From Escherichia phage vB_EcoS-IME253, in the sequence record NC_047810.1: a DNA stretch of 46,717 nt; one strand, given 5' to 3'. The notes below the pieces were generated by a model, which made no database searches, had not been told where the DNA came from, and saw nothing but the letters and a program-made list of their open reading frames with translations. This document shows positions 1 to 46,717 of this stretch, piece after piece. Made by a program: the position numbers and the translations under genes. The first letter of the stretch is position 1, and the number at the start of each line of letters is the position of its first letter.

Positions 1-33
1 TTCATCGAAACGAAACGAAGAGAGAGAAACAAA

Positions 34-234
34 ATGGCTACTATCTACACTGGAAAATTCTACGAGTCACGCAAAACTGGTTATATTTATGAGTTGCAAA
101 TCACTGAGGATGGTTATGTTTTGGTTGATATCGAAGATTGCACTTACGCATTCGAGGTTAGCCCGACCTACAAGGATGACTTGGAAACTGTTAAAAACGC
201 ATTTGGAGAAAAATTTAATGAGGTATCAGAATAA
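34..234 (+). CDS. hypothetical small protein (66 aa)
   Basis: ORF with ATG at 34 after conserved leader catcgaaacgaa (3-14) and purine-rich stretch. Confidence 0.5.
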   Translation: MATIYTGKFYESRKTGYIYELQITEDGYVLVDIEDCTYAFEVSPTYKDDLETVKNAFGEKFNEVSE

Positions 235-455
235 TGGCAATTTTTACATTTGAGCAACAATGGGAAGCATTCAAGGTAATGGCGGCGGAGGAATTATACA
301 ACGCACATTATAAGCGTGATTTATGGGGTGTTGTGAGTTGCCTGGATATGAGCTTCGAAGAAGACTACCTGAACACTGATATCGAAACATGGCGAGACCG
401 TATGGTTGCTGATATCGAAGAGATGAAAAAAGATTGCCCGGAGGATTTTTTATGA
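234..455 (+). CDS. hypothetical small protein (73 aa)
   Basis: ATG overlaps stop of the upstream ORF (TAATG junction); same strand as neighbours. Confidence 0.5.
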   Translation: MAIFTFEQQWEAFKVMAAEELYNAHYKRDLWGVVSCLDMSFEEDYLNTDIETWRDRMVADIEEMKKDCPEDFL

Positions 456-640
456 TTGGCATCTGCGTAAAAACAAATGGCTTCTTTACACTTCTTGAGG
501 ATTATGAAATTAATTTCGATTCAAATGAAATAACAGTGTTAAGCGATGATGGGTGCTATTGGTTCCTTAGTTATCAAGGTGATGGTTATTACGGTTGCAG
601 AGATTCAGGCGGAAAAGAGGTTAGTTTCTTAGTCGAATAG
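434..640 (+). CDS. hypothetical small protein (68 aa)
   Basis: ORF whose TAG stop is the TAG of the ATAGCAC element at 637. Confidence 0.45.
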   Translation: MPGGFFMIGICVKTNGFFTLLEDYEINFDSNEITVLSDDGCYWFLSYQGDGYYGCRDSGGKEVSFLVE

Positions 641-680
641 CACTTTTTGTTAAAAATCAAATCCATGGATGGATTATATT
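637..680 (+). promoter_or_regulatory. palindrome-plus-hexamer element (copy 1)
   Basis: atagcactttttgttaaaa at 637-655; TATATT at 675-680 after 22-nt spacer; next ATG 711. Confidence 0.45.
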
Positions 681-710
681 AAACACATCAACAACGCAGA
701 GGATTGAGAG

Positions 711-836
711 ATGAAAATTGTAGACAGAGAGATGTTTGAGATCGCACAGATGTACGCAAATGATGCTGTAAAAACTGGCTCTGATTATTGCTGGATGTGC
801 GCTAAAGAATACCTGAAAATGGCCTACGGCTTATGA
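711..836 (+). CDS. hypothetical small protein (41 aa)
   Basis: ATG at 711 preceded by gaggattgagag; ends in ATGA overlap with the next ORF; below the ORF-track size cutoff. Confidence 0.35.
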   Translation: MKIVDREMFEIAQMYANDAVKTGSDYCWMCAKEYLKMAYGL

Positions 837-1075
837 TAGTTAAAACCGGACGCGCGGAAGTATGGGCGCACTGTGGGGAGGCTGGCATTCAGGATGATAT
901 TAAACAAATTTCTCGCTTCTTCGACATAAAAGATATAAGCGTAGTCTATGATGGTAAATTCTCATACGTTGATGAGCGCCCAAGAAAGTACGTAAGAGTT
1001 AAGCCAGGTGTAAGCATAGATGTTAACGAATTCCTGAAATCTCAGGGATGCAAATTTAAGATAACTAAGGCATAA
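833..1075 (+). CDS. hypothetical protein (80 aa)
   Basis: ORF translationally coupled to the upstream small ORF. Confidence 0.45.
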   Translation: MIVKTGRAEVWAHCGEAGIQDDIKQISRFFDIKDISVVYDGKFSYVDERPRKYVRVKPGVSIDVNEFLKSQGCKFKITKA

Positions 1076-1078
1076 ATT

Positions 1079-1330
1079 ATGTTGGGATTGGACTTTCAGC
1101 CAGAGCATTACGATTTAGTTCATGGTCAGAGTGGGGTAAAGTTTAGAGCTATACCTATTGCTGACTGGTTTCCTCCTGATTATGTGGATGTGAACGCAAA
1201 AACTAAAGACGGGAAGTGGGTTCAGATTTACTACTCCCCAGCATGCGGAAACCTTTGCATGACTGACCTTGATAAGAAATTAGCAATTAGTGCGGAAGTT
1301 ATCGACTACTGGTTGAAAGAAGTTGAATGA
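1079..1330 (+). CDS. hypothetical protein (83 aa)
   Basis: ORF in co-directional early block. Confidence 0.45.
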   Translation: MLGLDFQPEHYDLVHGQSGVKFRAIPIADWFPPDYVDVNAKTKDGKWVQIYYSPACGNLCMTDLDKKLAISAEVIDYWLKEVE

Positions 1331-1412
1331 AGAGCCTGATACTAGTAGCATTAGTCCCACTGTTTAGCTTTACTATCTTATACTTTATCGTAATGAATTA
1401 AGGAACTTATAA

Positions 1413-2549
1413 ATGGCAACTGCAAAAATTACCAACGAAGAACTGCGCGAAGAACTGGCAAATGGCATGACAAACAAGGCAATCGCAGAGAAGTACGGCA
1501 TGAACATTCGCAACGTTGAATTGCGTCGCAGTAAGCTGGCGAAGAGTGGAGAATTGCACGGAAACCCAGGCATCAAGAAGCTAGTTCCTGACGGTTATAT
1601 GGTTAAGGGTACGTCAACCATGATTGACGCTGATGGTAACGAGAAGATTAGATGGGTCAAAACCTCAATAGACAATGAGCGCCTTGAGGTTTTAATGGAG
1701 CAAGCTCGCGAGGCATTCTGCTCTGAGTTGCCAAAGGCCACTCCATCTGAATCACCAAATGTTAACTTTGATAATGACACACTTGCGATGTATCCAGTTT
1801 TTGATTTGCACATTGGGGCGATGGCCCACAAACATGAGTGTGGCGAAAACTATGATACAGCAACAGCAGAGAATGTTATGAATGGGTTCTTTGACTACGC
1901 TGTAGATAAGGCGCCAAACTCTAAGAATGCTGTATTGGTATTGGGTGGTGATTTCCTACATTACGATTCCCTAGAGGCTAAAACCCCGGCCTCAGGCCAT
2001 ATCTTAGACTCTGACAGTCGTTACGCTAAGATTGTTTATGTCGCAATCCGGTCAGTTCGTCGTGCGATCTCTCGAATGATGGAGAAGCACCAAGTTATTG
2101 ATATTAAAGTAATAAGTGGAAATCACGACGAAGCAGGGATGGTTTGGCTTCGCGCTGCTATTGCTGCATTTTATGAAGACGAGCCTCGCGTAAATGTTGA
2201 TGTTAGCCCAGCTGCAATGATGATGACAAGCTTTGGAACGACGCTTATTGGATACACTCATGGCCACCAAATGCGGAAAGCCGATACTCGACTAACTGTT
2301 ATGGCAACTGATTTTCGTAAGTTATTTGGTCAAAGTGAGTATGTTTACACACATAGTGGCCACTGGCATTCTCAGAAGATTACAGAAACAAACTTGGGAA
2401 TTGATGAGGTTCATGGGCAGCTGGGAAGTCCTGACGCGTACTCAGCAAATGGCGGCTGGCGCTCTCAACGTCAAGCGGCAGTTATTGTCTACCATAAAGA
2501 ATTCGGTGAAGTTGGCCGCTTCATTTGTCGCCCTAAAATGTTTAGCTAA
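1413..2549 (+). CDS. calcineurin-like metallophosphoesterase with N-terminal HTH-like segment
   Basis: Motifs DLHIG, GGDFLHYD, GNHDE, YTHGH in order typical of metallophosphatases; RBS aaggaa before ATG; TAATAG double stop. Confidence 0.6.
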   Translation: MATAKITNEELREELANGMTNKAIAEKYGMNIRNVELRRSKLAKSGELHGNPGIKKLVPDGYMVKGTSTMIDADGNEKIRWVKTSIDNERLEVLMEQAREAFCSELPKATPSESPNVNFDNDTLAMYPVFDLHIGAMAHKHECGENYDTATAENVMNGFFDYAVDKAPNSKNAVLVLGGDFLHYDSLEAKTPASGHILDSDSRYAKIVYVAIRSVRRAISRMMEKHQVIDIKVISGNHDEAGMVWLRAAIAAFYEDEPRVNVDVSPAAMMMTSFGTTLIGYTHGHQMRKADTRLTVMATDFRKLFGQSEYVYTHSGHWHSQKITETNLGIDEVHGQLGSPDAYSANGGWRSQRQAAVIVYHKEFGEVGRFICRPKMFS

Positions 2550-2593
2550 TAGCACTTTTTGCCTAACCCATGCCGTAGAAATGCGGCATAATT
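2549..2593 (+). promoter_or_regulatory. palindrome-plus-hexamer element (copy 2, degenerate)
   Basis: atagcactttttgcctaa after TAA stop; CATAAT 2588-2593; leader catcgaaacgag; next ATG 2634. Confidence 0.4.
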
Positions 2594-2633
2594 ACCACAT
2601 CGAAACGAGATGAACTAAGCGAGGAAACACAAG

Positions 2634-2810
2634 ATGACCAAGATGATTTATTGCACAAAGAACAACTCCAAGACCCTGCCATTTACAGTTAACCAGCCGT
2701 ACAATGCAGAGTACCAGGGTGATGGATATTACAAGATTTACAGCGACGATATGACGTGGATTTTAGCGCCGATTGAAGGTTCACTGGTTGAATTTATTAT
2801 CGCTGACTAG
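2634..2810 (+). CDS. hypothetical small protein (58 aa)
   Basis: ATG 2634 after conserved leader catcgaaacgag and gaggaaacacaag; followed by terminator. Confidence 0.4.
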   Translation: MTKMIYCTKNNSKTLPFTVNQPYNAEYQGDGYYKIYSDDMTWILAPIEGSLVEFIIAD

Positions 2811-2836
2811 CACAGAAAAAACATAGCGTTACGCAC

Positions 2837-2862
2837 GGGGAGCCTTTGGGCTCCCTTTTTTT
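2837..2862 (+). terminator. rho-independent terminator
   Basis: hairpin gggagcc-tttg-ggctccc followed by T7. Confidence 0.6.
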
Positions 2863-2940
2863 GTGCTTCTTTTACGAGCAGGGCTAATGTATCATTCTTT
2901 TACTAACTTAAACATTGACAAATACATAAAGGTGGATCAC

Positions 2941-3156
2941 ATGAGGGAAGTAATCAACGCCGCTACGGCATCAACTGGCGGTGCTGCGGTAACTGGCGCG
3001 GCAACTGGTCAAATGACTATAGCAATAATCAGCCTTATCGCTCTAATCATTTTTGGAGCTTGGGGTGCTTACTGGAAGTATAAGGATAGCCAGGCAATTC
3101 GACGAGCGCTTGAATCAGGGGATTTAAAGACGGCAATCAAGATAAGGAGCAGGTAA
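2941..3156 (+). CDS. putative holin (pinholin-like, single TMD)
   Basis: ATG 2941 with RBS aaaggtgg; hydrophobic segment TIAIISLIALIIFGAWGAYW; directly upstream of endolysin. Confidence 0.5.
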   Translation: MREVINAATASTGGAAVTGAATGQMTIAIISLIALIIFGAWGAYWKYKDSQAIRRALESGDLKTAIKIRSR

Positions 3157-3642
3157 ATGAAGCAGAAGCTGGTAGTTGGTGCTGCGACCGCTGCGGCAAT
3201 ATACATCGCAGCGCCGCTTATTGAGCTTGTAGAGGGTGTTGAGAATAGGCCTTACATGGACATTGCTGGGGTGAAAACTGTTTGTGCTGGCGTAACTGGT
3301 CCTGACGTAGTTTGGGGTAAGACTTACAGTAACAGGGAGTGCCGGAACCTGCTGGAGAAACACATTCAGATTCATGGGAAGCATGTTCAGGATGCAGTTA
3401 CCTACCCAATTTCACCGCAGACAAGAGCGGCGTTAATCAGCTTTAGCTACAATGTTGGTGGTCATGCTATGAAGAACTCAACAGCAGTTCGACTTATTAA
3501 CCAGGGTAAAGTGGAGCAGGGTTGCAGGGCTCTCGGGGTGTGGAATAAAGCTACCATTAACGGCAAGAAGGTTGTGGTTAAGGGGTTGGTAAATCGCAGG
3601 AATGAGGAGATTAAGTTATGCTTAAGTGGATTGCAGCGTTAG
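3157..3642 (+). CDS. SAR endolysin (phage lysozyme, GH24-like)
   Basis: E-x8-D-x5-T catalytic spacing (E..NRPYMD..GVKT) after a hydrophobic N-terminal signal-anchor; RBS aggag. Confidence 0.7.
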   Translation: MKQKLVVGAATAAAIYIAAPLIELVEGVENRPYMDIAGVKTVCAGVTGPDVVWGKTYSNRECRNLLEKHIQIHGKHVQDAVTYPISPQTRAALISFSYNVGGHAMKNSTAVRLINQGKVEQGCRALGVWNKATINGKKVVVKGLVNRRNEEIKLCLSGLQR

Positions 3643-4007
3643 TAATGTGCGTAGCTTTATCTGGATGTTCAGCAACATCCGCGCTGACCGGATTAATTGG
3701 CAGCAAGCCAGAGATTAGCGCCCAGGCTGGCGCTGAGAACAATAAGGTTGGTGTTGGGTTAACGAACAAGGTTGACTCAAGTAACTCAAGTGAAGCCACG
3801 GTTAAAGATTCTAAGGTTGGGTCACTGGATAGCTCGAGCGGGAAAAAGACTGCTGACAACTCGATTAAGGCCTCAACAATCACTGCTGAAAAGATTGAGA
3901 TCACAAATAACGAATCATCAGCGCTTCCGTGGGTCGGAACAGGAGCAATGGGGTTGCTGGTTCTTATTCTCATGGCATTAATCTTAAGACGTAAAAAAGC
4001 CCCCTAA
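3618..4007 (+). CDS. unimolecular spanin (u-spanin, T1 gp11-like)
   Basis: Lipobox LSGCSA at the N-terminus plus C-terminal TMD LLVLILMALIL; overlaps endolysin 3-prime end. Confidence 0.6.
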   Translation: MLKWIAALVMCVALSGCSATSALTGLIGSKPEISAQAGAENNKVGVGLTNKVDSSNSSEATVKDSKVGSLDSSSGKKTADNSIKASTITAEKIEITNNESSALPWVGTGAMGLLVLILMALILRRKKAP

Positions 4008-4022
4008 TGGGGGCTATATTTT
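3993..4022. terminator. bidirectional rho-independent terminator between convergent genes
   Basis: A-run, hairpin agccccc-taat-gggggct, T-rich run. Confidence 0.6.
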
Positions 4023-4368
4023 AGCTAAATAACTCGTCGTCAGTCATTGTTCCTATATTCATCATCTCTTTTATGTACTTGCTCTGATACCCGCTAAGTG
4101 CCTCGAAATTAAACTCAAATGGCCTTTTCAAACTCCCCTTGCTAACAAACTCACCGCACTTACCATCAATGTAACCCGCGCTAAGCATCTTCGCGCAGAA
4201 CTCCTTTGAAGCAGCACTGCAAAACTCTCTATGCGATAAACCCGATGCCTTGCTGAACCTCTCAGAGTCCTTATGTTGGTATATGAACCGCGCCAAATGC
4301 TGTCGCGTGAAAAAGCTGTAAGATTCGCAGAACTTAAATATATCGAGCATGAACATAATTAACTCCAT
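4021..4368 (-). CDS. hypothetical protein (about 111-115 aa, start uncertain)
   Basis: ORF on minus strand, last gene of the leftward operon before the bidirectional terminator. Confidence 0.4.
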   Translation of the reverse strand: MELIMFMLDIFKFCESYSFFTRQHLARFIYQHKDSERFSKASGLSHREFCSAASKEFCAKMLSAGYIDGKCGEFVSKGSLKRPFEFNFEALSGYQSKYIKEMMNIGTMTDDELFS

Positions 4369-4445
4369 TGCATGCTTAAAACAAATATGACACCAGAAAT
4401 CACCACAAGGAAACCAAACAATATAAGTAGAATGTCAAGCATAAA

Positions 4446-6029
4446 TCACCCCAACAGTCGTGGATTAATGTAAACTTTATCACCAATCAGGCACGTATAG
4501 TTTTTCTCATCAAGCATTGGCAGTAAGTGATCTTTAATCTTTGTCATTACACCAGCCTGAGCTTCGAACGGCTTAACCTTACGAGCCGCTTCATATAGAG
4601 AACGAATACCCACTACTCCTTTACCGTTCTTGCCTTGCTTAATTAGAATATCAATCAGCTTATTCATCTCGGCATTGTCGCCAGCGTGACCAGCGGCGTT
4701 TGCAGATGACAGATAAGTCTTGCTAAGTTCATGGAACATAATTACAGCTTCTTGCATGGTGTCGAGCTCGATCTCTCTGGACTTCTGTGGACTACCGCCA
4801 TTTGGGTTGAACCAGTTGCGCACAGTGTGAAGAACAGCTGCAATCCTTATGGCCTGCTTATCGAACTTACCCAACGCGCCGCGCAACATTGTATGTGAAT
4901 ACTTCCCGCCATCTGCAAGGTGAGGTTCCATCTCCTGACGCGCACGGTTGAGGTATTTCATCGCTGAGTTGCTTACTGTCAACTTAACATCTTGCTCGTT
5001 CATGATCTCATGAACAAGACGGAAGTAGTCGGCCTTCAGGCCACCATCAATTGGCTCGTAAGTTGAATTTCCATTCTCATCAACGAATACACGCTCACCC
5101 AGGAATGACTTTTCACGGACGAGAAGGAAACGCTCCGATACACCGATACCACGTGCGCCAGCGTTCATTATCGCGTTTATTGTCTCGTCCTGCGCAATTA
5201 CAGAGATACAACCCATAGCAACGAAACTCATGTTGTTCTCTGCATTAGCACGCGCGATAGATACGTTACCAGCATCCCATGCCTTGAGTACGAGTTCGCT
5301 GTTCGTTTTCTTCGAGCCGTCACCATAAGTCATGCCAAGCAGTGAGTTCACGCTCGTCGCCTCATCCGAGATGACCGCGAAGTTGCCCTGGCGGTTGTTT
5401 ATTCGCGCAAGACCTTCCGGCGTGGTATCTGATACAGGGAAAACGATATCGCATAGTCTCTCGAGCTTTTCCTCAAGTTCCTCCTTTTCCTCAAAGAGAG
5501 ACGCCATCTCTGATGGAGATTTTTCCTGCTTCATCTCTTTTGATAACGCAGATAGTTTGGCCATAATCTTTTTACGCTCATGCTTTCGCACTTCATTAAG
5601 CCGCTCAGTCTCAGCAATCATTGGAGCAATTGAAAGTGAGTTAATTGCTGATTTACCAGTCGATGGTGGCTGGCTTGTCACGACATAAAGAGAAGTAGGC
5701 TGCTGAGTTCCATGATACTCAACTGTAAATCGGCCTAGCATCGCAGCGGAAATACACCCCAGAAAGTGCATATAAGCTGACGACTCAGGGAACTGAACGG
5801 AACGGGCAATATTGGCTGACAGCTTACCAACAACATCAATGTCATTACCGAGTGAGATTACTGGATACTTGTCATTTGCAGCATCAATCTCGACAGGTGC
5901 TTTCCAGAATGATTGAGACTGGCGATAGCCATTGGCATTAATGGCGACGCGCAGGGGCGGGAGGTTGTCCGCGGCTGCAATTGCCATAACCTGTTCAACA
6001 GATAGTTTATCTTCGTTGAAATCAAACAT
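4446..6029 (-). CDS. large hypothetical protein (527 aa) with P-loop-like STGKS segment and coiled-coil region
   Basis: Long ORF with RBS aaggag; N- and C-terminal segments homologous to the 174-aa product of 8721..9245. Confidence 0.6.
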   Translation of the reverse strand: MFDFNEDKLSVEQVMAIAAADNLPPLRVAINANGYRQSQSFWKAPVEIDAANDKYPVISLGNDIDVVGKLSANIARSVQFPESSAYMHFLGCISAAMLGRFTVEYHGTQQPTSLYVVTSQPPSTGKSAINSLSIAPMIAETERLNEVRKHERKKIMAKLSALSKEMKQEKSPSEMASLFEEKEELEEKLERLCDIVFPVSDTTPEGLARINNRQGNFAVISDEATSVNSLLGMTYGDGSKKTNSELVLKAWDAGNVSIARANAENNMSFVAMGCISVIAQDETINAIMNAGARGIGVSERFLLVREKSFLGERVFVDENGNSTYEPIDGGLKADYFRLVHEIMNEQDVKLTVSNSAMKYLNRARQEMEPHLADGGKYSHTMLRGALGKFDKQAIRIAAVLHTVRNWFNPNGGSPQKSREIELDTMQEAVIMFHELSKTYLSSANAAGHAGDNAEMNKLIDILIKQGKNGKGVVGIRSLYEAARKVKPFEAQAGVMTKIKDHLLPMLDEKNYTCLIGDKVYINPRLLG

Positions 6030-6098
6030 TACTTTTACTCCTTATTGGTGCGCCAATGTTAACGCACCTATATTAAATCCGATTGTCGATAAATTCCA

Positions 6099-6326
6099 TT
6101 AATACATTGAAAGCAAAACATAGCCAGGAAGATAAGATGAAACATCTGCTATATGTAAAACTTCCTTGATGACAATCCTTCCTGTGTATTCGCCATCTTC
6201 AAACTCTTTAAGTATTAGCTTGTCTCCTATAGAGAAATTTCTATCATTTTTTCTAAGTTCAGCTAACTTAAGGCCAGCCTCAACTGGTTCGAAATGGATT
6301 GGCGATATCTTTAGCTCATGAATCAT
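6099..6326 (-). CDS. small protein, possibly ASCH/PUA-like fold
   Basis: 75-aa ORF with RBS gagg; weak resemblance to ASCH-like small proteins (ELKI..FE.V..G.K..E.RKNDR). Confidence 0.35.
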   Translation of the reverse strand: MIHELKISPIHFEPVEAGLKLAELRKNDRNFSIGDKLILKEFEDGEYTGRIVIKEVLHIADVSSYLPGYVLLSMY

Positions 6327-6676
6327 TTGTATTGCGCCTCAAATAGGTAGTCACCGCAAACTGTAACAAAGCCAACCTCTTCGTCACGATATAGCTGCCA
6401 GGCGCTACCCTCTTTATCGTAAATGTATCCAGCGCACTGTCCAAGCCCGGCATGGAGATCTACTTGATACCGCTTCCCTTCAGTAAAGTATTTTCTAATA
6501 GATGAGCGATGATTGACCTTTGTGCAATAAATTGTCTTGGTCTTAATATACTTGCCGCGCTCTTCCAGGTTAATCCATTTTCCATCTTTCTTGATTTGCT
6601 CTACACCATCTTTAATGCGAGCTTTGTATAATACGTTTTCGTTGCTGATCCAGTTTTTAGTAATTGTAGTAGTCAT
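6323..6676 (-). CDS. hypothetical protein (117 aa from ATG 6676)
   Basis: ORF track start at 6700 is a GTG; ATG at 6676 is preceded by caacgaagagag, like other genes here. Confidence 0.45.
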   Translation of the reverse strand: MTTTITKNWISNENVLYKARIKDGVEQIKKDGKWINLEERGKYIKTKTIYCTKVNHRSSIRKYFTEGKRYQVDLHAGLGQCAGYIYDKEGSAWQLYRDEEVGFVTVCGDYLFEAQYK

Positions 6677-6863
6677 TTTTTTACTCTCTTCGTTGTCCAC
6701 ATGAATTTGTTAGGTACTAATTTGCGCACGATGCGCACTACAATCTTATCAAACTTCTGAACTAAGCTGTAAATCTTCCCATTAAGTGATGCTCGGTACA
6801 CTGCCTCTTCCATTGCGTCGTAAAAGTTGTCGAACCTTTCTTATCTCCCATTTCGATGGAAAG

Positions 6864-6907
6864 ATAATACCGCATCCTTGCGGAAATGCTTTAGCAATTA
6901 GTGCTAT
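6864..6907 (-). promoter_or_regulatory. palindrome-plus-hexamer element (copy 3, minus orientation)
   Basis: rc atagcactaattgctaa at 6891-6907; rc TATTAT at 6864-6869 (22-nt spacer); rc catcgaaa leader 6851-6859. Confidence 0.45.
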
Positions 6908-7052
6908 TTCGTGCTTTTTCTATAGCCTTGAGCATAATTTCATGACTTTCTAGCAAGTCCTCGCGGAACCAGTCTCCGCAAGGCCAACCCTTACCGCTGT
7001 AAGCTGCGATGGTGCAAAGATCGTAATAGTTAATATCTGATGGCAGAAGCAT
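6891..7052 (-). CDS. hypothetical small protein (53 aa)
   Basis: Hand-translated minus-strand ORF; ATGA overlap with upstream gene; TAA stop lies inside the palindromic element. Confidence 0.3.
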   Translation of the reverse strand: MLLPSDINYYDLCTIAAYSGKGWPCGDWFREDLLESHEIMLKAIEKARNSTNC

Positions 7053-7291
7053 CACTTCACCTCATCAAAAGTTGCAAGTCCAGGTATGAGCATCCCAATC
7101 TTCCAGCCAGCGATGGCAATCCATCCAGAATCGTGCTTGTGAGGTCGCTCAGCGCCATTAATCAACCATTCGTTCGGGATTACCTTCCCGTTAATGATTA
7201 GAGGCTCAGCGTCGTATACAGAGCCTTTTACGAATGGTGTTAGTACTTTCTTGTCGGTACTTGTAATAACGTTTGTACAGCGAATTTTCAT
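7052..7291 (-). CDS. hypothetical protein (79 aa)
   Basis: ORF with RBS gaggattgagat before ATG at 7291. Confidence 0.45.
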   Translation of the reverse strand: MKIRCTNVITSTDKKVLTPFVKGSVYDAEPLIINGKVIPNEWLINGAERPHKHDSGWIAIAGWKIGMLIPGLATFDEVK

Positions 7292-7301
7292 ATCTCAATC
7301 C

Positions 7302-7478
7302 TCAAAATGGAATGCAGTGATTACAACCTTCACCACTACAACAGAAATCTTCATCCTCTGACTGGAAATGCCTGGCAAGATCTATGTCTAACTTTCCGCG
7401 CACCACAAGGTCGGTGTAATCCTCGTTAAGCCCAATCAGTGAGCATTCGTGACGCAGCTTATCTTTATCAATCTTCAT
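7302..7478 (-). CDS. small Cys-rich protein (58 aa; CC..C..C at C-terminus)
   Basis: Hand-translated minus-strand ORF; RBS ggggaaagga; first gene downstream of the reverse-oriented element at 7509-7553. Confidence 0.35.
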   Translation of the reverse strand: MKIDKDKLRHECSLIGLNEDYTDLVVRGKLDIDLARHFQSEDEDFCCSGEGCNHCIPF

Positions 7479-7508
7479 TCCTTTCCCCTCGTTGTTGATG
7501 ATGAGCTA

Positions 7509-7553
7509 ACTATAGCTTCATTACCTCAGTATGCCTTTAGCAAAAAGTGCTAT
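7509..7553 (-). promoter_or_regulatory. palindrome-plus-hexamer element (copy 4, minus orientation)
   Basis: rc atagcactttttgctaaa at 7536-7553; rc TATAGT at 7509-7514 (23-nt spacer); leader rc catcatcaacaacgagg. Confidence 0.45.
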
Positions 7554-7779
7554 TCGTTAGATTTATTGATTGTTGCGGATATTGCAATTATTACAATGAT
7601 TATTGCACATTCAGCAATATTGCTTCAGATGAAATGATGTCTTTGATTGTTGCGAAAAGTGAAATGGAGTGGCGAGTGAGTGAATGAAAGAGTGATGGAC
7701 TACCATACAAGTTTATTTTGATTCTGGCCGAGCCATTCCTGAGCTGACGCGTAATTGTGCGTAACTCATGTATAGGGCC

Positions 7780-7916
7780 TGTATACTGTGTAACGATTTG
7801 GCATAAGCATACGCGGCATACGCATTTTTACGCATTAGTTACAATAAAATATCTATATATAACAACCCTTTATCTATATTATTATTATTATATATATCTA
7901 TGTATACTGTGTAACG
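7780..7916. repeat. pair of 16-bp direct repeats tgtatactgtgtaacg flanking the AT-rich core
   Basis: Identical 16-mers at 7780-7795 and 7901-7916; region also rich in GTAAC/GTTAC and GCGTAA/TTACGC pentamers. Confidence 0.55.
7827..7916. repeat. AT-rich 90-bp repeat, copy A (core ttattattattattatatatat)
   Basis: About 85 percent identical by eye to 36941..37030; sits in a 545-bp non-coding divergent region. Confidence 0.6.
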
Positions 7917-8184
7917 GCTATCTAGGGGCGGCATCTGTCAAATTTGATAATATTGCCCACTAATATATAAGGGAGCCATTCCGCCAGGATAATAGGGCCA
8001 TATGCAGACAATCACCATTCAGTATGCGTTACACGATATACTGCCTACTTACATTAGGCGCAGCTAGGCCTCCAGGGCAAAAATGTTTCCAGGCCTGTTT
8101 TTTACATGTGATTACTATTGACTTACGCGTTAACTACCATCATAATAGCCTCACTTAAACGCAGCAACCAAATGAGGTAACGAG

Positions 8185-8721
8185 ATGAATAAGGTAACTT
8201 TAGGTGATGTAATTCGTGAGATGGTCCGCCAGGCGATTAAGTCCGACAAGAAACTATGTGTAGTTCCAGTTCGAAAGATATTCAACATGGTCAACGGGTA
8301 TGATTATCCGGATGAAATCATCGACGAGGAAACTGGAGAGTTCAAAACGCCTGGTCGTGAAATCGCAGGCCTGAAAAGTTCATACATCTATAACACCGCC
8401 GCAAGAATGCAGGAGCTTCGCGATATTGATATGCACGTAAAGCATCGCTTTATCTGGCTGGCGTCAGGCGAGGAAACGGTAGCGCGCAAGGTTGATGGCG
8501 ATGGCGCGGACAAGAACCTTCTGATCCAGCTTGAGCCTGGTGCTCTTAAGCCGACAAAGCGTAAGACTGCAGATATTGAGAAAGAGGCAGCCACCATTGA
8601 AAGGTTTAAGTCACGACTACTCAAGATCGCGCCGAATATTATAGACCTGCAAGGCGAACAAAAAGAAGGCGCGCTTATTGCCCTGGCACGCTACTATGAA
8701 ATGATTAAGGAGGCTAACTGA
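8185..8721 (+). CDS. hypothetical protein (178 aa)
   Basis: First rightward gene after the AT-rich divergent region; RBS gagg. Confidence 0.5.
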   Translation: MNKVTLGDVIREMVRQAIKSDKKLCVVPVRKIFNMVNGYDYPDEIIDEETGEFKTPGREIAGLKSSYIYNTAARMQELRDIDMHVKHRFIWLASGEETVARKVDGDGADKNLLIQLEPGALKPTKRKTADIEKEAATIERFKSRLLKIAPNIIDLQGEQKEGALIALARYYEMIKEAN

Positions 8722-9245
8722 TGTTTAATTTAAACGAAGAGAAACTGACGGACGAGCAGATTATGAATATTGCTATCCAGGATGATCTGCCGCCACTGCG
8801 GGTTGCAATCAATGCTAACGGTTATCGTCATGTTCAGCACCTCTGGGGCCAGCCTGATGCATCGGAAGTCTACAGAGATGAAGCGCTGGGAGTTCTGATT
8901 AAGTTGATCAGGAAGATGGCAAGGAACGGAAAGGGAGTGGTGGGTGTCAAGTCTGTACACGAAGCTGCACGTAAGGTTAAGCCGTTCGAGGGTCGAAATG
9001 GAATCATGGCGCGCATTAAGGATGAGCTCATCCCCGCACTCGATAAGATGAATGTTACCTGTCTAATTGGAGATAAGGTTTATGTCCACTCGGCAATCAT
9101 TGATGAGTACTGGCAACCAAACTTCAAAACTTACGAAGGTGAGCACACTAGTAGACTACCATACCACTTGCTGTACAGTGAGGGTGAGGTGGAGATGGCC
9201 GTAGAGTTCTATCGGAAAGCTAAATCACTTCTGAACGGTAAATAG
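8721..9245 (+). CDS. mini-paralog of the 527-aa protein (174 aa; shared N- and C-terminal modules only)
   Basis: N-terminus MFNLNEEKL..LPPLRVAINANGYR and C-terminal NGKGVVG..EAARKVKPFE..CLIGDKVY match 4446..6029; TGATG coupling to the upstream gene. Confidence 0.55.
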   Translation: MFNLNEEKLTDEQIMNIAIQDDLPPLRVAINANGYRHVQHLWGQPDASEVYRDEALGVLIKLIRKMARNGKGVVGVKSVHEAARKVKPFEGRNGIMARIKDELIPALDKMNVTCLIGDKVYVHSAIIDEYWQPNFKTYEGEHTSRLPYHLLYSEGEVEMAVEFYRKAKSLLNGK

Positions 9246-9285
9246 CACGAATTGTTAAACCTTCCGCAAGGCCATTTGATATAGT
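9242..9285 (+). promoter_or_regulatory. palindrome-plus-hexamer element (copy 5)
   Basis: atagcacgaattgttaaa; TATAGT 9280-9285 (22-nt spacer); next ATG 9318. Confidence 0.45.
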
Positions 9286-9317
9286 GGCCTTATTGAAGCA
9301 AAGCAAGAGAGGATTGG

Positions 9318-9548
9318 ATGGAGAGAAATAAATACGAAAGAGAGATTGTCGGGCTTAATGGCGAGCGCGCTATTGTTGATGTGTATCGCACGCTATCAGC
9401 ATTCAACGTTACAGACCCAGCATGTCAGCACGCAATCAAGAAGCTGCTATGTATGGGTTTACGAGGCCACAAAGATGTAATTACTGACCTTGATGATGCA
9501 ATAGACTCACTGAACAAGATGAAAATTTACCTGGAGCAAACGAAATGA
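9318..9548 (+). CDS. hypothetical protein (76 aa)
   Basis: ORF downstream of the element at 9242; RBS gagagg. Confidence 0.45.
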   Translation: MERNKYEREIVGLNGERAIVDVYRTLSAFNVTDPACQHAIKKLLCMGLRGHKDVITDLDDAIDSLNKMKIYLEQTK

Positions 9549-9715
9549 TTAAATTAACAGAAGAAGAGAAAAAGTCGATAGTGATGATTCATGAGATGCT
9601 TTGTAAGGAGCATCAAACGCCAAATTCTCGTATATACGCATGGGAATTGTTTGATGATTATGTAAATCTGGATGCTTTCACATCTGCGGTCAATAAGATT
9701 GAAGAGGGTATTTAA
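9545..9715 (+). CDS. hypothetical small protein (56 aa)
   Basis: ATGA overlap with upstream gene; hand-translated. Confidence 0.3.
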   Translation: MIKLTEEEKKSIVMIHEMLCKEHQTPNSRIYAWELFDDYVNLDAFTSAVNKIEEGI

Positions 9716-9716
9716 A

Positions 9717-9947
9717 ATGATTACAACCAACCTGTCAGAGAAAGACGCATCAATTCTCAAGTCAATGCTTATGACATTTAGTAATTCTCGCTCATCCGAA
9801 CAGGCTCGAGTCGTTAAAGAGACTGTAGCACAAATCAACAATCAGCAGTTCGACGTAAGTGACTTCGAATCATCACGCCAATACGAATCTCTAAGTATTC
9901 AGAATGCTGGCTACCTCACGAACTGGGATAAGGCGACTAACAAATGA
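9717..9947 (+). CDS. hypothetical protein (76 aa from ATG 9717)
   Basis: Internal ATG of the track ORF 9672..9947, directly after the stop of the upstream small ORF. Confidence 0.4.
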   Translation: MITTNLSEKDASILKSMLMTFSNSRSSEQARVVKETVAQINNQQFDVSDFESSRQYESLSIQNAGYLTNWDKATNK

Positions 9948-10081
9948 TTTACGTTCACACATACTACACAGGCAAGTTCAATAGCGTTAAGCATGTTCGC
10001 GTGCACGATAGCTACGATAGCGCAAAGGCGCAATGGCTGGTCCTTGGTGGTGACATTAATTCATATAAAATTGCCGAATAG
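9944..10081 (+). CDS. hypothetical small protein (45 aa)
   Basis: ATGA overlap; in-frame TAG stop is the TAG of the element at 10078. Confidence 0.3.
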   Translation: MIYVHTYYTGKFNSVKHVRVHDSYDSAKAQWLVLGGDINSYKIAE

Positions 10082-10121
10082 CATGAATTGCTAAAACAAC
10101 ATTGGGGTAATTTGATATAGT
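10078..10121 (+). promoter_or_regulatory. palindrome-plus-hexamer element (copy 6)
   Basis: atagcatgaattgctaaa; TATAGT 10116-10121; leader ccccatcgaaacgaa; next ATG 10152. Confidence 0.5.
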
Positions 10122-10151
10122 TACCCCATCGAAACGAACGAGGAAGCAGGA

Positions 10152-10364
10152 ATGAAAATTGAAATTATCGACGTGAATTATGCTGCCAGTGACAACGCCT
10201 TAACTTTAGAAGAATGCGGCTTTAAGGTTGGCGATGTAGTTGAGGTGTCCGGTCACTACCTTTATGGCGAACTTTCAATCCAGGCAATCCGTAAAACTAG
10301 GTTCGTCAATATTGGAAATGAAATCAGTATTAGCGAGCATGAATACAAGGTGGTAGAGAAATGA
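10152..10364 (+). CDS. hypothetical protein (70 aa)
   Basis: ATG after leader ccccatcgaaacgaacgaggaagcagga. Confidence 0.45.
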   Translation: MKIEIIDVNYAASDNALTLEECGFKVGDVVEVSGHYLYGELSIQAIRKTRFVNIGNEISISEHEYKVVEK

Positions 10365-10540
10365 AATTTCAACAAAGCGACCCAAAACTCCAGGCCAACC
10401 ACTTCGACGGCTACGCGACATTCATCATTGCCCAGGCTTGCGGGATGCGTGACGAGCCACAGGTTCACACCATCCACTTAACAGAAGAACAGGCTCGAGA
10501 GTTGGCCTACGAAATTCTAGAGCAATTGAACCGAATTTAA
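10361..10540 (+). CDS. hypothetical small protein (59 aa)
   Basis: ATGA overlap with upstream gene; hand-translated. Confidence 0.3.
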   Translation: MKFQQSDPKLQANHFDGYATFIIAQACGMRDEPQVHTIHLTEEQARELAYEILEQLNRI

Positions 10541-10591
10541 CGAGCCTAAAACGAATTCTAACGAACTATAATTTAAGTAAGGTGATTCATC

Positions 10592-10717
10592 ATGGAAGTA
10601 CAAGAAAGCCCAGTAGAGTGGTGCAGGCGAATGCAGGACGAAGCTAAAACGGGCGAAGAGGCGATGGCTTACTACGAGCTGGCGAAAATGTGGATGGAGC
10701 GGGAGAAGAGACAATGA
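10592..10717 (+). CDS. hypothetical small protein (41 aa)
   Basis: ATG with RBS aaggtg; ATGA overlap with the next small ORF. Confidence 0.3.
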   Translation: MEVQESPVEWCRRMQDEAKTGEEAMAYYELAKMWMEREKRQ

Positions 10718-10851
10718 GCTTCACTGAATATGTTATCGCATGCGAGAGGTTGGTTTTCGATATGAAGACTTTCCACTGGTTCGTCATTAAGGATTTGATT
10801 AAGCCTTATAAGCAGGGCGTGACACCTGAGGCATTTATCAAGAGCTTCTAT
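10714..10851 (+). CDS. hypothetical small protein (45 aa)
   Basis: In-frame TAG stop is the TAG of the variant element at 10848. Confidence 0.3.
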
Positions 10852-10891
10852 AGCACTAAAAGCTAAACGCAGTCGCCACGGATGGCATATA
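10848..10891 (+). promoter_or_regulatory. palindrome-plus-hexamer element (copy 7, variant)
   Basis: atagcactaaaagctaaa; TATAAT 10886-10891 (22-nt spacer); next ATG 10924. Confidence 0.4.
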
Positions 10892-10923
10892 ATTACCCAA
10901 TCAACACAGCGAGAGATTGAGAA

Positions 10924-11160
10924 ATGTTCGGACTAAATGACGCATACTTCAACGCAGTTAAGCGACAGGCTGACAAGCTAAACGATGAGTACAGCAAATT
11001 GGGAGTAAAGAAGAAAGATGATAAGGTTGTGGCTGCACTGATCACACAGGTTTGGGGCCCGGTATCAACACTTATCGCTCGCGATAAATTTGTGTGGATT
11101 GCTGGTTATCGAAAGGGTCGAGTTGGTCATGACGAGAATGGGAATAGCCTTTATGAATAA
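10924..11160 (+). CDS. hypothetical protein (78 aa)
   Basis: ATG after gagagattgagaa leader. Confidence 0.45.
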   Translation: MFGLNDAYFNAVKRQADKLNDEYSKLGVKKKDDKVVAALITQVWGPVSTLIARDKFVWIAGYRKGRVGHDENGNSLYE

Positions 11161-11338
11161 TTGTAAGCACCACTATTACTACGCATACGAGTCGAAAGTG
11201 GAGAAGTCTGACATTGATGGGCTTAAACATGGATGGGCTGACACAACTGCGCCATGTATCTTCGTAGGAATGAAAATGGCATTCTACGTTTGCAGTAAGT
11301 GCTACAATATACTTATCGCGGAGAGGCTAGGTAAATGA
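11153..11338 (+). CDS. small Cys/His-rich protein (61 aa, possible zinc-binding)
   Basis: ATG 11153 overlaps upstream stop (ATGAATAA); C..HH ... C..C pattern. Confidence 0.4.
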   Translation: MNNCKHHYYYAYESKVEKSDIDGLKHGWADTTAPCIFVGMKMAFYVCSKCYNILIAERLGK

Positions 11339-11633
11339 GCGAGTTAACAATCTGGTTTATCGCAGGGCTGATTACTTGGGGTTACTTTTTAATCGCTTAG
11401 ATGGAGATTGTCAAAAAGAGCTTGCATCACTGACCGGAATTACCTAATATTGACCACGTAGAAGACAGCCATCCAAGATGGAACGGCGCACGGAGCGCAC
11501 TACACGGTAAGTCCGTTGCTCATTAAGTAGCGTATGCGGCACACCCTTACGGGACTTGCAAGACCTAGCGCAAATAGGCAGATTAACCGGCTGTATCAGG
11601 CAGCCCCGGAGCCGTAACCGGGACTCATTCAAA

Positions 11634-11711
11634 GCTCTGCTAGCTCAACAGGATAGCAGCAACGACCTTCTAAGTCGTAGGTTACTGGTTCGAATCCAGT
11701 GCGGAGCGCCA
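11634..11711 (+). tRNA. tRNA-Arg (anticodon UCU)
   Basis: Hand-folded cloverleaf: acceptor GCUCUGC/GCGGAGC, D-loop with GG, anticodon stem ACGAC/GUCGU with loop CUUCUAA, T-arm ACUGG-UUCGAAU-CCAGU, discriminator G and encoded CCA. Confidence 0.75.
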
Positions 11712-11726
11712 ATAAAGGAGTTCATT

Positions 11727-11909
11727 ATGTGGGATGTGAAGTTGTCCATTCGCTTAATGGGCCGCTCGTGCAAGAATTGCACTCAAGATTACATCGCGTC
11801 AGTTGCCGCAATCAGCGCTGAGGATGCGGTAGCGAAAGTAAAGGAGTTGTCGGGCGCTGACCCTGATACTCACAAATTCCTGGTAGCTTACGTTCGTGAG
11901 CGAAAGTAA
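11727..11909 (+). CDS. hypothetical small protein (60 aa)
   Basis: ATG 11727 with RBS aaaggag just after the tRNA; followed by terminator. Confidence 0.35.
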   Translation: MWDVKLSIRLMGRSCKNCTQDYIASVAAISAEDAVAKVKELSGADPDTHKFLVAYVRERK

Positions 11910-11951
11910 AAAGTGTTATACCCTCGTTAAGTTTCGTTTCTCTCGTTGTTT

Positions 11952-11976
11952 TAGCCCTCGCTTGAGGGCTTTTTTT
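11952..11976 (+). terminator. rho-independent terminator
   Basis: hairpin agccctc-gctt-gagggct followed by T7. Confidence 0.6.
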
Positions 11977-12056
11977 CGACTGCATGTTGACAATAATATG
12001 TAGGTGCATTAGTATTAACTCATCGGGGCGACCCACTAACCAGAAGGAGATTCAAA

Positions 12057-12260
12057 ATGATGACATTAAAGGCAGTATACAAAGATGGCAGTGAGCAGAT
12101 TATAGAAGTTAAAAGAGTTGGCTACGCTCATGGGTCTAGACTTGTTGACTTCGTTGATTGCGATGGACCCGGCCAGTTCTTCATGGAGGACCGCGTCTTG
12201 TCTGTTTATGTGATGAATTCAGCCGGCAGCACAGTTGGGAAATACCAACTAGCGGAGTGA
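12057..12260 (+). CDS. hypothetical protein (67 aa)
   Basis: RBS aaggag before ATG; followed by terminator. Confidence 0.45.
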   Translation: MMTLKAVYKDGSEQIIEVKRVGYAHGSRLVDFVDCDGPGQFFMEDRVLSVYVMNSAGSTVGKYQLAE

Positions 12261-12270
12261 GTTGCCACCA

Positions 12271-12293
12271 AGCCCCTTAATTGGGGCTTTTTT
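12271..12293 (+). terminator. rho-independent terminator
   Basis: hairpin agcccc-ttaatt-ggggct followed by T6. Confidence 0.6.
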
Positions 12294-12314
12294 ACGCCTG
12301 TAATATGGTATAAT
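12285..12314 (+). promoter_or_regulatory. sigma70-like promoter with extended -10 (TGgTATAAT)
   Basis: TATAAT at 12309-12314 with TG 2 nt upstream; follows terminator and conserved ttttttacgcctgta; upstream of terminase small subunit. Confidence 0.4.
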
Positions 12315-12338
12315 CTACCATCAACAAAGGAGGATTAA

Positions 12339-12845
12339 ATGAGCAAAGCAGCATTAAAGATGGGTGAGGGAAATTTCAAGGCGCTCTACAACAAGAAGTA
12401 TGGCGACATTGCTATGGTGGCAATCAACCGCAAGTACACGCCTGAGGAAGTTTTTGACTTCGCTGTTCGATACTTCTCTTGGGCAGAGAGTGAGGCAATC
12501 AAGGCTATTGAGACGGCAGCATTCCAGGGGGTTGTTGGTGAAAGCCTCGTACATAAACCGCGAGTATTCACCTTGACGGGGCTTGCGCTCTTCATGGGTG
12601 TTAATATCAATAGATTCGCTCGCTGGCGCACTGAGGCTGGATACTCTGATGTTATGGAATTCATTGATAACGTAATCTACGAGCAGAAATACCAACTTGG
12701 CGTTGCAGGCATTATCAACTCCACCATCGTTGGTAAAGAGCTTGGCATTGATAAGCCACAGGAGATTACCATCAGTAATAACTCTACAGCTAACGACGTT
12801 GATAGCATGAAGGAAGCACTGGAATCTGTGATTGGTAAATTATAA
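12339..12845 (+). CDS. terminase small subunit (putative)
   Basis: 168-aa ORF directly upstream of terminase large subunit; RBS aaggagg; promoter-like extended -10 upstream. Confidence 0.55.
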   Translation: MSKAALKMGEGNFKALYNKKYGDIAMVAINRKYTPEEVFDFAVRYFSWAESEAIKAIETAAFQGVVGESLVHKPRVFTLTGLALFMGVNINRFARWRTEAGYSDVMEFIDNVIYEQKYQLGVAGIINSTIVGKELGIDKPQEITISNNSTANDVDSMKEALESVIGKL

Positions 12846-12864
12846 CAATAAGAGGGTATAACAC

Positions 12865-14430
12865 ATGTCTTTAGTATGGGAAGAAATGACCATTCAGGAA
12901 AAGATGGCCGTCAAGGCGATATCAGAACACAGCTTCGAGGGCTTTCTTCGCTGCTGGTTCCAAATCACACAAGGCGAGCGATACATCCCTAACTGGCACC
13001 ACAAATATCTATGCCGAATTATCGACGAGATTATAGCAGGGGAGCGAAAGGACACCATCATCAACATAGCGCCGGGTAGTGGAAAGACGGAAATCGCTTC
13101 AATTCACTTTCCGGCCTACTCTATGGTTAAGTTAAAGAAGGTTCGCAACCTTAACATCTCTTTTGCCGACTCACTGGTTAAGCGCAACTCCAAGCGCGTA
13201 CGTGACCTCATCAAGTCTCAAGAATTTCAGTCACTCTGGCCATGTAAGTTTGGCACTTGCAAAGACGATGAGCTTCAGGTTCTTGATGAGAGTGGCAAGG
13301 TGAGATTTGAGTCAATCTCGAAAGCGGCTGGTGGTCAGATTACTGGTGCTCGAGGTGGGTACATAACTGAAACATATAGCGGCGCGGTTTTGCTGGATGA
13401 TTTTGACAAGCCCGCCGATATGCTATCAGCAGTGTACCGCTCGAATAATCACGTAATGCTAAAGAACACGATTCGCTCACGTCGCGCTAGCTCTGTAAAA
13501 GGAAAGGCGACACCAATAATTTCGATACAGCAGCGACTGCACGTCAATGACTCAACGTATTTCATGATGGAAGGCGGTATGGGTATCGACTTTGACTTGA
13601 TTAAGATACCTGCGCTAGTTACTGAGGATTACATAGATTCGCTTCCTGACTGGATTAAAGAACAGTTTGCGGAAGACGTATTAAGCAGTGAGTGCATTGA
13701 GCGAGATGGCGTAAAGTACTACAGCTACTTTCCTAAAAAGGAGTCAGTAAACGACCTTGTTGCGATGTGGGATAGTGACCCGTACACTTTCCTTAGTCAA
13801 TATCAGCAGGAACCTGTAGCACTAGGTGGAAACCTCATTAATGTGGATTGGTTCCAGCGAATCAGCGATACTTTCAGACCTCCAGCTAAGTATGACTATA
13901 GATTCATCACATGCGATACCGCGATGACTACAAAGAGTTATAGTGACTTCTCTGTGCTTCAACTGTGGGGATATAAGGATGCTAAGATTTACCTTATAGA
14001 CCAGCGTCGAGGCAAATGGGAGGCGCCTGAGTTGGAGGCAGAACTACTGGACTTCGAGAGGAAATCAAGGGCAACCAGTCAGGTAGATGGCATCCTACGA
14101 AAAATCATCATCGAGAAGAAATCATCCGGAATCGGACTTATTCAGTCGGCAGGCAGAGTGATGAGAACGCCGATAGAGCCATACGTACCTGATAACGACA
14201 AGCTAACCAGGGTAATGAGCGCACTGCCACAGATTAAGGCTGGCAATGTAGTTCTTCCAGAATCAGCGCCGTGGTTAAGCGGATTGCTCACGGAGATTGC
14301 AGCTTTTACGGCAGATGATAGCCACAAACACGATGACCAAATTGACTGTCTAACAATGGCAGTAAACCTTGTTCTCAATATCGCAGATGATCCTAAGTCC
14401 AGATTAATGCGCATAGCGGGAATTAAATAG
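12865..14430 (+). CDS. terminase large subunit
   Basis: 521 aa; P-loop-like IAPGSGKTE near N-terminus, acidic nuclease-type C-terminal half; position before portal. Confidence 0.8.
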   Translation: MSLVWEEMTIQEKMAVKAISEHSFEGFLRCWFQITQGERYIPNWHHKYLCRIIDEIIAGERKDTIINIAPGSGKTEIASIHFPAYSMVKLKKVRNLNISFADSLVKRNSKRVRDLIKSQEFQSLWPCKFGTCKDDELQVLDESGKVRFESISKAAGGQITGARGGYITETYSGAVLLDDFDKPADMLSAVYRSNNHVMLKNTIRSRRASSVKGKATPIISIQQRLHVNDSTYFMMEGGMGIDFDLIKIPALVTEDYIDSLPDWIKEQFAEDVLSSECIERDGVKYYSYFPKKESVNDLVAMWDSDPYTFLSQYQQEPVALGGNLINVDWFQRISDTFRPPAKYDYRFITCDTAMTTKSYSDFSVLQLWGYKDAKIYLIDQRRGKWEAPELEAELLDFERKSRATSQVDGILRKIIIEKKSSGIGLIQSAGRVMRTPIEPYVPDNDKLTRVMSALPQIKAGNVVLPESAPWLSGLLTEIAAFTADDSHKHDDQIDCLTMAVNLVLNIADDPKSRLMRIAGIK

Positions 14431-14470
14431 CACTAATTGCTAAACATTGAGGCCACGGATGGCGTATATT
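14427..14470 (+). promoter_or_regulatory. palindrome-plus-hexamer element (copy 8)
   Basis: atagcactaattgctaaa; TATATT 14465-14470 (22-nt spacer); next ATG 14502. Confidence 0.45.
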
Positions 14471-14501
14471 TACCTTACACAAACGAGAGGAGAAAAGACA
14501 A

Positions 14502-14858
14502 ATGGCACGCACTTCAAAGGCTGTATATCTTGGCAACAACGATGATGTGTATTATGGCTTCACCGTAGGTAAGGAATATGAGATTGTATCGTATACTGAT
14601 GATGACCTCATTCTGATCGTTGATGATGATGGCGAATGCCGTGGCATCAATAACGGGGCATTCCACAAGTTCGAACTCTCAGTAACAGAATGCGCAGCCG
14701 CAGCCACTGGCAATAATAAAAGACCGGATCTCAGATATTACATAAACGGGCATGAGGTTGACATGATTGAGTTCGAAAATGTGCGCTATAAGGTGGATCA
14801 GCTTGATGAGGATGGCGTAAAATGCGACACAATAAAGTTCGAGGTAAAATTCGAGTAA
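14502..14858 (+). CDS. hypothetical protein (118 aa) inserted between terminase and portal
   Basis: ATG after element at 14427 and leader caaacgagaggag; followed by terminator. Confidence 0.5.
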   Translation: MARTSKAVYLGNNDDVYYGFTVGKEYEIVSYTDDDLILIVDDDGECRGINNGAFHKFELSVTECAAAATGNNKRPDLRYYINGHEVDMIEFENVRYKVDQLDEDGVKCDTIKFEVKFE

Positions 14859-14878
14859 CCACAAAAGCTATGATAAAC

Positions 14879-14902
14879 TAGCCCCTACATGGGGCTTTTT
14901 TA
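14879..14902 (+). terminator. rho-independent terminator fused to portal RBS
   Basis: hairpin agcccc-tacat-ggggct, T6, then attggagaaaaacATG. Confidence 0.6.
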
Positions 14903-14914
14903 TTGGAGAAAAAC

Positions 14915-16183
14915 ATGGTCAAGACAGACAGCTACGCCAATATCTTTCTCGGCGGTAGTGATGGTAGTGAGATTTACGGGAGCTTGCAGAACCAGGCTCC
15001 TACAATTCTGGCTTCGCTATATGCGGACAATGCTCTGGTGCGTCGAATTATCGACACAATCCCGGAGACAGCATTGGCGGCAGGATTCCATATTGACGGC
15101 ATTGATGACGAACCTGCATTCTGGTCGAGATGGGATGATTTGGAGATGACGCAGAATATCAACGATGCCTGGTCATGGGCCAGATTGTTCGGTGGGGCTG
15201 CTATTGTCGCTATCGTCAAGGACAATAGAGCATTAACAAGCCCCGCCAGGGAAGGCGCTGAGCTTGAAACCGTTCGCGTTTACGACCGCACTCAAGTGAA
15301 AGTTCAGACTCGCGAGGAGAATCCGCGCAACGCACGTTTTGGTAAGCCATTAACCTATCGCATCACAACTAATGAGAGCGATATGTTCTATGATGTTCAT
15401 TACAGCCGCATTCATATCATCGATGGCGAGCGAATCCCTAACGTAATGCGTCGGCAAAATGACGGCTGGGGCCGTAGCGTTCTATCCAGTGACATTCTTG
15501 ACTCAATCAAGGATTACACCAACTGTGAACGACTTGCTACGCAATTACTGAAACGTAAGCAGCAAGCGGTATGGAAAGCCAAAGGTCTGGCTGAACTGTG
15601 TGATGATAGCGAAGGATTTGGTGCAGCAAGATTACGCCTGGCCCAGGTTGACAACAATAGCGGTGTTGGTCAGGCGATTGGCATTGACGCAGAATCTGAA
15701 GAGTACAGCGTTCTAAACTCTGATATTGGCGGCATCGACGCGTTTCTGGATAAGAAGTTCGATAGAATCGTTGCTCTGAGCGGCATTCATGAAATCATCC
15801 TGAAGAACAAGAACGTTGGAGGGGTATCATCAAGCCAGAATACGGCACTGGAGACATTCCACAAGCTGGTTGACCGCAAGCGCAATGCTGAGTTGCTCCC
15901 TATTCTTGAGTTCTTGATCCCGTTCATCGCGAACGCAGAAGAGTGGTCAGTTGAGTTTAATCCGTTGGCTCAGGAATCAAGCAAGGATAAGGCCGAGATT
16001 CTTGAGAAGAACGTAAACAGCATTGCGGCACTAATTGCGGCAGGCGCTATGGATATCGACGAGGCTCGTGATACACTACGAACTATAGCCCCAGAGGTTA
16101 AGATCAATGATGGTTCAGTAGAGACAAAGGTGACAATTAGTGAAACCAGTAACGACCCGTTGGAAGTACCCACAGACAATTGA
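14915..16183 (+). CDS. portal protein
   Basis: About 420 aa, directly after terminase module; ATG 14915 with ggag 6 nt upstream (track start 14903 is TTG). Confidence 0.75.
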   Translation: MVKTDSYANIFLGGSDGSEIYGSLQNQAPTILASLYADNALVRRIIDTIPETALAAGFHIDGIDDEPAFWSRWDDLEMTQNINDAWSWARLFGGAAIVAIVKDNRALTSPAREGAELETVRVYDRTQVKVQTREENPRNARFGKPLTYRITTNESDMFYDVHYSRIHIIDGERIPNVMRRQNDGWGRSVLSSDILDSIKDYTNCERLATQLLKRKQQAVWKAKGLAELCDDSEGFGAARLRLAQVDNNSGVGQAIGIDAESEEYSVLNSDIGGIDAFLDKKFDRIVALSGIHEIILKNKNVGGVSSSQNTALETFHKLVDRKRNAELLPILEFLIPFIANAEEWSVEFNPLAQESSKDKAEILEKNVNSIAALIAAGAMDIDEARDTLRTIAPEVKINDGSVETKVTISETSNDPLEVPTDN

Positions 16184-16868
16184 GAGCCAGGTTAACCGCA
16201 ATCTCAGTATTGCGGTAACTGAGTTAATTTCGGCAATGAGGGAGTCTGCAACAAGGCTTAAAATTGATACTGCAGATGAGCTTGAGGAAGAGGATGGATA
16301 CCTTGACGGGATAATTGCGGCGCTGGTGGCGTCATTTATATCAACCATCCCAGCTATAGGGGCAGCAATATACAGATACAATAGTTCGCAATTTCTTGTT
16401 CTTGCAATCAAGACTGGAGGGAGATCTAATCCTAGCGTTCTAGACCTTGAATTTAACGGAATAGATGGCGATGAGCCGTGGTATAATGATGACCTCAAGA
16501 AGTGGATTTACACCACGGATAAGTCAGCCAGAAAACTGCTAAACAACATCAAGGATGATTTCTTACAGACGGCTGCAACAATACAGAATGGTGACTACGT
16601 TAAGCTATCTGACAGGTACAAAATCTACAGGAAGCGAACAGCAAACATTGCTTCTGGGATTGTTTCAAGCCTAAACTCGACACTCATGAGGCGCAGGCTT
16701 GAGGATGCTGGTGTTAGCCGCTATATCTGTCATGGCATGCTAGATGAGAGGGAGCGCCAATCACACATAGCAAGAGAAGGCCTTAGCTTTAAACTTGGTG
16801 GGGCAGATATATTTCCGGGCCAAGAGTACGGCTGTCGTTGCTGGTCAGTTCCAGATTGGGAATCATAA
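16140..16868 (+). CDS. head morphogenesis protein (Mu F / SPP1 gp7-like), start uncertain
   Basis: Position after portal; track start is GTG overlapping the portal 3-prime end. Confidence 0.5.
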   Translation: MKPVTTRWKYPQTIESQVNRNLSIAVTELISAMRESATRLKIDTADELEEEDGYLDGIIAALVASFISTIPAIGAAIYRYNSSQFLVLAIKTGGRSNPSVLDLEFNGIDGDEPWYNDDLKKWIYTTDKSARKLLNNIKDDFLQTAATIQNGDYVKLSDRYKIYRKRTANIASGIVSSLNSTLMRRRLEDAGVSRYICHGMLDERERQSHIAREGLSFKLGGADIFPGQEYGCRCWSVPDWES

Positions 16869-16881
16869 TAGGAGAGTTTAA

Positions 16882-17970
16882 ATGAGTAAAATCCGCTATG
16901 ACAGCGCAAAGTTTAAGGCAACAATCGACGAGAATGGATTCTTAGTCGACACACCAGTAGTCGCACGTCTCGGCGTGCAAGTCTACTACATGGAGGACGG
17001 TCGCACCGTTCGAGAGTTTCGTCCAGCAGAGGAGGTTTTCAAGTATGAGTCTCTGGCAAGTTACCAGGGCAAGCCAATGACGCTGGACCACGTCTTCGTT
17101 AACTCGGAGAATGCTAAAGACGTAGTGGTAGGTTCCGTTACTGGCAAGGCTGAACCATTGGGTAGCTCGGTCGTTGCTCCGATTGTTGTTTACGACAACA
17201 CGGCCATTCAGGAAGCTATGGCAGGTAACGCCAAAGAGTTATCGGTTGGGTACTCCGCAGTTCTTGATGAGACCCCTGGCTGGGGCGACCCTATTACTGG
17301 CGAGTATGTACTTAAATCTGATGGTGAGCAATTCGATGCGCCTGAAGGATGGCAGGAGTTCGACGCAATTCAGCGTGACATTAAAGTTAACCATCTCGCA
17401 ATGGTATATCGCGGTCGCGCAGGTATTGCCAAATTGAATATGGACGGTGAGCAGGAAAACCCGTATACTACTGACGTTGATATCAATAAAGAGGATAAAC
17501 AGGAAATGACAGTTAAAATTAAACTCGACGGCGCGCAGGAATTTGAAGTCGCACCGGAAATCGCTTCTCACATCGAAGCGCTGAACGCAAAGGCTGACAC
17601 TGCAATCGCAGAACGCGATGCACTGAAAGCTAAAGTAGATGCAATCCCCTCTGAAATCGAGGCTGCTGTTGCTAAAGCGAAAGCTGATGCTGATGCTCTG
17701 GCTGCTCTGGTTGCTGTTGCTGCTGAAGCTGGTGTGAAAGCTGATGGTCTGGACGCTAAAGGCATCAAGATTGCTTACGTTAAAGAAGTCTCCGGCCTTG
17801 ATGTTGCTGAGAAATCTGACGCGTACATCGACGCAGCGTTCGACATTGCCAAAGAATCTGATAAAATGGCTGAAGTACGTAAAGCGACTACCGCTTCCGA
17901 CAAATCTGACAGCGCCGATGAGCCTAAGAAATTAGACCCGCGTGCTCGTTTAGCTAAAATCAAGAAATAA
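16882..17970 (+). CDS. capsid scaffolding (possibly protease-scaffold) protein
   Basis: Ala/Lys/Glu-rich coiled-coil C-terminal half (AKADADALAALVAVAAEAG); position before decoration and capsid genes. Confidence 0.5.
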   Translation: MSKIRYDSAKFKATIDENGFLVDTPVVARLGVQVYYMEDGRTVREFRPAEEVFKYESLASYQGKPMTLDHVFVNSENAKDVVVGSVTGKAEPLGSSVVAPIVVYDNTAIQEAMAGNAKELSVGYSAVLDETPGWGDPITGEYVLKSDGEQFDAPEGWQEFDAIQRDIKVNHLAMVYRGRAGIAKLNMDGEQENPYTTDVDINKEDKQEMTVKIKLDGAQEFEVAPEIASHIEALNAKADTAIAERDALKAKVDAIPSEIEAAVAKAKADADALAALVAVAAEAGVKADGLDAKGIKIAYVKEVSGLDVAEKSDAYIDAAFDIAKESDKMAEVRKATTASDKSDSADEPKKLDPRARLAKIKK

Positions 17971-17982
17971 GGAGTTATAAAC

Positions 17983-18462
17983 ATGGCAATTCGTTCTGTA
18001 GCACTCGCTGGTATGATTTCTGATACCTCTCTGTATAACATCGACGGCGCATGTGTAGTTGGCGGCACTACTGCAATTCCAGTTGGGACTGTTGTTGGTG
18101 CGTCAGTGCCTGCTGATGAGCGCCTGGCTGGTCACAAGGTGATTGCAGCCACTGGCATCACTGCTGATAATGTTTACGGTGTGGTTGTTCGCTCTCATTA
18201 CGAGACTCCTGATGGGGCTGCTAAACCGCAAGAAGCTGTTAACGTGATGACACATGGTCGAATCTGGGTTCGCACCAGCCTTACTGCCGCGCCTACATTT
18301 GGTGCCCCAGTTCTTGTATCTGCCACTGGACTGGTTGAATCAGCAGGTGCAGTTGAGACTGGTTGGACTTTTGCAGGTGGTTACATCGCAAACACTGGCA
18401 CAGACCCACAAAACCTGAGCGTTGATGGCGCCCTGGTTGAAGTTCAGGTCAAGCAGAAGTAA
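17983..18462 (+). CDS. capsid-associated protein (possible decoration protein)
   Basis: Gly/Ala/Val-rich 159-aa ORF between scaffold and major capsid genes; strong RBS aaggag. Confidence 0.4.
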   Translation: MAIRSVALAGMISDTSLYNIDGACVVGGTTAIPVGTVVGASVPADERLAGHKVIAATGITADNVYGVVVRSHYETPDGAAKPQEAVNVMTHGRIWVRTSLTAAPTFGAPVLVSATGLVESAGAVETGWTFAGGYIANTGTDPQNLSVDGALVEVQVKQK

Positions 18463-18480
18463 ATATTAAAGCTAAATTAA

Positions 18481-18503
18481 AGCCTCCTTCGGGAGGTTTT
18501 TTA
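18481..18503 (+). terminator. rho-independent terminator
   Basis: hairpin cctcc-ttcg-ggagg followed by T6. Confidence 0.6.
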
Positions 18504-18760
18504 TTACCCATAATCTGTTAGACTTATTATGTCTATTAACCAATCAGGAGATTAAGATGGCTAGCGAATTAAGAGCAGCGCCCTAACACTTGGCGCCAGC
18601 TCTGCAGGACTTGGCTTGAGGACCGTTCACTACACGATAAAAGAGTGGGGTTCAAGATACATAGTGGAAATAGATATAACTCAACATGGAAGGGTTGGTG
18701 ATTCTTCAATCCCAATTCAGGTAAGGATGGCATCTTATAAGTACTAACAAAGAGCCCACC

Positions 18761-18789
18761 ATTGCGTGGGCTAAAAACTCGTGTATAAT
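18761..18789 (+). promoter_or_regulatory. sigma70-like promoter with extended -10 (TGtTATAAT)
   Basis: TATAAT at 18784-18789 with TG upstream; 40 nt before major capsid gene RBS. Confidence 0.35.
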
Positions 18790-18827
18790 GAATCCGTAGA
18801 CACCTAACTGAAAAGGAACAATAAAGA

Positions 18828-19772
18828 ATGGCCATTAAATTTGATGCAGAACAAGCAAAAATCACCGCTCACCTCGAGCAAATGGGCGTAGAGAAAGCCG
18901 ACGCCGCTGGTATCTGGACTGTTAAGCAGCTTACCGCAACTCTGAATCGTGCTTACGAAAAAGAGTATGCAGACAATTCTGTTGTTAATATCTTCCCTGT
19001 AACCAATGAAATTCCTGGTCACGCGAAGTATTTCGAATACCCAGAGTTTGATGGTGTTGGTATCGCGCAGATTATCGCTGATTACTCTGATGACCTGCCG
19101 CTGGTTGATGCTTTCATGACCGAGAAACAAGGTAAAGTGTTCCGTTTCGGTAACGCATTCCTGATTTCTACTGATGAAATTAAAGCAGGCGCTGCAACTG
19201 GTCAGCCTCTGTCAGCTCGCAAGCAGGCACTGGCTTTCGAAGCGCACGACAACCTGCTGGATAAACTGGTTTGGTCTGGTTCCGCTCCCCACGGTATCGT
19301 AAGCGTATTCGATCAGCCGAACATCAACAACGTTGTCGCAACACCAGACTGGAGTGACCCGCAGAACGCAATTAATGACGTTACCGCAATGATTGACGCA
19401 GTTGAGACTTCAACTCAGGGCTTCCATCATGTAACTGACATTCTGCTTCCGGCATCTGCCCGTCGAGTAATGCAGCGCCTTGTTCCGAATACAACTCTGA
19501 GCTACGGCGAGCTATTCACTCGTAACAACCCAGGTATGACCATTCGTTTCATGCAGTTCCTGGACAACTACGATGGCGCAGGTGGTAAAGCTGCTCTGGC
19601 GTTTGAGAAGGATCCGCTCAATATGTCCATTGAGATTCCAGAGGTTACCAACGTACTTCCGGCCCAACCTAAAGATCTGCATTTCCGCTACCCTGTAACA
19701 TCAAAGGCTACAGGATTGATTGTTTATCGTCCGCTGACGATGGCTGTAATCAAAGGCATCACCTTTGCATAA
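18828..19772 (+). CDS. major capsid protein (HK97-fold type)
   Basis: 314 aa; position after scaffold; strong RBS and terminator downstream. Confidence 0.75.
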   Translation: MAIKFDAEQAKITAHLEQMGVEKADAAGIWTVKQLTATLNRAYEKEYADNSVVNIFPVTNEIPGHAKYFEYPEFDGVGIAQIIADYSDDLPLVDAFMTEKQGKVFRFGNAFLISTDEIKAGAATGQPLSARKQALAFEAHDNLLDKLVWSGSAPHGIVSVFDQPNINNVVATPDWSDPQNAINDVTAMIDAVETSTQGFHHVTDILLPASARRVMQRLVPNTTLSYGELFTRNNPGMTIRFMQFLDNYDGAGGKAALAFEKDPLNMSIEIPEVTNVLPAQPKDLHFRYPVTSKATGLIVYRPLTMAVIKGITFA

Positions 19773-19778
19773 TAAATC

Positions 19779-19800
19779 GCCCTCTTCGGAGGGCTTTTTT
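19779..19800 (+). terminator. rho-independent terminator after major capsid gene
   Basis: hairpin gccctc-ttcg-gagggc followed by T6. Confidence 0.65.
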
Positions 19801-19805
19801 ACGCC

Positions 19806-19834
19806 TGTACCAAATGGAATTGTTGGGTTATAAT
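19806..19834 (+). promoter_or_regulatory. sigma70-like promoter (-10 TATAAT)
   Basis: TATAAT 19829-19834 after terminator and conserved ttttttacgcctgta (19795-19809). Confidence 0.3.
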
Positions 19835-19864
19835 CACCCAATCAGATAAACAAAGGAGACAAAG

Positions 19865-20110
19865 ATGATTAGTTTAGAACACACTGGTGCTTGCCTTATC
19901 GTTTACAAGGGTGAGAAATATTTGCCTGGTGACACTTTCGAGGTTGACGTAATTTGCGACGGCCTTAAGCGTTTAATCGCAGAGGGCAAGCTCACTATCG
20001 AAGGTGACGCCAAAACAACCAAGCAGATCGCGCAAGAAGTTATTAGCAAGAAAAAGCGCAAAGAACCGAAAACTATCTCCGAAGCTGAGACCGGTAACGA
20101 GTACAAATAA
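19865..20110 (+). CDS. hypothetical protein (81 aa)
   Basis: RBS aaggag; flanked by terminators. Confidence 0.4.
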   Translation: MISLEHTGACLIVYKGEKYLPGDTFEVDVICDGLKRLIAEGKLTIEGDAKTTKQIAQEVISKKKRKEPKTISEAETGNEYK

Positions 20111-20116
20111 CAAACA

Positions 20117-20138
20117 GGGCGCTTCGGCGTCCTTTATT
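20117..20138 (+). terminator. rho-independent terminator (imperfect stem)
   Basis: hairpin gggcgc-ttcg-gcgtcc with one mismatch, then tttatt. Confidence 0.4.
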
Positions 20139-20151
20139 GTATGGAGCTAAT

Positions 20152-20553
20152 ATGAATGATGAAATCTTGGCGTTTATGCGATCGCTTGTTCCTGCGCTCA
20201 AGGCAGTGGATGATGAATCAATTAATGTGTGGATCGATTTGGCGCGTCTCTACGTATGTGCGGATAAGTTTGGTAATGATGCAGATCGCGCTGTGGGCCT
20301 TTATGCACTACACCTGATGCTTTCTGATGGCGCATTTAAGGGGGAGAATGAAGGCTTGGAAACATACAGTCGTAGAATGGCAAGTTACGCACTGAGCGGT
20401 GAGTTCTCTATCACTTATGATAATCAATCAGCAATCCAGGGTGACTTATCATCTTCCTCTTGGGGTCGCATGTACAAGGCACTTCTCCGCAAGAAAGGCG
20501 GCGGATTTGGATTGATTACTTCCGCTGCTGGCGGTGGGTGCGGTTGCCGATGA
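20152..20553 (+). CDS. head-tail connector/adaptor protein (putative)
   Basis: Position between capsid and tail genes; ATG 20152 with ggag (track start 20137 is TTG). Confidence 0.4.
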   Translation: MNDEILAFMRSLVPALKAVDDESINVWIDLARLYVCADKFGNDADRAVGLYALHLMLSDGAFKGENEGLETYSRRMASYALSGEFSITYDNQSAIQGDLSSSSWGRMYKALLRKKGGGFGLITSAAGGGCGCR

Positions 20554-20921
20554 ACTACAATGAAATCGAATCAATCACTCGCGCTGGCATTAACTTCTTT
20601 AGTGATGCCAATGGCGTTTACGAGATGAGCACTGGCGCTGGGTATGTTGAAATCGTTAACGGAGTTGAGGTTGAGGTTCCAGCAAGAAAATTCCAACTAA
20701 AGGGCTTGGTGCGAGAGATCAAGACTCGCGATATCGATGGCGAGTTTATCCAGTTTGGCGATAAGCGCGGAATCTTCACGGCCCAGGTAGAAATCAAGCA
20801 GGGTTATCAGATCAAAGTCGATGGTGAGACTTTTGTTGTTGTTGACCCGCGCCCCGTTAAACCAACAGGGACGACTGTTGGTTATCGTCCGATTCTTCGC
20901 AGGGTGGCTACTTATGGCTAG
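20550..20921 (+). CDS. head closure / neck protein (putative)
   Basis: ATGA coupling to upstream gene; position in neck module. Confidence 0.4.
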   Translation: MNYNEIESITRAGINFFSDANGVYEMSTGAGYVEIVNGVEVEVPARKFQLKGLVREIKTRDIDGEFIQFGDKRGIFTAQVEIKQGYQIKVDGETFVVVDPRPVKPTGTTVGYRPILRRVATYG

Positions 20922-21351
20922 AAACATGGGGAGTGTAGTTACGTTTGAGAAATCTATTGCTGACTGGATTGACAGAGCGGAGGATGGTTTTGGGATTGTG
21001 GTATCCAATACGGTTATCAAGACAGCAAACGCAATTGTTGACCTTTCACCCGTCGATACCGGCAGATTCAAGGCTAACTGGCAAATCTCCGCAAACTCAC
21101 CAGCTCAGCAGTCACTCAATGAGTACGACCAGACTGGCGGCCAGACCAAAACATATCTCGCCAGACAGGCTAGAGCGGTTGCCAACTCAAAAGCTACAAG
21201 TGTTATTTATATCACCAATCGACTTGATTACGCGGTCGACCTTGAATACGGAGCTTCAAGCCAGGCTCCAGCTGGCGTTTTAGGTGTGGTGCAAGCAAGG
21301 CTGGGTAGGTATTTCCAGGAAGCAGTAGAGGAGGCTCGCCGTGCAATATGA
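20914..21351 (+). CDS. tail completion protein (HK97 gp10-like, putative)
   Basis: Overlapping start; VDTGRFKANW-type motif; position. Confidence 0.4.
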   Translation: MARNMGSVVTFEKSIADWIDRAEDGFGIVVSNTVIKTANAIVDLSPVDTGRFKANWQISANSPAQQSLNEYDQTGGQTKTYLARQARAVANSKATSVIYITNRLDYAVDLEYGASSQAPAGVLGVVQARLGRYFQEAVEEARRAI

Positions 21352-21742
21352 ATTATCATTAGCAGCAAGGAAATTCGTCAACGATTTGTTGGTAAATGAA
21401 TTTCCTGTCAGATATCCAGTTGCTTGGGAGAACGCTGCCTTTGCGCCTCCTGCGGACGGCTCAATCTGGCTTAAGTACGACTACACAGAAGTTGACACAG
21501 TAACATACGGGTTAAGCAGGAAGTGCAAATACTACGTTGGCATGGTGCAGATTTCAGTGTTCTTCAGTCCGGGGACTGGGATTGATAAGCCGAGACAAAT
21601 AGCTAATCAATTGGCAGAATCTATCGTTGATGGTACAATGCTTGACAGCGGGACCATTTATGAGTCTGGAGTTGTTAACCCGGTTATCAAATCCAAGTCT
21701 GGGTGGTTTATCCCGGTTCGTTTTTATGTTCGTCTAGACTAA
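21341..21742 (+). CDS. tail terminator protein (putative)
   Basis: Position immediately upstream of major tail protein gene. Confidence 0.4.
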   Translation: MQYELSLAARKFVNDLLVNEFPVRYPVAWENAAFAPPADGSIWLKYDYTEVDTVTYGLSRKCKYYVGMVQISVFFSPGTGIDKPRQIANQLAESIVDGTMLDSGTIYESGVVNPVIKSKSGWFIPVRFYVRLD

Positions 21743-21757
21743 CAAAAGGAAAAATAC

Positions 21758-22414
21758 ATGGCCCATCTCAGCAATGGCACGCAGGTCTTCGTAGAAGGCT
21801 CTCGCGGAGCTGCAATCGACGTAACTGCAATTTCTAACGCAGTTACCCCTGTTTTAACTGTATCTGACGCGTCTGGTTTGGTCGTTGGTGATTACCTGCT
21901 TTTCACCTCTTCTGCTTCAACGCTTCTAGCTGACAAGCAAGTTCGAGTGACTGCAATCACTGGTACGTCAGTAACTGTTGAAGGTATTGATACCTCCAGC
22001 ACCACAAAGTTCCCGGCTGGCTTAACTGGTGAAGTTGTCAAGATCACCTCCTGGTTCGAAGTTCCGTGCGTTCAGGACGTATCTACTGACGGTGGCGAAC
22101 AGCAATTCGTTAACTTCCAGTGCTTGTCCGATGACCGTGAACAGCAGATTCCGACCTATAAATCTGCGGTAACTAACACCTTCACCTTCGCTCACGAGTA
22201 CACCAACCCTGTATATCCGGTTCTGCGTAACTACGATGAGTCTGGCCAGGTTGTTGCGATTCGTCTGTTCGTACCTCGAGCTAGCGAAATGCGCTTGCAG
22301 TCCGGCACTATCGCTTTCAACGACACCCCTACCATTGGTGTTAACGAAATCGAAACGGTATCCATCGCAGTATCAATTCGTGGTCGCCTGTCCTCTGTGG
22401 CAGCTGAAGTTTAA
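21758..22414 (+). CDS. major tail protein
   Basis: 218 aa, strong RBS, own terminator, position before chaperones and tape measure. Confidence 0.6.
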   Translation: MAHLSNGTQVFVEGSRGAAIDVTAISNAVTPVLTVSDASGLVVGDYLLFTSSASTLLADKQVRVTAITGTSVTVEGIDTSSTTKFPAGLTGEVVKITSWFEVPCVQDVSTDGGEQQFVNFQCLSDDREQQIPTYKSAVTNTFTFAHEYTNPVYPVLRNYDESGQVVAIRLFVPRASEMRLQSGTIAFNDTPTIGVNEIETVSIAVSIRGRLSSVAAEV

Positions 22415-22421
22415 AACACAA

Positions 22422-22444
22422 ACCCTCTTCGGAGGGTTTTTTAT
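22422..22444 (+). terminator. rho-independent terminator after major tail gene
   Basis: hairpin ccctc-ttcg-gaggg followed by T6. Confidence 0.65.
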
Positions 22445-22447
22445 TGC

Positions 22448-22491
22448 ATAGCACTTTTTGCTAAAGCACTTATTCAGCTTTACTGTATAGT
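22448..22491 (+). promoter_or_regulatory. palindrome-plus-hexamer element (copy 9)
   Basis: atagcactttttgctaaa; TATAGT 22486-22491; leader tctcatcgaaacgaa; next ATG 22525. Confidence 0.5.
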
Positions 22492-22524
22492 TATCTCATC
22501 GAAACGAAATGAGAGATTAAAGAA

Positions 22525-22773
22525 ATGAATAACGTTAAAAACATCATCAAACTTGCTGCAGTTCTTGTTGCTTTTTATGCAGTAGTTCAGATTGTTAACC
22601 CAACTGGTGAGGCTGATGCCAATAGCAAGGCAAACAAATATACCGTTGAGTTCGCTAAAGCTGAGCGAGCATGTCAGGAGCTTGTGGGTAGTAAAGTTGA
22701 CCAAATCATGAAATATGGCAAAGAGGTCTGCAAGGACTCAGCTGCTAAGATTGCAAAAGAAAGCACTAAGTAA
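22525..22773 (+). CDS. small secreted/membrane protein (82 aa) inserted in tail module
   Basis: N-terminal hydrophobic segment IIKLAAVLVAFYAVVQIV; preceded by element 22448-22491 and conserved leader. Confidence 0.45.
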   Translation: MNNVKNIIKLAAVLVAFYAVVQIVNPTGEADANSKANKYTVEFAKAERACQELVGSKVDQIMKYGKEVCKDSAAKIAKESTK

Positions 22774-22812
22774 TAGAATACATACTCACAAACAATAAGA
22801 GGATTAACTAAG

Positions 22813-23127
22813 ATGGCTAAGTTCAAACTTTCACTGGCAGCACTCCCTGACTTCAAGCTTCCGGTAAAATTCAAGCTGGCTAACGACCAGGATGTAGAGG
22901 TTATCTTTACAGTCAAGCATAAGAAAACATCTGAGCTTCAGGAGCTTTTGCAGAAAGAAGACTTGAGTACTAAAGAATTGATTATGGCAATCGCCTCTGA
23001 TTGGGATTTGGAAGAAGAATACAACGAGGATAACGTTAATGAGTTCTCCGACCTGTTCCCAGCGTCAACGGTTGCACTGACTACCGCTTACATGCAGGCA
23101 CTGGCAGGCCAGCGGGTAAAAAACTAA
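22813..23127 (+). CDS. tail assembly chaperone (gpG-like)
   Basis: 104-aa acidic protein upstream of tape measure; ends just after slippery heptamer AAAAAAC. Confidence 0.55.
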   Translation: MAKFKLSLAALPDFKLPVKFKLANDQDVEVIFTVKHKKTSELQELLQKEDLSTKELIMAIASDWDLEEEYNEDNVNEFSDLFPASTVALTTAYMQALAGQRVKN

Positions 23128-23447
23128 AGAGGGCGGTGTATCTACAGTACCAGTCAGATCCAACTGATGCCGAACTGGAAGCTATTGGGATGCGCCGCTC
23201 TGATTACGAAGATGAAGAGCCTGAAGTTTTACACTTCGACGACAACATGATGAAGGCTTGGGACATTTATTGTTCAATGGCCACGCAATGGAGGGTTGGA
23301 GCTAACGGAGCTACAGGGTTAGATTACAACGTGCTAAATTTCCTCTTTAGAGTGTATAATGTCTCAGAAGAAGAATTGGTGCTCAGTGATTTACGCATCC
23401 TTGAAGCTAAGGCTCTCGAGATGATGGATAATCTGAGAAAAAAATAA
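22813..23447 (+). CDS. tail assembly chaperone G-T fusion via -1 programmed frameshift
   Basis: Slippery heptamer A AAA AAC at 23118-23124; -1 frame is open through 23447 (the 23136..23447 ORF). Confidence 0.45.
23118..23124 (+). other. slippery heptamer for -1 ribosomal frameshift
   Basis: aaaaaac in X XXY YYZ register relative to the G reading frame, 1 codon before its stop. Confidence 0.5.
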
Positions 23448-23470
23448 CCCGCTTCGGCGGGTTTTCTATT
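23447..23470 (+). terminator. rho-independent terminator (partial) before tape measure gene
   Basis: hairpin acccgc-ttcg-gcgggt followed by tttctatt. Confidence 0.45.
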
Positions 23471-23482
23471 ATGGAGGCTTAG

Positions 23483-26458
23483 ATGGCAACAAATGAATTA
23501 GCCGGAATCACACTAGCCGTAGACGTCTCGCAGGTAGACAGAGGTACACAGTCCCTGCGGAAGTTCAGGCAGGCAAACCAGCAGGCCGCTTCCGGCATTA
23601 GTGAGTTCGTCAACGCCGAGCAGGTTGCAAAGAATCAAGCCAGAGACACAGCTCGCGCACTGGCTGAACAGCAATCATCTTTGGCTAAATTGCAAACGGC
23701 TATTGACCCAACTGCGGCAAAGTTCCGTAAACTCCAGGAGGCTGCTGTAGGTCTTGATAAGGCTTTCGCGGCTGGAGTAGTTCCTGATGAGGAGTTTTTC
23801 CGCTTAGGTGAGGCGCTTGAAACGCAGAACGCAAAACTTGCTCGTTCACGTGCGGCACTAACTGAAGAGGGTAGAGCGGCGGCGCAAGCTGCAAAGGATA
23901 AGGCAAAGGCAAAGGCTGAAGCGGATAGATTCATTGCATCACTTGAGCGTCAGGCTCAGGCGGCAACATTGACGCGAGAGGAGTACCTAAAGTTACAAGC
24001 GGCCCAGCTTGGCGTAAGTTCTCAGGCGGCGCCTATTATTGACAGAATCGCCGATGCATCACGGAAGGCAAACACCCAGCTAATTGCTCAGAGCAAGGCC
24101 TTTCAACGCTCTGGCTTAAGCGCAGGTCAATACAAGGCTGCAATCTCTCAATTGCCAGCGCAGATTACAGATATTGGGACATCACTTGCTGGCGGCATTC
24201 CGATTTGGCTTATTGCAATTCAGCAAGGTGGACAAATTAAGGATGCATTTGGAGGTATTGGTAACACATTTAGTTTTGCGCTTGCTGCTTTAAACCCGTT
24301 CAACGTAGCAGTTGGGGTTCTCGGTGGCGCGCTTGTTGCTTTAGGCGTCGGTGCTGCGCAGGCTGAAAGTGAATTCAGGGCGTTAAACTCCGCCATTGCG
24401 TTCTCAAACAACTCCACAATCGCATCAATCTCGCAGGTTAGAGAGTTGGTTAGCTCTGTTTCTGATGCCACTGGTGCAACCAGAGGACTTGTGACTAGCA
24501 TCGCAACAAGCCTTGTTGAGCAAGGAAACCTTACGCTAACGCAGATTGACAAGATTACTAAATCAACAGCCAGATGGGCTCAGTTGACAGGTAAGGATGC
24601 AAAGGAAATTACTGGTTACTATAACCAGATTGCGAGCGACCCAATTCAAGGACTTGCTGATTTAGACAAGAGGTTTAACTTCCTTACACAGGGGCAGTTA
24701 ACAACAATTGAAAGATTGAGAGAGACTAGGGGTGAGGTTGAAGCCGTAACTGCTGCTATTGATATATTTAGCAAATCACAAGAGGCAAACCTTAACGATA
24801 TTGCAGCCCAGCTTACTCCTCTTGAATTGGCCTGGAATGACTTCAGGAAGTACATATCTGATGTATGGGATGCAATTAGTCGCAGAACGGTTGGGGCGCT
24901 AAACCTGTTTGTTGACGTAATCGCCGGAACAATTGAGCAAATTAGGGTCTTCATCAACCAGGGTGATGTGCTGATTGGTGAATTCGTAATTAGCGCAACA
25001 CAGGCACTGCAGAACATCCCCGGCCTTGATGGTGTTGGTGATGATGTTGTCAAGGGACAGCAGAAGATTATCGATGCCGCTAAGAAGCAAAACATTGAGC
25101 TAGAGAAGTCTATCAAGGAGCGCGATGCCAGAATCAGAGAAGGAGAACTTGGCTACGTTACTCGCAGAGAAAATCAGAATACCAATGAGCAGTCAGGCAC
25201 GGATGAGGAGTTTGCAAAAAGGAAGAAAGCGCTTCAGGATGAACTTGATGCGATCAAGAAGAGCAGGAAAGAAGAAAATGGTAGGGTTAAAGAGCAAAGA
25301 GACCTTACAATTGGTTACGAATCTGGCGTACTTGCACTACAGGCACAACTCAAGGTGCTTCAGGAAAACAGGGATATTGGCGCAGTAATAAGCAATGAGC
25401 GCAAGCAGTATCTTCAGGAGGTTGCAAAATTCCAGATTCTTGAGCAAAGGCAGCGTGATGGCTCAATAAAAAAAGAGCAAGCAAGACTTCTCATTGAAAA
25501 GGATAAAGTTCTTGAGTTGGCCAGGCAGAAGGCTGAGCTAGGTGATCAGATTGTTTTGCAAGAAAGAGCCAATAAGTTGGCTGAAGATAACCGCAAGAAG
25601 ATTCTTCAGATTAACAATGAGGCAAGCAATATTGATTTGGGTACTGGATTATCATCTCGTGAACTGCAAAGAGCCAAAGAGATTCAGGCTCTTCAGTCCA
25701 ATCAGGTCAATGCTGGTGGCTCTCTTGATGACGTTGATTTTCAGCAGCTACTGGAAGCAAGACGTAACTTTTATGCCCAGGAGGATGCGCTACGTGAAAA
25801 CTGGCTCGCTGGTGTTAATCAATCCTTTGCCAATTGGGCTGAGAGCGCGACGGATGCATTCTCAATTGCTGGAAGTTTAACCACAACAGTCTTTGAAGGC
25901 ATTACCGACCAGATTACAAACCTCGTAACAACTGGCGAAACAAACTTCAGAGAGTTTACTGTTAGCATCCTTAAACAGATTGCTAAGATTGCAACTCAGC
26001 TTCTTGTTGTAAAGGCCATCGAATCTAGCTTAAGTAGCTTCGGTGGTACTGGTGGCGCTATTGGATCGATTGCATCTGGCTTGGGTTTTGCTGGTGGCGG
26101 CTACACCGGCAATGGCGGCAAGTACCAACCGGCAGGAACGGTACACCGTGGTGAATTTGTATTCACAAAAGAAGCGACGAGCCGAATTGGTGTGAAAAAC
26201 CTTTACGCGCTAATGAAAGGTTACGCAAACGGCTGCGCTGTAGGTGGTCCTTCAGGCTATGCAAATGGGGGTTTGGTTTCTGGTGGAACAGATGTTAATG
26301 TTAGCGGAATAACTGTTAACGTTAATGGCGGTGTTGGTAGCGACCCAGAACAAGCCAAAGCATTGCAGAGTGGCGTTAAGGCAATCGTAGCGGAAGAGAT
26401 TGCTCAGTCCTTCCAGCAAGGAGGAAAAGCGTATGCCTATCTGAGAGGTTTTAACTAA
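23483..26458 (+). CDS. tail tape measure protein
   Basis: 991 aa, coiled-coil rich with Gly-rich C-terminal part; downstream of G/G-T chaperones. Confidence 0.8.
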   Translation: MATNELAGITLAVDVSQVDRGTQSLRKFRQANQQAASGISEFVNAEQVAKNQARDTARALAEQQSSLAKLQTAIDPTAAKFRKLQEAAVGLDKAFAAGVVPDEEFFRLGEALETQNAKLARSRAALTEEGRAAAQAAKDKAKAKAEADRFIASLERQAQAATLTREEYLKLQAAQLGVSSQAAPIIDRIADASRKANTQLIAQSKAFQRSGLSAGQYKAAISQLPAQITDIGTSLAGGIPIWLIAIQQGGQIKDAFGGIGNTFSFALAALNPFNVAVGVLGGALVALGVGAAQAESEFRALNSAIAFSNNSTIASISQVRELVSSVSDATGATRGLVTSIATSLVEQGNLTLTQIDKITKSTARWAQLTGKDAKEITGYYNQIASDPIQGLADLDKRFNFLTQGQLTTIERLRETRGEVEAVTAAIDIFSKSQEANLNDIAAQLTPLELAWNDFRKYISDVWDAISRRTVGALNLFVDVIAGTIEQIRVFINQGDVLIGEFVISATQALQNIPGLDGVGDDVVKGQQKIIDAAKKQNIELEKSIKERDARIREGELGYVTRRENQNTNEQSGTDEEFAKRKKALQDELDAIKKSRKEENGRVKEQRDLTIGYESGVLALQAQLKVLQENRDIGAVISNERKQYLQEVAKFQILEQRQRDGSIKKEQARLLIEKDKVLELARQKAELGDQIVLQERANKLAEDNRKKILQINNEASNIDLGTGLSSRELQRAKEIQALQSNQVNAGGSLDDVDFQQLLEARRNFYAQEDALRENWLAGVNQSFANWAESATDAFSIAGSLTTTVFEGITDQITNLVTTGETNFREFTVSILKQIAKIATQLLVVKAIESSLSSFGGTGGAIGSIASGLGFAGGGYTGNGGKYQPAGTVHRGEFVFTKEATSRIGVKNLYALMKGYANGCAVGGPSGYANGGLVSGGTDVNVSGITVNVNGGVGSDPEQAKALQSGVKAIVAEEIAQSFQQGGKAYAYLRGFN

Positions 26459-26501
26459 TAGCACTAAATGGTAAAGCCAAAAGGATTTGGCTTGCTACAA
26501 T
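26458..26501 (+). promoter_or_regulatory. palindrome-plus-hexamer element (copy 10, variant)
   Basis: atagcactaaatggtaaa after TAA of tape measure gene; TACAAT 26496-26501 (22-nt spacer); next ATG 26530 (HNH). Confidence 0.4.
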
Positions 26502-26529
26502 TAGTGAAAATTAACATGAGGTTTAAAAG

Positions 26530-27000
26530 ATGAACTGGAATTATGTTTTTGAGTATAGAGAGGGTGTTCTTTATTGGAAGGTAAAACCAGCCATACAATA
26601 CAATATTGGCGATGTTGCTGGTTTCTTTTGTGAAAAGAGAGGTTACATAATCGTTCAATACAGGCGTGTAAAGGTAATGGCCCATAGGGTTGTATGGGAA
26701 ATGTTTAATGGAAGAATAGCTGATGACATGGAAATTGATCACATTGACCACTCTAGAAAAAACAACAACATATCAAACCTAAGACTGGTAACGAAGAGTG
26801 ATAACATGAAAAACAAAAGCATGTACTCATCAAATAAAACTGGCGTTGTCGGGGTTAGTTACTGCAAAACAAAGAAAAAATTTATATCAAAGATAGGTAA
26901 GAGAATTCTATTAACAACAAGCAATTTTGAAGAGGCTGTAAAAGCGAGAAAAATCGCAGAGATAGCCCTTAATTATCACAAAAATCACGGGAGTAAATAA
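26530..27000 (+). CDS. HNH homing endonuclease with AP2-like domain
   Basis: YWK..HR..WE...EIDHIDH..NNN..NLR.V..SDN motif; inserted between tape measure and tail tip gene M. Confidence 0.65.
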   Translation: MNWNYVFEYREGVLYWKVKPAIQYNIGDVAGFFCEKRGYIIVQYRRVKVMAHRVVWEMFNGRIADDMEIDHIDHSRKNNNISNLRLVTKSDNMKNKSMYSSNKTGVVGVSYCKTKKKFISKIGKRILLTTSNFEEAVKARKIAEIALNYHKNHGSK

Positions 27001-27001
27001 T

Positions 27002-27352
27002 ATGGCTCTAGATACGTTTAATTTTTGTACTCAGGTTCAGAGTGGCGGCGGCTCATTTACCAACGCAAGCAACGTGAGGAGTGTTTCATTCGGTAATGGC
27101 TACACCCAAATTGGAACCGGAGGCTACAGAACTAACAAGCGCACTTACAACATGACCTACACCAACACTAACTGGAAGGAAGTGTTAGACTTCTGTTTTG
27201 CGCACATCATTACACCTTTTGCGTGGACCACGCCACAAGGCGATACATCAATGTTTGTTATTCAGCAGGATAGCATTAGCGTCACACCACTCAGTAAGGA
27301 AGTTCAGACTGTAAATATGCAATTCGTAGAAGTTTTTAGCTCAATGCGTTAA
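27002..27352 (+). CDS. minor tail protein M (lambda gpM-like)
   Basis: 116 aa; position and order M-L-K-I-J. Confidence 0.6.
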   Translation: MALDTFNFCTQVQSGGGSFTNASNVRSVSFGNGYTQIGTGGYRTNKRTYNMTYTNTNWKEVLDFCFAHIITPFAWTTPQGDTSMFVIQQDSISVTPLSKEVQTVNMQFVEVFSSMR

Positions 27353-27355
27353 ACT

Positions 27356-27380
27356 AAGCCCCATTAGGGGCTTTTTTTAT
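27356..27380 (+). terminator. rho-independent terminator fused to gene L RBS
   Basis: hairpin agcccc-atta-ggggct, T7, then attggagaaatatATG. Confidence 0.6.
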
Positions 27381-27391
27381 TGGAGAAATAT

Positions 27392-28147
27392 ATGTTAAGT
27401 CCAAAGTTTGAAAATCAGTTGCAAAGCCTTTTCCCTGGAGAGATTGTGACTCTAATTCAGGTTGACGGCACGTCGTTTGGTTCTCGCGTTTACAATTTCC
27501 ACAATGAGAACATTTCATACACACCTGAAGAAATCATGCTAGCCCAAATGAATGGCGAGCCACTACCAGAGAAAACCATCACCTTTCGTGGTGAAGAGTA
27601 TGGCCCCAGACCTTTTGGTATCTCGGGCATCAATATGACCTCTGACGGCAAAGCCAACAAAGTGACGCTAACGGTGTCAAACGTAGACCAGCGCATTAGC
27701 GCATTGATTCGAACATACAACGGACTTGTTAAAGCTAAGGTTACCATCTGGATTACTACGCGAGATAACATCAATGAAGACGGAAGCATTGCTGATGGGG
27801 ATTATCGCAGATTCGTTTACTTCATTGAGCGACCTAAGCAGGTTGATTACAAGACGGCATCGTTTGAGCTAAGTAGCCCGATGGATATGGATGGTATTTA
27901 CATTCCAGCAAGACTTGTTCAGTCTGTTTGCTACTGGGCTTCAAGGGGCTGGTATCGCAGCGGTAATGGTTGTGCTTATGCTGGTAATAGATACTTCAAT
28001 AAGGATGATGAGCCAGTGTCAGACCCTTCATTGGATTTCTGCGCCGGAACGGTAAATAGCTGCAAGATTAGGTTTGGTGAGAATAATCAGTTGGATTTCG
28101 GTGGCTGCGCTGCAGCAAGTCTTCAGGCTAAAGCCAATCAATCATAA
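27392..28147 (+). CDS. minor tail protein L (lambda gpL-like)
   Basis: About 250 aa with C-terminal Cys cluster; ATG 27392 with ggag (track start is TTG). Confidence 0.6.
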   Translation: MLSPKFENQLQSLFPGEIVTLIQVDGTSFGSRVYNFHNENISYTPEEIMLAQMNGEPLPEKTITFRGEEYGPRPFGISGINMTSDGKANKVTLTVSNVDQRISALIRTYNGLVKAKVTIWITTRDNINEDGSIADGDYRRFVYFIERPKQVDYKTASFELSSPMDMDGIYIPARLVQSVCYWASRGWYRSGNGCAYAGNRYFNKDDEPVSDPSLDFCAGTVNSCKIRFGENNQLDFGGCAAASLQAKANQS

Positions 28148-28170
28148 AAAAGGCCCCGAAAGGGGCCAAA
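28146..28170 (-). terminator. rho-independent terminator for the antisense Rha-like gene
   Basis: hairpin ggcccc-gaaa-ggggcc with A-run on plus strand (T-run on minus). Confidence 0.55.
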
Positions 28171-28171
28171 A

Positions 28172-28714
28172 TTACCATCCAAGAGTTAACTGTGCTTCCT
28201 TGTAAAGGTTCTCCATTTCTTCTTTCCGCTGCTTCTTGACCCTCTTCCACTCAGATAGTGTCTTTCCGCAACTGCTAGCAATCTCAACCTCTGACTTTAA
28301 CGTTCCGATTAACTCATTGCATTTCTGCATTACTGATTTATTTTCTTCTTTATACTCCTCTTTAAGAATTCGCTCCATTTCGTTAAAAGCATTAATGTAA
28401 GCTTCCTTCCACTTTGCTGCCTCCTTTCCGGTAAAGCCCATTGCTAGGAATGAGAAACCATCACGTGTAATGTCATAGCAATCTAACTTCTTGTTTTGCT
28501 TGGAAATATAAGATGAGGGCCGAAAATTAGGCTCTCTAAATTCTTCGCTACAATCAAGTCCTCGAATAGCATCAAGCACGTGCTTGTGCGACTTACCAAA
28601 CTTTTCTGAAACATCCTTTGATGTGACTGTAATGCGACCATCTTTGCCTAAAGATACTAAATCGTTCATAATATACCTACCTGGTGAGTTGATTATTTGT
28701 TTATGGAGATTCAA
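28172..28714 (-). CDS. Rha-family phage regulatory protein (antisense to tail operon)
   Basis: N-terminus LVSLGKDGRITVTSKDVSEKFGKSHKHVLDAIR..FREPNF matches Rha-domain pattern; own terminator. Confidence 0.5.
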   Translation of the reverse strand: MNLHKQIINSPGRYIMNDLVSLGKDGRITVTSKDVSEKFGKSHKHVLDAIRGLDCSEEFREPNFRPSSYISKQNKKLDCYDITRDGFSFLAMGFTGKEAAKWKEAYINAFNEMERILKEEYKEENKSVMQKCNELIGTLKSEVEIASSCGKTLSEWKRVKKQRKEEMENLYKEAQLTLGW

Positions 28715-28765
28715 ATATAAAACTCCTAATAGGATTTGTCAAATCTTAAAATCATAGAGGTGAAG

Positions 28766-29524
28766 ATGTTAACACCAAAAGTTAAACTGGAAATCTTCCA
28801 GCACGCAAAAGAAGTTTACCCGCACGAATGTTGCGGGGTTGTCACGCAGAAAGGTCGCGCGCAGAAATACCACAGAATCAAGAACGCCAGCAAAGACCCA
28901 GAGAATGAATTCATCCTTGATTCAAATGAGTATGCAGACGTTCTCTTTGAGTTGGCTCACAACGAGTCAATTGTTTATGTAGTTCACTCTCATACAGGCG
29001 ATGGAGCCACAACAAGACCAAGCCCAGCGGACATTTGCAGCTGCAATGAGTGCGAGATTCCTTACGTTATCGTCAGCATTCCGGAAGGAGACATGCGGAT
29101 CCTTGAACCTTCAACCATGCCACTGATTGGTCGCCCATGGGGTCTTGGTAGCTTTGACTGCTGGGAGTTGGTAATGGCATTTCACAAGAAATACGGCGTC
29201 AAACTGAATGACTACCGCGTTAATTACCCGTGGTGGGAGAAGCGATACAATGAGAATATCTATGAAGACAACTGGATTAAGGAAGGATTTGAGCTAGTAA
29301 AAACTTCAGATATTCCTATTGGCTCAATGATTATGATGCAGGTTCAAAGTGAGGTGACAAACCACGCCGGAATCTATATTGGCAACAACAGATTCATTCA
29401 TCACCTTTATGGTAAAATGAGTTCAGTTGATATCTACTCCGATTACTGGCGAGAGCGCACTGTGCGAATCGTTCGCCATAAGGATTTACCAGAGGATGTA
29501 ATTTATGACCCAGAAACTGATTGA
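28766..29524 (+). CDS. tail assembly protein K (JAB/MPN plus NlpC/P60-like)
   Basis: HSHTGDGATTRPSPAD metalloprotease-like motif; ATG 28766 with RBS agaggtg. Confidence 0.7.
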   Translation: MLTPKVKLEIFQHAKEVYPHECCGVVTQKGRAQKYHRIKNASKDPENEFILDSNEYADVLFELAHNESIVYVVHSHTGDGATTRPSPADICSCNECEIPYVIVSIPEGDMRILEPSTMPLIGRPWGLGSFDCWELVMAFHKKYGVKLNDYRVNYPWWEKRYNENIYEDNWIKEGFELVKTSDIPIGSMIMMQVQSEVTNHAGIYIGNNRFIHHLYGKMSSVDIYSDYWRERTVRIVRHKDLPEDVIYDPETD

Positions 29525-30077
29525 TATTAAGTTAGGCTTGTCTCTAGGCCGCAAGTTTGGAAAGATTCACCAGATGGCAGTGAATAGCGTGCCAGAGGCT
29601 ATGCGAGCGCTTTGCTCTCAGATTCCTGCATTCAAGGAGTTCATGAGCAGCCACGTTGGGCAGAACACAAGATACGCAGTCTTTGTAGATGGTAAAAATG
29701 TGAACGAGCATCAAATCTCTGATTTTAGTGCCGTTCAGGAGATACGCATCTTGCCAATCCCGCAAGGCCGAAAGTCCGGCGGTTTGTTTCAGACAATTTT
29801 AGGTGCAGCGCTTATCACGGTTGGCATCTTCACTGGGCAGATTTATCTTGTTGGTGCTGGCGTATCTTTGGCAGCAGGTGGTATTTCCCAGCTACTCTCA
29901 CCGCAGGCAACTGGATTAAAGACCCAGAACAACCAAACAAGCAACAGAGCATCTTACGCATTTGGCTCGGCCGTGAACACTGTAGCTGCTGGTTATCCAG
30001 TTTGCCTTCCATACGGCTATCGAACTGTTGGCGGGTCTGTATTTAGTGCAGGCAGTTATAGTGAAGATATTTCTTGA
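29505..30077 (+). CDS. tail assembly protein I (lambda gpI-like)
   Basis: 190 aa with hydrophobic Gly-rich centre; overlaps K 3-prime end. Confidence 0.6.
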   Translation: MTQKLIDIKLGLSLGRKFGKIHQMAVNSVPEAMRALCSQIPAFKEFMSSHVGQNTRYAVFVDGKNVNEHQISDFSAVQEIRILPIPQGRKSGGLFQTILGAALITVGIFTGQIYLVGAGVSLAAGGISQLLSPQATGLKTQNNQTSNRASYAFGSAVNTVAAGYPVCLPYGYRTVGGSVFSAGSYSEDIS

Positions 30078-30134
30078 TAATTAAATTATTCTGCATTACA
30101 GTCACCTTAAGATTTACTCTTTTGGTGACTTAAA

Positions 30135-30623
30135 ATGCAAAAATTCGAGAATTACCTTTACGAGATTGATGGAAAGCTATACTGGAAGGAGGCGAGAAAC
30201 AACTCGGCCAAAATAGAGTCAGAGGCTGGATTTATTCATCATTCTGGCTATAGGTATGTTAAATTGAATGACAAACAGACTTCATCTCACAGGATTCTTT
30301 GGTACTTAAGAAATGGATTCAAGATGCCACCTAAAGGCATGGAGATTGACCATATAAATGGAAACAGGCTTGACAACTCAGCTAGTAACTTACGGATTGT
30401 ATCTTCATCGGTAAACTCAAAAAACAGGTCAAAAAGGTCAGATAACTCAAGCGGCGTTGCGGGAGTTGGATTTCATAAGTTAACTGGAACGTGGTGGGCT
30501 ACGATATCAATAAACAAAAAGAGAAAGCACTTGGGGCTATTCGTTGATTGGTTTGAAGCAGTGTGCGCCAGAAAGAGCGCTGAGAACTTAAATGGTGAGT
30601 ACACCTATAGACATGGTAAGTAA
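30135..30623 (+). CDS. HNH homing endonuclease with AP2-like domain (second copy)
   Basis: YWK..HR.LWY...EIDHINGNRLDN..SNLR.V motif; inserted between I and J. Confidence 0.65.
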   Translation: MQKFENYLYEIDGKLYWKEARNNSAKIESEAGFIHHSGYRYVKLNDKQTSSHRILWYLRNGFKMPPKGMEIDHINGNRLDNSASNLRIVSSSVNSKNRSKRSDNSSGVAGVGFHKLTGTWWATISINKKRKHLGLFVDWFEAVCARKSAENLNGEYTYRHGK

Positions 30624-30630
30624 AATCAGA

Positions 30631-30653
30631 ACCCGCCTGGCGCGGGTTTTTTA
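30631..30653 (+). terminator. rho-independent terminator after second HNH gene
   Basis: hairpin acccgc-ctggc-gcgggt followed by T6. Confidence 0.6.
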
Positions 30654-30703
30654 TTTACTGTAGAATGGCACAAATGATCAAAACAAACATGAGGCTTTGT
30701 GAT

Positions 30704-33700
30704 ATGGCTGAAGAGATTAAGATTTATGGTGCCAAGGGTGGTAGCCAAAAGCAGCATCAACCAGTGGAGCAGGAAGATAACCTAATTTCACTTAACAAGG
30801 TTAAGGTTCTTTTGGCGGTTGCTGACGGTGAGGTGGATCCTAACTTCTCATTGAAGGATTTATACCTTGCTGACGTTCCGGTACAAAATCAGGATGGTAG
30901 CTACAACTATGAAGGTGTTCGCGCTGAGTTCCGTGCTGGCACGCAGTATCAGGACTATATCGCCGGGCTTGACGGTGCTAACTCAGAGATTCAGGCATCC
31001 AGAGAAATCAAGAACGATACCCCGTACATCATTGCAGTTAACAATACTCAGCTTTCAGCAATTCGAGTTAAGCTATTCTGGCCTCGACTGGTTAAGCAAG
31101 AAAGCAATGGAGACCTGAACGGAACAACCTGCGAGTATGCAATTGACCTTTCTGTTAATGGTGGCGCTTACCAGGAATACACTCGCGGAGTTGCTAACGG
31201 AAAGACCACTACAGGTTACGACCGAAGCATTCGCGTAAACCTTCCGGCAGAATTTGATAGCGCGCTTGTTCGCATCCGTAAGATTACGCCGGATTCAACA
31301 AGTAGCACCCTGGTTAACGGTATGCAGATTACAACCTATCAGGAAGTAATTGACGCTAAATTCCGCTATCCGCTTACGGCTCTGGTTTACGTTGAGTTTG
31401 GTTCTGACTTGTTCCCTAACGGCATCCCAACAATCTCAATCAAGAAGAGATGGAAGTTGATTCAGGTTCCTACAAACTATAACCCTGAAACCAGAACTTA
31501 TAGCGGCACATGGAATGGTCTATTCAAGATGGCATGGTCAAACAACCCAGCATGGGTTCTTTATGACCTAGTAACAAACCGCCGTTACGGACTTGACCAG
31601 CGAGAGCTGGGTGTAGAGATTGATAAGTGGGGCCTGTACGAAGCTGCACAATTCTGTGACCAGATGGTTCCAGATGGCAAGGGTGGCTTAGAGCCGCGTT
31701 ACCTTTGCGATATGGTTGTACAGAACAAGGTTGAGGCTTACACGCTAATTCGTGATATCTGTTCAATCTTTCGCGGCCTGACTTTCTATGACGGCGAAAA
31801 GATTGGCATCGTGGTTGATAAGCCTCGCAACCCATCTTACATCTTCACCAATGATAACGTTGTAAACGGATTGTTCAGTCGCACATTTGCCAGCGATAAA
31901 AGTCTTTACACCACGGCAAACGTTCAGTTTGATGATGTAGAGAACAACTATCAGCAGGATGTTGAGCCAGTATTTGAGCTTGAGGCTACTCGCAGGTTCG
32001 GGTTTAATCCAGTCGACCTTACGGCAATTGGCTGCACTCGCAGAAGTGAAGCAAACAGACGCGGCAGATGGCTCCTAAAAACCAACCTGAGAAGCGAAAC
32101 TATCAGCTTCACTACCGGGTTGGAAGGCATGATTCCGATGATTGGCGAGGTTATTGCAGTTAATGATGCGGCATGGTCGAGCAACTATCAGTTGAACCTT
32201 TCCGGCCGCATTGAATCAGTGCAGGGGCTACAGGTTTTTACACCGTTTAAAGTTGACGCAGCGCCGGGTGACAGAATTCTTCTTAACAAGCCAGACGGAA
32301 GCCCGGAGGCAAGAACTATTGCCAGTGTTTCGGAAGACGGCAGAACAATCAACCTTAACACTGCTTTCAGTTTTGTAGCTCAGCCAGACACTGTGTTCGC
32401 AATTGATAAGGATAACCTTGCGCTTCAGCAGTATGTTGTGACCGGGATTCAAAAGGCAGATACTGACGGCTCTGATTCATTTCAGTACACGATTACTGCG
32501 GTGGAGTATGACCCTAACAAGTATGACGAGATTGACTACGGCGTTAATATTGTTGACCGTCCAACTTCAGTCGTAGAGCCTGATAGATTGTCGCCACCTG
32601 AGAATTTAACAGTGTCAAGCTACAGCAAGGTTGTTCAAGGATTATCAGTTGAGACGATGGTTATCGGGTGGGATAAAGCGCCATACGCTAAAACCTACAA
32701 TGTTCAGTGGAGAAAAGAGAATGGCAACTGGATTAACGTACCAAGAACAGCTAGCACAGAGGTTGATATCGAAGGTATTTACGCAGGAATTTATGACGTT
32801 AGGGTTCGCAGCGTATCAGATACTGAAAACGTGTCTGCCTGGTCTGGTATTGTAACGGTATCGCTAACTGGCAAGATTGGTCGCCCATCGGCACCTACGG
32901 TTATCACGGCGTCAACTGATGAAGTATTTGGTATCCGTGTTAAATGGGGATTCCCTGAAGGCTCTGGCGATACTGCTTACACTGAGCTTCAGCAGGTTCC
33001 AGATAATGGTGATGGTACTTACAATCCTGATAATGCAAGTTTGCTTACGTTACTTCCTTATCCTGCCTACGAATACTGGCATACGCCAATTCAGCCAGGT
33101 AAGGTGATTTGGTATCGCGCAAGATTGATTGACAGAATCGGAAATACCTCTGATTGGTCTAATTTCGCAAGAGGCATGAGTACTGACGACGCAAACATTA
33201 TCAATGATTTCATCAAGGTTGATATTGAAGGTTCAGAAGGATTCAAATACCTCGAGCAGAATGCGATTCAAAAGAATCAGGACATTCAGAATCAAGCTGA
33301 GGCAATTATCGAGAACGCACTGGCTAATGATGGCGATGTTCGCAGAATGACAAAGGAGAACGGCAAGCGTAAGGCTGAATATGTTCAGGCTGTGAATCTC
33401 ATAGCCGATGAAACTCAGGCGCGCGTAGAGGCTCTAACGGCCCTTAAGGCGCAGATAGATGATGAAGTTGTAGCATCGATTACAGAAGTTCAGACTGCAT
33501 TAGCCACAGAGACAGAAGCAAGGACTACTGCAGACACGACTCTATCAGCAAGACTTGGTGAAAATGAGGCGGCTTTAAACCAGAAGCTGGACGCATTCTC
33601 TAATGCCACATCGACTGGTGTGCAGTACGGAATTAGTCTTGGCCTGAAATACAATGGACAGACTTATTCATCCGGTATGAGCATGGAGCTTGTCGGCACT

Positions 33701-34021
33701 GGTGACAATGTTCGTAGTCAATTCATTTTTGACGCAAACAGATTCGCTATCAGTAACGGCATTGGTTCCGGCTCCGGTCAGTGGCAACTCCCCTTCGTTG
33801 TCGAGAATGGAAACGTAATCATCAAGAGTGCAGTTATCGGCGATGGCTCAATCAGTAACGCGAAGATTGGTAACTTTATTCAGTCTAATGACTGGGGTAC
33901 AAATTCAGGCTGGAGGCTAGATAAGGATGATGGATTGACGCTTAGGGGTTCCGATCGTGGCAAGATGAGAGTCCTGGACCGGAATGGAGTGGTTAGGGTA
34001 AAATTAGGATACTTGGGTTAA
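30704..34021 (+). CDS. tail tip / host specificity protein J (central tail fiber)
   Basis: About 1100 aa downstream of M-L-K-I; ATG 30704 with gagg (an upstream ATG at 30665 is also possible). Confidence 0.8.
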   Translation: MAEEIKIYGAKGGSQKQHQPVEQEDNLISLNKVKVLLAVADGEVDPNFSLKDLYLADVPVQNQDGSYNYEGVRAEFRAGTQYQDYIAGLDGANSEIQASREIKNDTPYIIAVNNTQLSAIRVKLFWPRLVKQESNGDLNGTTCEYAIDLSVNGGAYQEYTRGVANGKTTTGYDRSIRVNLPAEFDSALVRIRKITPDSTSSTLVNGMQITTYQEVIDAKFRYPLTALVYVEFGSDLFPNGIPTISIKKRWKLIQVPTNYNPETRTYSGTWNGLFKMAWSNNPAWVLYDLVTNRRYGLDQRELGVEIDKWGLYEAAQFCDQMVPDGKGGLEPRYLCDMVVQNKVEAYTLIRDICSIFRGLTFYDGEKIGIVVDKPRNPSYIFTNDNVVNGLFSRTFASDKSLYTTANVQFDDVENNYQQDVEPVFELEATRRFGFNPVDLTAIGCTRRSEANRRGRWLLKTNLRSETISFTTGLEGMIPMIGEVIAVNDAAWSSNYQLNLSGRIESVQGLQVFTPFKVDAAPGDRILLNKPDGSPEARTIASVSEDGRTINLNTAFSFVAQPDTVFAIDKDNLALQQYVVTGIQKADTDGSDSFQYTITAVEYDPNKYDEIDYGVNIVDRPTSVVEPDRLSPPENLTVSSYSKVVQGLSVETMVIGWDKAPYAKTYNVQWRKENGNWINVPRTASTEVDIEGIYAGIYDVRVRSVSDTENVSAWSGIVTVSLTGKIGRPSAPTVITASTDEVFGIRVKWGFPEGSGDTAYTELQQVPDNGDGTYNPDNASLLTLLPYPAYEYWHTPIQPGKVIWYRARLIDRIGNTSDWSNFARGMSTDDANIINDFIKVDIEGSEGFKYLEQNAIQKNQDIQNQAEAIIENALANDGDVRRMTKENGKRKAEYVQAVNLIADETQARVEALTALKAQIDDEVVASITEVQTALATETEARTTADTTLSARLGENEAALNQKLDAFSNATSTGVQYGISLGLKYNGQTYSSGMSMELVGTGDNVRSQFIFDANRFAISNGIGSGSGQWQLPFVVENGNVIIKSAVIGDGSISNAKIGNFIQSNDWGTNSGWRLDKDDGLTLRGSDRGKMRVLDRNGVVRVKLGYLG

Positions 34022-34030
34022 TAAATTATT

Positions 34031-34060
34031 GGCGGGTAAATCCCGCCTAAGGTTTTATTT
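34031..34060 (+). terminator. terminator-like hairpin after J
   Basis: hairpin ggcggg-taaa-tcccgcc then ggttttattt. Confidence 0.35.
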
Positions 34061-34062
34061 GT

Positions 34063-34434
34063 ATGGCTGGTTTGTATGGTTGGGAGATGTACGATTCTGC
34101 GGGGCGGCTTGTAGCTGACAATAGCAGCATAATGAGCAGGAGGCTATTCACTTATAGCGTGCCACTGATAAGGGCTTTATCTGCAAACATACCATGGGAA
34201 GTCTCATTTAATGTTAACTTCTCAAATGGAACGCCTTATGCGCATTGCAATACCAGAACAGGGGTGGTGGTCCCTGCATCTACTAACTGGTATCCAGTAT
34301 CACCTGATATAATAATATCTGGAAATGCAGTTACACTCAGGTATACAAACAGGCATGTTTCCTATCCGGACGATCTTGGGTACATACTTGCAGTTGGTGG
34401 TGTTGATGTTCACTTAGGAGTTTATAATAAATGA
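34063..34434 (+). CDS. hypothetical tail-associated protein (123 aa)
   Basis: ORF immediately downstream of J. Confidence 0.4.
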   Translation: MAGLYGWEMYDSAGRLVADNSSIMSRRLFTYSVPLIRALSANIPWEVSFNVNFSNGTPYAHCNTRTGVVVPASTNWYPVSPDIIISGNAVTLRYTNRHVSYPDDLGYILAVGGVDVHLGVYNK

Positions 34435-35228
34435 GTGATTATGGTGTTGAACTAATAAATGACTATGGTTTAAAGGTTGCTGACGCAGAGGATGTAAATT
34501 ACGTACTAAGAAGTTCTGGTACATTTAATGATTCAAATTTCTACTCATATGCAAACTCCACATCTGCAATTAGCCTCATGACCACAGGAATGAATTCGCC
34601 TCTTCTATTTCTAAAGATGAACGAAAGTAGGTCAAGGATAAGCCAGAAGCCTGGAGTTAACAAAATATCACCTGATTTTGTTAACCCAAATACCACAATA
34701 ACAAAGACAAGCATAGACCTATTCAAGTGGTGGAACATACCGCTAGGAACTGTAGAGTATTACATATTTGACAAGTGGATCCCGCCAGAAAGAAGTGATT
34801 ATGGAATGCAGATATTTAATGAATCTGGTTCTATAATCTTTGATTCTGGCTGGTACTTCCTCAAACTTAGGGATGTGCTATGGCTTGATCCAAGTTATCC
34901 AAACCATTCAGATCAGGAAGGTGGTAGTAACTGGACTAACGTCGGGAATATTGTCAACTCCGCGAACGTATCAAACTCAGCATTATCAATGCCTGTTGGT
35001 AGGGGGTGGGTTGAAACATCATTGCAGGGTGGGTACTACTATAATGAATGCTGTCACCTTGACTCATCCGGTAATCTATTTATATCCATAATACCTACAG
35101 GTATATACCTTGATGTTTCACCAACTGGCGGCTGGGTTGGCAATATGAGGACGCAAGTTATGGTTTGCGACACCTCGAGGCTGCCTCTTAATTACAATCC
35201 AGTTGAGATAAGAAAGGAAAACAAATAA
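34431..35228 (+). CDS. candidate receptor-binding protein (265 aa)
   Basis: Position downstream of J and convergent with a lipoprotein gene; no motif confirmation. Confidence 0.35.
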   Translation: MSDYGVELINDYGLKVADAEDVNYVLRSSGTFNDSNFYSYANSTSAISLMTTGMNSPLLFLKMNESRSRISQKPGVNKISPDFVNPNTTITKTSIDLFKWWNIPLGTVEYYIFDKWIPPERSDYGMQIFNESGSIIFDSGWYFLKLRDVLWLDPSYPNHSDQEGGSNWTNVGNIVNSANVSNSALSMPVGRGWVETSLQGGYYYNECCHLDSSGNLFISIIPTGIYLDVSPTGGWVGNMRTQVMVCDTSRLPLNYNPVEIRKENK

Positions 35229-35232
35229 AAAT

Positions 35233-35256
35233 AAGGCCCTTAATGGGCCTTCTTGT
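35233..35256. terminator. bidirectional terminator between convergent RBP candidate and lipoprotein genes
   Basis: A-rich run, hairpin aggccc-ttaat-gggcct, T-rich run. Confidence 0.5.
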
Positions 35257-35425
35257 TAAAACAATATCCAGCTGGTAAAACCGAATAAAGATTTTGATTT
35301 ACCTCTCCATTGCTGTATTCACAACCTCTAATTGTAACTGAGTAGTCACTGATAAGAACTATAGTTCTTTCACCGCCTGAACAACCAGCTAAAATCATTG
35401 CAGTGATAACGATTAATTTTTTCAT
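35240..35425 (-). CDS. small lipoprotein (candidate superinfection-exclusion protein)
   Basis: Signal peptide with lipobox LAGCSG; 61 aa; convergent to RBP candidate. Confidence 0.5.
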   Translation of the reverse strand: MKKLIVITAMILAGCSGGERTIVLISDYSVTIRGCEYSNGEVNQNLYSVLPAGYCFNKKAH

Positions 35426-35426
35426 C

Positions 35427-35531
35427 TTAGAACCCTTTAAAGTTGCTAGCCAGCATCAGAAGCCATACGAAGAAACCAGTAGCTGCTACACCGAAGATTG
35501 CAGAGATTACGTTAGTAGTTAAGTTAGTCAT
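35427..35531 (-). CDS. small hydrophobic peptide (34 aa, single TMD)
   Basis: Hand-translated; RBS aaggaa; directly downstream of the reverse-oriented element and leader. Confidence 0.35.
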   Translation of the reverse strand: MTNLTTNVISAIFGVAATGFFVWLLMLASNFKGF

Positions 35532-35571
35532 TTTGTATTCCTTAGTAAGTGTGTTTCGTTTCGATGGAAAG

Positions 35572-35615
35572 ATAATACCGCATCCTTGCGATAAGTGTTT
35601 AGCAATTAGTGCTAT
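35572..35615 (-). promoter_or_regulatory. palindrome-plus-hexamer element (copy 11, minus orientation)
   Basis: rc atagcactaattgctaaa at 35598-35615; rc TATTAT 35572-35577; rc leader catcgaaacgaa; drives 35427..35531 and lipoprotein gene. Confidence 0.5.
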
Positions 35616-35884
35616 TAGTGAATATCCTCACAGCCAGGAATGGACTTAACATTGTAATGCCGATAAGCGAATATCAAGTTAAGAGCCTGCTCGACCGTGC
35701 ATTTAAGGGCGCCAGAGATAATAAATGAAGACTCAGTGATGTGATTTATTAACTCATTTCTGACAGGGTCGTCATCTGCTAGTAACTCTGCGCGCTTAAC
35801 AAAAAGAGCGTTGTTTACCAGGATTGTCACAACCTTTTCATTGAGCTCTTTCTTCGCTTTTGCAATCTCTTTCTCGTAGTTCAT
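35615..35884 (-). CDS. hypothetical protein (89 aa)
   Basis: ORF ending in TAATAG inside the reverse-oriented element. Confidence 0.4.
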   Translation of the reverse strand: MNYEKEIAKAKKELNEKVVTILVNNALFVKRAELLADDDPVRNELINHITESSFIISGALKCTVEQALNLIFAYRHYNVKSIPGCEDIH

Positions 35885-36026
35885 CTTATACCGCCTTGTT
35901 TTCGATTTGCATTACGCTATTAACTGACATCATAACATTCCGATTCTGCTGCTGAGTAGTGGTTACTACATGCTGCATTTTATTGCAGTCACTTTAAATG
36001 ACCACATCTTATTGTGGTCATTAGTG

Positions 36027-36716
36027 CTACTTATCTTTAAGTAGCAACTTGATATCAATTCCTAGATTATTCTCAATCAATCCAGTCAGTGCACCTACCT
36101 TTTCCTTAAGTGCGAAGCACTGTGTTTCATACTTGAATCTCAACTCCATCTCATCAGAGCGACTTGACCAGCACTGCCGAGCCTCGCACGCTAGCTCATC
36201 AATCTTCTTGTCAAGTTCCTTATCTGACAGGGTGATTTCAGTAATTCGCTGCTCAGCTACGATTCTCTGGATCAAGTGAGCATTCTGCGCTTGCAGGTAT
36301 CCATTCTTCATTCTTTCCTCTTTAAGTTCATCAATGCTTACCATCTGACTGATTACTTCCGCTTGCTTGTTGATGGTGCTTTGCATTTCTTTAAGCTTAG
36401 CAAGCACTGCGCGACGAACGAACTTTGATTCTCTCATCCCAATCAAAAGCATCTGTTCCATATTGAGCACTGGTGAGTTGATTGACTTTCTATAACCTCC
36501 TCTACCCTCACTCTTGATTACGAAACTTTCGTAGTCAAACTCAAACCCTTCAAGCTCATCCTCTATTCTCTCAACAAAGTCATTGTGTCGAACATTGGAC
36601 TCCCCAGCGATCAACCTCGCTGGGTTGATAACTTCATTTAAAAACTGATAACTATTCATTTTTACGTCTTCATTAAGTAATGCTAAGTTCATTTTCGTCT
36701 CTCTTTTGTTTTTCAT
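36027..36716 (-). CDS. putative regulatory protein (antirepressor-like N-terminal domain, coiled-coil C-terminus); start may be 36692
   Basis: First minus-strand gene downstream of reverse-oriented element 36797-36840; domain call is weak. Confidence 0.4.
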   Translation of the reverse strand: MKNKRETKMNLALLNEDVKMNSYQFLNEVINPARLIAGESNVRHNDFVERIEDELEGFEFDYESFVIKSEGRGGYRKSINSPVLNMEQMLLIGMRESKFVRRAVLAKLKEMQSTINKQAEVISQMVSIDELKEERMKNGYLQAQNAHLIQRIVAEQRITEITLSDKELDKKIDELACEARQCWSSRSDEMELRFKYETQCFALKEKVGALTGLIENNLGIDIKLLLKDK

Positions 36717-36796
36717 TCCTAAGATTTGAGGAGTTAACTAAGTTCTTTTCCTCAATTTGAGGAGGAGTTGACAGCACCATTGCCGCCACGCGCCTA

Positions 36797-36840
36797 AATA
36801 TACCTAAAGATAGCCAGTTGTCTTTAGCAAATCGTGCTAT
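36797..36840 (-). promoter_or_regulatory. palindrome-plus-hexamer element (copy 12, minus orientation)
   Basis: rc atagcacgatttgctaaa at 36823-36840; rc TATATT 36797-36802 (22-nt spacer). Confidence 0.45.
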
Positions 36841-36940
36841 TTATCGACAATTTCACCATAAATCACAGTTACACGTAACCGATGTAACTCGATGTATACA
36901 ATCTCATCCGCGGGAAATGATATACGCGCTGTTACGCCAA

Positions 36941-37030
36941 TTTACGCATTGGTTACATTAAAATATCTATATATATCAACCTTTTACTCTTATTATTATT
37001 ATTATATATATTACTGTGTATATCATGTAA
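36941..37030. repeat. AT-rich 90-bp repeat, copy B
   Basis: tttacgcattggttacattaaaatatctatatatatcaacc...ttattattattattatatatat; matches copy A. Confidence 0.6.
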
Positions 37031-37327
37031 CTACTTCTATAGAGTGTTCCGGTTATAATTTTAATATCATGTGGATTTATACAGTATTGCGCGGCAGCTA
37101 TACCAATGCACCCTCAGCGAGAAACGGCATACACGATATACACGATGTTTACATTGAGCTATGGCTGGCTTGAGATGCCAAAAAGCGTAACTAGTGCCAA
37201 TGCCTACACGAAATTACAAAGATTCACGCGTAAACTTAAATCAACGATTGGCAAAACCAATTGGACTGGTTACGGTGCTGAATATATAGTTACCTCATCG
37301 AAAGCAATCAACCAGAGAGATATATAA

Positions 37328-37522
37328 ATGACCTACTACATTATCAAAGAGAAAAACAACGCACTGTTCGGCGACTGCTACTTTGGAGGAGAGGCCGGTT
37401 ACACCACGGATAAGAACGAAGCAGACAGATTCGAGACCAAAGGAGAAGCCCGCGATGTACTGACCGGTTACTTCACTGAAGAAGATTTGAAGTCTGTTAA
37501 AGTAGTTAAGGTCAAGGGGTGA
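37328..37522 (+). CDS. hypothetical protein (64 aa)
   Basis: ATG after leader tatagttacctcatcgaaagcaatcaaccagagag. Confidence 0.45.
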   Translation: MTYYIIKEKNNALFGDCYFGGEAGYTTDKNEADRFETKGEARDVLTGYFTEEDLKSVKVVKVKG

Positions 37523-37525
37523 GTT

Positions 37526-38491
37526 ATGAGCTTTAAAGTTTTTACGCGAGAGGAGCTAAGCAACGAGGCTTACCACGCTGAAACTGAACACATCTCAGGT
37601 AGCTCGCTTGTCGAGATTATCCAGGGATCACCAGCCAAGTGGAAGTTTAAGCAGCGCAACAATGATAGCAAGGCGCTTAAGTTCGGCACGCTAAGCCACA
37701 CGATGATTTTAGAGCAAGATGTATTCGAAAAAGAATACCTTCGCGCAACAGACCTTGACTCGATTGAAGGCTTAATTACAAGTCAGTCTGGATTATCATC
37801 AGCACTTAAAAAAGTTGGTGTAGCTGGCACGTCAGGTAAGGGGTATAGCGAGCTTATAGAGATGATGTATCGATCTGGTGAGGATTGGCCCGTTGGATGG
37901 TTAATTGAGCAGCAGGAGAGCGCCCAGGCGCTTGCGGATGGTAAGGAGCTAGTTAGCGCAGTAGACTATGACAAGGTTGTAGCGATGCGTGAGGTCCTCT
38001 GCAACATTCCGGCGTATAATGCGATCGTGAACAGTAAGACGGCGCAGAAAGAGTTATCGATCTTCGGTGAGATTCTAGGAGTCGGCGTTAAGATTCGAAT
38101 TGACCACGTTGATGTTGTTGATGGAGCAGTTCGGATCACAGATTACAAAACGACAGCAGACGCAAGCCCGGAAGGATTCGGTAAGTCAGCATTCAACCAC
38201 GGATACCTTGCAAAAATGGCACTTCAGCGTGATCTGTTTGTGAAAGCATTCAACGAGAAGCGCAAGGTTGTTGTGGGGTTGCTGGCACAGGAGAAGGTGG
38301 AGCCATACTTACCAATGCTGTACACCCTAACTGACGAACAGCTTCGCATTGGTCGTCTCCAGTATCTTGAGGCACTTGCCACTTACAAGAAGTGCAAGGA
38401 GCTAGATATCTGGCCTGGGTACTCGAACGGCATAACAGAGCAAGAACTACTAGTCCCTGAGTGGGCTCTAAAGCAATACAAAGAAATCTAA
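37526..38491 (+). CDS. PD-(D/E)XK family exonuclease (recombination exonuclease)
   Basis: IRIDHVD...ITDYKT nuclease-type motif; strong RBS aaggggtg; upstream of annealing protein gene. Confidence 0.55.
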   Translation: MSFKVFTREELSNEAYHAETEHISGSSLVEIIQGSPAKWKFKQRNNDSKALKFGTLSHTMILEQDVFEKEYLRATDLDSIEGLITSQSGLSSALKKVGVAGTSGKGYSELIEMMYRSGEDWPVGWLIEQQESAQALADGKELVSAVDYDKVVAMREVLCNIPAYNAIVNSKTAQKELSIFGEILGVGVKIRIDHVDVVDGAVRITDYKTTADASPEGFGKSAFNHGYLAKMALQRDLFVKAFNEKRKVVVGLLAQEKVEPYLPMLYTLTDEQLRIGRLQYLEALATYKKCKELDIWPGYSNGITEQELLVPEWALKQYKEI

Positions 38492-38535
38492 ACAGCACGA
38501 ATTGCTAAAACAAAACGGGATGACTTAGGTATAGT
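38492..38535 (+). promoter_or_regulatory. palindrome-plus-hexamer element (copy 13, variant)
   Basis: acagcacgaattgctaaa after TAA of exonuclease gene; TATAGT 38530-38535; next ATG 38565. Confidence 0.45.
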
Positions 38536-38564
38536 TATCCAATCAACAACGAACGAGGTTAAAG

Positions 38565-39215
38565 ATGCAAATTTCAGAATTATGCAAATCAATTTTAAAA
38601 GCGCTTCACACTGCTAAATCGCTATTTGCGAAGGCTGAAAAGTCTAAGCAGAACTCTCACTTAAAGAATAAATACGCTACCTTAGAAGACGTTTTGGCGG
38701 CTGTTGAGCCTGGTTTATATGAGTGTGGTTTGGTGATGTTCCAGAGTGTGATTGATGACGAACAAACAAATCGCATGAAGGTCGAGACAAAGCTGTTTCA
38801 TGTTGAATCTGGAGAGTGGGTAAGCTTCTTAATGATAGTCCCAATCAGCAAGAATGATGCACAAGGTTACGGATCAGCTTTAACATACGCTCGTCGCTAC
38901 GGTATCACAGCTGCCTTGGGTCTTAGCCAGGCTGATGATGACGGAAATCTTGCAGCCAAAGGCGTTAAGGATTTCAAGCGAGAGCTAGAGAAATGCAATA
39001 CTCTTGATGAACTTCGTAACGTCTGGAAAGAGGCTAAGCAGTCACTTGATGCGGCTGGATGGAAGGTTTTTGAACCTCACATTATCGAGCGCAAGGCAGA
39101 GATTGAGGCAAATGCGATGACTGGCTTCAACCCAGCAACACCAAAGAAAGTTGCAGAAAAAAGTAGTCCTGAAGAAAAGATTAAAGTAGAATCACAACAA
39201 ATCGACACATTCTAA
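38565..39215 (+). CDS. single-strand annealing protein (Erf-like, putative)
   Basis: 216 aa, TYARRYGI-type motif, position between exonuclease and SSB. Confidence 0.45.
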   Translation: MQISELCKSILKALHTAKSLFAKAEKSKQNSHLKNKYATLEDVLAAVEPGLYECGLVMFQSVIDDEQTNRMKVETKLFHVESGEWVSFLMIVPISKNDAQGYGSALTYARRYGITAALGLSQADDDGNLAAKGVKDFKRELEKCNTLDELRNVWKEAKQSLDAAGWKVFEPHIIERKAEIEANAMTGFNPATPKKVAEKSSPEEKIKVESQQIDTF

Positions 39216-39258
39216 ATTTAACGGGGCTGCGGCCCCAACAAACATAGAGAGATAAAGC

Positions 39259-39681
<423 letters not shown>

Positions 39682-39686
39682 AGATA

Positions 39687-39710
39687 AGGCCCCTTTCGGG
39701 GCCTTTTTTA
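39687..39710. terminator. terminator between convergent SSB and tailspike genes
   Basis: hairpin aggcccc-tttc-ggggcct followed by T6. Confidence 0.6.
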
Positions 39711-42614
39711 TTAAATCAATTTAACAGATCTTAACTGATTACCAGAAGTTGTAGATATTGTTGTTGAACTAACTAACGTCCCAGACAATGCAAACGAAAT
39801 AGCTCCAGTCGATGAGGTTCCAGTAGCAAACCTTTGAGGTGAATCGCTTATAACACTTATCTTATTTGCTGTAAAAGTATTAGTGCCAGAAAAACCAGTA
39901 GTTACAACCAAATCCTGATTGAGTCTAAATCCAAATCCAACAGTAACAGAGGTTGACTCTTTCACAGGAATGTTAAGCCCATTTAGACGCACACCTGAGA
40001 TATCAAAGAAATCACAAGAAGAAAGAAGCGCCATTCTTGAAATGCCTGTTGTTATTGGTAGCGTACTCTGAGACTGTCCATTGAAGTTACATACAAATCT
40101 TGTGTTAATGAAACTAATATCATGATCAACAGAGCCATCAACCGGAGAGGTCGTACCAGATGTTGACTTAACAATACCGCCAACAAATTTTATTGCCACA
40201 GGTCCATTTGGGTCTGAACCATAGTAAGCTCTAAGCCTTTCAACATTACAATTAACCATGTAATAGCTCCCCCTCTGGTTTGTCTCAAATATAGGGTATC
40301 TCGAGCTTCCGACAGGTGAAGAGAGATCATATATAGAAACGTTAGGGTTATGAAGACTGTTAGCACCCATGAAAACGATATTATTTGATAAAATCCCCTT
40401 TATACTTATGTTGGTAGTAAACCTTCCAGTCAATGAGCTTTCAGAATTTGTCATGTCCGAGAATGGCCCCTTAAACCTTGAAAAATCAATAGTAAGTCCC
40501 AAGCTAGCAGATGAAGGGAAAGCCGACATGTTAACATCTGATATTGAAACGTCAGAAGGGAAAAGCAGCGCACCATCTCTACTTGAGTAGAATAAATTAC
40601 CAGGATGAGAACTGTAGTTTCCTGACTTGAAGTTAAGGCCCTTAATCCTAACTGAGTTAAACAGAGTGCTCTTTATTGGTGAGCCAGCTACAGGTCCATT
40701 TCCTTCATAAGAAATTCCATTTATCAAACCCGTCCCGGTCAGGCTAGTACTTCTTGTGCCTGTAAAAGTAATGTTATCCATGTAAAGGTTTCCGTCAAAG
40801 AAACCTCCAGCGTCCGCCCTTGTTGTTATGATATTCCCATTCGTATATCTAGACGCATTAAATGCACTATCCCTTATATGCAAATCGCCAAGACCAGTAA
40901 CAACAACACCACGGGCACCGATATTGCAGTTTTCAATCTTGAGGTAGTTATGAAAAGGCATGTGAAAGTCAATTCTACTTAGATCACAATTTTCAAAAGT
41001 TACGTTTGCGCAGTTGTTACTACCATTTGCGCCCCATCCTTTACCGTTAACCCTTGCGTTCATAATCCTTACGTTCATTGATTCACCTATTGATAAGGCG
41101 TATGAGTAAAGCTCACCAGAAGAATCTCTTGCGTCTGCAACAGACTCGGCAAAAAGACCATCAACTGTGATATCATATGAGTTAGCTATTGCCAACCTTG
41201 TATCGCTAAACACTTGCGTTATCGGCTTGTTAATAAAGGAAATATCTTTTATTAACAACCTTGTAGAATTATTAACATAAACTATCTGATACCGTGTCGA
41301 AAGACTTTCATCTATAGTTAAACCCTTGATTTCCTGAGTTGTCTTGTTTATCTTCAAGGCTCTAACTGATGTAACATTATTTCCAAGATCATACTTCAGT
41401 GAGTTCTCCAGATAACCCCTATTGTAAACCCTATTGAGTTCAATTCTTTTCTGAACAGAATCCCTATATGTGTACATGTCCTGATTTGTATAAAAAACAA
41501 TAAAACAACCATCAAGGTCACGATTTTCAGATATAGAGTCGAACAAATTACTTCCAGCAGCTCTTGATTCATTAGACATGGAGTTAAAAGATGAAACAAC
41601 AGATGACGAAGCGTCATAAGTTGTAGGTTGCCCGTTGGTTATAGTTATCTGCCCGGTCCATGAGGATGATGGTTTTATAACAGAGCCTGTAAAATCAGCA
41701 CTCAATGAACCAATATCAATATAATCGGAACCAGAAACAAGAAAAACACCATCATTCTGCTTTATCTTTAGATTTTTGGATTTTGCGTAGTTTATCGCTC
41801 GATTTATACCTGAAATATCATTAGTAATACCATCACCAACACAACCAAAATCATAGAAACTAACATAACCTTTAGATCCTAGTTCAGACCACGAAGAATC
41901 ACCAATCCCACCAGAAGAATATGGTGTCGAGTTTTCCGGGACTGTCTTAGGTAGATCTCCCATCCATACGTATGACTTTGGCTTACCGGAGTCAAGCCAT
42001 ATCATTTGTTGATTTCTTGACTCTATTACACCTCCGGACTCAAATGATGAAATTAAGGCACCAGATAATGAAATTAAGGCACCAGATAATGATTCCGCAT
42101 AACCCCGTGCAGCTTGTTCTGATGACATTGCTAATCCAGCACTCGCTGCAGCAGAAGCCATATCACCTGCTACCTGGGCAGCATTCTGCGCAACCTGTGA
42201 TGACATGTTTACAACATCGCCATACTGATTGTTAACCTGTGTTACTTTAGATTCAAAATCATTAAAGTCAAAGTTGTTAAATGCATCAACTGCATCAGCA
42301 ACCTCAGTTTCACGTGACTGATAGTAACGAAGAGTCTCAGCAACATCTTGAGCTAATCCCTGAACGGTAATCCCATCATGAGCAAGAATAGCGTAACCAG
42401 TTCCAGCAGGAACAGTTTCAGAATTAGGGTTATAAACATTAATCTGCGTATCGCTGATGATCTCAGAGATGGTGTAAATTTTTACTGGCTCAGTTTTAAA
42501 TACAATGGTGGCACCTACGCGAATCAGTGTAAGCGGTGCTTTCCATGTTGTCCCGACACCAGTCACCTCGCCGTTTGCAGCTAATGATGCGGTTCCCAAG
42601 TCATAAATTGCCAT
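39711..42614 (-). CDS. tailspike / lateral tail fibre protein (beta-helix type, putative)
   Basis: About 970 aa, Ser/Thr/Asn/Gly-rich; N-terminal MAIYDLGTASLAANGEVTGVGTTW resembles conserved tail-fibre anchor domains; ATG 42614 inferred. Confidence 0.6.
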   Translation of the reverse strand: MAIYDLGTASLAANGEVTGVGTTWKAPLTLIRVGATIVFKTEPVKIYTISEIISDTQINVYNPNSETVPAGTGYAILAHDGITVQGLAQDVAETLRYYQSRETEVADAVDAFNNFDFNDFESKVTQVNNQYGDVVNMSSQVAQNAAQVAGDMASAAASAGLAMSSEQAARGYAESLSGALISLSGALISSFESGGVIESRNQQMIWLDSGKPKSYVWMGDLPKTVPENSTPYSSGGIGDSSWSELGSKGYVSFYDFGCVGDGITNDISGINRAINYAKSKNLKIKQNDGVFLVSGSDYIDIGSLSADFTGSVIKPSSSWTGQITITNGQPTTYDASSSVVSSFNSMSNESRAAGSNLFDSISENRDLDGCFIVFYTNQDMYTYRDSVQKRIELNRVYNRGYLENSLKYDLGNNVTSVRALKINKTTQEIKGLTIDESLSTRYQIVYVNNSTRLLIKDISFINKPITQVFSDTRLAIANSYDITVDGLFAESVADARDSSGELYSYALSIGESMNVRIMNARVNGKGWGANGSNNCANVTFENCDLSRIDFHMPFHNYLKIENCNIGARGVVVTGLGDLHIRDSAFNASRYTNGNIITTRADAGGFFDGNLYMDNITFTGTRSTSLTGTGLINGISYEGNGPVAGSPIKSTLFNSVRIKGLNFKSGNYSSHPGNLFYSSRDGALLFPSDVSISDVNMSAFPSSASLGLTIDFSRFKGPFSDMTNSESSLTGRFTTNISIKGILSNNIVFMGANSLHNPNVSIYDLSSPVGSSRYPIFETNQRGSYYMVNCNVERLRAYYGSDPNGPVAIKFVGGIVKSTSGTTSPVDGSVDHDISFINTRFVCNFNGQSQSTLPITTGISRMALLSSCDFFDISGVRLNGLNIPVKESTSVTVGFGFRLNQDLVVTTGFSGTNTFTANKISVISDSPQRFATGTSSTGAISFALSGTLVSSTTISTTSGNQLRSVKLI
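42047..42088 (-). repeat. perfect 21-bp tandem duplication inside tailspike gene
   Basis: atgaaattaaggcaccagata x2 on plus strand, encoding SLSGALI-SLSGALI in frame. Confidence 0.8.
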
Positions 42615-42637
42615 TGTGTAAAGTCTCCATTTGTAAA

Positions 42638-42655
42638 ATAGCACGAATTGCTAAG
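42638..42655 (+). promoter_or_regulatory. solo palindrome copy (no -10-like hexamer at expected spacing); candidate operator
   Basis: atagcacgaattgctaag about 30 bp upstream of the tailspike start codon (minus strand); expected hexamer position reads GGCATA. Confidence 0.35.
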
Positions 42656-42680
42656 TTGGATTGTAGCATCTTTCAGGCAT

Positions 42681-42702
42681 AAAAAAACCTCCCGAGGGAG
42701 GT
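42681..42702 (-). terminator. rho-independent terminator for primase gene (minus strand)
   Basis: A7 then hairpin cctccc-gag-ggagg on plus strand, i.e. hairpin plus T7 on minus. Confidence 0.55.
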
Positions 42703-43625
42703 TAGTTTAGCAAGTCTTTGGCTTTGTACACTTTCTTGCGTATTCCTGTTTTGAATGACTTCCCGTCATTAGGTATTACCACATCAACATTGCGATCATC
42801 AGCAACAGCGAGAATATCGATATCGCAATCGCGACAAGCAACTCTAAACTTTCGTGATTTGTCGCGGTGCATAACCATCTCCATGTTGTAACAGGAGAAA
42901 GCAACAAAAACCTCACGACACCCAGTAGCAATGTGAACACGTACGCCATCAATAAAATTATCAACAACATAAGTGTAGCCATCAACCTGCCTAGAACCAA
43001 TGACAGCAACAGAATCACGAGTGTAATCACCAGCTAGGAATTTAACATTTGAATCTCCATCAATAAACATTAAGTTGCAGAACTCATCACCAAGACCATC
43101 CTCGTAAACCATCGAGCATGGTACGGCATGAATCATTGAGCCATCCTTAGCTATGCCAACATCGAATCCATCATCAAGATAAATACCTTCATATGTTGTG
43201 AGTGGGCTTGATTCAACTCTTACAGTCCGATCCATGACTTCAAGAACTTTTTCATGATCTACCTGTGCGCCCATTTTGTAACGCTGAGTCCTTGATGCTT
43301 GCTTATTTGCCTTATTAACCACCTCTACAGGGATAAGGTTTAACCACTCAACGAGAACATCTATACATTCACTGAATGACTCCCCCCTCATCTTTTGTAA
43401 CCACAGAATTCCATCGCCTGAGCCACACTGGTTGCAGATAATGCCGCCATCACCTTCTTCGCTAACCTTGTTAGTCCATCGTGCTCGGTCGTTTCCTCCA
43501 CAATAAATACATGGCTGATGCTTTTTGGTCTGGAAGAATTTTGGGTCTGCGCCGCAGATATTGATAAGTGCCTTATCCCACAGGCCGCGCATTCTTGGTA
43601 AAACCTCTTTCTTATCGTAGTGCAT
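42702..43625 (-). CDS. DNA primase-like protein (zinc-binding N-terminus)
   Basis: CIYCGG...CNQCG cysteine pairs near N-terminus; adjacent to helicase module. Confidence 0.4.
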   Translation of the reverse strand: MHYDKKEVLPRMRGLWDKALINICGADPKFFQTKKHQPCIYCGGNDRARWTNKVSEEGDGGIICNQCGSGDGILWLQKMRGESFSECIDVLVEWLNLIPVEVVNKANKQASRTQRYKMGAQVDHEKVLEVMDRTVRVESSPLTTYEGIYLDDGFDVGIAKDGSMIHAVPCSMVYEDGLGDEFCNLMFIDGDSNVKFLAGDYTRDSVAVIGSRQVDGYTYVVDNFIDGVRVHIATGCREVFVAFSCYNMEMVMHRDKSRKFRVACRDCDIDILAVADDRNVDVVIPNDGKSFKTGIRKKVYKAKDLLN

Positions 43626-43683
43626 ATCAATCTATCTCTGAACAAATAAAAAAGGATGCACCGATTATGGCACATCCAATTCC

Positions 43684-44157
43684 TTACTCTTTAGCTTTTC
43701 GTGCTGCCTCATTAGCGGCCTTGATCTTTCTCCATGAACGACACTCTGGTTTGGTTGCTAACTCGGACTCAGTAACCACACGCAGCATGTGACGCTTCTT
43801 GCACCGTAATGTCAGCGGCTTTCCGTTGCCGTCGAATTGCAGGTCTGGTCGGCAGAATGTAGCGCGAAAACCTTCTCCATTTCGTTTGTAGTAGTTGTGC
43901 GATAGCTGAGCACCACGTGCAGAAATCATACCACGCTTAAACCATTCCTCTACAGCCTGTGGTGTTACCTTTAACTGCTTTGCGATATTCGCCTTTGTGC
44001 CGAAGAAATCAAGAACAATCTCCAGTCGCGCGCGCAACCCTGCCCTTACTTCATCTTTCAAAACGTAGTAACCTGAAGGTCGTTTTCGTTGTTTTTTGTC
44101 TTCAGTGCGGACAGTTCCGTTATTACCGTTGATTGTTCTCTTGTCGACTGTATTCAT
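43684..44157 (-). CDS. HTH DNA-binding protein (putative transcriptional regulator)
   Basis: Basic N-terminus and HTH-like IAKQLKVTPQAVEEWFKRG; sits in divergent region. Confidence 0.4.
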   Translation of the reverse strand: MNTVDKRTINGNNGTVRTEDKKQRKRPSGYYVLKDEVRAGLRARLEIVLDFFGTKANIAKQLKVTPQAVEEWFKRGMISARGAQLSHNYYKRNGEGFRATFCRPDLQFDGNGKPLTLRCKKRHMLRVVTESELATKPECRSWRKIKAANEAARKAKE

Positions 44158-44169
44158 TTCATTACCTCA

Positions 44170-44213
44170 ATAGCATTTTTTGTTAAAAGTCATTCTGATT
44201 TGATGGTAGTATT
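44170..44213 (+). promoter_or_regulatory. palindrome-plus-hexamer element (copy 15, variant)
   Basis: atagcattttttgttaaaa; TAGTAT 44207-44212 (21-nt spacer); upstream of helicase ATG 44259 in divergent region. Confidence 0.4.
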
Positions 44214-44258
44214 GTACTCAATTAAACGCTACAAGACAATTTTTATAGGAATTTAGAT

Positions 44259-46253
44259 ATGTTGCCTATCGAGAAGCTGGTTGCTAACTTTGATAAAGAA
44301 AGAATCAAACAGATTCAGAAGGATTACCAGTTTGGGGAGATAACCCCATACGAGTTCCAATGCGTAACATTTGATGCTATCGGAAAGGCTATTGGGAAGT
44401 ATGAGGCCCCATTTATAGCAGACCTTTCAGTTTCTGCTGGTAAGACAATCATTCTTGCCATGATTGGTAAGCGCATGGAGCAATTGGGATTGCCTTATAT
44501 GGTTCTTTCTCGCCAGTCAGAGATAATCAGCCAGAACTCAGAGGAGCTTCGTAATTTCGGCATCCGTAATAGCGTCTATTGCGCTGGCCTTAACGTTAAA
44601 TCGGTTTACTACCCAACCATAGTTGCCAGTGAGGGTACGGCAGCCAACGGCTTGTTTAAGGGGCTTGGTGACTATGTTCCTGCCGTTATAGCTATAGATG
44701 AGTGTCACATGGTGGACCACATGGATATTGTGGAAGCTGAAGAGAACGAGGAAACATTTGAGCAAATGAGCACAAAGAAAGGCGAGATGGTTTTTAAGGG
44801 TGGCGTAAACACAGGATTGCTTGGCACTGGTCGTGCGCAGTACACGCTAATTATCACCGAGATGAAACGTCGTTGTCGTGAGAGGTATGGTCGTGAGCTT
44901 CGTATATTCGGTCTAACTGGTAGCCCATACCGTAACAACGATCATATTGTCGTTAGCAACCCAAACATCCGCGGATTCTGGCGTAAGACGGTAATTCAGG
45001 TGCCAACCAATTACCTGGTTGATTTGGGCTTCGTGGTTCCAACTGTTTACGGTGAGGTTGGTGATCTGGGTTACGACCTTAGCGAATTTGCGCCAGACGG
45101 TAGTGATGGTGTTAAAGACTTTGGCAAGAAAGAAATGGATGCAATGCAGGAAAAGATTCATCAAAACCAGTCCATGACGCAAAAGATTATGCAATTTGCC
45201 GCAAAGTTCATGGAGACTCGCAACGCTGCGCTTGTGACATGTGCCGGTAAACGTCATTGTGAGGAGGCAGCAGCAGCGCTTCCTGAGGGTGTAACCTGGG
45301 CTATAGTAACTGACTCTACTGGTGAGAAAAAGCGTAGGGAGATTCTTTCTGACGCAGTTGAAGGTAAGTATAAATTCATATTTCAGATCGGTTGTCTCAC
45401 AACTGGCGTGAACGTCCCGCCATGGGATACATCAATCATTCTGCGCAAAGTTGGTAGTATCACGCTTCTTATTCAGCTTTTGGGGCGAGGCATGCGAATA
45501 CTTAAGAAGAAACATAAGGAAATGGGGATGGTCAAGGATGATCACGTGGTGCTAGACTTTGCTGGCACTCTTGATGACATGGCAGAATTATACTTTGATC
45601 CAATCATAGAGGAGGTGCAGGATCAGAAATTCAAGTCCTCTCGTAAAGTTGGGGATAAGTCAAGAGTATGTCAGGCCTGTGGATATAAAAACTCCCCACT
45701 TGCTCGTCGTTGCAATAACGTAATTGACGGAAAGCGTTGTGATAATTTTTTTACATTTCGCTTGTGTGAAGATATAGAGGACCCGCAGACAAAATCTATT
45801 ATTAAGAAAGGTTGTGGTGAGAAGAATGATATTGCCGCTAAAAACTGTCGGTGCTGCGGTGAGATGTTAATAGACCCGAATGCAAAGTTATCTGGGAAAA
45901 TGTATCGTAAAGGAGACTGGTTGCGAGTCTACGACTTTAAGATTGGATTAACAAAGAATCAATCAGGGATTGTTGCCTCATACGAGGTCATGGCTCATAG
46001 TGGTGATAGGTTCCGGGCCTATGAGACGTTTTTTCCAGAGTCAGACCATCGCGTTTGCTCTGTAAGATGGAAAGCATTTTGCTCAACTCACATAGAGAAC
46101 AGGACTGAGGCTTTTAGAATTGGCAGGTTGCGTAATGCTAAGATGATTATGACTAATGCTCACCTTTTTCGTGCGCCATTAAGGATTACGCACAGAAAAA
46201 ACCAGAAAGGTCAGGATATTATCGCCAATAAATCTTTTACTATGGAGGATTGA
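44259..46253 (+). CDS. SF2 DNA helicase with C-terminal zinc-ribbon repeats
   Basis: Walker A SAGKT and DECH box; C-terminal CxxC pairs (CQACGY, CRCCGEM). Confidence 0.7.
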   Translation: MLPIEKLVANFDKERIKQIQKDYQFGEITPYEFQCVTFDAIGKAIGKYEAPFIADLSVSAGKTIILAMIGKRMEQLGLPYMVLSRQSEIISQNSEELRNFGIRNSVYCAGLNVKSVYYPTIVASEGTAANGLFKGLGDYVPAVIAIDECHMVDHMDIVEAEENEETFEQMSTKKGEMVFKGGVNTGLLGTGRAQYTLIITEMKRRCRERYGRELRIFGLTGSPYRNNDHIVVSNPNIRGFWRKTVIQVPTNYLVDLGFVVPTVYGEVGDLGYDLSEFAPDGSDGVKDFGKKEMDAMQEKIHQNQSMTQKIMQFAAKFMETRNAALVTCAGKRHCEEAAAALPEGVTWAIVTDSTGEKKRREILSDAVEGKYKFIFQIGCLTTGVNVPPWDTSIILRKVGSITLLIQLLGRGMRILKKKHKEMGMVKDDHVVLDFAGTLDDMAELYFDPIIEEVQDQKFKSSRKVGDKSRVCQACGYKNSPLARRCNNVIDGKRCDNFFTFRLCEDIEDPQTKSIIKKGCGEKNDIAAKNCRCCGEMLIDPNAKLSGKMYRKGDWLRVYDFKIGLTKNQSGIVASYEVMAHSGDRFRAYETFFPESDHRVCSVRWKAFCSTHIENRTEAFRIGRLRNAKMIMTNAHLFRAPLRITHRKNQKGQDIIANKSFTMED

Positions 46254-46254
46254 T

Positions 46255-46674
46255 ATGAATATTACAGACAAAGTTGATTACATTGAGTTTTACCCTGGCC
46301 CGGTTAAGTCATGCCCTAAAGAGGATGATGAACAAATCTTTTGCTCTGATTGGGTTAAGTATAACTACCCAGAGATGGTATTTTTCCACTGCGTGAATGA
46401 GGGTAAGAAAACCATTGGTCAAGCAAGAAAAGATCAGGCTAAGGGTCTCCTTAAGGGAGTGTCAGACTGTATGTTTCTTATACCTGAATCTATCCGAGGC
46501 AAATACCCTTTCGGAGCTATAGAGCTAAAGAGAGCAGGAAAAACGCAGGCAAGCCCAGTCAGTGAGGAGCAGAAAGCTTTCCTTAAAAGCGTAATGGAAT
46601 CAGGTGGTTTCTCCGCAGTCGCCTACGGCAGGGAAGGGTTCCTTGCAGCATTCAAAGAAATGATTTCAAAATAG
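46255..46674 (+). CDS. VRR-NUC domain nuclease
   Basis: D...ELK...Q..F pattern and size (139 aa) typical of VRR-NUC; stop is TAG of the element at 46671. Confidence 0.55.
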   Translation: MNITDKVDYIEFYPGPVKSCPKEDDEQIFCSDWVKYNYPEMVFFHCVNEGKKTIGQARKDQAKGLLKGVSDCMFLIPESIRGKYPFGAIELKRAGKTQASPVSEEQKAFLKSVMESGGFSAVAYGREGFLAAFKEMISK

Positions 46675-46714
46675 CACGAATTGCTAAATGAGATTTCAAA
46701 AGATGGGGTATAGT
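46671..46714 (+). promoter_or_regulatory. palindrome-plus-hexamer element (copy 16, split across window ends)
   Basis: atagcacgaattgctaaa; TATAGT 46709-46714; conserved leader continues at window start (catcgaaacgaa 3-14); next ATG 34. Confidence 0.5.
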
Positions 46715-46717
46715 TAC

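Follow-up and report, generated by a model that had tools for sequence, protein, structure and literature searches.

A marbox-like box at a fixed distance from the −10 hexamer in a repeated promoter family of Escherichia phage vB_EcoS-IME253

The genome of Escherichia phage vB_EcoS-IME253 is that of a closed, circularly permuted, T1-like coliphage of the Drexlerviridae, related to Rtp, and its entire 46,717-nt sequence constitutes the window analyzed here. An initial annotation described sixteen copies of ATAGCAC-N4-TGCTAAA, each directed toward a gene, and ascribed them to promoters activated by one dimeric DNA-binding protein. The question raised is whether these repeats form a genuine promoter family and, if so, what protein would read them.

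When the genome was searched with ATAGCACNNNNTGCTAAA (≤2 mismatches), 17 matches were obtained against 0.52 expected from dinucleotide shuffles, and 16 of these were the annotated sites; the sixteen-copy claim is therefore real. The additional match, at 29867 on the minus strand, is intragenic, lacks a hexamer and is probably a chance occurrence. The stricter pattern proposed previously gave 10 matches against 0.035 expected, with a maximum of 1 across 200 shuffles. The perfect dyad TAGCA-N5-TGCTA occurs 9 times (0.09 expected), and only 9 of the 16 sites are thus true palindromes. One degenerate element, on the minus strand upstream of the primase gene, was missing from the earlier list and brings the family to 17, as follows (box, box-to-hexamer gap, hexamer).

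637–680, plus strand: element 1; box ATAGCACTTTTTGTTAAAAA (637–656), 18 nt, TATATT (675–680); predicted start A at 687; precedes a 41-codon ORF from 711.
2549–2592, plus strand: element 2; box ATAGCACTTTTTGCCTAACC, 18 nt, CATAAT; spacer hairpin TGCCG-N8-CGGCA adjoins the hexamer; precedes ORF 2634–2810, then holin/endolysin genes.
6864–6907, minus strand: element 3; box ATAGCACTAATTGCTAAAGC (6907–6888), 18 nt, TATTAT (6869–6864); spacer hairpin CCGCA-AGGA-TGCGG.
7509–7553, minus strand: element 4; box 7553–7534, 19 nt, TATAGT (7514–7509); precedes ORF 7478–7302.
9242–9285, plus strand: element 5; box ATAGCACGAATTGTTAAACC, 18 nt, TATAGT; arms AAGGCC/GGCCTT either side of the hexamer; box TAG is the stop codon of ORF 8721–9245; precedes ORF 9318–9548.
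10078–10121, plus strand: element 6; box ATAGCATGAATTGCTAAAAC, 18 nt, TATAGT; arms GGGGTAA/TTACCCC either side of the hexamer (z = −5.8); predicted start A at 10128; precedes ORF 10152–10364.
10850–10893, plus strand: element 7; box ATAGCACTAAAAGCTAAACG, 18 nt, TATAAT; precedes ORF 10924–11160.
14427–14470, plus strand: element 8; box ATAGCACTAATTGCTAAACA, 18 nt, TATATT; the large terminase gene (12865–14430) uses the box TAG as its stop codon; precedes ORF 14502–14858.
22448–22491, plus strand: element 9; box ATAGCACTTTTTGCTAAAGC, 18 nt, TATAGT; 5′ neighbor is the terminator after the major tail gene; precedes ORF 22525–22773.
26458–26501, plus strand: element 10; box ATAGCACTAAATGGTAAAGC, 18 nt, TACAAT; spacer hairpin AAGCCAAA-AGGA-TTTGGCTT; precedes the HNH endonuclease gene 26530–27000.
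35572–35615, minus strand: element 11; box ATAGCACTAATTGCTAAACA (35615–35596), 18 nt, TATTAT; spacer hairpin as in element 3.
36797–36840, minus strand: element 12; box ATAGCACGATTTGCTAAAGA (36840–36821), 18 nt, TATATT; long leader, then an anti-repressor-like gene (36716–36027).
38492–38535, plus strand: element 13; box ACAGCACGAATTGCTAAAAC, 18 nt, TATAGT; precedes the Erf recombinase gene 38565–39215.
42638–42657, plus strand: box-only copy ATAGCACGAATTGCTAAGTT, no hexamer; faces a terminator.
44170–44212, plus strand: element 15; weakest box ATAGCATTTTTTGTTAAAAG, 17 nt, TAGTAT; precedes the helicase gene 44259–46253.
46671–46714, plus strand: element 16; box ATAGCACGAATTGCTAAATG, 18 nt, TATAGT; runs over the window junction, its leader continuing at bases 1–33 (ttcatcgaaacgaaacg...); precedes ORF 34–234.
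43654–43707, minus strand: element 17, degenerate; box GCAGCACGAAAAGCTAAAGA (43707–43688) inside the 3′ end of the regulator gene, 18 nt, CATAAT (43669–43664); hexamer in the loop of a 9-bp hairpin (43677–43654) followed by a T-run, so that terminator and promoter overlap; precedes the primase gene 43625–42702.

The description of these sites as intergenic was loose: eight elements touch or overlap the codon that ends the preceding gene, and in four of them the TAG of the box itself serves as that stop codon (ORF ends 640, 9245, 14430 and 46674). The claim that the element always points at a downstream gene holds for every hexamer-bearing copy, each of which has an ORF 3′ to it.

As annotated, 15 of the 16 boxes carry a good −10 hexamer 21–23 nt past TTGCTA; thirteen sites have exactly 22 nt, the exceptions being 7536 (minus strand) with 23 nt and 44170 (plus strand) with 21 nt. 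Measured from the end of the 20-mer box, the gap is 18 nt in 14 of the 17 elements here and at 16 sites in ZL19, 16 in T1 and 14 in ADB-2, the others having 17 or 19 nt. Across 58 phage elements, the hexamers average 4.86 of 6 consensus matches and the −35 position 1.67 of 6, values that support a family of promoters that have a good −10 but lack a usable −35; an extended TG precedes the −10 in 24 of the 58 (∼40%). The class II activator geometry suggested earlier is also borne out, with the box centered at about −40.5 to −41.5 when counted, like all promoter positions given here, from the predicted start site. At most sites, the conserved leader CATCGAAACGA or its variant CATCAACAACG and a purine-rich RBS follow, again as described, and at 10 sites the hexamer lies 28–33 nt from the start codon. 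Spacer and leader differ freely from copy to copy, while the box stays constant. Canonical sigma70 promoter-like sites are not enriched genome-wide (35 against 37.4 expected; 27 against 27.1 expected).

The 20-bp box has the consensus ATAGCAC-[T/G]WW-TTG-Y-TAAA-nn. Among 53 distinct sites from this genome, ZL19 and T1, the dyad is kept in only 26. G is invariant at position 4, while the mirror position, 14, has C in 33 sites and T in 16, and positions 1, 7, 17 and 18 are strongly conserved without a symmetric partner; the conservation table was anchored on the 5′ half of the box, which exaggerates the asymmetry seen. All promoter-type copies point the same way with respect to the −10. Given the dyad count, the asymmetric conserved positions and the fixed orientation, the proposal of a dimeric protein reading a palindrome is not supported; in our reading, the palindrome is incidental and the box asymmetric and one-directional. 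Against a monomeric reader, about half of the boxes contain a 15-bp dyad whose half-sites are spaced by 10 bp, an arrangement that suits a dimeric helix-turn-helix protein.

The asymmetric box was compared with published host marboxes. The pattern GCANNWWNTGNNAAA (PMC12052159) has 15 perfect matches against 1.06 expected, 13 of the 15 being family members, and is matched perfectly by 40 of the 53 distinct sites; a second pattern, GCAHWWWWTGYYAAA (PMC6900184), has 16 matches at ≤1 mismatch against 1.40 expected. The variable box columns (8, 9, 10, 14, 19 and 20) are the N/W/Y positions of the marbox. Read directly from Escherichia coli K-12, the micF promoter consists of ACAGCACTGAATGTCAAAAC, 18 nt, TAGAAT and 7 nt to the annotated 5′ end. 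Its soxbox, at −41.5, binds a single monomer and has GCAC as its A site and CAAA as its B site (PMC9638938). Phage boxes are identical to the micF marbox at 15 of 20 positions (element 13, ACAGCACGAATTGCTAAAAC, is an example) and to the mar marbox at 16 of 20. More generally, forward marboxes cluster at −41 in class II promoters that lack a −35 (mean 1.9/6) and have a canonical −10 (PMC10268841). The phage elements thus share with host class II MarA/SoxS/Rob(RamA) promoters such as micF a forward, asymmetric 20-bp marbox carrying GCAC in the A site and (C/T)AAA in the B site, an 18-nt gap to the hexamer, a center at about −41, a canonical −10 and the lack of a −35. Judged by sequence, the box closely fits published marbox definitions and would be placed exactly as in the micF promoter. 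Neither a MarA/SoxS-like nor an AraC/HTH_18 protein turned up in any frame or scanned ORF of the phage. The evidence favors a host factor, which the initial annotation had listed as one option.

The phage boxes differ from these host promoters in occurring in virulent genomes, at 16–27 high-quality copies per roughly 47 kb, in carrying an embedded covarying hairpin and a conserved leader, and in that their activator binding and dependence are presumed from sequence. They are also far less degenerate than host marboxes, with A3, T11 and T12 nearly invariant. Such uniformity counts against the marbox reading, and could reflect either a more specific reader or recent spread and homogenization of the cassette.

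Two phage proteins had been put forward as readers. The product of 1413–2549 is not supported as a candidate, being a Metallophos/SbcD-like DNA-repair exonuclease without a helix-turn-helix. The other is encoded beside element 15.

43684–44157, minus strand: “transcriptional regulator” of 157 aa with a single Cro/P22-C2-like helix-turn-helix; the rival box reader.
44211–44239, minus strand: canonical sigma70-type promoter of the regulator gene (TTGTCT, 17 nt, TACAAT).

Under this alternative, essentially the model of the initial annotation, a phage-encoded protein, likeliest this regulator, would be expressed from its own canonical sigma70 promoter, bind TAGCA-N5-TGCTA as a dimer, activate ∼15 box promoters as a middle-gene class and repress its own gene and the tail-fiber gene through reversed leader boxes. 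The regulator is conserved in 823 Drexlerviridae-type records, and its promoter is among the few canonical sigma70-type promoters near boxes. The −10 of this promoter overlaps that of the helicase box promoter (element 15), whose box, read in reverse, also falls within the leader of the divergently oriented regulator gene, a classic switch layout. Read on the minus strand, the 42638 box spans about +3 to +20 of an extended −10 promoter (TGcTACAAT, 42669–42661) ahead of the tail-fiber gene, a position that is operator-like by its predicted coordinates; this box-only copy is kept in T1, Rtp, ZL19 and ADB-2. These two leader boxes fit a phage-encoded dual regulator at least as well, the perfect dyads in half of the boxes are in keeping with it, and lambda-cI-type activators also suit class II geometry.

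By contrast, it would be very improbable for the box to agree with the marbox by chance in sequence, frame, orientation and exact −10 distance, and neither the non-conserved dyad (position 14 is Y against an invariant G4, with asymmetric flanks) nor the single orientation of promoter-type copies is expected of such a reader. The regulators of this phage and T1 share only ∼52% identity and differ at roughly half of the predicted recognition-helix residues, whereas the box is identical. Furthermore, T4-like phages retain the complete, correctly placed cassette, yet no regulator homolog was detected there among the matches listed, all of which are records of ≤54 kb. Given the diverging helix and this distribution, the regulator is not supported as the box reader, and we regard the alternative as unlikely. 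Good −10 hexamers without a −35, preceded by a conserved box at a fixed distance and present in many copies per genome that define one temporal class, are also known from T4 MotA/AsiA middle promoters and from lambda cI at PRM; these systems use phage-encoded proteins. The MotA box (TGCTT) lies at about −30, and lambda-type sites are symmetric, whereas the box here lies at ∼−41 and no phage-encoded counterpart was found in this genome.

The complete cassette is present in ∼800 phage records, whose named hosts are Enterobacteriaceae and which include the T4-like Slopekvirus and Pseudotevenvirus with unrelated flanking genes. Comprising box, hairpin spacer, −10 and leader (∼65 nt), it behaves as a mobile unit before accessory and replication genes, and the whole, spacer arms and leader included, is ∼80% identical between unrelated phages. 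The embedded hairpins are significant and covarying, such that arm sequences change while pairing is kept, and they can double as terminators of upstream transcription. PeSL cassettes of T4-type phages (PMC2839356, PMC4122927) are likewise short composite units of promoter and stem-loop (terminator), repeated before small accessory genes, common to several phages and variable in their arms with pairing kept. However, PeSL promoters are of the canonical −35/N17/−10 or MotA-box type, whereas the present cassette has a marbox in place of the −35 and its hairpin inside the promoter, in the spacer or around the −10.

These features bear on a second alternative, in which RNA polymerase alone would initiate on the strong, often TG-extended −10, and conservation of the box would have another cause: it could serve the alpha C-terminal domain as an UP-like or bending element, or supply the homology through which a mobile promoter-terminator cassette spreads. 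An UP-like role is one suggestion of the authors who described the repeat in phage TLS (PMC11447400), and spread by recombination has been proposed for PeSLs. The quality of the hexamers, which might permit activator-free activity and in that respect counts against the marbox reading, is consistent with this explanation, as are the cross-phage identity of the whole cassette, its location at accessory-gene junctions and the PeSL-like covarying hairpins (PMC4122927). An UP element, however, is A/T-rich and needs no invariant GCAC, and recombinational homology leaves unexplained why the variable columns are those of the marbox and why the class II distance to the −10 is fixed. Given also that the box is constant while spacer and leader vary, polymerase acting alone seems quite improbable.

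The repeat itself is already published: a 21-nt direct repeat, aaATAGCACnnnTTGnTAAAA, was described in phage TLS in 2024 and is also on record for T1, Rtp and Rogue1. The TLS paper settled on no function, suggesting that it could act as a stoperator, as an enhancer-binding site or in the manner of an UP element (PMC11447400). The repeat is the same as the present box in sequence, orientation to transcription, distance to the start codon (∼76 nt) and T/A/G subgroups at positions 8–10; the fixed −10 distance, marbox match, spacer hairpins and T4-like occurrence are absent from that paper. The stoperator suggestion belongs to a third alternative, in which the boxes would be mainly negative elements, such as stoperator-like sites bound by a phage repressor, or decoy marboxes soaking up MarA/SoxS/Rob during genome replication, and initiation would not require them. 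The position of boxes between genes, oriented with transcription (PMC11447400), is compatible with this, as are the number of high-quality marboxes per genome and the existence of hexamer-less copies (42638 here; 117−, 8365+, 15083−, 25024+ and 34905+ in T1). Neither a roadblock nor a decoy, however, needs a −10 locked at one distance and followed by leader and RBS, as in 14 of 17 copies here and 14–16 each in ZL19, T1 and ADB-2, and we consider this explanation very improbable.

Given that no phage AraC-type protein was detected, that the Cro-like regulator diverges while the box is constant and that the cassette occurs in T4-like phages apparently without the regulator, the best explanation, which we hold with moderate confidence, is that the elements are class II marbox-type sigma70 promoters that would be activated by monomeric host MarA/SoxS/Rob. 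Here, one monomer of this family (RamA in Klebsiella and Enterobacter) would occupy the 20-bp box, one helix-turn-helix reading GCAC in the A site and the second TAAA in the B site. The forward box, at about −50 to −31, would take the place of the −35 element, and the bound activator would contact the alpha C-terminal domain and sigma70 region 4, as in the published micF structures. From the strong −10 hexamer, TG-extended in ∼40% of copies, RNA polymerase would initiate at a conserved A seven nucleotides further on, giving a C/A-rich 5′ UTR of ∼22–26 nt ending in a GAGG-type RBS. This scheme only partly accounts for the covarying hairpin within the cassette.

No binding, transcription or 5′-end data on any T1-like phage were found in the searchable literature. 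Unstressed cells contain little MarA or SoxS, and Rob stays mostly inactive before induction; for a virulent phage, relying on these proteins looks risky, which counts against the marbox reading. Rob is the most plausible of the host paralogs, since it is constitutive and abundant. Given the match to the marbox and the micF-like placement, the phage probably borrows host stress activators, MarA/SoxS/Rob, to switch on many of its genes.

The repeated cassette in this genome consists of a 20-mer box (ATAGCAC-N4-TGCTAAA), a spacer carrying a hairpin, a −10 hexamer, and a leader. The window is the complete, circularly permuted genome of an Rtp-like coliphage (Drexlerviridae, T1 superfamily); the sequence closes on itself, because its first bases carry on the leader of the last element. 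Over a 14-kb segment (9000-23000), the identity is 99.8% with Escherichia phage ZL19 and ∼90% with phage Rtp. Searching the window with ATAGCACNNNNTGCTAAA at ≤2 mismatches gave 17 occurrences against 0.52 expected, and all 16 sites of the initial annotation were recovered among them. The remaining match, at 29867 (minus), lies inside a gene without a hexamer and is probably due to chance. The perfect dyad TAGCA-N5-TGCTA was found only 9 times (0.09 expected), and the regular expression proposed in the initial annotation returned 10 matches, against 0.035 expected in dinucleotide shuffles. The 16-copy motif family is therefore real.

Spacing within the elements is regular. In 13 sites a good −10 hexamer follows TTGCTA after 22 nt; one site has 23 nt, another has 21 nt, and the site at 42638 has no hexamer. 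At 10 sites the hexamer lies 28-33 nt before the start codon, and at 10 sites the start of the box lies 72-77 nt before it. Eight elements are in contact with the stop codon of the gene before them; in 4 elements the TAG of the box itself (aTAGcac) is that stop codon, the large terminase gene being among the genes so ended, and four further elements begin 0-1 nt from the upstream stop codon. A 17th, degenerate copy precedes the primase gene.

638-640: box TAG as stop codon of the upstream gene
9243-9245: box TAG as stop codon of the upstream gene
14428-14430: box TAG as stop codon of the upstream gene
46672-46674: box TAG as stop codon of the upstream gene
43707-43688, minus strand: box of the 17th copy, followed by 18 nt and CATAAT, upstream of the primase gene

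The family is also already in print. When phage TLS was re-annotated in 2024, a direct repeat of 21 nt (aaATAGCACnnnTTGnTAAAA) was described at 21 places, running with transcription and ∼76 nt before start codons, and the same repeat was pointed out for T1, Rtp, and Rogue1 (PMC11447400). The boxes in the window agree with this repeat in consensus, in orientation with transcription, and in distance to the start codon. We counted 23 copies in T1 and 20 in Rtp; they are not annotated in the current GenBank record of T1. According to that paper, TLS lacks genes for RNA polymerase and sigma factors and has just three intergenic promoters resembling those of sigma70, and the functions offered for the repeat (stoperators, enhancer-binding sites, or UP-like elements) were left undecided (PMC11447400). 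What is new here is the identification of the box as a putative forward class II marbox. A literature search found no paper linking the marbox to phage, no transcript map for any T1-like phage (Drexlerviridae), and no data on activator stimulation of the phage boxes or loss upon marbox mutation.

A marbox is occupied by one molecule of an AraC-family activator, namely MarA, SoxS, or Rob (in Klebsiella and Enterobacter, RamA), and the classical marbox 20-mer is AYnGCACnnWnnRYYAAAYn. This consensus matched the window 15 times against 1.05 expected. With the published definition GCANNWWNTGNNAAA (PMC12052159), 15 perfect matches were obtained against 1.06 expected, and 13 of the 15 were family members; a second definition, GCAHWWWWTGYYAAA (PMC6900184), gave 16 matches at ≤1 mismatch against 1.40 expected. 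Across three genomes, 40 of 53 distinct sites are perfect marbox matches, and the box has the ∼20-bp asymmetric form of the marbox, in which GCAC is followed after 7 bp by AAA. Boxes of the T group are identical to the mar marbox at 16/20 positions, and one element resembles the micF marbox in frame, orientation, and spacing.

38492: element with box ACAGCACGAATTGCTAAAAC, 18 nt, and TATAGT; identical to the micF marbox at 15/20 positions
1279-1296, both strands: marbox-like sequence TCCGCACTAATTGCTAATTT (minus) within ORF 1079-1330, without a hexamer

The latter is probably a chance match or a relic. Judged by sequence and geometry, on which all of this reading is based, the box would be a class II marbox, and binding of, and activation by, a monomer of MarA, SoxS, or Rob is predicted.

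The initial annotation had taken the box for a palindrome bound by a dimeric protein. The dyad, however, was kept in only 26 of the 53 distinct sites from three genomes, a set that is anchored on the 5′ half of the box and somewhat overstates the asymmetry; the unanchored mismatch pattern from the ATAGCACNNNNTGCTAAA scan (≤2 mismatches) agreed with asymmetry. Position 4 is an invariant G, and its mirror position 14 is C at 33 and T at 16 of the 53 sites, matching the marbox Y exactly. Complementary pairing was observed at positions 4/14 in 62% of sites and at 1/17 and 7/11 in 0-2%, although the latter are strongly conserved. Positions 1, 7, 17, and 18 are strongly conserved and lack a counterpart in the mirror half, and the variable columns 8, 9, 10, 14, 19, and 20 coincide with N, W, and Y positions of the marbox. 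Given that two-fold symmetric conservation of half-sites is missing and that the orientation of the box is fixed relative to the −10 in every promoter-type copy, the reading as a palindrome bound by a dimer is not supported.

The textbook class II promoter is micF. As read from E. coli K-12, it consists of ACAGCACTGAATGTCAAAAC, 18 nt, TAGAAT, and 7 nt to the annotated MicF 5′ end. It served as the sole spacing reference because the −10 of fumC, which has a clear marbox, is ambiguous (gap of 17-19) without a mapped start. The micF soxbox is centered at −41.5 and bound by one SoxS monomer, with GCAC as its A site and CAAA as its B site and with sigma region 4 moved off the −35 (PMC9638938); a RamA site has likewise been placed at ∼−41 (PMC8811837). 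Published class II position windows are −36 to −55, or 30-42 bp upstream, with the center near −41. In Salmonella, ChIP-seq combined with Cappable-seq showed that forward marboxes cluster at −41 and that class II promoters are without a −35 (mean 1.9/6) and keep a canonical −10 (PMC10268841).

The phage elements share this arrangement. Of the 17 elements in the window, 14 have a gap of 18 nt between box and hexamer and two more have one of 17 or 19 nt, and an 18-nt gap was found at 16 sites in ZL19, 16 in T1, and 14 in ADB-2. All promoter-type copies are in the forward orientation, and box, 18 nt, and hexamer follow one another as in micF, such that the box overlaps the −35 position with respect to a predicted start. 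Averaged over 58 distinct phage elements, the match is 1.67/6 at the −35 (compared with the published mean of 1.9/6) and 4.86/6 at the −10, and the TG of an extended −10 is present in 24 of the 58. An A occupies the seventh base past the hexamer in 47 of the 58 elements and is preceded by a pyrimidine tract; the predicted start site is sharp for this reason. The class II geometry put forward in the initial annotation is thus borne out, with the box gap and a center near −41 relative to the predicted start as in micF, as is its view that TTGCTA, with a 22-nt spacer, is not a sigma70 −35.

Other promoter types were considered and rejected. TTGCTA could not be rescued as a −35 by extrusion of the spacer hairpin, which would leave ∼8 nt, not 17. 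Sigma54 promoters (TGGCAC-N5-TTGC) have strict block spacing; the boxes have AG for GG, their blocks are 2 bp closer, and a sigma70-type −10 lies behind them. The sequence TGCTAAAA does not have a T at the sixth position, as an extended −10 would. The T4 MotA box, TGCTT, sits at ∼−30, whereas the box described here lies at ∼−40.

The cassette is not confined to T1-like phages. Complete copies were found in T4-like phages of Klebsiella, Enterobacter, Citrobacter, and Escherichia, namely Slopekvirus (e.g. Miro) and Pseudotevenvirus (e.g. EC-W1 and CfP1), where they are made up of the box, 18 nt, TATAGT, and the leader CATCGAAAC. No homology to T1-like genes was found among the neighbors of the T4-like cassettes. 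The cassette is present in ∼800 phage records, whose named hosts are Enterobacteriaceae, and had no match in 5,426 complete E. coli genomes, chromosomes and prophages included. In Miro (19647-19720), a second box is followed by a terminator hairpin, with TATCTT and a CATCGAAACGAAAC leader ∼11 bp further downstream, so that the gap is 29 rather than the usual 18.

Which protein would recognize the box was addressed by homology searches. No MarA/SoxS-like protein was detected by tblastn and phmmer in all six frames of the window, with MarA and SoxS probes of approximate sequence giving only noise (E ≥ 0.1), and Pfam scans of 20 window ORFs revealed no AraC/HTH_18 domain. The initial annotation had named two phage proteins as candidates.

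1413-2549: candidate that proved to be a Metallophos/SbcD-like exonuclease
43684-44157, minus strand: candidate regulator gene, whose product has a single Cro/P22-C2-like HTH

Some features speak for the second candidate as the protein that might read the box. Among the few sigma70 promoters near boxes that look canonical, one belongs to the gene of this candidate, and a reversed box lies within the leader of that gene. The box-only copy at 42638 is also reversed, at approximately +3 to +20 of an extended −10 promoter (TGcTACAAT) before the tail-fiber gene; this copy is kept in T1, Rtp, ZL19, and ADB-2, with the same G at box position 18. Such operator-like placements would suit one phage protein with both activating and repressing roles. 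MarA-family proteins also repress where their site overlaps the promoter (PMC12052159).

44239-44211, minus strand: regulator promoter (TTGTCT, 17 nt, TACAAT), whose −10 overlaps that of the helicase box promoter
42638-42669, minus strand: operator-like box-only copy just ahead of the tail-fiber RBS and ATG (∼42614)

Against this candidate, the regulator is only ∼52% identical between the window phage and T1, and the predicted recognition helices are unlike at about half of their residues (TPQAVEEWFKRG versus SNQTVQGWKERN), while the box and its spacing are unchanged. Regulator homologs were found by tblastn in 823 records; among the matches listed, a spread sample of 40, every record is ≤54 kb, and almost all are Drexlerviridae-sized. 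T4-like phages carry the cassette, so that among the matches listed the regulator does not accompany the box everywhere, as a cognate protein would, nor does it covary with the box between T1 and the window phage. We therefore regard recognition of the box by the phage regulator as unlikely. The lack of a detectable phage MarA-like protein, the divergence of the regulator, the presence of the cassette in T4-like phages, and the enterobacterial hosts together favor a conserved host factor as the reader of the box. Activation by host MarA, SoxS, or Rob appears reasonably probable, and the pattern suggests that the T1 family may rely on these proteins.

At 44207-44239, where the overlap noted above is between the −10 of the regulator promoter (minus) and that of the helicase box promoter (TAGTAT, plus), the layout is switch-like. 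In T1, boxes at 15066-15086 and 18830-18850 (minus) and at 8362-8381 and 25021-25040 (plus) are antisense to structural genes or lack a hexamer, and those without a hexamer stand immediately upstream of terS and of a tail-fiber J-like gene. Such T1 boxes suggest roles beyond class II activation.

The cassette contains a hairpin, in the spacer or around the hexamer. For the 34-nt stretch between the box and a point just downstream of the hexamer, the mean folding z-score relative to shuffles was −2.40 for 39 distinct elements, with z < −1.5 in 64% of them. Such hairpins are present in T1 and ZL19 as well; examples from the window, running from the box end to hexamer +8, are as follows.

10096-10129: hairpin segment
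9260-9293: hairpin segment
2567-2600: hairpin segment
26476-26509: hairpin segment

Two layouts were distinguished. In the first, a spacer hairpin adjoins the hexamer (CCGCAAGGATGCGG-TATTAT and CCCGCGAAAGCGGG-TATTAT); in the second, the arms enclose it (GGGGTAA...TTACCCC, AAGGCC...GGCCTT, and AAGGGCA...TGCCCTT). The arms covary, their sequence differing from copy to copy while complementarity is kept; in the homologous cassettes of EC-W1 (GGGATA...TATCCC) and Miro (GGGGTA...TACCCC), they are one compensatory pair apart. Three “rho-independent terminators” annotated in T1 (38973, 39998, and 41978) are spacer hairpins, and in the primase element the hexamer sits in the loop of a 9-bp hairpin (43677-43654) with a T-run behind it. 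At least some cassettes are therefore a terminator and a promoter combined. Given the predicted start, hairpins of the layout that lacks a T-run would lie outside the transcript of their own element, and hairpin function is only partly explained by a terminator role in some elements. NGGA spacer loops occur in six elements; they recall CsrA-type GGA hairpins, but they precede the predicted start and are confined to one subgroup of copies. Rfam, searched with the window at gathering thresholds, returned only a tRNA. The PeSL cassettes of T4-type phages, in which a promoter and a stem-loop are combined before accessory genes, are similar in composition to the phage cassettes described here. By contrast, PeSL promoters are canonical sigma70 −35/N17/−10 (or MotA-box) promoters, with the consensus TTGACA-N17-TATAAT or variants (PMC4122927), whereas the −35 here averages 1.67/6.

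Additional loci in the window were assigned as follows.

11634-11711: tRNA-Arg (anticodon TCT), with small early-type genes on one side and terminase genes on the other, a position shared with related phages
26530-27000: HNH homing-endonuclease gene inserted in the tail module, with its own box promoter
30135-30623: second HNH homing-endonuclease gene, inserted in the tail module
28172-28714, minus strand: Rha-family regulator gene, antisense, inserted in the tail module
7887-7915, minus strand: sigma70-like promoter (10/12 positions) in the largest intergenic gap
8118-8146, plus strand: divergent partner of the preceding promoter (10/12 positions)

This divergent pair probably serves early transcription of the leftward and rightward clusters without an activator. 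At the place that the Rha gene occupies in ZL19 and the window phage, Rtp carries another HNH gene. The 527-residue protein of 4446-6029 (minus) is a member of the DUF3987 helicase family (phrog_7327 and phrog_2373). The C-terminal part of this family is matched by the 174-residue product of 8721-9245, which may be a partial duplicate.

T1-like phages have no RNA polymerase or sigma factor of their own and almost no recognizable sigma70 promoters, and the class II marbox reading would give a long-open conserved repeat a concrete, testable mechanism. A broader scheme can be offered tentatively: most promoters of the T1 superfamily would have been handed to host MarA, SoxS, Rob, or RamA, on a mobile cassette that also entered enterobacterial T4-like phages, with stress-state-dependent expression, soak-up of activators, and a hairpin module as its consequences. 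If this is true, phage gene expression would be tied to the antibiotic, oxidative, or bile stress state of the host, and hundreds of replicated high-affinity marboxes would soak up activators and weaken the multidrug-resistance response of the host. The embedded hairpin would make the cassette a combined terminator, promoter, and recombination module, and host-factor-dependent promoter cassettes would be shown to move between unrelated phage families. The ∼16-27 very strong natural marboxes per genome could also serve as tools for the study of MarA, SoxS, and Rob. A virulent phage family would then be under the regulators that set the intrinsic resistance of E. coli, Klebsiella, Salmonella, and Enterobacter to antibiotics, which would bear on phage-antibiotic combinations, on phage performance in gut bacteria exposed to bile or salicylate, and on how contamination of fermentations by T1 is controlled.

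Follow-up and report, generated by a model that had tools for sequence, protein, structure and literature searches.

A repeated promoter-like unit of T1-like phages overlaps the stop codons of upstream genes and marks sites of gene gain, loss, and swap

The window, a stretch of 46,717 nt, comprises the complete genome of a T1/Rtp-like coliphage, whose genes repeatedly end on or directly against the sequence ATAGCAC. An earlier note on this DNA proposed that stop codons are built into the element, which would then be a precise cassette boundary that mediates modular gene exchange or couples termination of one unit to initiation of the next. What is this element, and why do genes stop in it? The element is the promoter-like repeat already published for Drexlerviridae, which the earlier note had not recognized. 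With a probability of roughly 0.7, we interpret it as a composite promoter cassette specific to the T1-like phages (Drexlerviridae), a promoter activity that we infer from its anatomy and conservation.

The repeat unit is ~75 nt long and is present in 16 copies in the window (Table 1). Taking the A of ATAGCAC as position 1 of the motif, the unit consists, in order, of aATAGCAC-nnn-TTGCTAAA, a 22-nt spacer in which a hairpin is usually present, a TATAnT -10 box, and finally leader, SD, and ATG. The window contains the heptamer ATAGCAC 15 times compared to 6.6 expected (at least 15 in 1 of 100 shuffles), and 13 of these occurrences belong to the longer element; the other two, at 553(-) and 34881(-), are intragenic chance heptamers and were rejected as copies. 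Three more copies carry a variant heptamer (ATAGCAT at 10078 and 44170, ACAGCAC at 38492). Every one of the 16 copies scores at least 23.4 bits with a 24-column matrix, whereas 20 shuffled windows reached 13.0 bits at most. When 125 unique copies from eight genomes are compared, the information peaks keep a gap-free register, at positions -1 to 18 (the motif), 37 (G, 70%), 39 to 44 (TATAnT), and 51 (A). The invariant motif bases are G4, C5, A6, and G13. Co-directional junctions with the element are 57 to 87 nt long, with a mode of 70 to 73 nt. We also noticed that the spacers of copies 3 and 11 are nearly identical despite their distant loci.

Table 1. Copies of the repeat unit and associated features in the window
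Feature	Coordinates	Strand	Details
Copy 1	637..710	+	Motif 637-657; -10 TATATT 675-680; leader and SD to ATG at 711; gene 452..640 stops on motif TAG 638-640
Copy 2	2549..2633	+	Variant second half TTGCCTAA; gene 1413..2549 stops on TAA 2547-2549, which shares motif position 1 (TAATAG); hairpin ATGCCG...CGGCAT extends into -10
Copy 3	6838..6907	-	TAA of TTGCTAA (6891-6893) stops gene 6891..7052(-); hairpin CCGCAaggaTGCGG directly 5' of -10 TATTAT, scored terminator-like
Copy 4	7479..7553	-	Head of leftward arm; no abutting upstream gene; downstream gene 7302..7478(-)
Copy 5	9242..9317	+	TAG 9243-9245 is the stop of gene 8721..9245; hairpin AAGGCCA...TGGCCTT has -10 inside
Copy 6 (ATAGCAT)	10078..10151	+	TAG 10079-10081 is the stop of gene 9944..10081; hairpin GGGGTAA...TTACCCC has -10 inside
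Copy 7	10850..10923	+	Second half AAGCTAAA; TAA 10864-10866 is the stop of gene 10714..10866
Copy 8	14427..14501	+	TAG 14428-14430 is the stop of large terminase (TerL) gene 12865..14430
Copy 9	22448..22524	+	No abutting gene, because an intrinsic terminator behind the major tail gene precedes it
Copy 10	26458..26529	+	tape measure gene 23483..26458 stops on a TAA that shares motif position 1 (TAATAG); putative promoter unit of HNH cassette
HNH homing endonuclease gene	26530..27000	+	
Copy 11	35530..35615	-	gene 35615..35884(-) stops on a TAA that shares motif position 1 (TAATAG); hairpin and -10 as in copy 3
Copy 12	36717..36840	-	Divergent region; no abutting gene; upstream of 36027..36716(-)
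Copy 13 (ACAGCAC)	38492..38564	+	TAA of exonuclease VIII gene 37526..38491 flush against motif; downstream gene Erf-like, 38565..39215
Copy 14, motif only	42638..42658	+	Reversed relative to tail-fibre gene 39711..42614(-); on that strand, at ~+1 to +20 downstream of TGcTACAAT -10; T1 keeps this geometry
Conserved regulator	43684..44157	-	Homolog of Rtp52 and T1 gp23
Copy 15 (ATAGCAT)	44170..44258	+	Divergent regulator-helicase region; motif starts 13 nt from regulator start codon, opposite strand; downstream helicase gene 44259..46253
Predicted regulator promoter	44211..44239	-	Canonical sigma-70-like, TTGTCT-17-TACAAT
Copy 16	46671..46717	+	TAG 46672-46674 is the stop of VRR-NUC gene 46255..46674; cut by window end (permutation point), continuing at window 1-33 to ATG at 34
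Remainder of copy 16	1..33	+	Discriminator, leader, and SD for gene 34..234

The consensus and layout are the same in Rtp, phiA2-1, ZL19, BEK1-1, JeanPiccard, SU57, T1, and a Klebsiella Webervirus, with 16 to 24 copies per genome, and the pattern of stops repeats at orthologous junctions in seven Drexlerviridae genomes other than the window. Multi-copy matches to the motif are confined to viral contigs of 42 to 53 kb. The published counterpart is a 21-nt direct repeat of phage TLS with the consensus aaATAGCACnnnTTGnTAAAA, present in 21 copies that are oriented with transcription ~76 nt 5' of start codons and found also in T1, Rtp, and Rogue1 (PMC11447400). Only three canonical promoters were found in TLS (PMC11447400); the window is similar, as its canonical -35/-10 sites are not enriched (27 versus 30.4 and 27.1 expected). 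The unit itself contains no -35 hexamer at a workable distance from its -10. Read as a composite promoter/stem-loop cassette, it resembles the PeSLs of T4-type phages (PMC2839356, PMC4122927), but it has a putative upstream factor site and no -35.

These features suggest how the unit could function. The rigid 19- to 21-nt motif would lie at about -50 to -33, followed by the spacer and a sigma-70-type TATAnT -10 box, frequently with G at -14. Transcription is predicted to begin at the A of CATCGAAACGA, and a short A/C-rich leader and the SD would then lead to the start codon of the next gene. The motif, which we liken to a class-II activator site (centre near -42), most likely recruits host RNA polymerase via a bound factor. 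Could the host enzyme instead read this promoter alone, with alpha-CTD or sigma region 4 contacting the motif as an UP-like or unusual upstream element? The authors of the TLS study raised the UP-element idea (PMC11447400). Coliphages and Klebsiella phages share an identical motif, as expected for a conserved host reader, and its second half starts with TTG; the G at -14 is present in many copies, so that extended -10 recognition could suffice, and copies precede every functional gene class, including presumably early small genes. However, sigma-70 promoters have an optimal spacing of 17 nt and an observed range of about 15 to 21 nt, and TTGCTA lies 22 nt from the -10, beyond the usable range. 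The motif is also unlike the A/T tract of the UP consensus given its invariant bases, and two copies appear operator-like, namely, the reversed copy at the tail-fibre promoter and the copy in the regulator leader, both of which T1 keeps. We consider recognition by the host polymerase alone rather unlikely.

The two copies downstream of promoters, in operator-like positions, also bear on whether the element acts as a roadblock, where transcription elongation would be halted or weakened by a DNA-binding protein of the phage that occupies these sites. The many oriented, intergenic repeats invite this comparison, and an analogy to the stoperators of the mycobacteriophage L5 repressor has been drawn (PMC11447400). 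Yet nearly all copies have a -10 at a fixed 22 nt and a start codon ~75 nt downstream, neither of which a roadblock needs, and several stand at the head of divergent regions, where there is no upstream transcription to halt. In addition, T1-like phages are virulent and, to our knowledge, lack a lysogenic repressor, and we regard a roadblock as very improbable.

Returning to a promoter with a bound factor, the conserved regulator encoded next to copy 15 may be the motif-binding protein. It combines a Cro-like all-alpha HTH core with an invariant basic N-terminal arm, and the motif lies 12 to 13 nt from its start codon in the window, Rtp, T1, and KW1. A transcript from its predicted promoter would cross copy 15. 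The predicted recognition helix, however, differs between homologs, yet the motif does not vary within the family. This is a poor fit to direct HTH read-out and leaves two alternatives, a host factor and the N-terminal arm, which is invariant. Recognition by a dimer is uncertain because the inverted repeat in the motif is just 5 bp (TAGCA/TGCTA) and C14, the mirror of invariant G4, is the least conserved position of the second half (65%).

We recomputed the reading frames around every copy. All 11 copies with a co-directional upstream gene have the stop of that gene at positions -3 to +17, as expected of the precise, flush boundary that had been proposed: five genes end on the motif TAG (positions 2 to 4), three on the TAA of TAATAG (-1 to 1), two on the TAA of TTGCTAA (15 to 17), and one on a flush TAA. 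The five remaining copies lie in divergent regions (three), after a terminator (one), or, reversed, at the start of the tail-fibre gene (one). Most individual assignments of the earlier note were recovered, including the TAG stops of 434..640 (452..640 in Table 1), 8721..9245, 12865..14430, and 46255..46674, the TAATAG ends of 1413..2549, 23483..26458, and 35615..35884(-), and the TTGCTAA stop of 6891..7052(-). Gene 9944..10081 does stop on the motif TAG, but the heptamer there is ATAGCAT rather than ATAGCAC. The call of 10714..10851 was wrong because this gene is read in a different frame from the motif TAG and runs 15 nt further, to the TAA of the motif's second half, and the exonuclease VIII gene, flush against ACAGCAC, had been missed.

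An A/T-rich motif with stop triplets in two of three frames could catch mechanically called ORFs by chance, and several of the upstream ORFs are indeed short (45 to 62 aa) and predicted. The pattern nevertheless includes large conserved genes, such as those for TerL (521 aa), the tape measure protein (991 aa), and exonuclease VIII (321 aa), as well as a 378-aa DNA repair exonuclease homolog (Rtp61/T1 gp16) and VRR-NUC (139 aa). It is also seen at orthologous junctions of seven other genomes and shows a frame bias. The large-gene cases in effect refute an artefact of ORF calling.

Eight of the 11 upstream genes use the TAG frame (binomial p = 0.009), motif TAGs account for five of the nine TAG stops in the genome, and frame counts across 68 junction clusters from eight genomes are 31:8:12 (p = 1.4e-4). 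Such a bias could arise if the stop itself were selected, releasing ribosomes before the hairpin and the promoter and thereby coupling translation stop, transcript end, and re-initiation, with the hairpin folding as a terminator or attenuator of the upstream transcript. Consistent with this, all 11 abutting genes stop before the hairpins, which begin near positions 24 to 27, the over-represented TAG frame offers the earliest stop, and junctions are flush in 11 of 12 cases with the element compared to 32 of 55 overlapping or flush junctions without it (p = 0.04). On the other hand, the triplets are equally conserved in copies that no gene precedes (TAG in 36 of 37, TAA at positions 15 to 17 in 35 of 37), and in 19 copies (seven clusters) the stop falls at positions 15 to 17, just ~7 to 12 nt before the hairpin.

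The hairpin itself is statistically well supported. Positions 19 to 56 have a mean folding energy of -7.9 kcal/mol versus -4.1 kcal/mol in shuffles (Wilcoxon p = 1e-13), and hairpins that overlap or precede the -10 prefer two registers, i+j = 63 (25 copies versus 3.9 expected) and i+j = 77 (29 versus 6.3). This arrangement fits the suggested coupling of termination and initiation, and the hairpin may act as a terminator or attenuator: those at i+j = 63 are followed by the T-rich -10 region, two were scored as terminator-like, and three hairpins of this kind carry a terminator annotation in the T1 record. Those at i+j = 77, in contrast, are followed by ATCGAAACGA with no U-tract and are therefore not intrinsic terminators. 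We judge selection for the stop itself to be unlikely.

The claim that stop codons are a designed feature of the element is not supported. The motif triplets are not preserved for stopping; they are borrowed rather than selected, because gene-less copies keep them and zero-slack packing is the genome-wide norm, and the overlap is mostly ordinary genome compaction. In a genome packed without slack, an upstream coding sequence would shorten or lengthen up to the point where the following unit becomes constrained, so that genes end inside the motif. The 5' edge of the unit happens to offer stops in two frames (TAG and the TAA at 15 to 17), with the third covered by the common TAA just 5' of the motif, and the TAG would be conserved for motif function. 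Compaction with fixed frames does not predict the TAG-frame excess; for this, one must also assume tolerance of short C-terminal frame shifts. In JeanPiccard and BEK1-1, in which the cassette following TerL is absent, an ATAGC remnant still serves as the TerL stop.

The proposed link to gene exchange was assessed by comparison with relatives. Of 102 distinct similarity breakpoints, 9 map no more than 5 nt from the 21-nt motif compared to 1.1 expected (p = 1.6e-6), with enrichment also at the whole unit, and breakpoints are present at 12 of 15 junctions with the element and at 27 of the 60 other junctions (p = 0.02). The conservation of the motif is itself part of the reason why BLAST breakpoints fall there. 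Three indel cassettes (14432-14862, 22448-22773, and 26460-27000) begin within ~5 nt of motif position 1, one exactly (22448) and the other two 2 and 5 nt in. The first, comprising the copy 8 unit and gene 14502..14858, is missing from three relatives; the second, the copy 9 unit and gene 22525..22773, is missing from SU57, with its left breakpoint at motif position 1; the third is a 541-nt cassette of copy 10 and the HNH gene, in place of which Rtp, ZL19, BEK1-1, and SU57 have a 30-nt spacer. The element therefore marks sites of gene gain, loss, and swap.

Could the unit be primarily a PeSL-type recombination module, in which direct repeats exchange via the phage Erf and exonuclease VIII to shuffle, delete, or import cassettes, with the internal stops sparing the upstream gene from damage? 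Beyond the breakpoint enrichment, copies 11 and 12 flank a cassette where Rtp has a single element that is a chimera of both. Homology to three relatives ends directly past the motif at 9249/9261, and 59 nt of copy 5 (9242-9300) are 98.3% identical to T1 3535-3593 between flanking genes that are unrelated, although alignable parts of the window and T1 have a mean identity of 71%. The shared spacers of copies 3 and 11 point the same way, and the PeSLs of T4-type phages, with the same layout, shuffle gene cassettes (PMC2839356, PMC4122927). Against this, the rigid spacing to the -10 and the next start codon suggests an expression signal first, and the fully conserved core of ~19 to 21 nt is short for efficient homologous exchange. 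At least one well-resolved cassette junction, that after TerL, reflects a deletion at an AGC microhomology and not a motif-motif exchange. Overall, the cassette-boundary proposal is partly supported. Homing accounts for the HNH cassette, and because element junctions separate transcription units, insertions there are tolerated in any case. A module primarily for recombination is possible but doubtful.

If the unit is instead a promoter cassette whose motif most likely recruits polymerase via a bound factor, it would form the natural left edge of cassettes that are added or lost, HNH homing endonucleases included, because it is a self-contained expression module with 16 to 24 copies per genome, and the repeats could supply a homology patch for cassette exchange or deletion. 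Among the 15 annotated HNH genes in the compared genomes, nine have their own copy of the element.

The heptamer ATAGCAC occurs 15 times in the window against 6.6 expected, and 13 of these heptamers open a longer repeat, aATAGCAC-nnn-TTGCTAAA, which three further copies with a variant heptamer bring to 16 (copies 1 to 16 along the window). On a 24-column matrix none of the 16 copies falls below 23.4 bits, compared with a top score of 13.0 bits in 20 shuffled windows. We derived a conservation profile from a gap-free alignment of 125 unique copies from eight genomes, with the A of ATAGCAC as position 1. Information content is near its maximum from -1 to 18 (with peaks at -1..7 and 11-18), is low at 19-33, and peaks a second time over G37, A51, A55-57 and T39-A40-T41-A42-n-T44, the last of which forms a -10 box of sigma-70 type. 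After the -10 box follow an A/C-rich leader, CATCGAAACGA, a Shine-Dalgarno (SD) sequence and the start codon. In 15 of the 16 window copies the unit points towards the gene that follows it, whose start codon usually lies 72-90 nt away from position 1; element junction lengths peak at 70-73 nt. Copy 12 has a leader of 124 nt, and the sole reversed copy is copy 14, at 42638. A comparison with ZL19 places the last 47 bases of the window (46671-46717) and bases 1-33 in a single intergenic unit, copy 16, of which bases 1-33 supply the leader and SD ahead of an ATG at 34. Because the two ends of the window join inside this copy, the window represents a complete, circularly permuted genome opened in an intergenic promoter unit.

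Rtp, ZL19, phiA2-1, BEK1-1 and many other Rtp-like coliphages are 85-94% identical to the window over most of its length, and on this sequence identity we assign the phage to the Rtp-like group of T1-like siphoviruses (Drexlerviridae, Braunvirinae). The element, judged by its sequence, is already known as a published repeat. A re-annotation of phage TLS describes a 21-nt direct repeat, aaATAGCACnnnTTGnTAAAA, present in 21 copies and conserved most strongly at ATAGCAC and TAAAA; the repeat is intergenic, oriented with transcription, located about 76 nt 5' of start codons, and reported also in T1, Rtp and Rogue1 (PMC11447400). Its authors suggested a stoperator, an enhancer site or a UP element, and recognized only three canonical promoters in TLS. 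The window element and the TLS repeat, as described there, are alike in sequence, orientation, intergenic placement and the distance of about 76 nt. Since the window is an Rtp-like phage, its copies therefore belong to the published family, and we found in them what characterizes the Drexlerviridae 21-nt repeat: the consensus, many oriented intergenic copies and a T1-like host phage. The part of PMC11447400 consulted makes no mention of an overlap with stop codons, a fixed -10 box 22 nt downstream, hairpin registers, a match with indel or mosaic breakpoints, or conserved copies in a regulator leader and at the tail-fibre promoter. T1, with about 24 copies, and KW1, a Webervirus of Klebsiella with about 15, have this consensus and layout too; the motif is identical across every subfamily sampled, and multi-copy matches in a scan of viral contigs sit in contigs of 42-53 kb. 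A literature search with the repeat as a string gave unrelated primer lists only. No transcript maps of T1-like phages were found in the literature, and the papers on Rogue1, AHP24 and IMM-001 give promoters as predictions only.

In the gap-free alignment the motif keeps a fixed distance to the -10 box and to the start codon that follows, so that a promoter component is the best reading and a pure roadblock site is disfavoured. Every copy has 22 nt between TTGCTA and the -10 box, too far for TTGCTA to serve as a -35 hexamer; we rejected it in this role, as that -10 box is the only conserved one and no alternative lies 16-18 nt downstream. Nor did the 125 aligned copies from the eight genomes contain a conserved hexamer 16-18 nt from the -10 box. 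A start at A51, as predicted, would place the motif at -50 to -33, with its dyad TAGCA-N5-TGCTA centred near -42. Other promoter classes fit less well. The UP element consensus is an A/T tract at -57..-38; the motif is not such a tract, its invariant bases being G4, C5, A6 and G13. TAGCAC ... TTGCTA bears a superficial likeness to the sigma-54 consensus TGGCAC-N5-TTGCW, in which the GG, at -24, is near-invariant and GC stands at -12, but all copies of the element read TAGCAC-N3-TTGC, with a spacing of N3 rather than N5, AG in place of GG, and a sigma-70-type -10 box at a fixed distance. Sigma-32, MotA-box and lambda CII-type readings were ruled out on spacing or base identity by comparing position-specific conservation with their consensuses. 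The TLS re-annotation draws an analogy to the stoperators of mycobacteriophage L5 (PMC11447400), and many short asymmetric sites in short intergenic spaces, oriented with transcription, are indeed common to both. However, stoperators bind the repressor of a temperate phage and have no fixed link to a -10 box or start codon; the element keeps a fixed distance to each, and we therefore set an L5-type stoperator aside. The annotations of the relatives contain neither an integrase nor a repressor module. Canonical sigma-70 -35/-10 sites, of which the window holds 27 (30.4 and 27.1 expected), are in no excess over shuffled sequence; the four better ones are, from their sequence, candidate factor-independent early promoters.

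The spacer between motif and -10 box usually holds a hairpin. Positions 19-56 fold with a mean of -7.9 kcal/mol compared with -4.1 kcal/mol for shuffles (p = 1e-13), and stems of at least 5 bp concentrate in two registers, here expressed as the sum i+j of paired positions. In the first (i+j = 63; 25 copies versus 3.9 expected), the stem lies directly 5' of the -10 box and has an nGGA loop; in the second (i+j = 77; 29 copies versus 6.3 expected), it surrounds the -10 box. Complementarity is retained among paralogous copies whose sequences differ. The stable, register-fixed hairpin makes the unit a composite of promoter and stem-loop. Two window hairpins have a terminator-like score. Three hairpins of T1 annotated in GenBank as rho-independent terminators lie in units starting at 38953, 39976 and 41956, where they overlap or abut the -10 box; instead of plain terminators they may be stem-loops that belong to the promoter, or they may be both. 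We also considered an RNA hairpin of TAGCA and TGCUA holding the stop codon, and set it aside because its stem is invariant, without covariation, and without an Rfam match. An Rfam scan of the whole window returned a tRNA-Arg as its sole match, and the element matched no family.

The earlier note had described stop codons as built into the element. We recomputed reading frames in the window. The TAG of the motif is the in-frame stop of five of the six genes for which this had been proposed, and the recomputed frames likewise confirm the double stop TAATAG of three genes and the use of the TAA of TTGCTAA by 6891..7052 on the minus strand. The exception is the gene given as 10714..10851, where the TAG is in the wrong frame; the gene runs to 10866 and ends on the TAA at 15-17, the one error in the note. 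From the stop classes listed in the table, all 11 copies that follow a co-directional gene have its stop at -3..+17, and the other 5 of 16 have no abutting gene.

Coordinates and sequences of features of the repeat unit (position 1 is the A of ATAGCAC)
Feature	Genome	Coordinates	Strand	Sequence or remark
Variant heptamer	window	10078		ATAGCAT
Variant heptamer	window	44170		ATAGCAT
Variant heptamer	window	38492		ACAGCAC
Stop on motif TAG (2-4)	window	452..640	+	previously 434..640
Stop on motif TAG (2-4)	window	8721..9245	+
Stop on motif TAG (2-4)	window	9944..10081	+
Stop on motif TAG (2-4)	window	12865..14430	+	TerL
Stop on motif TAG (2-4)	window	46255..46674	+
Stop on TAA over position 1	window	1413..2549		TAATAG
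Stop on TAA over position 1	window	23483..26458		TAATAG; tape measure
Stop on TAA over position 1	window	35615..35884	-	TAATAG
Stop on TAA of TTGCTAA (15-17)	window	6891..7052	-
Stop on TAA of TTGCTAA (15-17)	window	10714..10866
Stop on TAA flush against copy	window	37526..38491		before ACAGCAC copy at 38492
Hairpin, i+j = 63, example				GCCAcggaTGGC
Hairpin, i+j = 63, example				CCGCAaggaTGCGG
Hairpin, i+j = 77, example				GGGGTAA...TTACCCC
Hairpin, i+j = 77, example				AAGGCCA...TGGCCTT
Hairpin annotated as rho-independent terminator	T1	38973..39001
Hairpin annotated as rho-independent terminator	T1	39998..40024
Hairpin annotated as rho-independent terminator	T1	41980..42007
HNH gene	window	26530-27000
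HNH gene	Rtp	6388-6864
HNH gene	Rtp	21464-21979
HNH gene	BEK1-1	34780-35265
HNH gene	BEK1-1	40745-41269
HNH gene	JeanPiccard	576-1052
HNH gene	JeanPiccard	13303-13779
HNH gene	T1	42028-42510
Better canonical sigma-70 site	window	7887-7915	-
Better canonical sigma-70 site	window	8118-8146	+
Better canonical sigma-70 site	window	11987-12015	+
Better canonical sigma-70 site	window	44211-44239	-
N-terminal arm pattern	regulator family			DKRTxNGNNGTxRxxDxxxRKRP...EVxAGLxAR

The observation is real and is reproducible across the phage family. Counted over the copies of the window and of six relatives, the stop is TAG(2) 38 times, TAATAG 15 times, a flush TAA 13 times and TAA(15) 19 times; after collapsing into 68 junction clusters with T1 added, the corresponding counts are 21, 6, 10 and 7. 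The TAG frame is in excess, both in the window (8 of 11; p = 0.009) and over clusters (31:8:12; p = 1.4e-4), and motif TAGs account for five of the nine TAG stops of the genome. Three results suggest that genes borrow these stop triplets and that the element was not built to supply them: copies without a gene keep them, packing without slack is the norm in the genome, and remnants of the motif still serve TerL. Unique copies with no gene in front retain the TAG in 36 of 37 cases and the TAA at 15-17 in 35 of 37, and conservation is equal throughout positions 1-7 and 11-18. Co-directional junctions lacking the element overlap or leave a gap of at most 15 nt in 32 of 55 cases, typically as ATGA overlaps, so that element junctions, 11 of 12 of which are tight, are only somewhat tighter (p = 0.04). 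JeanPiccard and BEK1-1 have no unit and gene after TerL, yet an ATAGC remnant still gives the TerL stop, and phiA2-1 has a TAA at the same codon.

The best explanation of the stop overlap is thus that genes are compacted against a motif edge that is rich in stops and under functional constraint. On this account, coding sequence has been pressed up to the point where the constrained bases of the following unit begin. The edge of that unit supplies stops in two reading frames, and a TAA ahead of it, where there is one, closes the third. A gene arriving in the TAG frame would presumably end at once, one in the TAA(15) frame would gain five fixed codons, and one in the third would continue across the promoter; the surplus of TAG-frame genes would fit if small frame changes at the extreme C terminus are tolerated. 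The overlap itself mainly illustrates how extreme the compaction of this genome is.

The earlier note also took the element to be a precise cassette boundary, possibly for modular gene exchange, with breakpoints in related phages expected to coincide with it. Comparison of the window with six relatives by BLAST yielded 102 distinct similarity breakpoints. The gene list was curated by hand with the annotations of relatives as a guide, since automatic calls included spurious antisense open reading frames (ORFs). Nine of these lie within 5 nt of the 21-nt motif versus 1.1 expected (p = 1.6e-6), a coincidence of the kind anticipated, to be read in the light of the fact that motif conservation itself attracts alignment ends; 19 fall within the 85-nt unit versus 3.4 expected. 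Breakpoints are present at 12 of 15 element-bearing junctions versus 27 of 60 others (p = 0.02), the former being transcription-unit borders that tolerate insertion anyway. At base resolution, individual insertions and deletions end at the unit as well. The HNH cassette at 26460-27000 begins TAA/TAGCAC where four relatives have a 30-nt spacer, and SU57 lacks the unit with gene 22525..22773, the breakpoint coinciding exactly with position 1. The unit with gene 14502..14858, which follows TerL, is absent from three relatives, but the AGC microhomology at this junction marks a microhomology event rather than a motif-motif exchange. In Rtp, a single element has a left flank like that of window copy 12 and a downstream part like that of copy 11 (35530..35615, minus strand), a chimera such as exchange between a pair of direct copies on either side of a cassette would leave. 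The boundary claim accordingly holds in part: breakpoint enrichment, indel ends and the Rtp chimera speak for it, and the microhomology junction together with the alignment-end and border effects qualifies it.

One island of near-identity spans two subfamilies. Window 9242-9300 and T1 3535-3593 are 98.3% identical over 59 nt spanning motif, hairpin and -10 box, whereas alignable DNA of these two phages, from two subfamilies, averages 71% and neither neighbouring gene is related. Transfer of the unit from one lineage to another would account for this, as would very strong constraint on the unit as a whole. Among the eight genomes, 9 of 15 annotated HNH genes have their own element copy. Since free-standing HNH genes thus usually bring an element with them, element and HNH gene together form a mobile cassette placed exactly between a stop and the next start.

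By analogy, the closest functional counterpart appears to be the promoter-early stem-loop (PeSL) of T4-type phages, a repeated unit in which an upstream stop codon is followed by a promoter with a stem-loop, located between the promoter boxes or over the -10, and then by an SD and ATG (PMC2839356, PMC4122927). Small genes of unknown function lie beside PeSLs, chimeric units remain where indels and replacements between close relatives end in them, and promoter, terminator and mini-circle activities have been demonstrated (PMC2839356, PMC4122927). The element has the same order of parts, is repeated many times, flanks small genes, bears indel ends and chimeric units (with the one microhomology counter-example), and carries a stable stem-loop at the equivalent place, all of this read from sequence. 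Unlike PeSLs, which have consensus -35 and -10 boxes and an A/T-rich upstream region, the element has no usable -35, no sigma-70 pair at normal spacing (a -10 at 39-44 only), and a G/C-containing 21-nt motif at -50..-33; phage family and sequence are also unrelated. A second comparison is with the morons of lambdoid phages, autonomous promoter-gene-terminator units between genes. Like morons, a promoter and gene are inserted precisely from stop to start, as with the HNH gene after the tape measure gene and 14502..14858 after TerL. However, morons have unrelated promoters and are usually expressed from prophages, whereas one family-specific motif heads all units here, core genes included, in a virulent phage.

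The motif may be read by a protein. Activator-dependent promoters without a -35 include those of class II CRP/FNR, with the site at -41.5, lambda PRM, with CI at OR2, and those of Mu Mor/C, with the site near -43.5. The element resembles them in combining a good -10 box, no -35 and a partly dyad site about 42 bp 5' of the predicted start, and in the encoding of a small phage helix-turn-helix (HTH) protein beside one copy; a site 41-44 bp 5' of the start would fit if position 51, the predicted start, is the true one. It differs in that its dyad is only 5 bp, its conservation asymmetric and the motif strictly directional, and binding and activation would be predictions from sequence. Two placements are operator-like. 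In the window (44158-44258), Rtp, T1 and KW1 (24322-24428), the motif lies 12-13 nt from the start codon of the regulator gene, 43684..44157 on the minus strand in the window, and on the opposite strand. Being also 3' of the predicted canonical promoter of that gene, TTGTCT-17-TACAAT, this copy is in the regulator leader, which suggests that a bound protein could autoregulate. The reversed copy 14 (42638-42658) sits at about +1..+20, directly 3' of the tail-fibre -10 box (TGcTACAAT), and the T1 copy at 34902-34922 (TAAAAT) is placed alike; with its geometry kept between subfamilies, it looks like an operator. Because of these placements, the motif suggests a protein site that would activate from -42 and repress from 3' of the start.

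The candidate reader is the regulator itself, the one conserved regulator-like gene, homologous to Rtp52 and T1 gp23. Homologs occur in 823 phage records, all of T1-like phages of enterobacteria among the matches listed. Its Pfam match to P22_Cro is weak and falls short of the curated cut-off. The AlphaFold model of the protein is confident (mean pLDDT 86.6), and by predicted structure the helical core is closest to two all-alpha Cro proteins, from Xfaso 1 and N15 (target-normalised TM-score 0.72, with a weak E-value of 0.04). Counting against it, the predicted recognition helix varies among homologs whereas the motif is invariant, and recognition by a host factor or by polymerase alone is the alternative. 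Residues 1-45 of the regulator, a basic N-terminal arm predicted to be disordered, are almost invariant and better conserved than the HTH recognition helix. We offer only tentatively, at roughly three chances in ten, the proposal that the motif is the operator of this Cro-like protein. Made from its own canonical promoter, the protein would activate the 14-20 promoters without a -35 in each genome, acting at sites centred at -42, and would repress itself and the tail-fibre promoter through copies at about +1..+35. The units would double as gene-moving, PeSL-like recombination modules, with the upstream stop safe inside shared sequence. If true, such regulation would amount to a single-factor transcription programme common to more than 800 sequenced Drexlerviridae.

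T1-like phages are common contaminants of laboratories and fermentations and are candidates for phage therapy. Their published annotations list only a handful of canonical promoters, and a promoter unit of fixed geometry would provide a ready map of transcription units for this genome and its relatives. It also corrects annotation, with genes ending inside the motif and T1 "terminator" hairpins overlapping -10 boxes, and may explain the sites at which accessory genes and homing endonucleases enter and leave. For engineering, the units would indicate safe insertion sites and a portable expression cassette.

Several minor observations concern single loci. Copies 3 (6838..6907, minus strand) and 11, 29 kb apart, are almost identical in spacer, hairpin and -10 box (cgcaaggatgcggtattatctttccatcgaaa; 6870-6883 and 35576-35593, both minus strand), a likeness that suggests duplication or gene conversion between copies in one genome. 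At about 6835-6840 (minus strand), 3' of copy 3, the start of the gene in relatives, ATG TTC GAC AAC, reads AGG in the window, with an in-frame stop before it; barring a sequencing error or a non-canonical start, this gene can start only at an internal Met (6673..6813, 46 aa). At 35520-35530 (minus strand), 3' of copy 11, ATGACTAAC... corresponds to the beginning of rtp45, a lipoprotein gene of Rtp, and the window has no ORF of 40 aa or more starting at that point. By sequence, this region looks like a promoter with a gene stub beside replaced DNA (33930-35516 differs from Rtp). The single tRNA of the window, a tRNA-Arg with anticodon TCT, lies at 11634-11711 on the plus strand, and related phages likewise have one.

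Follow-up and report, generated by a model that had tools for sequence, protein, structure and literature searches.

What does a metallophosphoesterase with an additional N-terminal domain do for the phage that encodes it, and does it read the palindrome repeated throughout the genome? The window, i.e. the whole 46,717-nt stretch of DNA analyzed here, belongs to an Rtp-like coliphage of the family Drexlerviridae. The first-pass annotation had described a 378-aa ORF with the motifs DLHIG, GGDFLHYD, GNHDE and YTHGH, preceded by a basic, HTH-like segment, and had proposed a targeted nuclease or a regulator, possibly the binder of the palindrome. The ORF (ATG at the start, TAA at the stop) and all four motifs are present in that order, and the encoded protein consists of a three-helix HTH, a flexible linker, a module comprising a β-hairpin and a helix, and the catalytic core (Table 1). 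The hairpin module and a fifth motif, GHWH, lay outside the earlier description.

Table 1 Features of the phosphoesterase locus and of the candidate regulator gene in the window
Feature	Positions	Strand	Residues and remarks
Ribosome-binding site AAGGA	1400..1404	+	8 nt 5′ of the ATG; sequence reading
CDS, 378-aa HTH-metallophosphoesterase	1413..2549	+	Orthologue of Rtp gp61, T1 gp16 and TLS gp66; PHROG 704
Three-helix HTH	1434..1544	+	8–44 (helices 8–16, 21–28, 32–44; helix 3 basic)
Flexible linker	1545..1592	+	45–60; pLDDT 59–77 in both models
Family-specific β-hairpin and helix	1593..1727	+	61–105 (hairpin 62–71, 77–86; helix 88–104)
Metallophosphoesterase catalytic core	1770..2546	+	120–378
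Motif I, DLHIG	1803..1817	+	131–135; D131 and H133 metal ligands, invariant in 128 representatives
Motif II, GGDFLHYD	1944..1967	+	178–185; D180 bridging ligand
Motif III, GNHDE	2118..2132	+	236–240; N237 and H238 invariant
Motif IV, YTHGH	2253..2267	+	281–285; H283 invariant
Motif V, GHWH	2358..2369	+	316–319; H317 and H319
Presumed promoter region of the SH3-like/holin/endolysin unit	2550..2592	+	
Degenerate Drexlerviridae repeat copy, TAGCACTTTTTGCCT	2550–2564	+	Outside the protein, directly past the stop codon
−10-like CATAAT	2587–2592	+	22 nt beyond the repeat copy at 2550–2564
gp23/Rtp52-like HTH regulator, PHROG 2856	43684–44157		

The protein matches PHROG 704, “DNA repair exonuclease”, with an E-value of 5.7e-155 (residues 4–377 against positions 2–389 of the 390-position profile) and is 97% identical to Rtp gp61 and 87% identical to T1 gp16, and with these and TLS gp66 it shares full-length orthology and the same genomic position, showing no material difference. 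The family is already known, catalogued and very large, with 4,696 PHROG 704 representatives when 50% identity is applied. Of 522 Drexlerviridae genomes, 508 carry the gene, which makes it a core gene there, and outside that group the phages and prophages with a member number in the thousands. The names in use, namely “DNA repair exonuclease”, “phosphoesterase” and “proof-reading exonuclease”, are predictions, and no biochemical or genetic study of activity, structure or phenotype was found in the literature for any family member; this is one of the most persistent Drexlerviridae genes, yet it has been named by prediction alone. The combination of domains, which had been taken for an unusual fusion, turned out to be the family norm, as the HTH profile matches 125 and the hairpin profile 142 of 151 sequences from the family, with a median of 141 residues ahead of motif I.

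All five ordered motifs of PF00149 (DxH / GD / GNH[DE] / H / GHxH) are found, at D131-x-H133, G179-D180, G236-N237-H238-D239, H283 and G316-H317-x-H319. All 128 representatives used for the conservation analysis, which are only 30–40% identical, share D131, H133, D180, N237, H238, H283 and H319; H183 and H317 are conserved in at least 96% of them (H317 in 96%). The AlphaFold2 model (pLDDT 93.7) has the metallophosphoesterase fold, a double β-sheet sandwich. The PHROG match, the invariant residues and the fold bear out the calcineurin-type assignment made at first pass, and the agreement of motif, profile and fold far exceeds chance. The 378-aa protein itself misses the Pfam gathering score for Metallophos (18.1 bits vs the cut-off of 21.5), while some family members pass it (e.g. 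P0165, 25.1 bits), and the PHROG 704 family is a divergent branch of the calcineurin-like metallophosphoesterase superfamily. Used as a single query, the protein gave only one chance-level match in the PDB sequence search (ArnD, E = 0.11), and the matches in NCBIfam were at noise level only.

Judging by its sequence, motif II with H183 is of the GDxxH type found in Mre11/SbcD and not of the GDxxDRG type of protein phosphatases. The closest folds to the AlphaFold2 model are DP1, Mre11 and SbcD, all three of them DNA nucleases, and the family profile also matches SbcD/Mre11 weakly by sequence (E about 0.07). With the Mre11/SbcD nuclease domains, to which 185–189 residues align, the phage protein shares the fold, the GDxxH motif II and the GNHD motif III; it differs from them in having no C-terminal capping domain, the chain ending at residue 378 with the last strand and helix of the core, and in having the HTH and the β-hairpin module instead of a Rad50/SbcC partner. 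The complete gene maps of Rtp, T1, a Webervirus and Jersey contain no gene annotated as a Rad50/SbcC ATPase. Because its closest folds are DP1, Mre11 and SbcD, a nuclease is the best-supported activity for the modelled protein, and of the two activities suggested at first pass, nuclease or regulator, it is the former that has the better support, the palindrome-binding reading being disfavoured for the reasons given below.

The core resembles the phosphodiesterase domain of PolD DP1, and one rival reading is a DP1-like 3′–5′ proofreading exonuclease assisting the replicase. “Proof-reading exonuclease” is the name given in the TLS re-annotation, distant viral homologues have been named “DNA polymerase II small subunit” by independent automatic pipelines, and T1-like phages do not encode a DNA polymerase themselves (PMC11447400). 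Neither the Rtp nor the T1 map contains a DNA polymerase gene, and no DP2 or PolD was found. DP1, however, works only with DP2, and the phage protein differs from DP1 and from the inactive eukaryotic B-subunits in lacking both this partner and a recognizable OB fold. The host Pol III is already served by its own proofreader, the ε subunit. Moreover, phages that encode a polymerase carry the gene as well as those that do not, Jersey and phiEa100 retaining it although they possess family A polymerases, which are not PolD. Such a proofreading role is accordingly rated as improbable.

The N-terminal segment, suspected at first pass of being HTH-like and open to the objection that it might be disordered, is ordered in the models (residues 8–44, pLDDT 94–97) and has a genuine HTH fold: its three-helix bundle superimposes on known HTH domains, and its structural neighbours are all HTH DNA-binding domains. 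The N-terminal family profile matches LuxR/NarL/GerE/FixJ domains (E about 1e-3 to 2e-2), including at least 15 structures of LuxR/NarL/FixJ/GerE proteins, and the similarity to helices 1–3 of LuxR/GerE is consistent. The top profile match, “8vd6 CAP REPEAT”, is spurious, as it is a repeat protein for which five weak unit matches were summed. The GerE (PF00196) gathering score is missed (13.9 bits vs the cut-off of 23.5), and the fourth helix of LuxR/GerE, which serves dimerization, is absent, the model containing three helices only. Compared to LuxR/GerE/NarL proteins, σ70 region 4 and serine resolvases, the phage HTH has three helices and neither a receiver nor a ligand domain. The models suggest an HTH of the σ-region-4/LuxR/resolvase type, which would be expected to bind DNA.

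The first 50 residues, previously described as basic, are only slightly so overall, and the positive charge is indeed there but concentrated on helix 3 (residues 30–46); across the family the median net charge of this helix is +3, and 95% of members reach +2 or more. By sequence the HTH is the least conserved domain, and it is the basic charge and not the sequence that is kept across the family; atypical N-termini carry other HTH types, such as Sigma70_r4/HTH_11 together with a second HTH in P0202 and HTH_23 in P0160. The hairpin module has the signature VKGxST...DG....WVKT with near-invariant G75 and W81. No description of the N-terminal HTH or of the β-hairpin module was found in the searchable literature on the family.

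The palindrome is real. The dyad TAGCA-N5-TGCTA occurs 19 times in the window vs 1.95 expected, with copies located 22 nt upstream of −10 boxes and centred near −42. It was detected only by counting spaced dyads, not plain palindromic words, and it is not new, having already been reported for TLS, T1 and Rtp. The only plain word of 6–12 nt to emerge, GTTAAC (30 copies vs 13.7 expected), was a false lead and was rejected because it has no extended context and is only 7th in rank among the 180 hexamers with this composition. A σ54 promoter reading of the dyad was also discarded, since TGGCAC-N5-TTGC exceeds it in length by 2 nt and requires GG, and σ70 fits better because of the fixed 22-nt distance to the −10 hexamer.

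If the N-terminal HTH recognized this dyad, the protein would be a nuclease directed to specific sites, or else would regulate transcription at the promoter-proximal repeats. The HTH resembles LuxR/NarL domains, the position near −42 is that of the binding sites of class II LuxR-type activators, the phosphoesterase gene and the repeat are both core in Drexlerviridae, and the binder of the repeat has not yet been identified (PMC11447400). The distribution of the dyad argues otherwise. It was found in Drexlerviridae only, namely in the window, Rtp, T1, TLS and a Webervirus, while the HTH-phosphoesterase is also present in the complete genomes of Jersey and phiEa100, where the dyad is not enriched (one copy each, with 0–3 and 0–5 copies in the respective simulations), and in 56 other partial loci, from which it is absent. 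Helix 3 of the HTH is nevertheless very similar in dyad-less Jersey and phiEa100, the latter uses its own T7-like RNA polymerase for transcription, and the helix by which LuxR/GerE domains dimerize is missing. By contrast, homologues of a dedicated HTH regulator, gp23/Rtp52-like, are found in exactly the dyad-bearing genomes and not in Jersey. The phosphoesterase is thus probably not the reader of the promoter-side palindrome, a role that it had been assigned as a candidate and that we regard as highly improbable, and the question of the binder shifts to the gp23-like regulator.

The genomic surroundings of the phosphoesterase were compared after the initial top neighbour clusters had been discarded as shadow ORFs overlapping the gene itself. 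In Rtp the gene lies downstream of those for a helicase and a VRR-NUC protein, in a Vibrio phage it adjoins SSB, in a Webervirus it is followed by Pnk and dNMP kinase genes, and in prophage loci genes for a dNMP kinase-like protein, a dNMP phosphatase and a deoxyribosyltransferase are found downstream. In phiEa100 it is situated between endonuclease VII and Pnk/ligase, and the T7-type endonuclease and exonuclease genes adjoining it there would make a role in host DNA degradation partly redundant in that phage.

Taken together, these observations lead us to suggest, with a probability of about 0.55, that the protein is a phosphodiesterase from the Mre11/SbcD/DP1 nuclease branch of the metallophosphoesterases, which works on its own, independently of Rad50/SbcC, is tethered to DNA and serves phage DNA metabolism. 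The invariant catalytic residues, the GDxxH motif, the core fold, the weak SbcD/Mre11 profile match, the basic HTH and the neighbouring genes of DNA and nucleotide metabolism are in its favour. The HTH would tether the protein to DNA with little sequence specificity, so that the catalytic core would become locally enriched on duplexes, and the core, in which no metal-binding or catalytic residue is missing, would hydrolyze DNA phosphodiester bonds as a 3′–5′ exonuclease and/or a single-strand endonuclease, like DP1, Mre11 and SbcD. Its role would belong to middle-to-late phage DNA metabolism, most likely the recovery of nucleotides from host DNA or from DNA left unpackaged or, alternatively, the processing of DNA ends in recombination-dependent replication. 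That the enzyme needs a metal (Mn2+), that it acts on DNA, that its HTH binds DNA and that it has this biological role are each presumed. On the other side are the Metallophos score below the gathering threshold, the missing Mre11 cap, the missing Rad50/SbcC or DP2 partner and the linkage to lysis genes, which a nuclease does not explain; being the least conserved domain, the HTH could instead serve protein contacts.

T1 and TLS break down the genome of their host and recycle its nucleotides (PMC11447400), and the latest re-annotation of TLS states that the gene behind this has yet to be found. A nuclease-type phosphoesterase with a DNA tether, located amid nucleotide-salvage genes, is a concrete candidate for it. 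A mycobacteriophage metallophosphoesterase, Gp48 of A10ZJ24, which is a stand-alone protein with all five motifs, has been shown to be a DNase degrading host DNA early in infection, although the evidence for a counter-defence role comes from Mycobacterium only (PMC12287305). Gp48 is smaller, lacks the HTH and the hairpin and is not detectably of the same family; because its motif I is at D10 and there is no N-terminal extension, it is an analogue and not an orthologue, and it is a functional precedent for the proposed role.

The proximity of Pnk genes brings in an end-healing enzyme, either a 2′,3′-cyclic phosphodiesterase/3′-phosphatase or a nuclease cleaning 3′ ends, which together with Pnk (and ligase where there is one) would mend tRNA or DNA that nucleases of the host's defences have cut, in analogy with the metallophosphoesterase domain of bacterial Pnkp. 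Pnk is directly downstream in a Webervirus and frequently so across Drexlerviridae, where it is not core (PMC13164509), phiEa100 has the order phosphoesterase-Pnk-x-ligase, both Rtp and T1 encode Pnk, Rtp also encodes a Stp-like peptide, and one of the NCBIfam matches mentioned above is to ligase-associated PdeM (E = 0.038). Yet the window keeps the phosphoesterase with no Pnk or dNMP kinase homologue, the phosphoesterase, unlike Pnk, is a Drexlerviridae core gene, motif II is not the GDxxDRG of the λ-phosphatase/Pnkp branch, and an HTH of the duplex-DNA type would be unexpected on a tRNA repair enzyme, so that end healing is an unlikely function.

The phosphoesterase gene is located directly upstream of the (SH3)-holin-endolysin-spanin cassette, a position common to the Rtp, T1 and TLS orthologues, and tight linkage to lysis genes was found in 28 of 58 loci with three unrelated endolysin families, as well as in 508 of 522 Drexlerviridae. 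Such linkage would suit a phosphodiesterase or pyrophosphatase supporting lysis or counteracting host defence by acting on small molecules (cyclic (oligo)nucleotide immune signals, nucleotides or a lipid A precursor), and MJ0936, LpxH, YfcE, Rv0805 and GpdQ are within about 2–4 Z units of the top structural matches. In that case the HTH would serve protein contacts or autoregulation. However, the three best fold matches are to DNA nucleases, the conserved basic HTH and its replacement by other HTH types at the same position point to nucleic acid, the neighbours belong to DNA and dNMP metabolism, there is no signal peptide and the N-terminus is a cytoplasmic HTH, and neither the PADLOC search nor the comparison with known anti-defence families gave a match, all of which makes a small-molecule substrate very improbable. 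Of the literature consulted, the Metis and PUA-Cal-HAD preprints deal with metallophosphatases of the host and with denA of T-even phages and not with the protein described here, and the Avs7 paper concerns only capsid proteins of Drexlerviridae.

Returning to the DNA-tethered nuclease, a bolder version of it, which we consider doubtful, is that the enzyme degrades the host chromosome in T1-like phages and represents a distinct, widespread class of late-acting “DNA clean-up” nucleases. The conserved β-hairpin module and the persistent linkage to the lysis cassette would define such a class. If this were true, host-DNA degradation by the enzyme would limit generalized transduction by T1 and feed nucleotide salvage, the poor transduction by wild-type T1 would be explained, defence systems sensing breakdown products of host DNA would become relevant, and the Mre11 family would gain a Rad50-independent, HTH-anchored variant; if not, the gene would be an ordinary, already catalogued gene of phage DNA metabolism. 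Classical T1 genetics reportedly includes a host-degradation mutant class, “gene 2.5”.

The genome in the window is complete and circularly permuted, and belongs to an Rtp-like coliphage (Drexlerviridae, Rtpvirus); over its first 8 kb it shares 96% identity with phage ZL19 and 90% with Rtp. The encoded HTH-metallophosphoesterase, whose ORF and four motifs were found in the sequence in the order given by the first-pass annotation, shares 99.7% identity with a 'hypothetical protein' of ZL19, 97% with Rtp gp61 and 87% with T1 gp16; the Rtp database record itself mentions that gp61 is highly similar to T1 gp16, and gene 66 of TLS is a further orthologue. The PHROG 704 ('DNA repair exonuclease') profile matches the protein from end to end (E = 5.7e-155), the Pfam Metallophos profile gives 18.1 bits, just under the cut-off of 21.5, and residues 13-46 produce sub-threshold Pfam signals for GerE, HTH_24 and Sigma70_r4_2. 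Homologues were detected by tblastn in 2,048 phage records, including Drexlerviridae, Jersey-like Guernseyvirinae, the podovirus phiEa100 and phages of Klebsiella, Salmonella, Vibrio, Campylobacter, Rhodobacter and Flavobacterium. An exhaustive search of 50%-identity cluster representatives returned 4,696 relatives at E ≤ 1e-3 and 1,021 at E ≤ 1e-30, most of them 370-420 aa long, and many proteobacterial genomes carry homologues in prophage contexts. Since the family is this large and widespread, the gene is a core, already catalogued one (PHROG 704; T1 gp16, Rtp gp61, TLS gp66) with a predicted function, and not an unusual fusion. The first-pass interpretation is thereby borne out in part. 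Added here are the three-module anatomy, the HTH as a conserved, structured and basic domain, the assignment of the core to the DP1/Mre11/SbcD branch and the lack of co-distribution with the promoter-side repeat of Drexlerviridae.

Coordinates of the phosphoesterase gene, its protein modules and other features of the window
Feature	Position	Strand	Remarks
HTH-metallophosphoesterase ORF	1413..2549	+	378 codons, ATG to TAA
Shine-Dalgarno AAGGA	8 nt 5' of phosphoesterase ATG	+	from sequence
Three helices	residues 8-44		AlphaFold2, pLDDT 94-97
Linker	residues 45-60		AlphaFold2, pLDDT about 60-75
β-hairpin (62-71, 77-86) and helix (88-104)	residues 61-105		AlphaFold2
Phosphoesterase core	residues 120-378		AlphaFold2
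Motif DLHIG	residues 131-135		
Motif GGDFLHYD	residues 178-185		
Motif GNHDE	residues 236-240		
Motif YTHGH	residues 281-285		
Motif GHWH	residues 316-319		fifth canonical metallophosphoesterase motif; absent from first-pass list
58-aa ORF	2634-2810	+	PHROG 4788; counterpart of Rtp gp62/T1 gp14; between phosphoesterase and holin genes
D5/DUF3987-type helicase	4446-6029	-	PHROG 2373
174-aa ORF	8721-9245	+	PHROG 7327
157-aa HTH 'transcriptional regulator' (gp23-like)	43684-44157	-	PHROG 2856; Rtp52/T1 gp23
15-nt dyad sites	638, 6892, 7538, 9243, 10079, 10851, 14428, 22449, 26459, 35600, 36825, 38493, 42639, 44171, 46672		
Degenerate dyad copy	2550-2564		immediately 3' of phosphoesterase stop codon
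Inverted repeat ATGCCG...CGGCAT	2570-2589		analogous sites e.g. around 10100-10125

The AlphaFold2 model of the protein, built on a 128-sequence alignment, is confident (mean pLDDT 93.7, pTM 0.78). In structural comparison its nearest folds were DP1, Mre11 (14.7) and SbcD (14.6), ahead of MJ0936 (14.0), LpxH (13.4) and Rv0805 (12.4), as against 9.4 at most for PPP-type protein phosphatases. Its neighbours in a viral structure library are uncharacterised homologues, several of which have been labelled 'DNA polymerase II small subunit' by other pipelines, and the family sequence profile weakly matches SbcD/Mre11 (E about 0.07). The structural neighbours, the profile match and these labels place the core in the superfamily's DNA-nuclease branch (DP1/Mre11/SbcD). 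Motif II has the form GDxxH typical of Mre11/SbcD and not the GDxxDRG of the protein-phosphatase/λ-phosphatase branch. Among 128 representatives 30-40% identical to the window protein, D131, H133, D180, T191, N237, H238, H283, G316 and H319 are invariant, while G75, W81, E142, H183, D185, D199, D201, R203, R259, H317 and D341, among others, are at least 90% conserved. As all metal ligands and the catalytic histidine are kept, the protein should be an active, presumably metal-dependent enzyme. A near-invariant family-specific insertion that follows motif II (T-P-x-S-G-H-x-L-D-x-D-x-R, residues 191-203) may serve as a substrate-binding loop. Unlike Mre11, the protein has no capping domain, and the genomes of Rtp, T1, a Webervirus and Jersey encode neither Rad50/SbcC nor DP2 as a partner. 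With no DP2 present, and with phages retaining the gene even where they encode a polymerase themselves, a DP1-like proofreader serving the replicase is improbable.

The N-terminus, which the first-pass annotation had described as HTH-like, is structured and not disordered, and when residues 1-112 were modelled separately the three helices were obtained again (pLDDT 95-97). Structural neighbours of this domain include σ region 4 and Lrp/AsnC, and the profile of the 112 residues matches RhlR, NarL, GerE, VraR, DesR, FixJ and others (E about 1e-3 to 2e-2), always at positions 8-55. The dimerisation helix, the fourth in LuxR/GerE domains, is lacking. In 151 family sequences, in which a median of 141 residues precedes motif I, the HTH profile was found 125 times and the hairpin profile 142 times. 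In members missed by the profile this place is sometimes taken by an HTH of another type: the representative P0202 combines a Sigma70_r4/HTH_11 domain with another HTH that is MarR-like, and P0160 has a homeodomain-like HTH_23. Further long N-termini, of up to 284 residues (P0268), match nothing in Pfam. Sequence conservation is lowest in the HTH (19% identity to the window protein vs 37% for the core), yet 95% of members keep a helix 3 net charge of +2 or more (median +3), which fits a predicted nucleic-acid backbone binder with little conserved sequence specificity.

The mechanism best supported would thus be a DNA-tethered, Rad50-independent Mre11/DP1-like nuclease working in phage DNA metabolism. 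What is shown directly is the anatomy of the protein, its conservation and fold, its gene neighbourhoods and its phyletic pattern, whereas its substrate, metal dependence, DNA binding and biological role are inferred. According to the TLS paper, T1 and TLS break down the host genome and recycle its nucleotides, and no gene product has been assigned to the breakdown (PMC11447400). The leading specific role would be breakdown of host or unpackaged DNA for nucleotide salvage, with DNA-end processing during recombination-dependent replication as the alternative; the chance that the protein is the missing host-DNA-degrading nuclease of T1 is put at roughly one in four, and the gene would gain in interest if it were. 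A mycobacteriophage metallophosphoesterase is a demonstrated DNase destroying host DNA (PMC12287305), but it has no N-terminal extension and is not an orthologue.

In Rtp-like phages the gene comes after a helicase gene, VRR-NUC and several small ORFs in a row, and before an SH3-like/holin/endolysin/spanin unit. The 58-aa ORF of the window is located where a recent study of the Drexlerviridae lysis module places a stand-alone SH3 (DUF7244) protein belonging to that module (PMC13164509). In a Webervirus the phosphoesterase gene is followed by genes for polynucleotide kinase (Pnk) and dNMP kinase, in phiEa100 it is flanked by endonuclease VII and Pnk/ligase, and in a Vibrio phage it adjoins SSB. 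Recurrent downstream genes in 58 loci are those for dNMP kinase-like proteins (9), dNMP phosphatase (5) and nucleoside 2-deoxyribosyltransferase (5). An end-healing enzyme coupled to Pnk is nevertheless unlikely: tblastn found no homologue of Pnk (Rtp gp4, T1 gp64) or dNMP kinase in the whole window, which makes the function independent of Pnk, motif II is of the wrong type for the PPP/λ-phosphatase branch, and PPP phosphatases rank low in the structural comparison. A same-strand endolysin gene, from one of three unrelated families, lies within about 1-1.5 kb in 28 of the 58 loci, an observation made on L007-L059 (proteobacterial genomes), L003 and L005. A small-molecule or cyclic-nucleotide phosphodiesterase, or a lysis-support enzyme, is quite improbable, with no defence-related match, but the nuclease reading does not account for this persistent linkage. 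Prophages mostly have the endolysin gene upstream of the homologue, Drexlerviridae downstream of it; in eight loci a PHROG 9683 'protease' is encoded upstream. Elsewhere in the window, the 174-aa ORF and the D5/DUF3987-type helicase, the latter through its C-terminal part, match each other's profiles reciprocally, which suggests a stand-alone duplicate of the helicase C-terminal domain.

The spaced dyad TAGCA-N5-TGCTA occurs in 19 copies with at most one mismatch (1.95 expected; maximum of five in 100 shuffles), in both orientations and usually as TAGCAC[G/T]AATTGCTAAA. The copies are intergenic and frequently abut a stop codon. Each is separated by exactly 22 nt from a downstream −10-like hexamer (TATAGT, TATAAT or TATATT), after which come a conserved leader and a ribosome-binding site; with this spacing the dyad spans about −49 to −35 and has its centre near −42. 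The TLS 'direct repeat' aaATAGCACnnnTTGnTAAAA is the same element, so that the dyad is already described: TLS has 21 copies, similar repeats occur in T1, Rtp and Rogue1, and a role as stoperator, enhancer site or UP element was suggested, with no mention of the fixed −10 spacing or of co-occurrence with the gp23-like regulator in the accessible part of that paper (PMC11447400). The dyad is conserved in T1 (21 copies), TLS (11 in a 20-kb part), Rtp and a Klebsiella Webervirus (15). Although they encode the phosphoesterase, the complete genomes of Jersey (one copy, simulations 0-3) and phiEa100 (one copy, simulations 0-5) and 56 other partial loci lack it, so the protein is very unlikely to be a dyad-specific binder or regulator, and the first-pass reading of it as a candidate palindrome binder is disfavoured. 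The helix 3 signature R-x-V...R-L-A-(K/R)-x-G is common to the Jersey, phiEa100 and Drexlerviridae proteins, and phiEa100 is transcribed by its own RNA polymerase. Homologues of the gp23-like regulator (100% identical to Rtp52 over residues 1-142, 52% to T1 gp23 and 67% to its counterpart in the Webervirus) occur in precisely those genomes that carry the dyad, Jersey having none, and the copy at 44171 lies in the divergent promoter region separating the regulator gene from the helicase gene. Because the regulator, unlike the phosphoesterase, co-distributes with the dyad, it or host RNA polymerase itself is a better candidate, the regulator being the best one.

Plain palindromic words are not enriched in the window, GTTAAC having been a false lead. 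A number of short palindromes are strongly depleted (GATC 75, CTAG 64 and GTAC 90, each vs 177 expected), and CCCGGG, CCTAGG and GGTACC have zero copies in the whole window, as would fit a genome avoiding restriction or Dam sites. Downstream of many dyads, the −10-like hexamer is overlapped or directly preceded by a short inverted repeat, with GGGGTA...TACCCC and CCCGGCGAAAGCCGGG as examples from T1 and the Webervirus; the T1 record lists some of these repeats as rho-independent terminators, and the whole arrangement looks like a compact terminator/promoter junction. The phiEa100 genome (L064+L004+L065) is enriched in another dyad, GTCTC-N6-GAGAC, with six copies (simulation maximum 2-3), which is probably part of phage RNA polymerase promoters or of terminators.

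Follow-up and report, generated by a model that had tools for sequence, protein, structure and literature searches.

Paired AT-rich modules as candidate replication origins in the T1-like phage vB_EcoS-IME253, one of them beside a predicted packaging start

The gene-free gap between the diverging operons

The window analysed here, which is the whole 46,717-bp stretch of DNA from Escherichia phage vB_EcoS-IME253, is a complete Drexlerviridae genome with a T1-like gene order, and its nearest overall relative is phage ZL19 (98.5% identity). A leftward operon (4021-7478) that includes a DUF3987 helicase (4446-6029) is followed by rightward genes, of which small early genes come first (from 8185), then those of the small and large terminases (12339-14430), and then the head and tail genes. 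The small terminase, encoded at 12339-12845, belongs to the P22 gp3 family. The exonuclease/Erf/SSB-position operon is located at 37328-39681, and the minus strand encodes a primase with a zinc ribbon (42702-43625) and a Cro-like HTH protein (43684-44157); a SNF2-type helicase is also encoded. The two operons diverge from gene starts at 7478 (leftward) and 8185 (rightward), as the initial annotation of this DNA had proposed, and between them lies the following region.

7479-8184, no strand: gene-free region between the diverging operons, 706 bp, with the gene at 7302-7478 (minus strand) on its left and the DUF7174 gene at 8185-8721 on its right

The initial annotation had described a 545-bp non-coding region at 7640-8184. 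That interval is indeed gene-free, but the true gap is wider, and a comparable intergenic gap of approximately 700-1000 bp is found at the same location in the relatives examined. The view that no credible ORF spans the region is upheld by the shortness of all of the ORFs inside 7479-8184 (68 aa at most) and by the homologous gaps of 10 related phages, in which many indels are not multiples of three, i.e. are frame-breaking. Some GenBank records annotate small ORFs in the gap region. Column identity across 11 phages peaks at 7569-7718 (85-93%) and at 7839-7908 (∼90%), against 53-72% in the flanks, which indicates that these blocks are under selection and reflect more than chance AT-richness. 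The explanation preferred here, to which a probability of roughly 0.45 is given as a combination, is that the gap consists of three adjacent parts with different jobs, namely a pac region, an origin-like module (module A) and an early promoter.

T1 belongs to the original set of T phages, and phages of its type frequently contaminate laboratories and fermenters and are candidates for phage therapy. It is already understood that pac and early promoters are located in this untranslated region of T1-like phages. No replication origin was found in the genome papers on TLS (PMC11447400) and SU57 (PMC7718038), and no published origin for the T1-like family was found in the literature searched. This literature likewise contained no description of twin AT-rich modules across three subfamilies, of their status as stability minima or of a 21-bp unit at the genome end.

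Packaging start and promoters

The left part of the gap and the two predicted promoters comprise the following features.

7555-7745, plus strand: pac-proximal block, present in region A and absent from the paralogous region B in the alignment of the two
7568-7588, 7598-7618 and 7645-7665, plus strand: three direct copies of a 21-bp unit, GATTRTTGC-N6-WGMAAY, a candidate recognition array for the small terminase
7654-7698, plus strand: purine-rich AGTGA tract with four AGTGA, 85-93% conserved in 11 phages, on the packaged-side flank of the pac block
7509-7553, minus strand: predicted leftward promoter of a dispersed-element class, with ATAGCACTTTTTGCTAAA at 7536-7553, AAGGCA at 7537-7532, a 17-nt spacer and TATAGT at 7514-7509
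8118-8146, plus strand: predicted early rightward promoter TTGACT-17-CATAAT, with 10 of 12 consensus matches and its position kept in 11 phages

The block at 7555-7745 is the predicted pac region of a T1-type headful phage, in which the cut is placed by homology to mapped and annotated ends. The 21-bp unit has three matches in the genome, all at 7568-7665 (0.15 expected), and the units are arranged with dyad symmetry around a 12-bp palindrome, AGCAATATTGCT (7612-7623). In T1 there are just two copies of the unit, one of which lies across the junction of the linear record, with the T1 numbering starting at the fifth base of the unit, and the other at position 27; the T1 record annotates 1-2800 as a repeat region, that is, as a terminal repeat or redundancy of 2800 bp. 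Position 1 of Rtp aligns at ∼7612 of vB_EcoS-IME253, and the records of ESCO41, OzMSK, Rtp, SU57 and CEB_EC3a have their ends within 7573-7737 of the window, several of the GenBank record starts in the pac block being set by the T1 convention and not constituting independent evidence. The end of SU57 was selected on the basis of PhageTerm reads, at a position where the depth of coverage changes abruptly, and pac was assigned by the authors to this untranslated region (PMC7718038); this read-based end maps to ∼7720 in the window. The pac site of TLS was restriction-mapped to a region homologous with the present one (PMC11447400). The 21-bp unit is confined to phages of the T1/Rtp type, and the TLS pac region has TGATT repeats instead, with a GAGTAGTGAGTGAGTAG tract, analogous to the AGTGA tract, ∼40 bp inside its pac assignment. 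The P22-pac-like motif GATTTAT (7561-7567), which is kept in the Rtp-like phages and absent from T1, was not relied upon as evidence of pac. Module B, a second module described below, contains everything except 7555-7745, so that the pac block is separable from module A.

In the mechanism proposed for packaging, the small terminase (12339-12845) would presumably bind the three 21-bp units, the first cut would be made among them, near 7612-7617, and packaging would proceed rightward. The AGTGA tract and all that lies to its right would then come to lie immediately within the left terminus of the first chromosome to be packaged and would recur in its terminal redundancy. The likeness to the headful pac sites of SPP1 (pacL-pacC-pacR), P1 and P22 consists of a unique cluster of short repeats around the first cut and of a gp3-family small terminase. 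However, pac lies inside the small-terminase gene in P22 and SPP1, whereas that of vB_EcoS-IME253 is intergenic, ∼4.7 kb upstream of the terminase genes; furthermore, the pac of P1 has GATC sites, of which there are none in the vB_EcoS-IME253 region.

Five AGTGA repeats had originally been counted and read as origin iterons. The plus strand has four (at 7658, 7675, 7679 and 7691), and five are obtained only on both strands, against 1.4 expected (this and the other counts of short motifs given below are over 7479-8184, with the expectation taken from the genome-wide rate). Their reading as iterons does not hold, since the tract sits in a block without a counterpart in region B, matching the genome-end or pac assignments of T1, Rtp, TLS and SU57. 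Separate elements had thus been merged into one origin, and everything to the left of ∼7745 is better regarded as a packaging feature.

The suggestion of an early regulatory hub is supported by the conserved sigma-70 promoter at 8118-8146 and by the leftward promoter element at 7509-7553. The former is the predicted early promoter of the rightward operon for host RNA polymerase, and a GAGG ribosome-binding site (8174-8177) and an ATG (8185) are located downstream of it. Its spacer contains a conserved TTACGCGTTAAC (ACGCGT.AA), which may be an operator. The three genome copies of ACGCGTAA are all in modules A and B. The leftward promoter falls just outside the region that had been delimited initially. 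There are 16 copies of the ATAGCACTTTTTGCTAAA element in the genome (with 0-2 mismatches), most of them followed by a TATAGT-like hexamer at a fixed distance and by a conserved leader, an arrangement that points to a class of phage promoters. A '21-nt direct repeat', aaATAGCACnnnTTGnTAAAA, was reported from TLS (PMC11447400). It is the same element as ATAGCACTTTTTGCTAAA, and the copy at 7536-7553 is oriented with transcription.

Two AT-rich modules in the genome and its relatives

The remainder of the gap is occupied by module A, which has a paralogue, module B, elsewhere in the genome.

7745-8140, plus strand: module A, a repeat-flanked AT-rich module paralogous to module B
7780-7795, plus strand: left 16-mer TGTATACTGTGTAACG, exact, only in the type of region A found in the window
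7809-7834, plus strand: three TACGC motifs (7810, 7819 and 7829) that adjoin the core and are kept in A and B as ATACGC..TTACGC..TTACGCA
7838-7908, plus strand: AT-rich core and candidate DNA-unwinding element, with GTTACA, the 19-mer ATATCTATATATAACAACC, the IHF-like TAACAACCCTTTA, (TAT)5 and TATATAT
7901-7916, plus strand: right 16-mer, the first 12-13 bases of which are kept in all related A and B modules
8027-8041, minus strand: third copy of the repeat, inverted, CGTTACACGATATAC, 87% complementary; its equivalent in module B, ATACACGATATAC, is conserved
36860-37240, plus strand: module B, the paralogue of A, within the gene-free 36717-37327 upstream of the exonuclease/Erf/SSB-position operon

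The two identical 16-mers of the initial annotation are exact copies of TGTATACTGTGTAACG, at 7780-7795 and 7901-7916, and are the only two in the 46.7-kb genome. The left one is present in the window and in ESCO41, has one or two mismatches in ETEP102 and TH30, and is missing from most relatives; it is no feature of the family. The inverted third copy (8027-8041) had been overlooked. All three genome copies of GTGTAACG lie within 7479-8184. The repeats GCGTAA/TTACGC and GTAAC/GTTAC, which had also been pointed out, are present in four and six copies, against 0.65 and 1.7 expected, respectively. A (TTA)n AT-rich core had likewise been described correctly: (TAT)5 occupies 7877-7891, and 7845-7905 is 87% A+T. 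The IHF-like TAACAACCCTTTA in the core (7860-7872) has one mismatch to the consensus WATCAANNNNTTR. In a scan with Rfam, there was no match in the gap, and the sole match in the window was a tRNA at 11634-11708.

In a blastn comparison of 7819-7915 with 36933-37031, the cores of the two modules are 85% identical over 100 bp (E = 1.5e-24), and a weaker colinear similarity extends over ∼380 bp (∼7760-8140 against 36870-37240). To the left, this similarity takes in the TACGC repeats; to the right it takes in TGTATAY..TGTAAC, followed after ∼110 bp by an inverted (G)TTACACGATATAC, and ACGCGTAA close to the promoter beside the gene. The leftward dispersed promoter element is represented in region B as well. 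Among Rtp-like phages, module B shows 82-94% identity, and it was found in 133 phage records, whereas module A is far more variable (50-96% identity among relatives). Concerted evolution of the two modules was considered and rejected, as the identity between A and B is 51-65% whichever genomes are compared; the duplication is therefore taken to be old. The plasmid collection was searched with module B and gave no match.

By nearest-neighbour stability in 60-bp stretches, 7845-7905 in module A (z = 4.9) and 36953-37013 in module B (z = 5.0) are the two least stable stretches of the genome, and the third-ranked stretch has z = 3.6. With T1 and TLS, the same two-site pattern extends to three subfamilies: the two 60-bp stability minima of T1 lie at 214-274 and 30009-30069 (z = 5.8 and 5.5, against 3.75 for the third-ranked stretch), and those of TLS at 216-276 and 28823-28883 (z = 5.2 and 5.1, against 3.4). 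In both of these phages the first stretch is located just to the right of the pac assignment and before the first rightward gene, and the second is located upstream of a recE-like gene. A and B are also paralogous inside T1 (E = 3e-8) and inside TLS (E = 7.6e-4). Six Rtp-like/Nouzillyvirus genomes each contain exactly two copies of the 19-mer ATATCTATATATAWCAACC, and the length of the (TTA/TAT)n run in the core is fixed between modules.

Unbiased k-mer enrichment was used to look for repeats concentrated in the modules. All three copies of GTGTAACG and four of the seven genome copies of GTGTAAC in the window, all six of the TGTAACA copies in T1 and four of the eight GTGAACA copies in TLS are in A and B; the p-values (1e-5 to 1e-9) were obtained by scanning many k-mers, and the repeats are few, with 3-6 per module. 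A perfect IHF consensus is present in module B and in 12 of the 15 aligned Rtp-like modules, and module A of the window departs from it at one position. A scan of both T1 cores for IHF sites found no consensus.

Interpretation of the modules as replication origins

It is proposed that modules A and B are twin replication origins of the iteron-plus-unwinding-element type, a tentative reading of the sequence that is put at somewhat below even odds. Extreme instability, a trinucleotide run of fixed length, repeats in two orientations and a possible IHF bend together make up the anatomy of such an origin. A low-stability unwinding element is present at 7845-7905, at 36953-37013 and at the homologous sites of T1 and TLS, and several short repeats lie beside it, although their copy numbers are modest (three of the 15-16-mer and three of TACGC). 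The earlier description of iterons with an AT-rich unwinding element thus remains apt for the centre of the region (7745-8110), given paralogue B and the two-site pattern in T1 and TLS. The gap does not have the composition of an oriC-type (DnaA-dependent) origin; neither DnaA boxes (TTWTNCACA) nor GATC occur in 7479-8184. Analysis of GC skew, which had been suggested as a check, gave no origin signal, as the cumulative skew tracks gene orientation. The third-position skew of the coding strand separates early from late genes, regardless of strand or position.

Each core is flanked on both sides, and in both orientations, by a lineage-specific heptamer (GTGTAAC in the window) and TACGC repeats, and in the mechanism proposed for initiation these repeats would be occupied by a phage DNA-binding protein. 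The (TAT)n/(TA)n core would melt, and the replicative helicase (DUF3987) and P4-type primase that the phage itself encodes would be loaded. The extension of this proposal to the whole family, with two homologous origins in all Drexlerviridae, one just within the packaging start and one preceding the recombination operon, and with the heptamer read by a phage protein, is offered with slightly greater reserve.

[quoted passage not shown] SPP1 (oriL and oriR, with the initiator gp38) resembles vB_EcoS-IME253 in being a pac-type siphovirus with two separated, similarly built sites that are the main A+T islands. However, oriL is situated within the gene of its initiator, whereas the modules of vB_EcoS-IME253 are both intergenic. 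In addition, there is no sequence or protein homology between the two phages, and neither a gp38-like initiator nor a DnaB-type helicase was seen in vB_EcoS-IME253, which has DUF3987 and a P4-like primase instead. Furthermore, origin function has been demonstrated in SPP1, whereas it is a proposal for modules A and B. If the modules are origins, a logic like that of SPP1 may apply, in which one site fires and the other either fires too or stalls forks, leading to a switch to concatemer synthesis.

Several readings compete with that of twin origins, and the most substantial is that the modules are transcription-control regions only, a serious rival that is considered somewhat less likely than the origin reading. 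A regulator such as the Cro-like HTH protein (43684-44157) would bind the GTGTAAC and TACGC repeats and, with an IHF-type bend at the core, would jointly turn on or off both early rightward operons and the divergent leftward genes. In the window, T1 and TLS the modules immediately precede early operons, a position that fits regulation equally well; the phage encodes a Cro-like HTH protein; ACGCGTAA lies within the spacer of the 8118-8146 promoter; and the frequency of perfect IHF sites in the Rtp-like modules (12 of 15) is in keeping with a bend. The recognition helix of the Cro-like protein has Q in the window and T1 (GTGTAAC) and K in TLS (GTGAACA), an observation that is anecdotal. However, most of the repeats and the core are 200-300 bp upstream of the promoters, which is too far for ordinary operator or UP-element action, and regulation alone fails to explain the two stability minima in three genomes or the fixed length of the (TTA/TAT)n run. 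Furthermore, there is no consistent promoter within the core. The core was considered as a promoter and rejected, as its hits did not exceed those of shuffled sequence and were inconsistent in strand and place between modules. In T1 and TLS, TTGACT-16-TATAAT is located upstream of recE, and the strong gene-adjacent promoters are 200-250 bp from the cores. With no consistent promoter in the core and the real ones at this distance, neither promoter nor UP-element function is likely for the core.

The other readings are much less probable. In phage lambda, repeats flank an IHF site in the arrangement R3-I1-R2, and the 15-16-bp repeats around the IHF-like site of module A resemble this arrangement. 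Together with the mapped genome end that adjoins the region, this would suit a single large packaging signal at 7555-8110 of the lambda cosB or P1 pac type, in which the 16-mers are terminase sites and the repeats flank an IHF bend. Such a signal is nevertheless improbable, because module B is free of 21-bp units and the records examined annotate no second end of the genome at that site, most relatives do not have the left 16-mer, and module B is far more conserved than module A. A single classical origin, the sole one of the genome, with AGTGA, GCGTAA and GTAAC all serving as iterons around the core, agrees with the enrichment of all of these motifs and the presence of an AT-rich core, yet it is more improbable still: the AGTGA tract is in a block that region B lacks and travels with the genome end in TLS, and a second equivalent module exists. 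It is very improbable that the conserved blocks code for a small RNA or a micro-protein and do not act as DNA sites. Although 7576-7660 can be drawn as a long nested hairpin and small ORFs are annotated here in some GenBank records, the stem pairs of this hairpin are almost all invariant and gain no support from covariation, 7760-8060 folds no better than shuffled sequence (z = +1.4), Rfam gave no match, and frame-breaking indels separate the relatives.

The region singled out by the initial annotation is thus real, although it had been assembled partly wrongly, and an old open question can now be turned into a direct experiment. If the twin-origin reading is true, these would be the first origins for the T1 family. 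The search for an origin is narrowed to two conserved stretches of ∼120 bp per genome that are set apart from the adjacent pac signal; for pac, a defined repeat unit of 21 bp is put forward. Knowledge of pac, of the origin candidates and of the early promoter should aid genome engineering and the interpretation of transduction and terminus data. Such knowledge would also show whether the DUF3987 helicase and the P4-type primase use an origin-recognition system of their own.

With regard to the protein that would read the repeats, DUF3987 proteins are helicases of 5'-3' polarity that carry a small domain at the C-terminus (PMC11724360). This domain is duplicated in a free-standing 174-aa protein (8721-9245), the product of the second gene rightward of region A. 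The model of the 174-aa paralogue (pLDDT 82) gave winged-helix-type matches (MCM4 C-terminus, MukE and E2F/DP) that are weak, with E values of at least 0.1; a search of the PDB with the sequence of the DUF3987 helicase gave no match. The C-terminal domain of DUF3987 models as a winged helix in a manner that is suggestive, the fold matches being weak, and the heptamer may perhaps be read by this domain of the helicase or by its free-standing paralogue. The Cro-like HTH protein is a second candidate for the binder of the repeats. Covariation between the candidate proteins and the heptamer, for which only three lineages were available (the window, T1 and TLS), followed no clear pattern. The DUF7174 protein (8185-8721) was considered as a DNA-binding partner and set aside, as it had no PDB match by sequence and its model (pLDDT 78) had no meaningful fold match. 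A search for relatives with the DUF7174 protein alone returned three loci.

The satellite phage P4 has two separated cis regions, ori and crr, with a common short repeat, TGTTCACC, that is bound by the alpha protein, and at the C-terminus of the P4 helicase there is a winged-helix domain that binds the origin. In vB_EcoS-IME253, unlike in P4, the primase is a protein distinct from the helicase, and the fold search gave no match to the P4 domain. The annotation of the T1 primase notes a similarity to P4-type alpha proteins, and the P4 repeat TGTTCACC resembles TGTTACAC of T1 and TGTTCAC of TLS, a likeness that serves as a lead and not as a test.

Mosaicism of module A and its flanking hexamers

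The genome of phage ZL19 (loci L014/L015) shares 98.5% overall identity with the window; however, when 7640-8184 was compared, its module A, the AT-rich repeat-flanked module at 7745-8140, and its first rightward gene were found to differ from those of the window. The adjoining pac block, the probable packaging-start region at 7555-7745, is retained at 88% between the two phages, which places the recombination breakpoint close to 7755. The closest relatives of the window module A are found in the Nouzillyvirus phages ESCO41 and TH30, as well as in ETEP102; region 7640-8184 is thus mosaic.

Variation was also observed in the hexamers flanking the core. In module A of 12210I (L004) and Sd1 (L007), the left-flanking GTTACA is replaced by TATACA, and the right-flanking TGTAAC is correspondingly replaced by TGTATA; thus, the inverted pair is kept. 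This paired replacement is not universal, the exceptions being Rtp, IME542 and c290.

Module B, the paralogue of module A

A paralogue of module A, termed module B, is located in a second region of the window, which also contains GTTACA/TGTAAC repeats.

36717-37327, gene-free divergent region holding the module A paralogue
36953-37013, AT-rich core of the paralogue
36974-36986, perfect IHF consensus

The ORFs listed at 36892-37173 and 37106-37327 are probably spurious because 1-nt indels occur between relatives.

Genes to the right of module A

8185-8721, DUF7174 gene (PHROG 4841), first of the genes in the terminal redundancy
8721-9245 (+), gene for a 174-aa protein (PHROG 7327 / 2373)

A DUF7174 homologue occupies the same position in related Rtp-like phages, and a more distant one (18% identity) is carried there by T1. 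The AlphaFold model of DUF7174 is of moderate confidence (pLDDT 78), and its comparison with the PDB gave no fold match. The 174-aa protein, which is present in some relatives only, is built from two parts of the DUF3987 helicase (4446-6029, -), its ∼45 N-terminal residues and its winged-helix-like C-terminal small domain, and lacks the ATPase core. At the DNA or protein partners of this helicase, the 174-aa protein could act as its competitor or regulator.

A dispersed promoter-like element and genome-wide features

The element ATAGCACnnnTTGnTAAA occurs at 16 dispersed sites in the window (for example 637, 6890, 7536, 9242, 14427, 22448, 35598, 36823 and 46671), all oriented with transcription. 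Most copies are followed by a TATAGT-like hexamer ∼23 nt downstream and by a conserved leader, TTAcC.CATCGAAACGA..GAGG, often with a short GC hairpin in between. Judged from this arrangement, the element looks like a phage-specific promoter class, which is possibly activator-dependent. The '21-nt direct repeat' of TLS is the same element.

A tRNA gene is located among small early genes at 11634-11708 (Rfam RF00005, 55.9 bits), and tRNA-Arg is annotated in related records. Across the 46.7 kb of the whole window, GATC sites number only 75, compared with ∼180 expected from length alone.

What the first reader, a model, noticed from the sequence alone, without database searches (positions are those of the whole stretch)
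22448..22773. Motif-driven small secreted/membrane protein gene inserted between major tail and chaperone genes
An 82-aa ORF with an N-terminal hydrophobic signal or anchor sits directly behind a full palindrome-hexamer-leader unit, just after the major-tail terminator. A membrane or periplasmic protein expressed from inside the tail module is a candidate superinfection-exclusion or host-modulating moron.
Basis: partly seen in the sequence, partly recalled or inferred. Interest (0 to 1): 0.5.

Follow-up and report, generated by a model that had tools for sequence, protein, structure and literature searches.

The report
Small exported accessory gene in tail module
A T1/Rtp-like coliphage carries a real but dispensable 82-codon gene for a small exported protein, inserted with its own promoter-like unit between the tail-tube and tail-chaperone genes; the gene type in this slot matches the type of tape measure protein, so it is most likely a blocker of DNA entry by later-arriving phages.

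Summary
ORF 22525-22773 (82 aa) follows the major-tail terminator (22420-22445) and one complete copy of the T1-like repeat unit: palindrome 22448-22465, TATAGT 22486-22491, leader 22497-22507. It is a real gene. It is 82 aa in about 80 Braunvirinae coliphages, dN/dS is 0.06-0.31, and two Cys are invariant. It has no detectable relative outside this clade in 1.84 billion representative proteins, Pfam, PDB or PADLOC.

The N-terminus looks like a Sec export signal: net +2, a 15-residue hydrophobic core, NPTG, then an AxA-type site in 24 of 24 sequences. The remainder is predicted helical.

Other Drexlerviridae subfamilies join the tail-tube and chaperone genes directly, so this is an insertion. 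Rtp keeps the same terminator-promoter-leader-RBS cassette but carries a 128-aa lipoprotein instead. CY1 adds a 46-aa two-TM peptide. Two otherwise complete genomes carry amber alleles, so the gene is dispensable.

New here: the slot cargo co-varies with a swappable central module of the tape measure protein, across at least two mosaic backgrounds. By analogy with HK97 gp15 and TP-J34 Ltp, I favour post-adsorption superinfection exclusion (confidence about 0.4). The function is inferred, not shown.

The parts
21758..22414 (+). Major tail (tube) protein gene; upstream boundary of the slot
   Evidence: PF08813 E 4e-68; phrog_584 E 5e-87
22420..22445 (+). Intrinsic terminator of the major tail gene: 8-bp stem, TTCG loop, then TTTATT
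   Evidence: Terminator scan. Conserved in all Braunvirinae compared. Annotated as a terminator in the EC3a record.
22448..22465 (+). T1-like direct repeat ATAGCACTTTTTGCTAAA, containing the palindrome TAGCA-N5-TGCTA
   Evidence: Perfect match to the pattern. 27 matches against 6.1 expected. Published for TLS as aaATAGCACnnnTTGnTAAAA, about 76 nt upstream of start codons, role unknown (PMC11447400).
22486..22491 (+). -10-like hexamer TATAGT at the fixed 38-nt offset from the repeat start
   Evidence: 13 of 16 repeat copies have a TAnnnT hexamer at exactly this offset
22497..22507 (+). Conserved leader CATCGAAACGA (probable 5' end of the transcript; inferred)
   Evidence: Shared by several repeat copies in the window and by the same slot in Rtp, EC3a, DTL, BEK3, ACG-M12 and TR1
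22511..22516 (+). Shine-Dalgarno-like GAGAGA, 8 nt before the ATG
   Evidence: Read from the sequence. Same GAGAGATT...ATG layout at other repeat-linked genes.
22525..22773 (+). 82-aa ORF (phrog_22925, unknown function): the finding itself
   Evidence: dN/dS 0.06-0.31. Only its own cluster found among 1.84 billion representatives.
22552..22596 (+). Codons 10-24, LAAVLVAFYAVVQIV: hydrophobic core of the signal peptide or anchor, preceded by K5 and K9
   Evidence: Kyte-Doolittle 15-residue mean 2.55. Nearly invariant in the family.
22612..22620 (+). Codons 30-32 (A-D-A): candidate signal peptidase I site, cleavage before N33
   Evidence: The -3/-1 rule is met at this position in 22 of 24 family members. 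All 24 have at least one compatible site 4-9 residues after the core.
22672..22731 (+). Segment bounded by the two invariant cysteine codons: C50 (22672-22674) and C69 (22729-22731)
   Evidence: Invariant in alignments A1 and A2, including members with 44-52% identity over this domain
22751..22779 (+). Sigma-70-like promoter TTGCAA-17-TAGAAT overlapping the ORF's 3' end and stop codon. Its -10 corresponds to the ancestral chaperone-gene promoter (TGTTATAAT in Sadiya).
   Evidence: Promoter scan, 9 of 12 matches. Junction comparison. Promoter annotated at the same place in EC3a.
22813..23447 (+). Tail assembly chaperone genes (22813-23127 PF08748; 23136-23447 DUF1799); downstream boundary of the slot
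   Evidence: Annotated as a frameshifted G/GT-like pair in OzMSK.
24300..25450 (+). Central variable module of the tape measure gene (CDS 23483-26458; about aa 260-660). Type A here; it co-varies with the slot cargo.
   Evidence: Type A against type B: 8-25% aa identity here, against at least 90% over most of the flanking parts of the protein. Nucleotide profiles. Distribution.

Best explanation
The ORF is a non-essential accessory gene carried on a small expression cassette: repeat, -10-like hexamer, leader, RBS. The cassette was inserted between the major-tail terminator and the ancestral promoter of the tail-chaperone genes in Braunvirinae (Rtp-like) coliphages.

Its product is exported by the Sec pathway. 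It is either cleaved after about residue 32 to release a basic, helical periplasmic peptide of about 50 residues, or retained as an N-in/C-out inner-membrane protein. I favour cleavage slightly. Either way the helical part with its two conserved cysteines lies in the periplasm.

There it most likely acts after adsorption. It would prevent a second phage with the same family of tape-measure central module from building or using its DNA conduit across the periplasm and inner membrane. The target could be the ejected tape measure protein itself or the host factor that module needs. The Rtp34-family lipoprotein would do the same job for phages with the other tape-measure module.

Shown: gene reality, insertion, cassette sharing, dispensability, export-type N-terminus, cargo/tape-measure association. 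Inferred: export itself, timing of expression, and the exclusion function.
For: 1. Real gene under purifying selection, with invariant C50 and C69.

2. Export-type N-terminus: net +2 n-region, 15-residue core, NPTG, and a -3/-1 site in 24 of 24 sequences. An invariant Cys pair suits an oxidising compartment (inference).

3. Insertion: absent from Rogunavirinae, Tempevirinae and Webervirus. T1 gp41 and gp40 have consecutive accession numbers.

4. Rtp shares a nearly identical 113-nt terminator-to-ATG cassette, but the cargo is a 128-aa lipoprotein with an LLAGC lipobox. TR1 has a 126-aa homologue at 31.5% identity. CY1 adds a 46-aa two-TM peptide. The slot therefore collects envelope proteins.

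5. Dispensable: independent amber alleles, E47 to TAG and E67 to TAG, in otherwise complete 42.7-kb and 46.7-kb genomes.

6. Cargo matches the tape-measure central module. All ORF82 phages examined have type-A-family modules (window, JeanPiccard, 12210I, ACG-M12, AN_ECEAS, L046-L049). Seventy-four records are at least 90% identical to the window's module. All six records with a type B module carry the lipoprotein family (Rtp twice, AugustePiccard, RobRod40, MM01, TR1).

7. The pairing holds in different backgrounds. AugustePiccard's MTP, TAC and T proteins are 98-100% identical to the window's. TR1 has AN_ECEAS-type chaperone genes (88-94% nt) but an Rtp-type tape measure gene.

8. Precedents: HK97 gp15 is a small inner-membrane moron product in the tail operon that blocks DNA injection. 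[quoted passage not shown] Tape measure changes overcome the block imposed by TP-J34 Ltp (PMC3594210; PMC10883804).

9. Receptor-level exclusion is already provided by a Cor-like lipoprotein at 35240-35425, leaving a post-adsorption layer open.
Against: - No phenotype or expression data exist for any family member. All are annotated 'hypothetical'.

- The association rests on few independent type-B lineages, perhaps three, and the modules are only about 1.5 kb apart. Linkage or shared descent could explain part of it. For AugustePiccard a single block exchange cannot be excluded, because the intervening region is conserved in all lineages.

- Within type A the two do not co-evolve tightly. ACG-M12 has a 52-54% ORF82 with a 92.5% tape measure protein. 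L047 and L048 have an 84% ORF82 with a central module about 55% identical.

- TR1's lipoprotein is only 31.5% identical to Rtp34, yet its module is 95% identical to Rtp's.

- Both tape-measure module families occur in other subfamilies that have no slot gene.

- The phage is virulent, and the gene lies in a late-looking module, whereas exclusion genes of T4 and T5 are expressed early (from my own knowledge). Timing here is unknown.

- Structure models are ambiguous: a hairpin in the full-length model (pLDDT 66) against one long helix for residues 29-82 (pLDDT 87). No structural or sequence relative was found.
Confidence: 0.4

Rival explanations
1. An exported accessory protein with an envelope function other than self-exclusion. 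Examples: modulating a host periplasmic or inner-membrane process, adjusting lysis timing, excluding unrelated phages or colicins, or countering an envelope-based host defence. The link to the tape-measure type would then be genetic linkage.
For: The export-type N-terminus, dispensability, hot-spot behaviour of the slot and lack of any homologue fit this as well as they fit exclusion. ORF82 sequence type does not track the tape-measure subtype within family A.
Against: It does not explain why cargo family and tape-measure module family match in all 85-odd genomes, including the mosaic TR1 and AugustePiccard. The lysis cassette is complete and 18.5 kb away (2863-4007: holin, endolysin, spanin). 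There is no PADLOC hit, though that library holds host defence-system models, not phage counter-defence proteins.
Confidence: 0.3
2. A cytoplasmic tail-morphogenesis helper matched to the tape measure protein. The hydrophobic N-terminal helix would shield the tape measure's hydrophobic segments (about aa 225-295) during assembly.
For: Position next to the chaperone genes. Co-variation with the tape-measure module that begins just after its hydrophobic region.
Against: The alternative cargo in the same slot is a lipoprotein with a canonical lipobox, which cannot act in the cytoplasm. Amber alleles occur in complete genomes. Other Drexlerviridae with related tape measure proteins assemble tails without any slot gene. 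The n-region, h-region and AxA layout is that of an export signal.
Confidence: 0.1
3. What matters is the promoter cassette, which restarts transcription of the chaperone and tape measure genes after the strong tail-tube terminator. The ORF would be a passenger with little function of its own.
For: There is no terminator between the ORF and the chaperone gene. In Rtp the ancestral -10 before the chaperone gene is missing, so expression there must come from the upstream cassette. The first 28 codons also show low dS, which suggests nucleotide-level constraint or gene conversion with the cassette.
Against: dN/dS is 0.06-0.31 over the whole ORF. Length is fixed at 82 aa. The Cys pair is invariant in members with only 44-52% identity over that domain. 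In the window and most relatives a sigma-70-like promoter for the chaperone gene is retained at the ORF's 3' end.
Confidence: 0.07

Closest known systems
HK97 gp15 (the first named moron; YebO-like small inner-membrane superinfection exclusion protein)
   Same: A small protein with an N-terminal hydrophobic segment, encoded by an insertion inside the tail operon next to the chaperone and tape measure genes. It blocks genome injection without touching the receptor. Sensitivity depends on the tail tube / tape measure region of the incoming phage (PMC3594210; PMC10883804). Here the cargo type matches the tape-measure module.
   Different: No sequence relationship: no Pfam hit, and only its own cluster in the exhaustive search. 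The slot differs (tube/chaperone here, chaperone/tape measure in HK97). The phage is virulent, not temperate. There is no terminator of its own. Probably cleaved or C-out, with a Cys pair. Function untested.
Rtp34-family lipoproteins (Rtp rtp34, AugustePiccard bas01_0018, RobRod40, MM01, TR1): function unknown
   Same: They occupy exactly the same slot behind a nearly identical terminator-repeat-hexamer-leader-RBS cassette. They are exported to the envelope and act as alternative alleles of the locus.
   Different: Unrelated sequence, 126-128 aa, with a lipobox (outer-membrane lipoprotein predicted, Asn at +2). Always paired with the type B tape-measure module.
TP-J34 Ltp and lactococcal Sie2009 (membrane or lipoprotein exclusion factors of siphophages)
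   Same: Envelope-anchored small proteins that block DNA injection. Tape measure changes overcome the Ltp block (PMC10883804).
   Different: Gram-positive hosts, prophage-expressed, no sequence similarity.
Receptor-blocking exclusion lipoproteins: T1 Cor, T5 Llp, Rtp45
   Same: Small phage-encoded periplasm-facing proteins of virulent siphophages, some with a disulphide. Rtp45 binds LptDE from the periplasmic side (bioRxiv 10.1101/2025.07.07.663478).
   Different: These are lipoproteins encoded next to the receptor-binding protein gene. ORF82 has no lipobox and lies elsewhere. The window has its own Cor-like gene at 35240-35425. Slot cargo does not follow receptor type: AugustePiccard and JeanPiccard both use LptD but carry different cargo (PMC13035648).
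T4 Imm and Spackle (from my own knowledge)
   Same: Small envelope-located exclusion proteins of a virulent phage, about 83 and 97 aa, acting after adsorption. Spackle has a cleaved signal peptide and is helical.
   Different: No sequence match to any PDB chain at E up to 10. No tail lysozyme domain in this tape measure protein.

Membership tests
Moron (as described in 'The moron comes of age', PMC3594210) | Inserted between two genes that are adjacent in related phages | tested here: met
   The tube and chaperone genes are adjacent (73-99 nt apart) in Sadiya, C119, damhaus and KLPN1. Insert boundaries are about 22447-22773.
Moron (as described in 'The moron comes of age', PMC3594210) | Own promoter | tested here: inconclusive
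   A complete repeat plus -10-like hexamer unit with fixed geometry lies upstream. The repeat's role is unproven in the literature (PMC11447400), and the standard sigma-70 scan does not call it.
Moron (as described in 'The moron comes of age', PMC3594210) | Own terminator downstream | tested here: not met
   No terminator-like site on the + strand between 22773 and 22813. The nearest + strand terminators are 22420-22439 upstream and 23446-23463.
Moron (as described in 'The moron comes of age', PMC3594210) | Nucleotide composition different from the neighbours | tested here: inconclusive
   GC is 40.6% against 44.2% for the window and 45-50% for the neighbours, but this is only the 22nd percentile of 249-nt windows.
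Moron (as described in 'The moron comes of age', PMC3594210) | Expressed from a repressed prophage | not testable with these tools
   Relatives are described as lytic or virulent (MSK paper title, PMC8421802; OzMSK paper, PMC13035648), and none of the annotated relatives I read lists an integrase or repressor. The feature does not apply.
HK97 gp15 / YebO family | Sequence homology to YebO or gp15 | tested here: not met
   No Pfam family at E up to 0.1. The profile search of 1.84 billion representatives found only its own cluster.
HK97 gp15 / YebO family | Blocks DNA injection in a tape-measure-dependent way | not testable with these tools
   Only indirect evidence: cargo and tape-measure module co-vary.
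Sec signal peptide (signal peptidase I type) | Positive n-region, 7-15-residue hydrophobic h-region, helix breaker, small residues at -3 and -1 | tested here: met
   K5 and K9. L10-V24 with Kyte-Doolittle mean 2.55. NPTG. ADA|N at 30-32. At least one rule-compatible site in 24 of 24 sequences. This was a heuristic check only; SignalP and DeepTMHMM were not available.
Sec signal peptide (signal peptidase I type) | Actual cleavage and periplasmic release, as opposed to an uncleaved signal anchor | not testable with these tools
   For an anchor: the N-terminal 28 residues are the most conserved part. For cleavage: the short core is interrupted by Q22 (K22 in the 12210I group) and the AxA site is conserved.
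Bacterial lipoprotein (Cor / Llp / Rtp45-type exclusion factors) | Lipobox L-x-x-C at the end of the signal peptide | tested here: not met
   The first Cys is residue 50. The Rtp34-family cargo (LLAGC, LTGC) and the window's Cor-like ORF (ILAGC) do have one.
Holin / spanin (lysis proteins) | Membership of the lysis cassette and a match to lysis families | tested here: not met
   The only PHROG hit is phrog_22925, unknown function. Holin, endolysin and spanin are encoded at 2863-4007.

The most novel reading that the evidence does not exclude
The slot between the tail-tube and chaperone genes of Rtp-like phages is a cassette locus holding interchangeable periplasmic 'keys': the ORF82 family or the Rtp34-family lipoprotein. 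Each key would be specific for one family of swappable central tape-measure modules.

If so, these virulent phages carry a modular, tape-measure-matched system that blocks DNA entry by their own kind. That would identify tape measure residues about 260-660 as the part exposed and vulnerable in the periplasm during siphophage DNA delivery.
Probability: 0.3. Interest if true: 0.65.

Novelty: new variant of a known kind. Interest (0 to 1): 0.5.

Why it matters
How siphophage DNA crosses the periplasm and inner membrane is poorly understood. So is how the exclusion proteins that act at this step work.

A matched pair would give a directly testable genetic system in easily handled coliphages. One side is the small exported protein family. 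The other is a defined central module of about 400 residues in the tape measure protein. The system comes with natural alternative alleles, natural amber mutants and natural mosaics.

There is also a practical angle. Rtp-like phages repeatedly contaminate laboratory and fermentation cultures (PMC13035648; the CY1 and TR1 records give 'fermentation broth' as source). A small gene that blocks their DNA entry could protect production strains without altering the essential receptor LptD.

If the exclusion idea fails, the finding is still a well-delimited example of an accessory-gene hot spot in a virulent phage's tail module.

Tried and rejected
- Remote homology. Pfam, NCBIfam, PADLOC, PHROGs, PDB sequences, a profile search of 1.84 billion representatives and Foldseek against BFVD gave nothing beyond the family's own PHROG, which has unknown function.

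- Structure. The full-length AF2 model is of low confidence (pLDDT 66, a TM helix plus a hairpin). Residues 29-82 alone come out as one long helix (pLDDT 87). The two disagree, so I drew no fold conclusion. By my own residue counting, a tight hairpin turning at residues 55-56 would not bring C50 and C69 together.

- RNA element. No Rfam match of note, and the leader folds no better than shuffles (z 0.34).

- Wider sampling by DNA pattern. The leader pattern found nothing in the JGI metagenome contigs. The repeat-hexamer pattern found only six IMG/VR contigs, all already-known genomes. A first attempt used the wrong spacer length and found nothing. A chaperone-protein scan of IMG/VR gave only 13 loci.

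- Receptor link. Rejected. AugustePiccard (lipoprotein cargo) and JeanPiccard (ORF82) both use LptD.

- Lysis role. Rejected on location and family.

- Composition shift as evidence of horizontal origin. Too weak to use.

- Lpp-like reading. The mature part is a helix of about 50 residues ending in an invariant Lys, which recalls Braun's lipoprotein. No sequence similarity to any PDB chain supports this, and the last codons overlap the downstream promoter. I left it as a curiosity.

- The primary HK97 gp15 paper (PMC3430355) is not held. I relied on the authors' commentary and on the P22 SieA paper.
Full report
**What the window is.** The region 21700-23500 is 99.8% identical to Escherichia phage phiA2-1, 99.2% to ZL19, and about 95% to IME542, OzMSK and MSK. 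These are Rtp-like T1-type siphophages; annotated relatives are classed as Drexlerviridae, subfamily Braunvirinae. Gene order around the finding is:
- major tail protein, 21758-22414 (PF08813)
- the 82-codon ORF, 22525-22773
- tail assembly chaperone, 22813-23127 (PF08748)
- its DUF1799 partner, 23136-23447
- tape measure protein, 23483-26458

**Checking the observation.**
- The tail-tube gene ends in an 8-bp stem-loop with a TTCG loop and a T-run (22420-22445).
- Two bases later comes ATAGCACTTTTTGCTAAA (22448-22465), which contains the palindrome TAGCA-N5-TGCTA.
- TATAGT lies at 22486-22491, CATCGAAACGA at 22497-22507, GAGAGA at 22511-22516 and the ATG at 22525.

The repeat is not a chance match. 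With up to three mismatches there are 27 matches against 6.1 +/- 2.1 in shuffles. Sixteen good copies lie upstream of genes in the direction of transcription. Thirteen of the 16 have a -10-like hexamer starting exactly 38 nt from the repeat start.

This repeat has been published. The TLS re-annotation reports a 21-nt repeat, aaATAGCACnnnTTGnTAAAA, about 76 nt upstream of start codons. It is also seen in T1, Rtp and Rogue1. Its role is unresolved: stoperator, enhancer site or UP-like element (PMC11447400). Here the ATG is 77 nt from the repeat start.

If transcription starts about 7 nt after the hexamer, the palindrome centre lies near -42. The TTGCTA within the repeat is 22 nt from the hexamer, too far to be a normal -35 element. 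'Motif-driven' is therefore a fair description, but promoter activity is inferred.

**Is it a gene?** The ORF alone proves nothing, but conservation does.
- 39 protein clusters were found in a 5.8-billion-protein collection. Thirty-five of them are 82 aa long, and the long contigs that carry them are phage-sized.
- 80 GenBank phage records carry it.
- It has one PHROG of unknown function, matched end to end.
- Nei-Gojobori dN/dS against seven relatives is 0.06-0.31. Synonymous divergence reaches saturation while the reading frame and length are kept.
- A profile search of 1.84 billion representative proteins found only its own cluster plus one spurious hit. Pfam, NCBIfam, PADLOC and PDB sequences gave nothing.

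It is a clade-restricted orphan family.

**The protein.** The sequence is MNNVKNIIK-LAAVLVAFYAVVQIV-NPTGEADA-NSK.... It has a net +2 n-region and a 15-residue hydrophobic core (Kyte-Doolittle mean 2.55). A Pro/Gly helix breaker follows, then small residues at -3 and -1 (A30, A32).
- All 24 family sequences I collected have at least one site compatible with signal peptidase I within 4-9 residues of the core. Twenty-two have it at positions 30-32.
- Charges place the N-terminus inside and the C-terminus outside.
- The N-terminal 28 residues are the most conserved part of the protein. That is unusual for a cleaved signal and argues for a retained anchor.
- Against an anchor: the core is short and interrupted by Q22 (K22 in the 12210I group). 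In addition, synonymous divergence is also reduced in these codons. This suggests gene conversion together with the upstream cassette.

I cannot decide between a cleaved and an anchored form. I lean slightly towards cleavage.

The remainder (residues 30-81) is predicted helical. It folds as a hairpin in the low-confidence full-length model and as one long helix when modelled alone. C50 and C69 are invariant even in members with only 44-52% identity over this domain. That fits a disulphide, within or between chains, in the periplasm.

**It is an insertion, and the slot is a hot spot.** In Rogunavirinae (Sadiya, C119), Tempevirinae (damhaus) and Webervirus (KLPN1) the tube gene is followed after 73-99 nt by the chaperone gene. 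In T1 the two genes have consecutive accession numbers.

Sadiya's intergenic sequence is terminator, TGTTATAAT, leader, RBS. In the window the matching -10 (TAGAAT, 22774-22779) lies immediately after the ORF's stop codon. A TTGCAA lies 17 nt upstream, inside the last codons.

Other phages use the same slot differently.
- Rtp has a nearly identical 113 nt from the tube gene's stop codon to the ATG. A different gene follows: rtp34, 128 aa, beginning MKAIIAIMATLLLAGC, a canonical lipoprotein signal.
- RobRod40, MM01 and AugustePiccard carry the same lipoprotein.
- TR1 carries a 126-aa homologue at 31.5% identity.
- CY1, TR2, TR3 and Rao1 carry an extra 46-aa two-TM peptide ORF. In CY1 it lies in this slot ahead of the ORF82 homologue.

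Two otherwise complete phage genomes carry independent GAG-to-TAG mutations in the ORF, at codons 47 and 67. The gene is therefore dispensable for propagation. GC content is slightly low (40.6% against 44.2%) but not distinctive.

**New finding: the cargo matches the tape measure protein.**
- Tape measure proteins of ORF82 phages are 990-1021 aa. Those of lipoprotein phages are 920-923 aa.
- The two kinds are at least 90% identical over most of residues 1-260 and 680-991. They are essentially unrelated (8-25% identity) between about 260 and 660.
- This variable central module begins just after the hydrophobic segments of the TMP_2 domain. It has no enzymatic domain.
- MTP, TAC and the T-part are 91-100% identical across the two cargo classes, apart from shorter T-part annotations in RobRod40 and JeanPiccard. 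For example, window against AugustePiccard gives 98.6%, 98.1% and 100%. Their central modules and cargoes differ completely.
- TR1 is an independent mosaic. The 5' part of its tube gene is 100% identical to the window. Its chaperone genes are 88-94% identical to AN_ECEAS, an ORF82 phage. Its tape measure gene is 81-93% identical to Rtp. Its slot holds the lipoprotein family.
- In the phage collection all six records with a type B module at 80% identity or more carry the lipoprotein family.
- Every ORF82 phage I examined has a type-A-family module. This includes divergent subtypes at about 55% identity in AN_ECEAS and L046-L048.
- I found no exception in about 85 genomes.

Caveats:
- There are perhaps only three independent type-B lineages.
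- The two loci are only about 1.5 kb apart.
- Within type A, ORF82 divergence does not follow module divergence (ACG-M12, L047 and L048).
- Both module families occur in subfamilies that have no slot gene.

**Mechanism.** An envelope-exported, dispensable protein cannot be a tail part. Its kind nevertheless follows the kind of tape measure protein, the protein thought to form the DNA conduit across the periplasm. The simplest reading is post-adsorption superinfection exclusion aimed at phages with the same module family. The target would be either the ejected tape measure protein or the host factor it uses.

Known precedents fit closely.
- HK97 gp15 is a small inner-membrane moron product encoded between the chaperone and tape measure genes. 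[quoted passage not shown]
- Tape measure changes overcome the injection block imposed by TP-J34 Ltp (PMC10883804).
[quoted passage not shown] So low identity between TR1's lipoprotein and Rtp34 is not fatal to the idea.

Receptor-level exclusion is covered elsewhere. The window has a 61-aa lipoprotein gene with an ILAGC lipobox at 35240-35425 (minus strand). It matches the Cor PHROG (E 7e-5). In Rtp the lipoprotein Rtp45 blocks LptDE. Cargo type does not follow receptor type: AugustePiccard and JeanPiccard both use LptD.

I put the exclusion reading at about 0.4. Another envelope role is at about 0.3. A cytoplasmic assembly role is at about 0.1. A passenger of the promoter cassette is below 0.1.

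**Comparison and novelty.** The arrangement works like a moron. It lacks a terminator of its own, has no clear composition signature, and sits in a virulent phage. The protein is unrelated in sequence to gp15/YebO, Cor, Llp, Rtp45, Imm or Spackle. It is best filed as a new variant of a known kind: a small exported accessory protein encoded inside a tail module.

All database records call the gene hypothetical. The repeat motif in front of it is already described. What is new is the cassette-like allelism of the slot and its match to a swappable tape-measure module. This makes a specific hypothesis testable with phages already in collections: Bas01 against Bas02, and Rtp.

**Verdict.** Interest is moderate, at 0.5.

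Noticed in passing
window 35240-35425 (-), with 34063-34434 and 34431-35228 (+): A 61-aa lipoprotein ORF (MKKLIVITAMILAGC...) matches the Cor superinfection-exclusion PHROG (E 7e-5). It lies after the J-like tail-tip gene and two ORFs of unknown function. This layout resembles the T1 Cor locus with its two upstream genes, and differs from the Rtp/OzMSK RBP-Rtp45 arrangement on the minus strand.
   Followed up: partly
window 24300-25450 (within the tape measure gene 23483-26458): The central part of the tape measure protein, about 400 residues, behaves as an exchangeable module. Two unrelated families (A and B, 8-25% identity) are flanked by regions at least 90% identical over most of their length. 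There are also several A subtypes at about 55% identity, and total lengths of 920-1021 aa.
   Followed up: yes
window, 16 sites (637, 2549, 6907-, 7553-, 9242, 10078, 10850, 14427, 22448, 26458, 35615-, 36840-, 38492, 42638, 44170, 46671): The T1-like repeat ATAGCAC-N4-TGCTAAA has a rigid 38-nt offset to a -10-like hexamer. Several copies also have a short GC-rich hairpin between repeat and hexamer, or an inverted repeat flanking the hexamer (for example CCGCAAGGATGCGG at 6907- and 35615-, and GGGGTAA...TTACCCC at 10078). The copy at 42638 has no hexamer and is followed by a terminator-like hairpin.
   Followed up: partly
window 43684-44157 (-): A 157-aa helix-turn-helix transcriptional regulator (phrog_2856; T1 gp23-like in the OzMSK annotation). 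It is a candidate binder of the 5-N5-5 palindrome in the repeat. This was not tested.
   Followed up: no
window 26458-27000: An HNH endonuclease gene (26530-27000) sits directly after the tape measure gene, behind its own repeat copy (26458). Rtp, TR1 and RobRod40 carry HNH genes at other positions in the tail module, so these look like mobile insertions.
   Followed up: no
L012 (CY1) 1041-1181; also TR2, TR3, Rao1; phiA2-1 32135-32272: A 46-aa two-TM peptide ORF (MILIGMLTAFFYYATGLTFWVSLGAAIGTYFVSALLALIVRALRNR) lies in the same slot in CY1. TR2, TR3 and Rao1 carry the same peptide at positions consistent with the slot. It lies at a different place in phiA2-1, the window's closest relative, and is absent from the window. 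It is unannotated in most records.
   Followed up: partly
L008 (damhaus) 2240-2258: In Tempevirinae phage damhaus the same repeat lies in inverted orientation about 10 nt upstream of the chaperone gene's RBS. This does not fit a simple promoter element.
   Followed up: no
window 7819-7906 and 36933-37020: An 88-nt AT-rich direct repeat (83% identity; TACGC..TTTACGCATT.GTTACA.TAAAATATCTATATATA...) lies in two divergent-promoter regions about 29 kb apart.
   Followed up: no
window 39577-39657: A CAG/CAA (polyglutamine-coding) repeat near the 3' end of the 140-aa ORF 39259-39681. By position this corresponds to the single-stranded DNA-binding protein gene of OzMSK.
   Followed up: no
window 22509-22520: The conserved leader contains a three-codon mini-ORF (ATG AGA GAT TAA) ending 4 nt before the ORF82 start codon. 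It is also present in Rtp and EC3a.
   Followed up: no
L036 (GCA_011682075.1, contig VSMK01000220.1, 46,669 nt): A complete Rtp-like coliphage genome sits in an assembly whose protein is labelled Nitratidesulfovibrio liaohensis. It is most likely a laboratory phage contaminant of that sequencing project.
   Followed up: no
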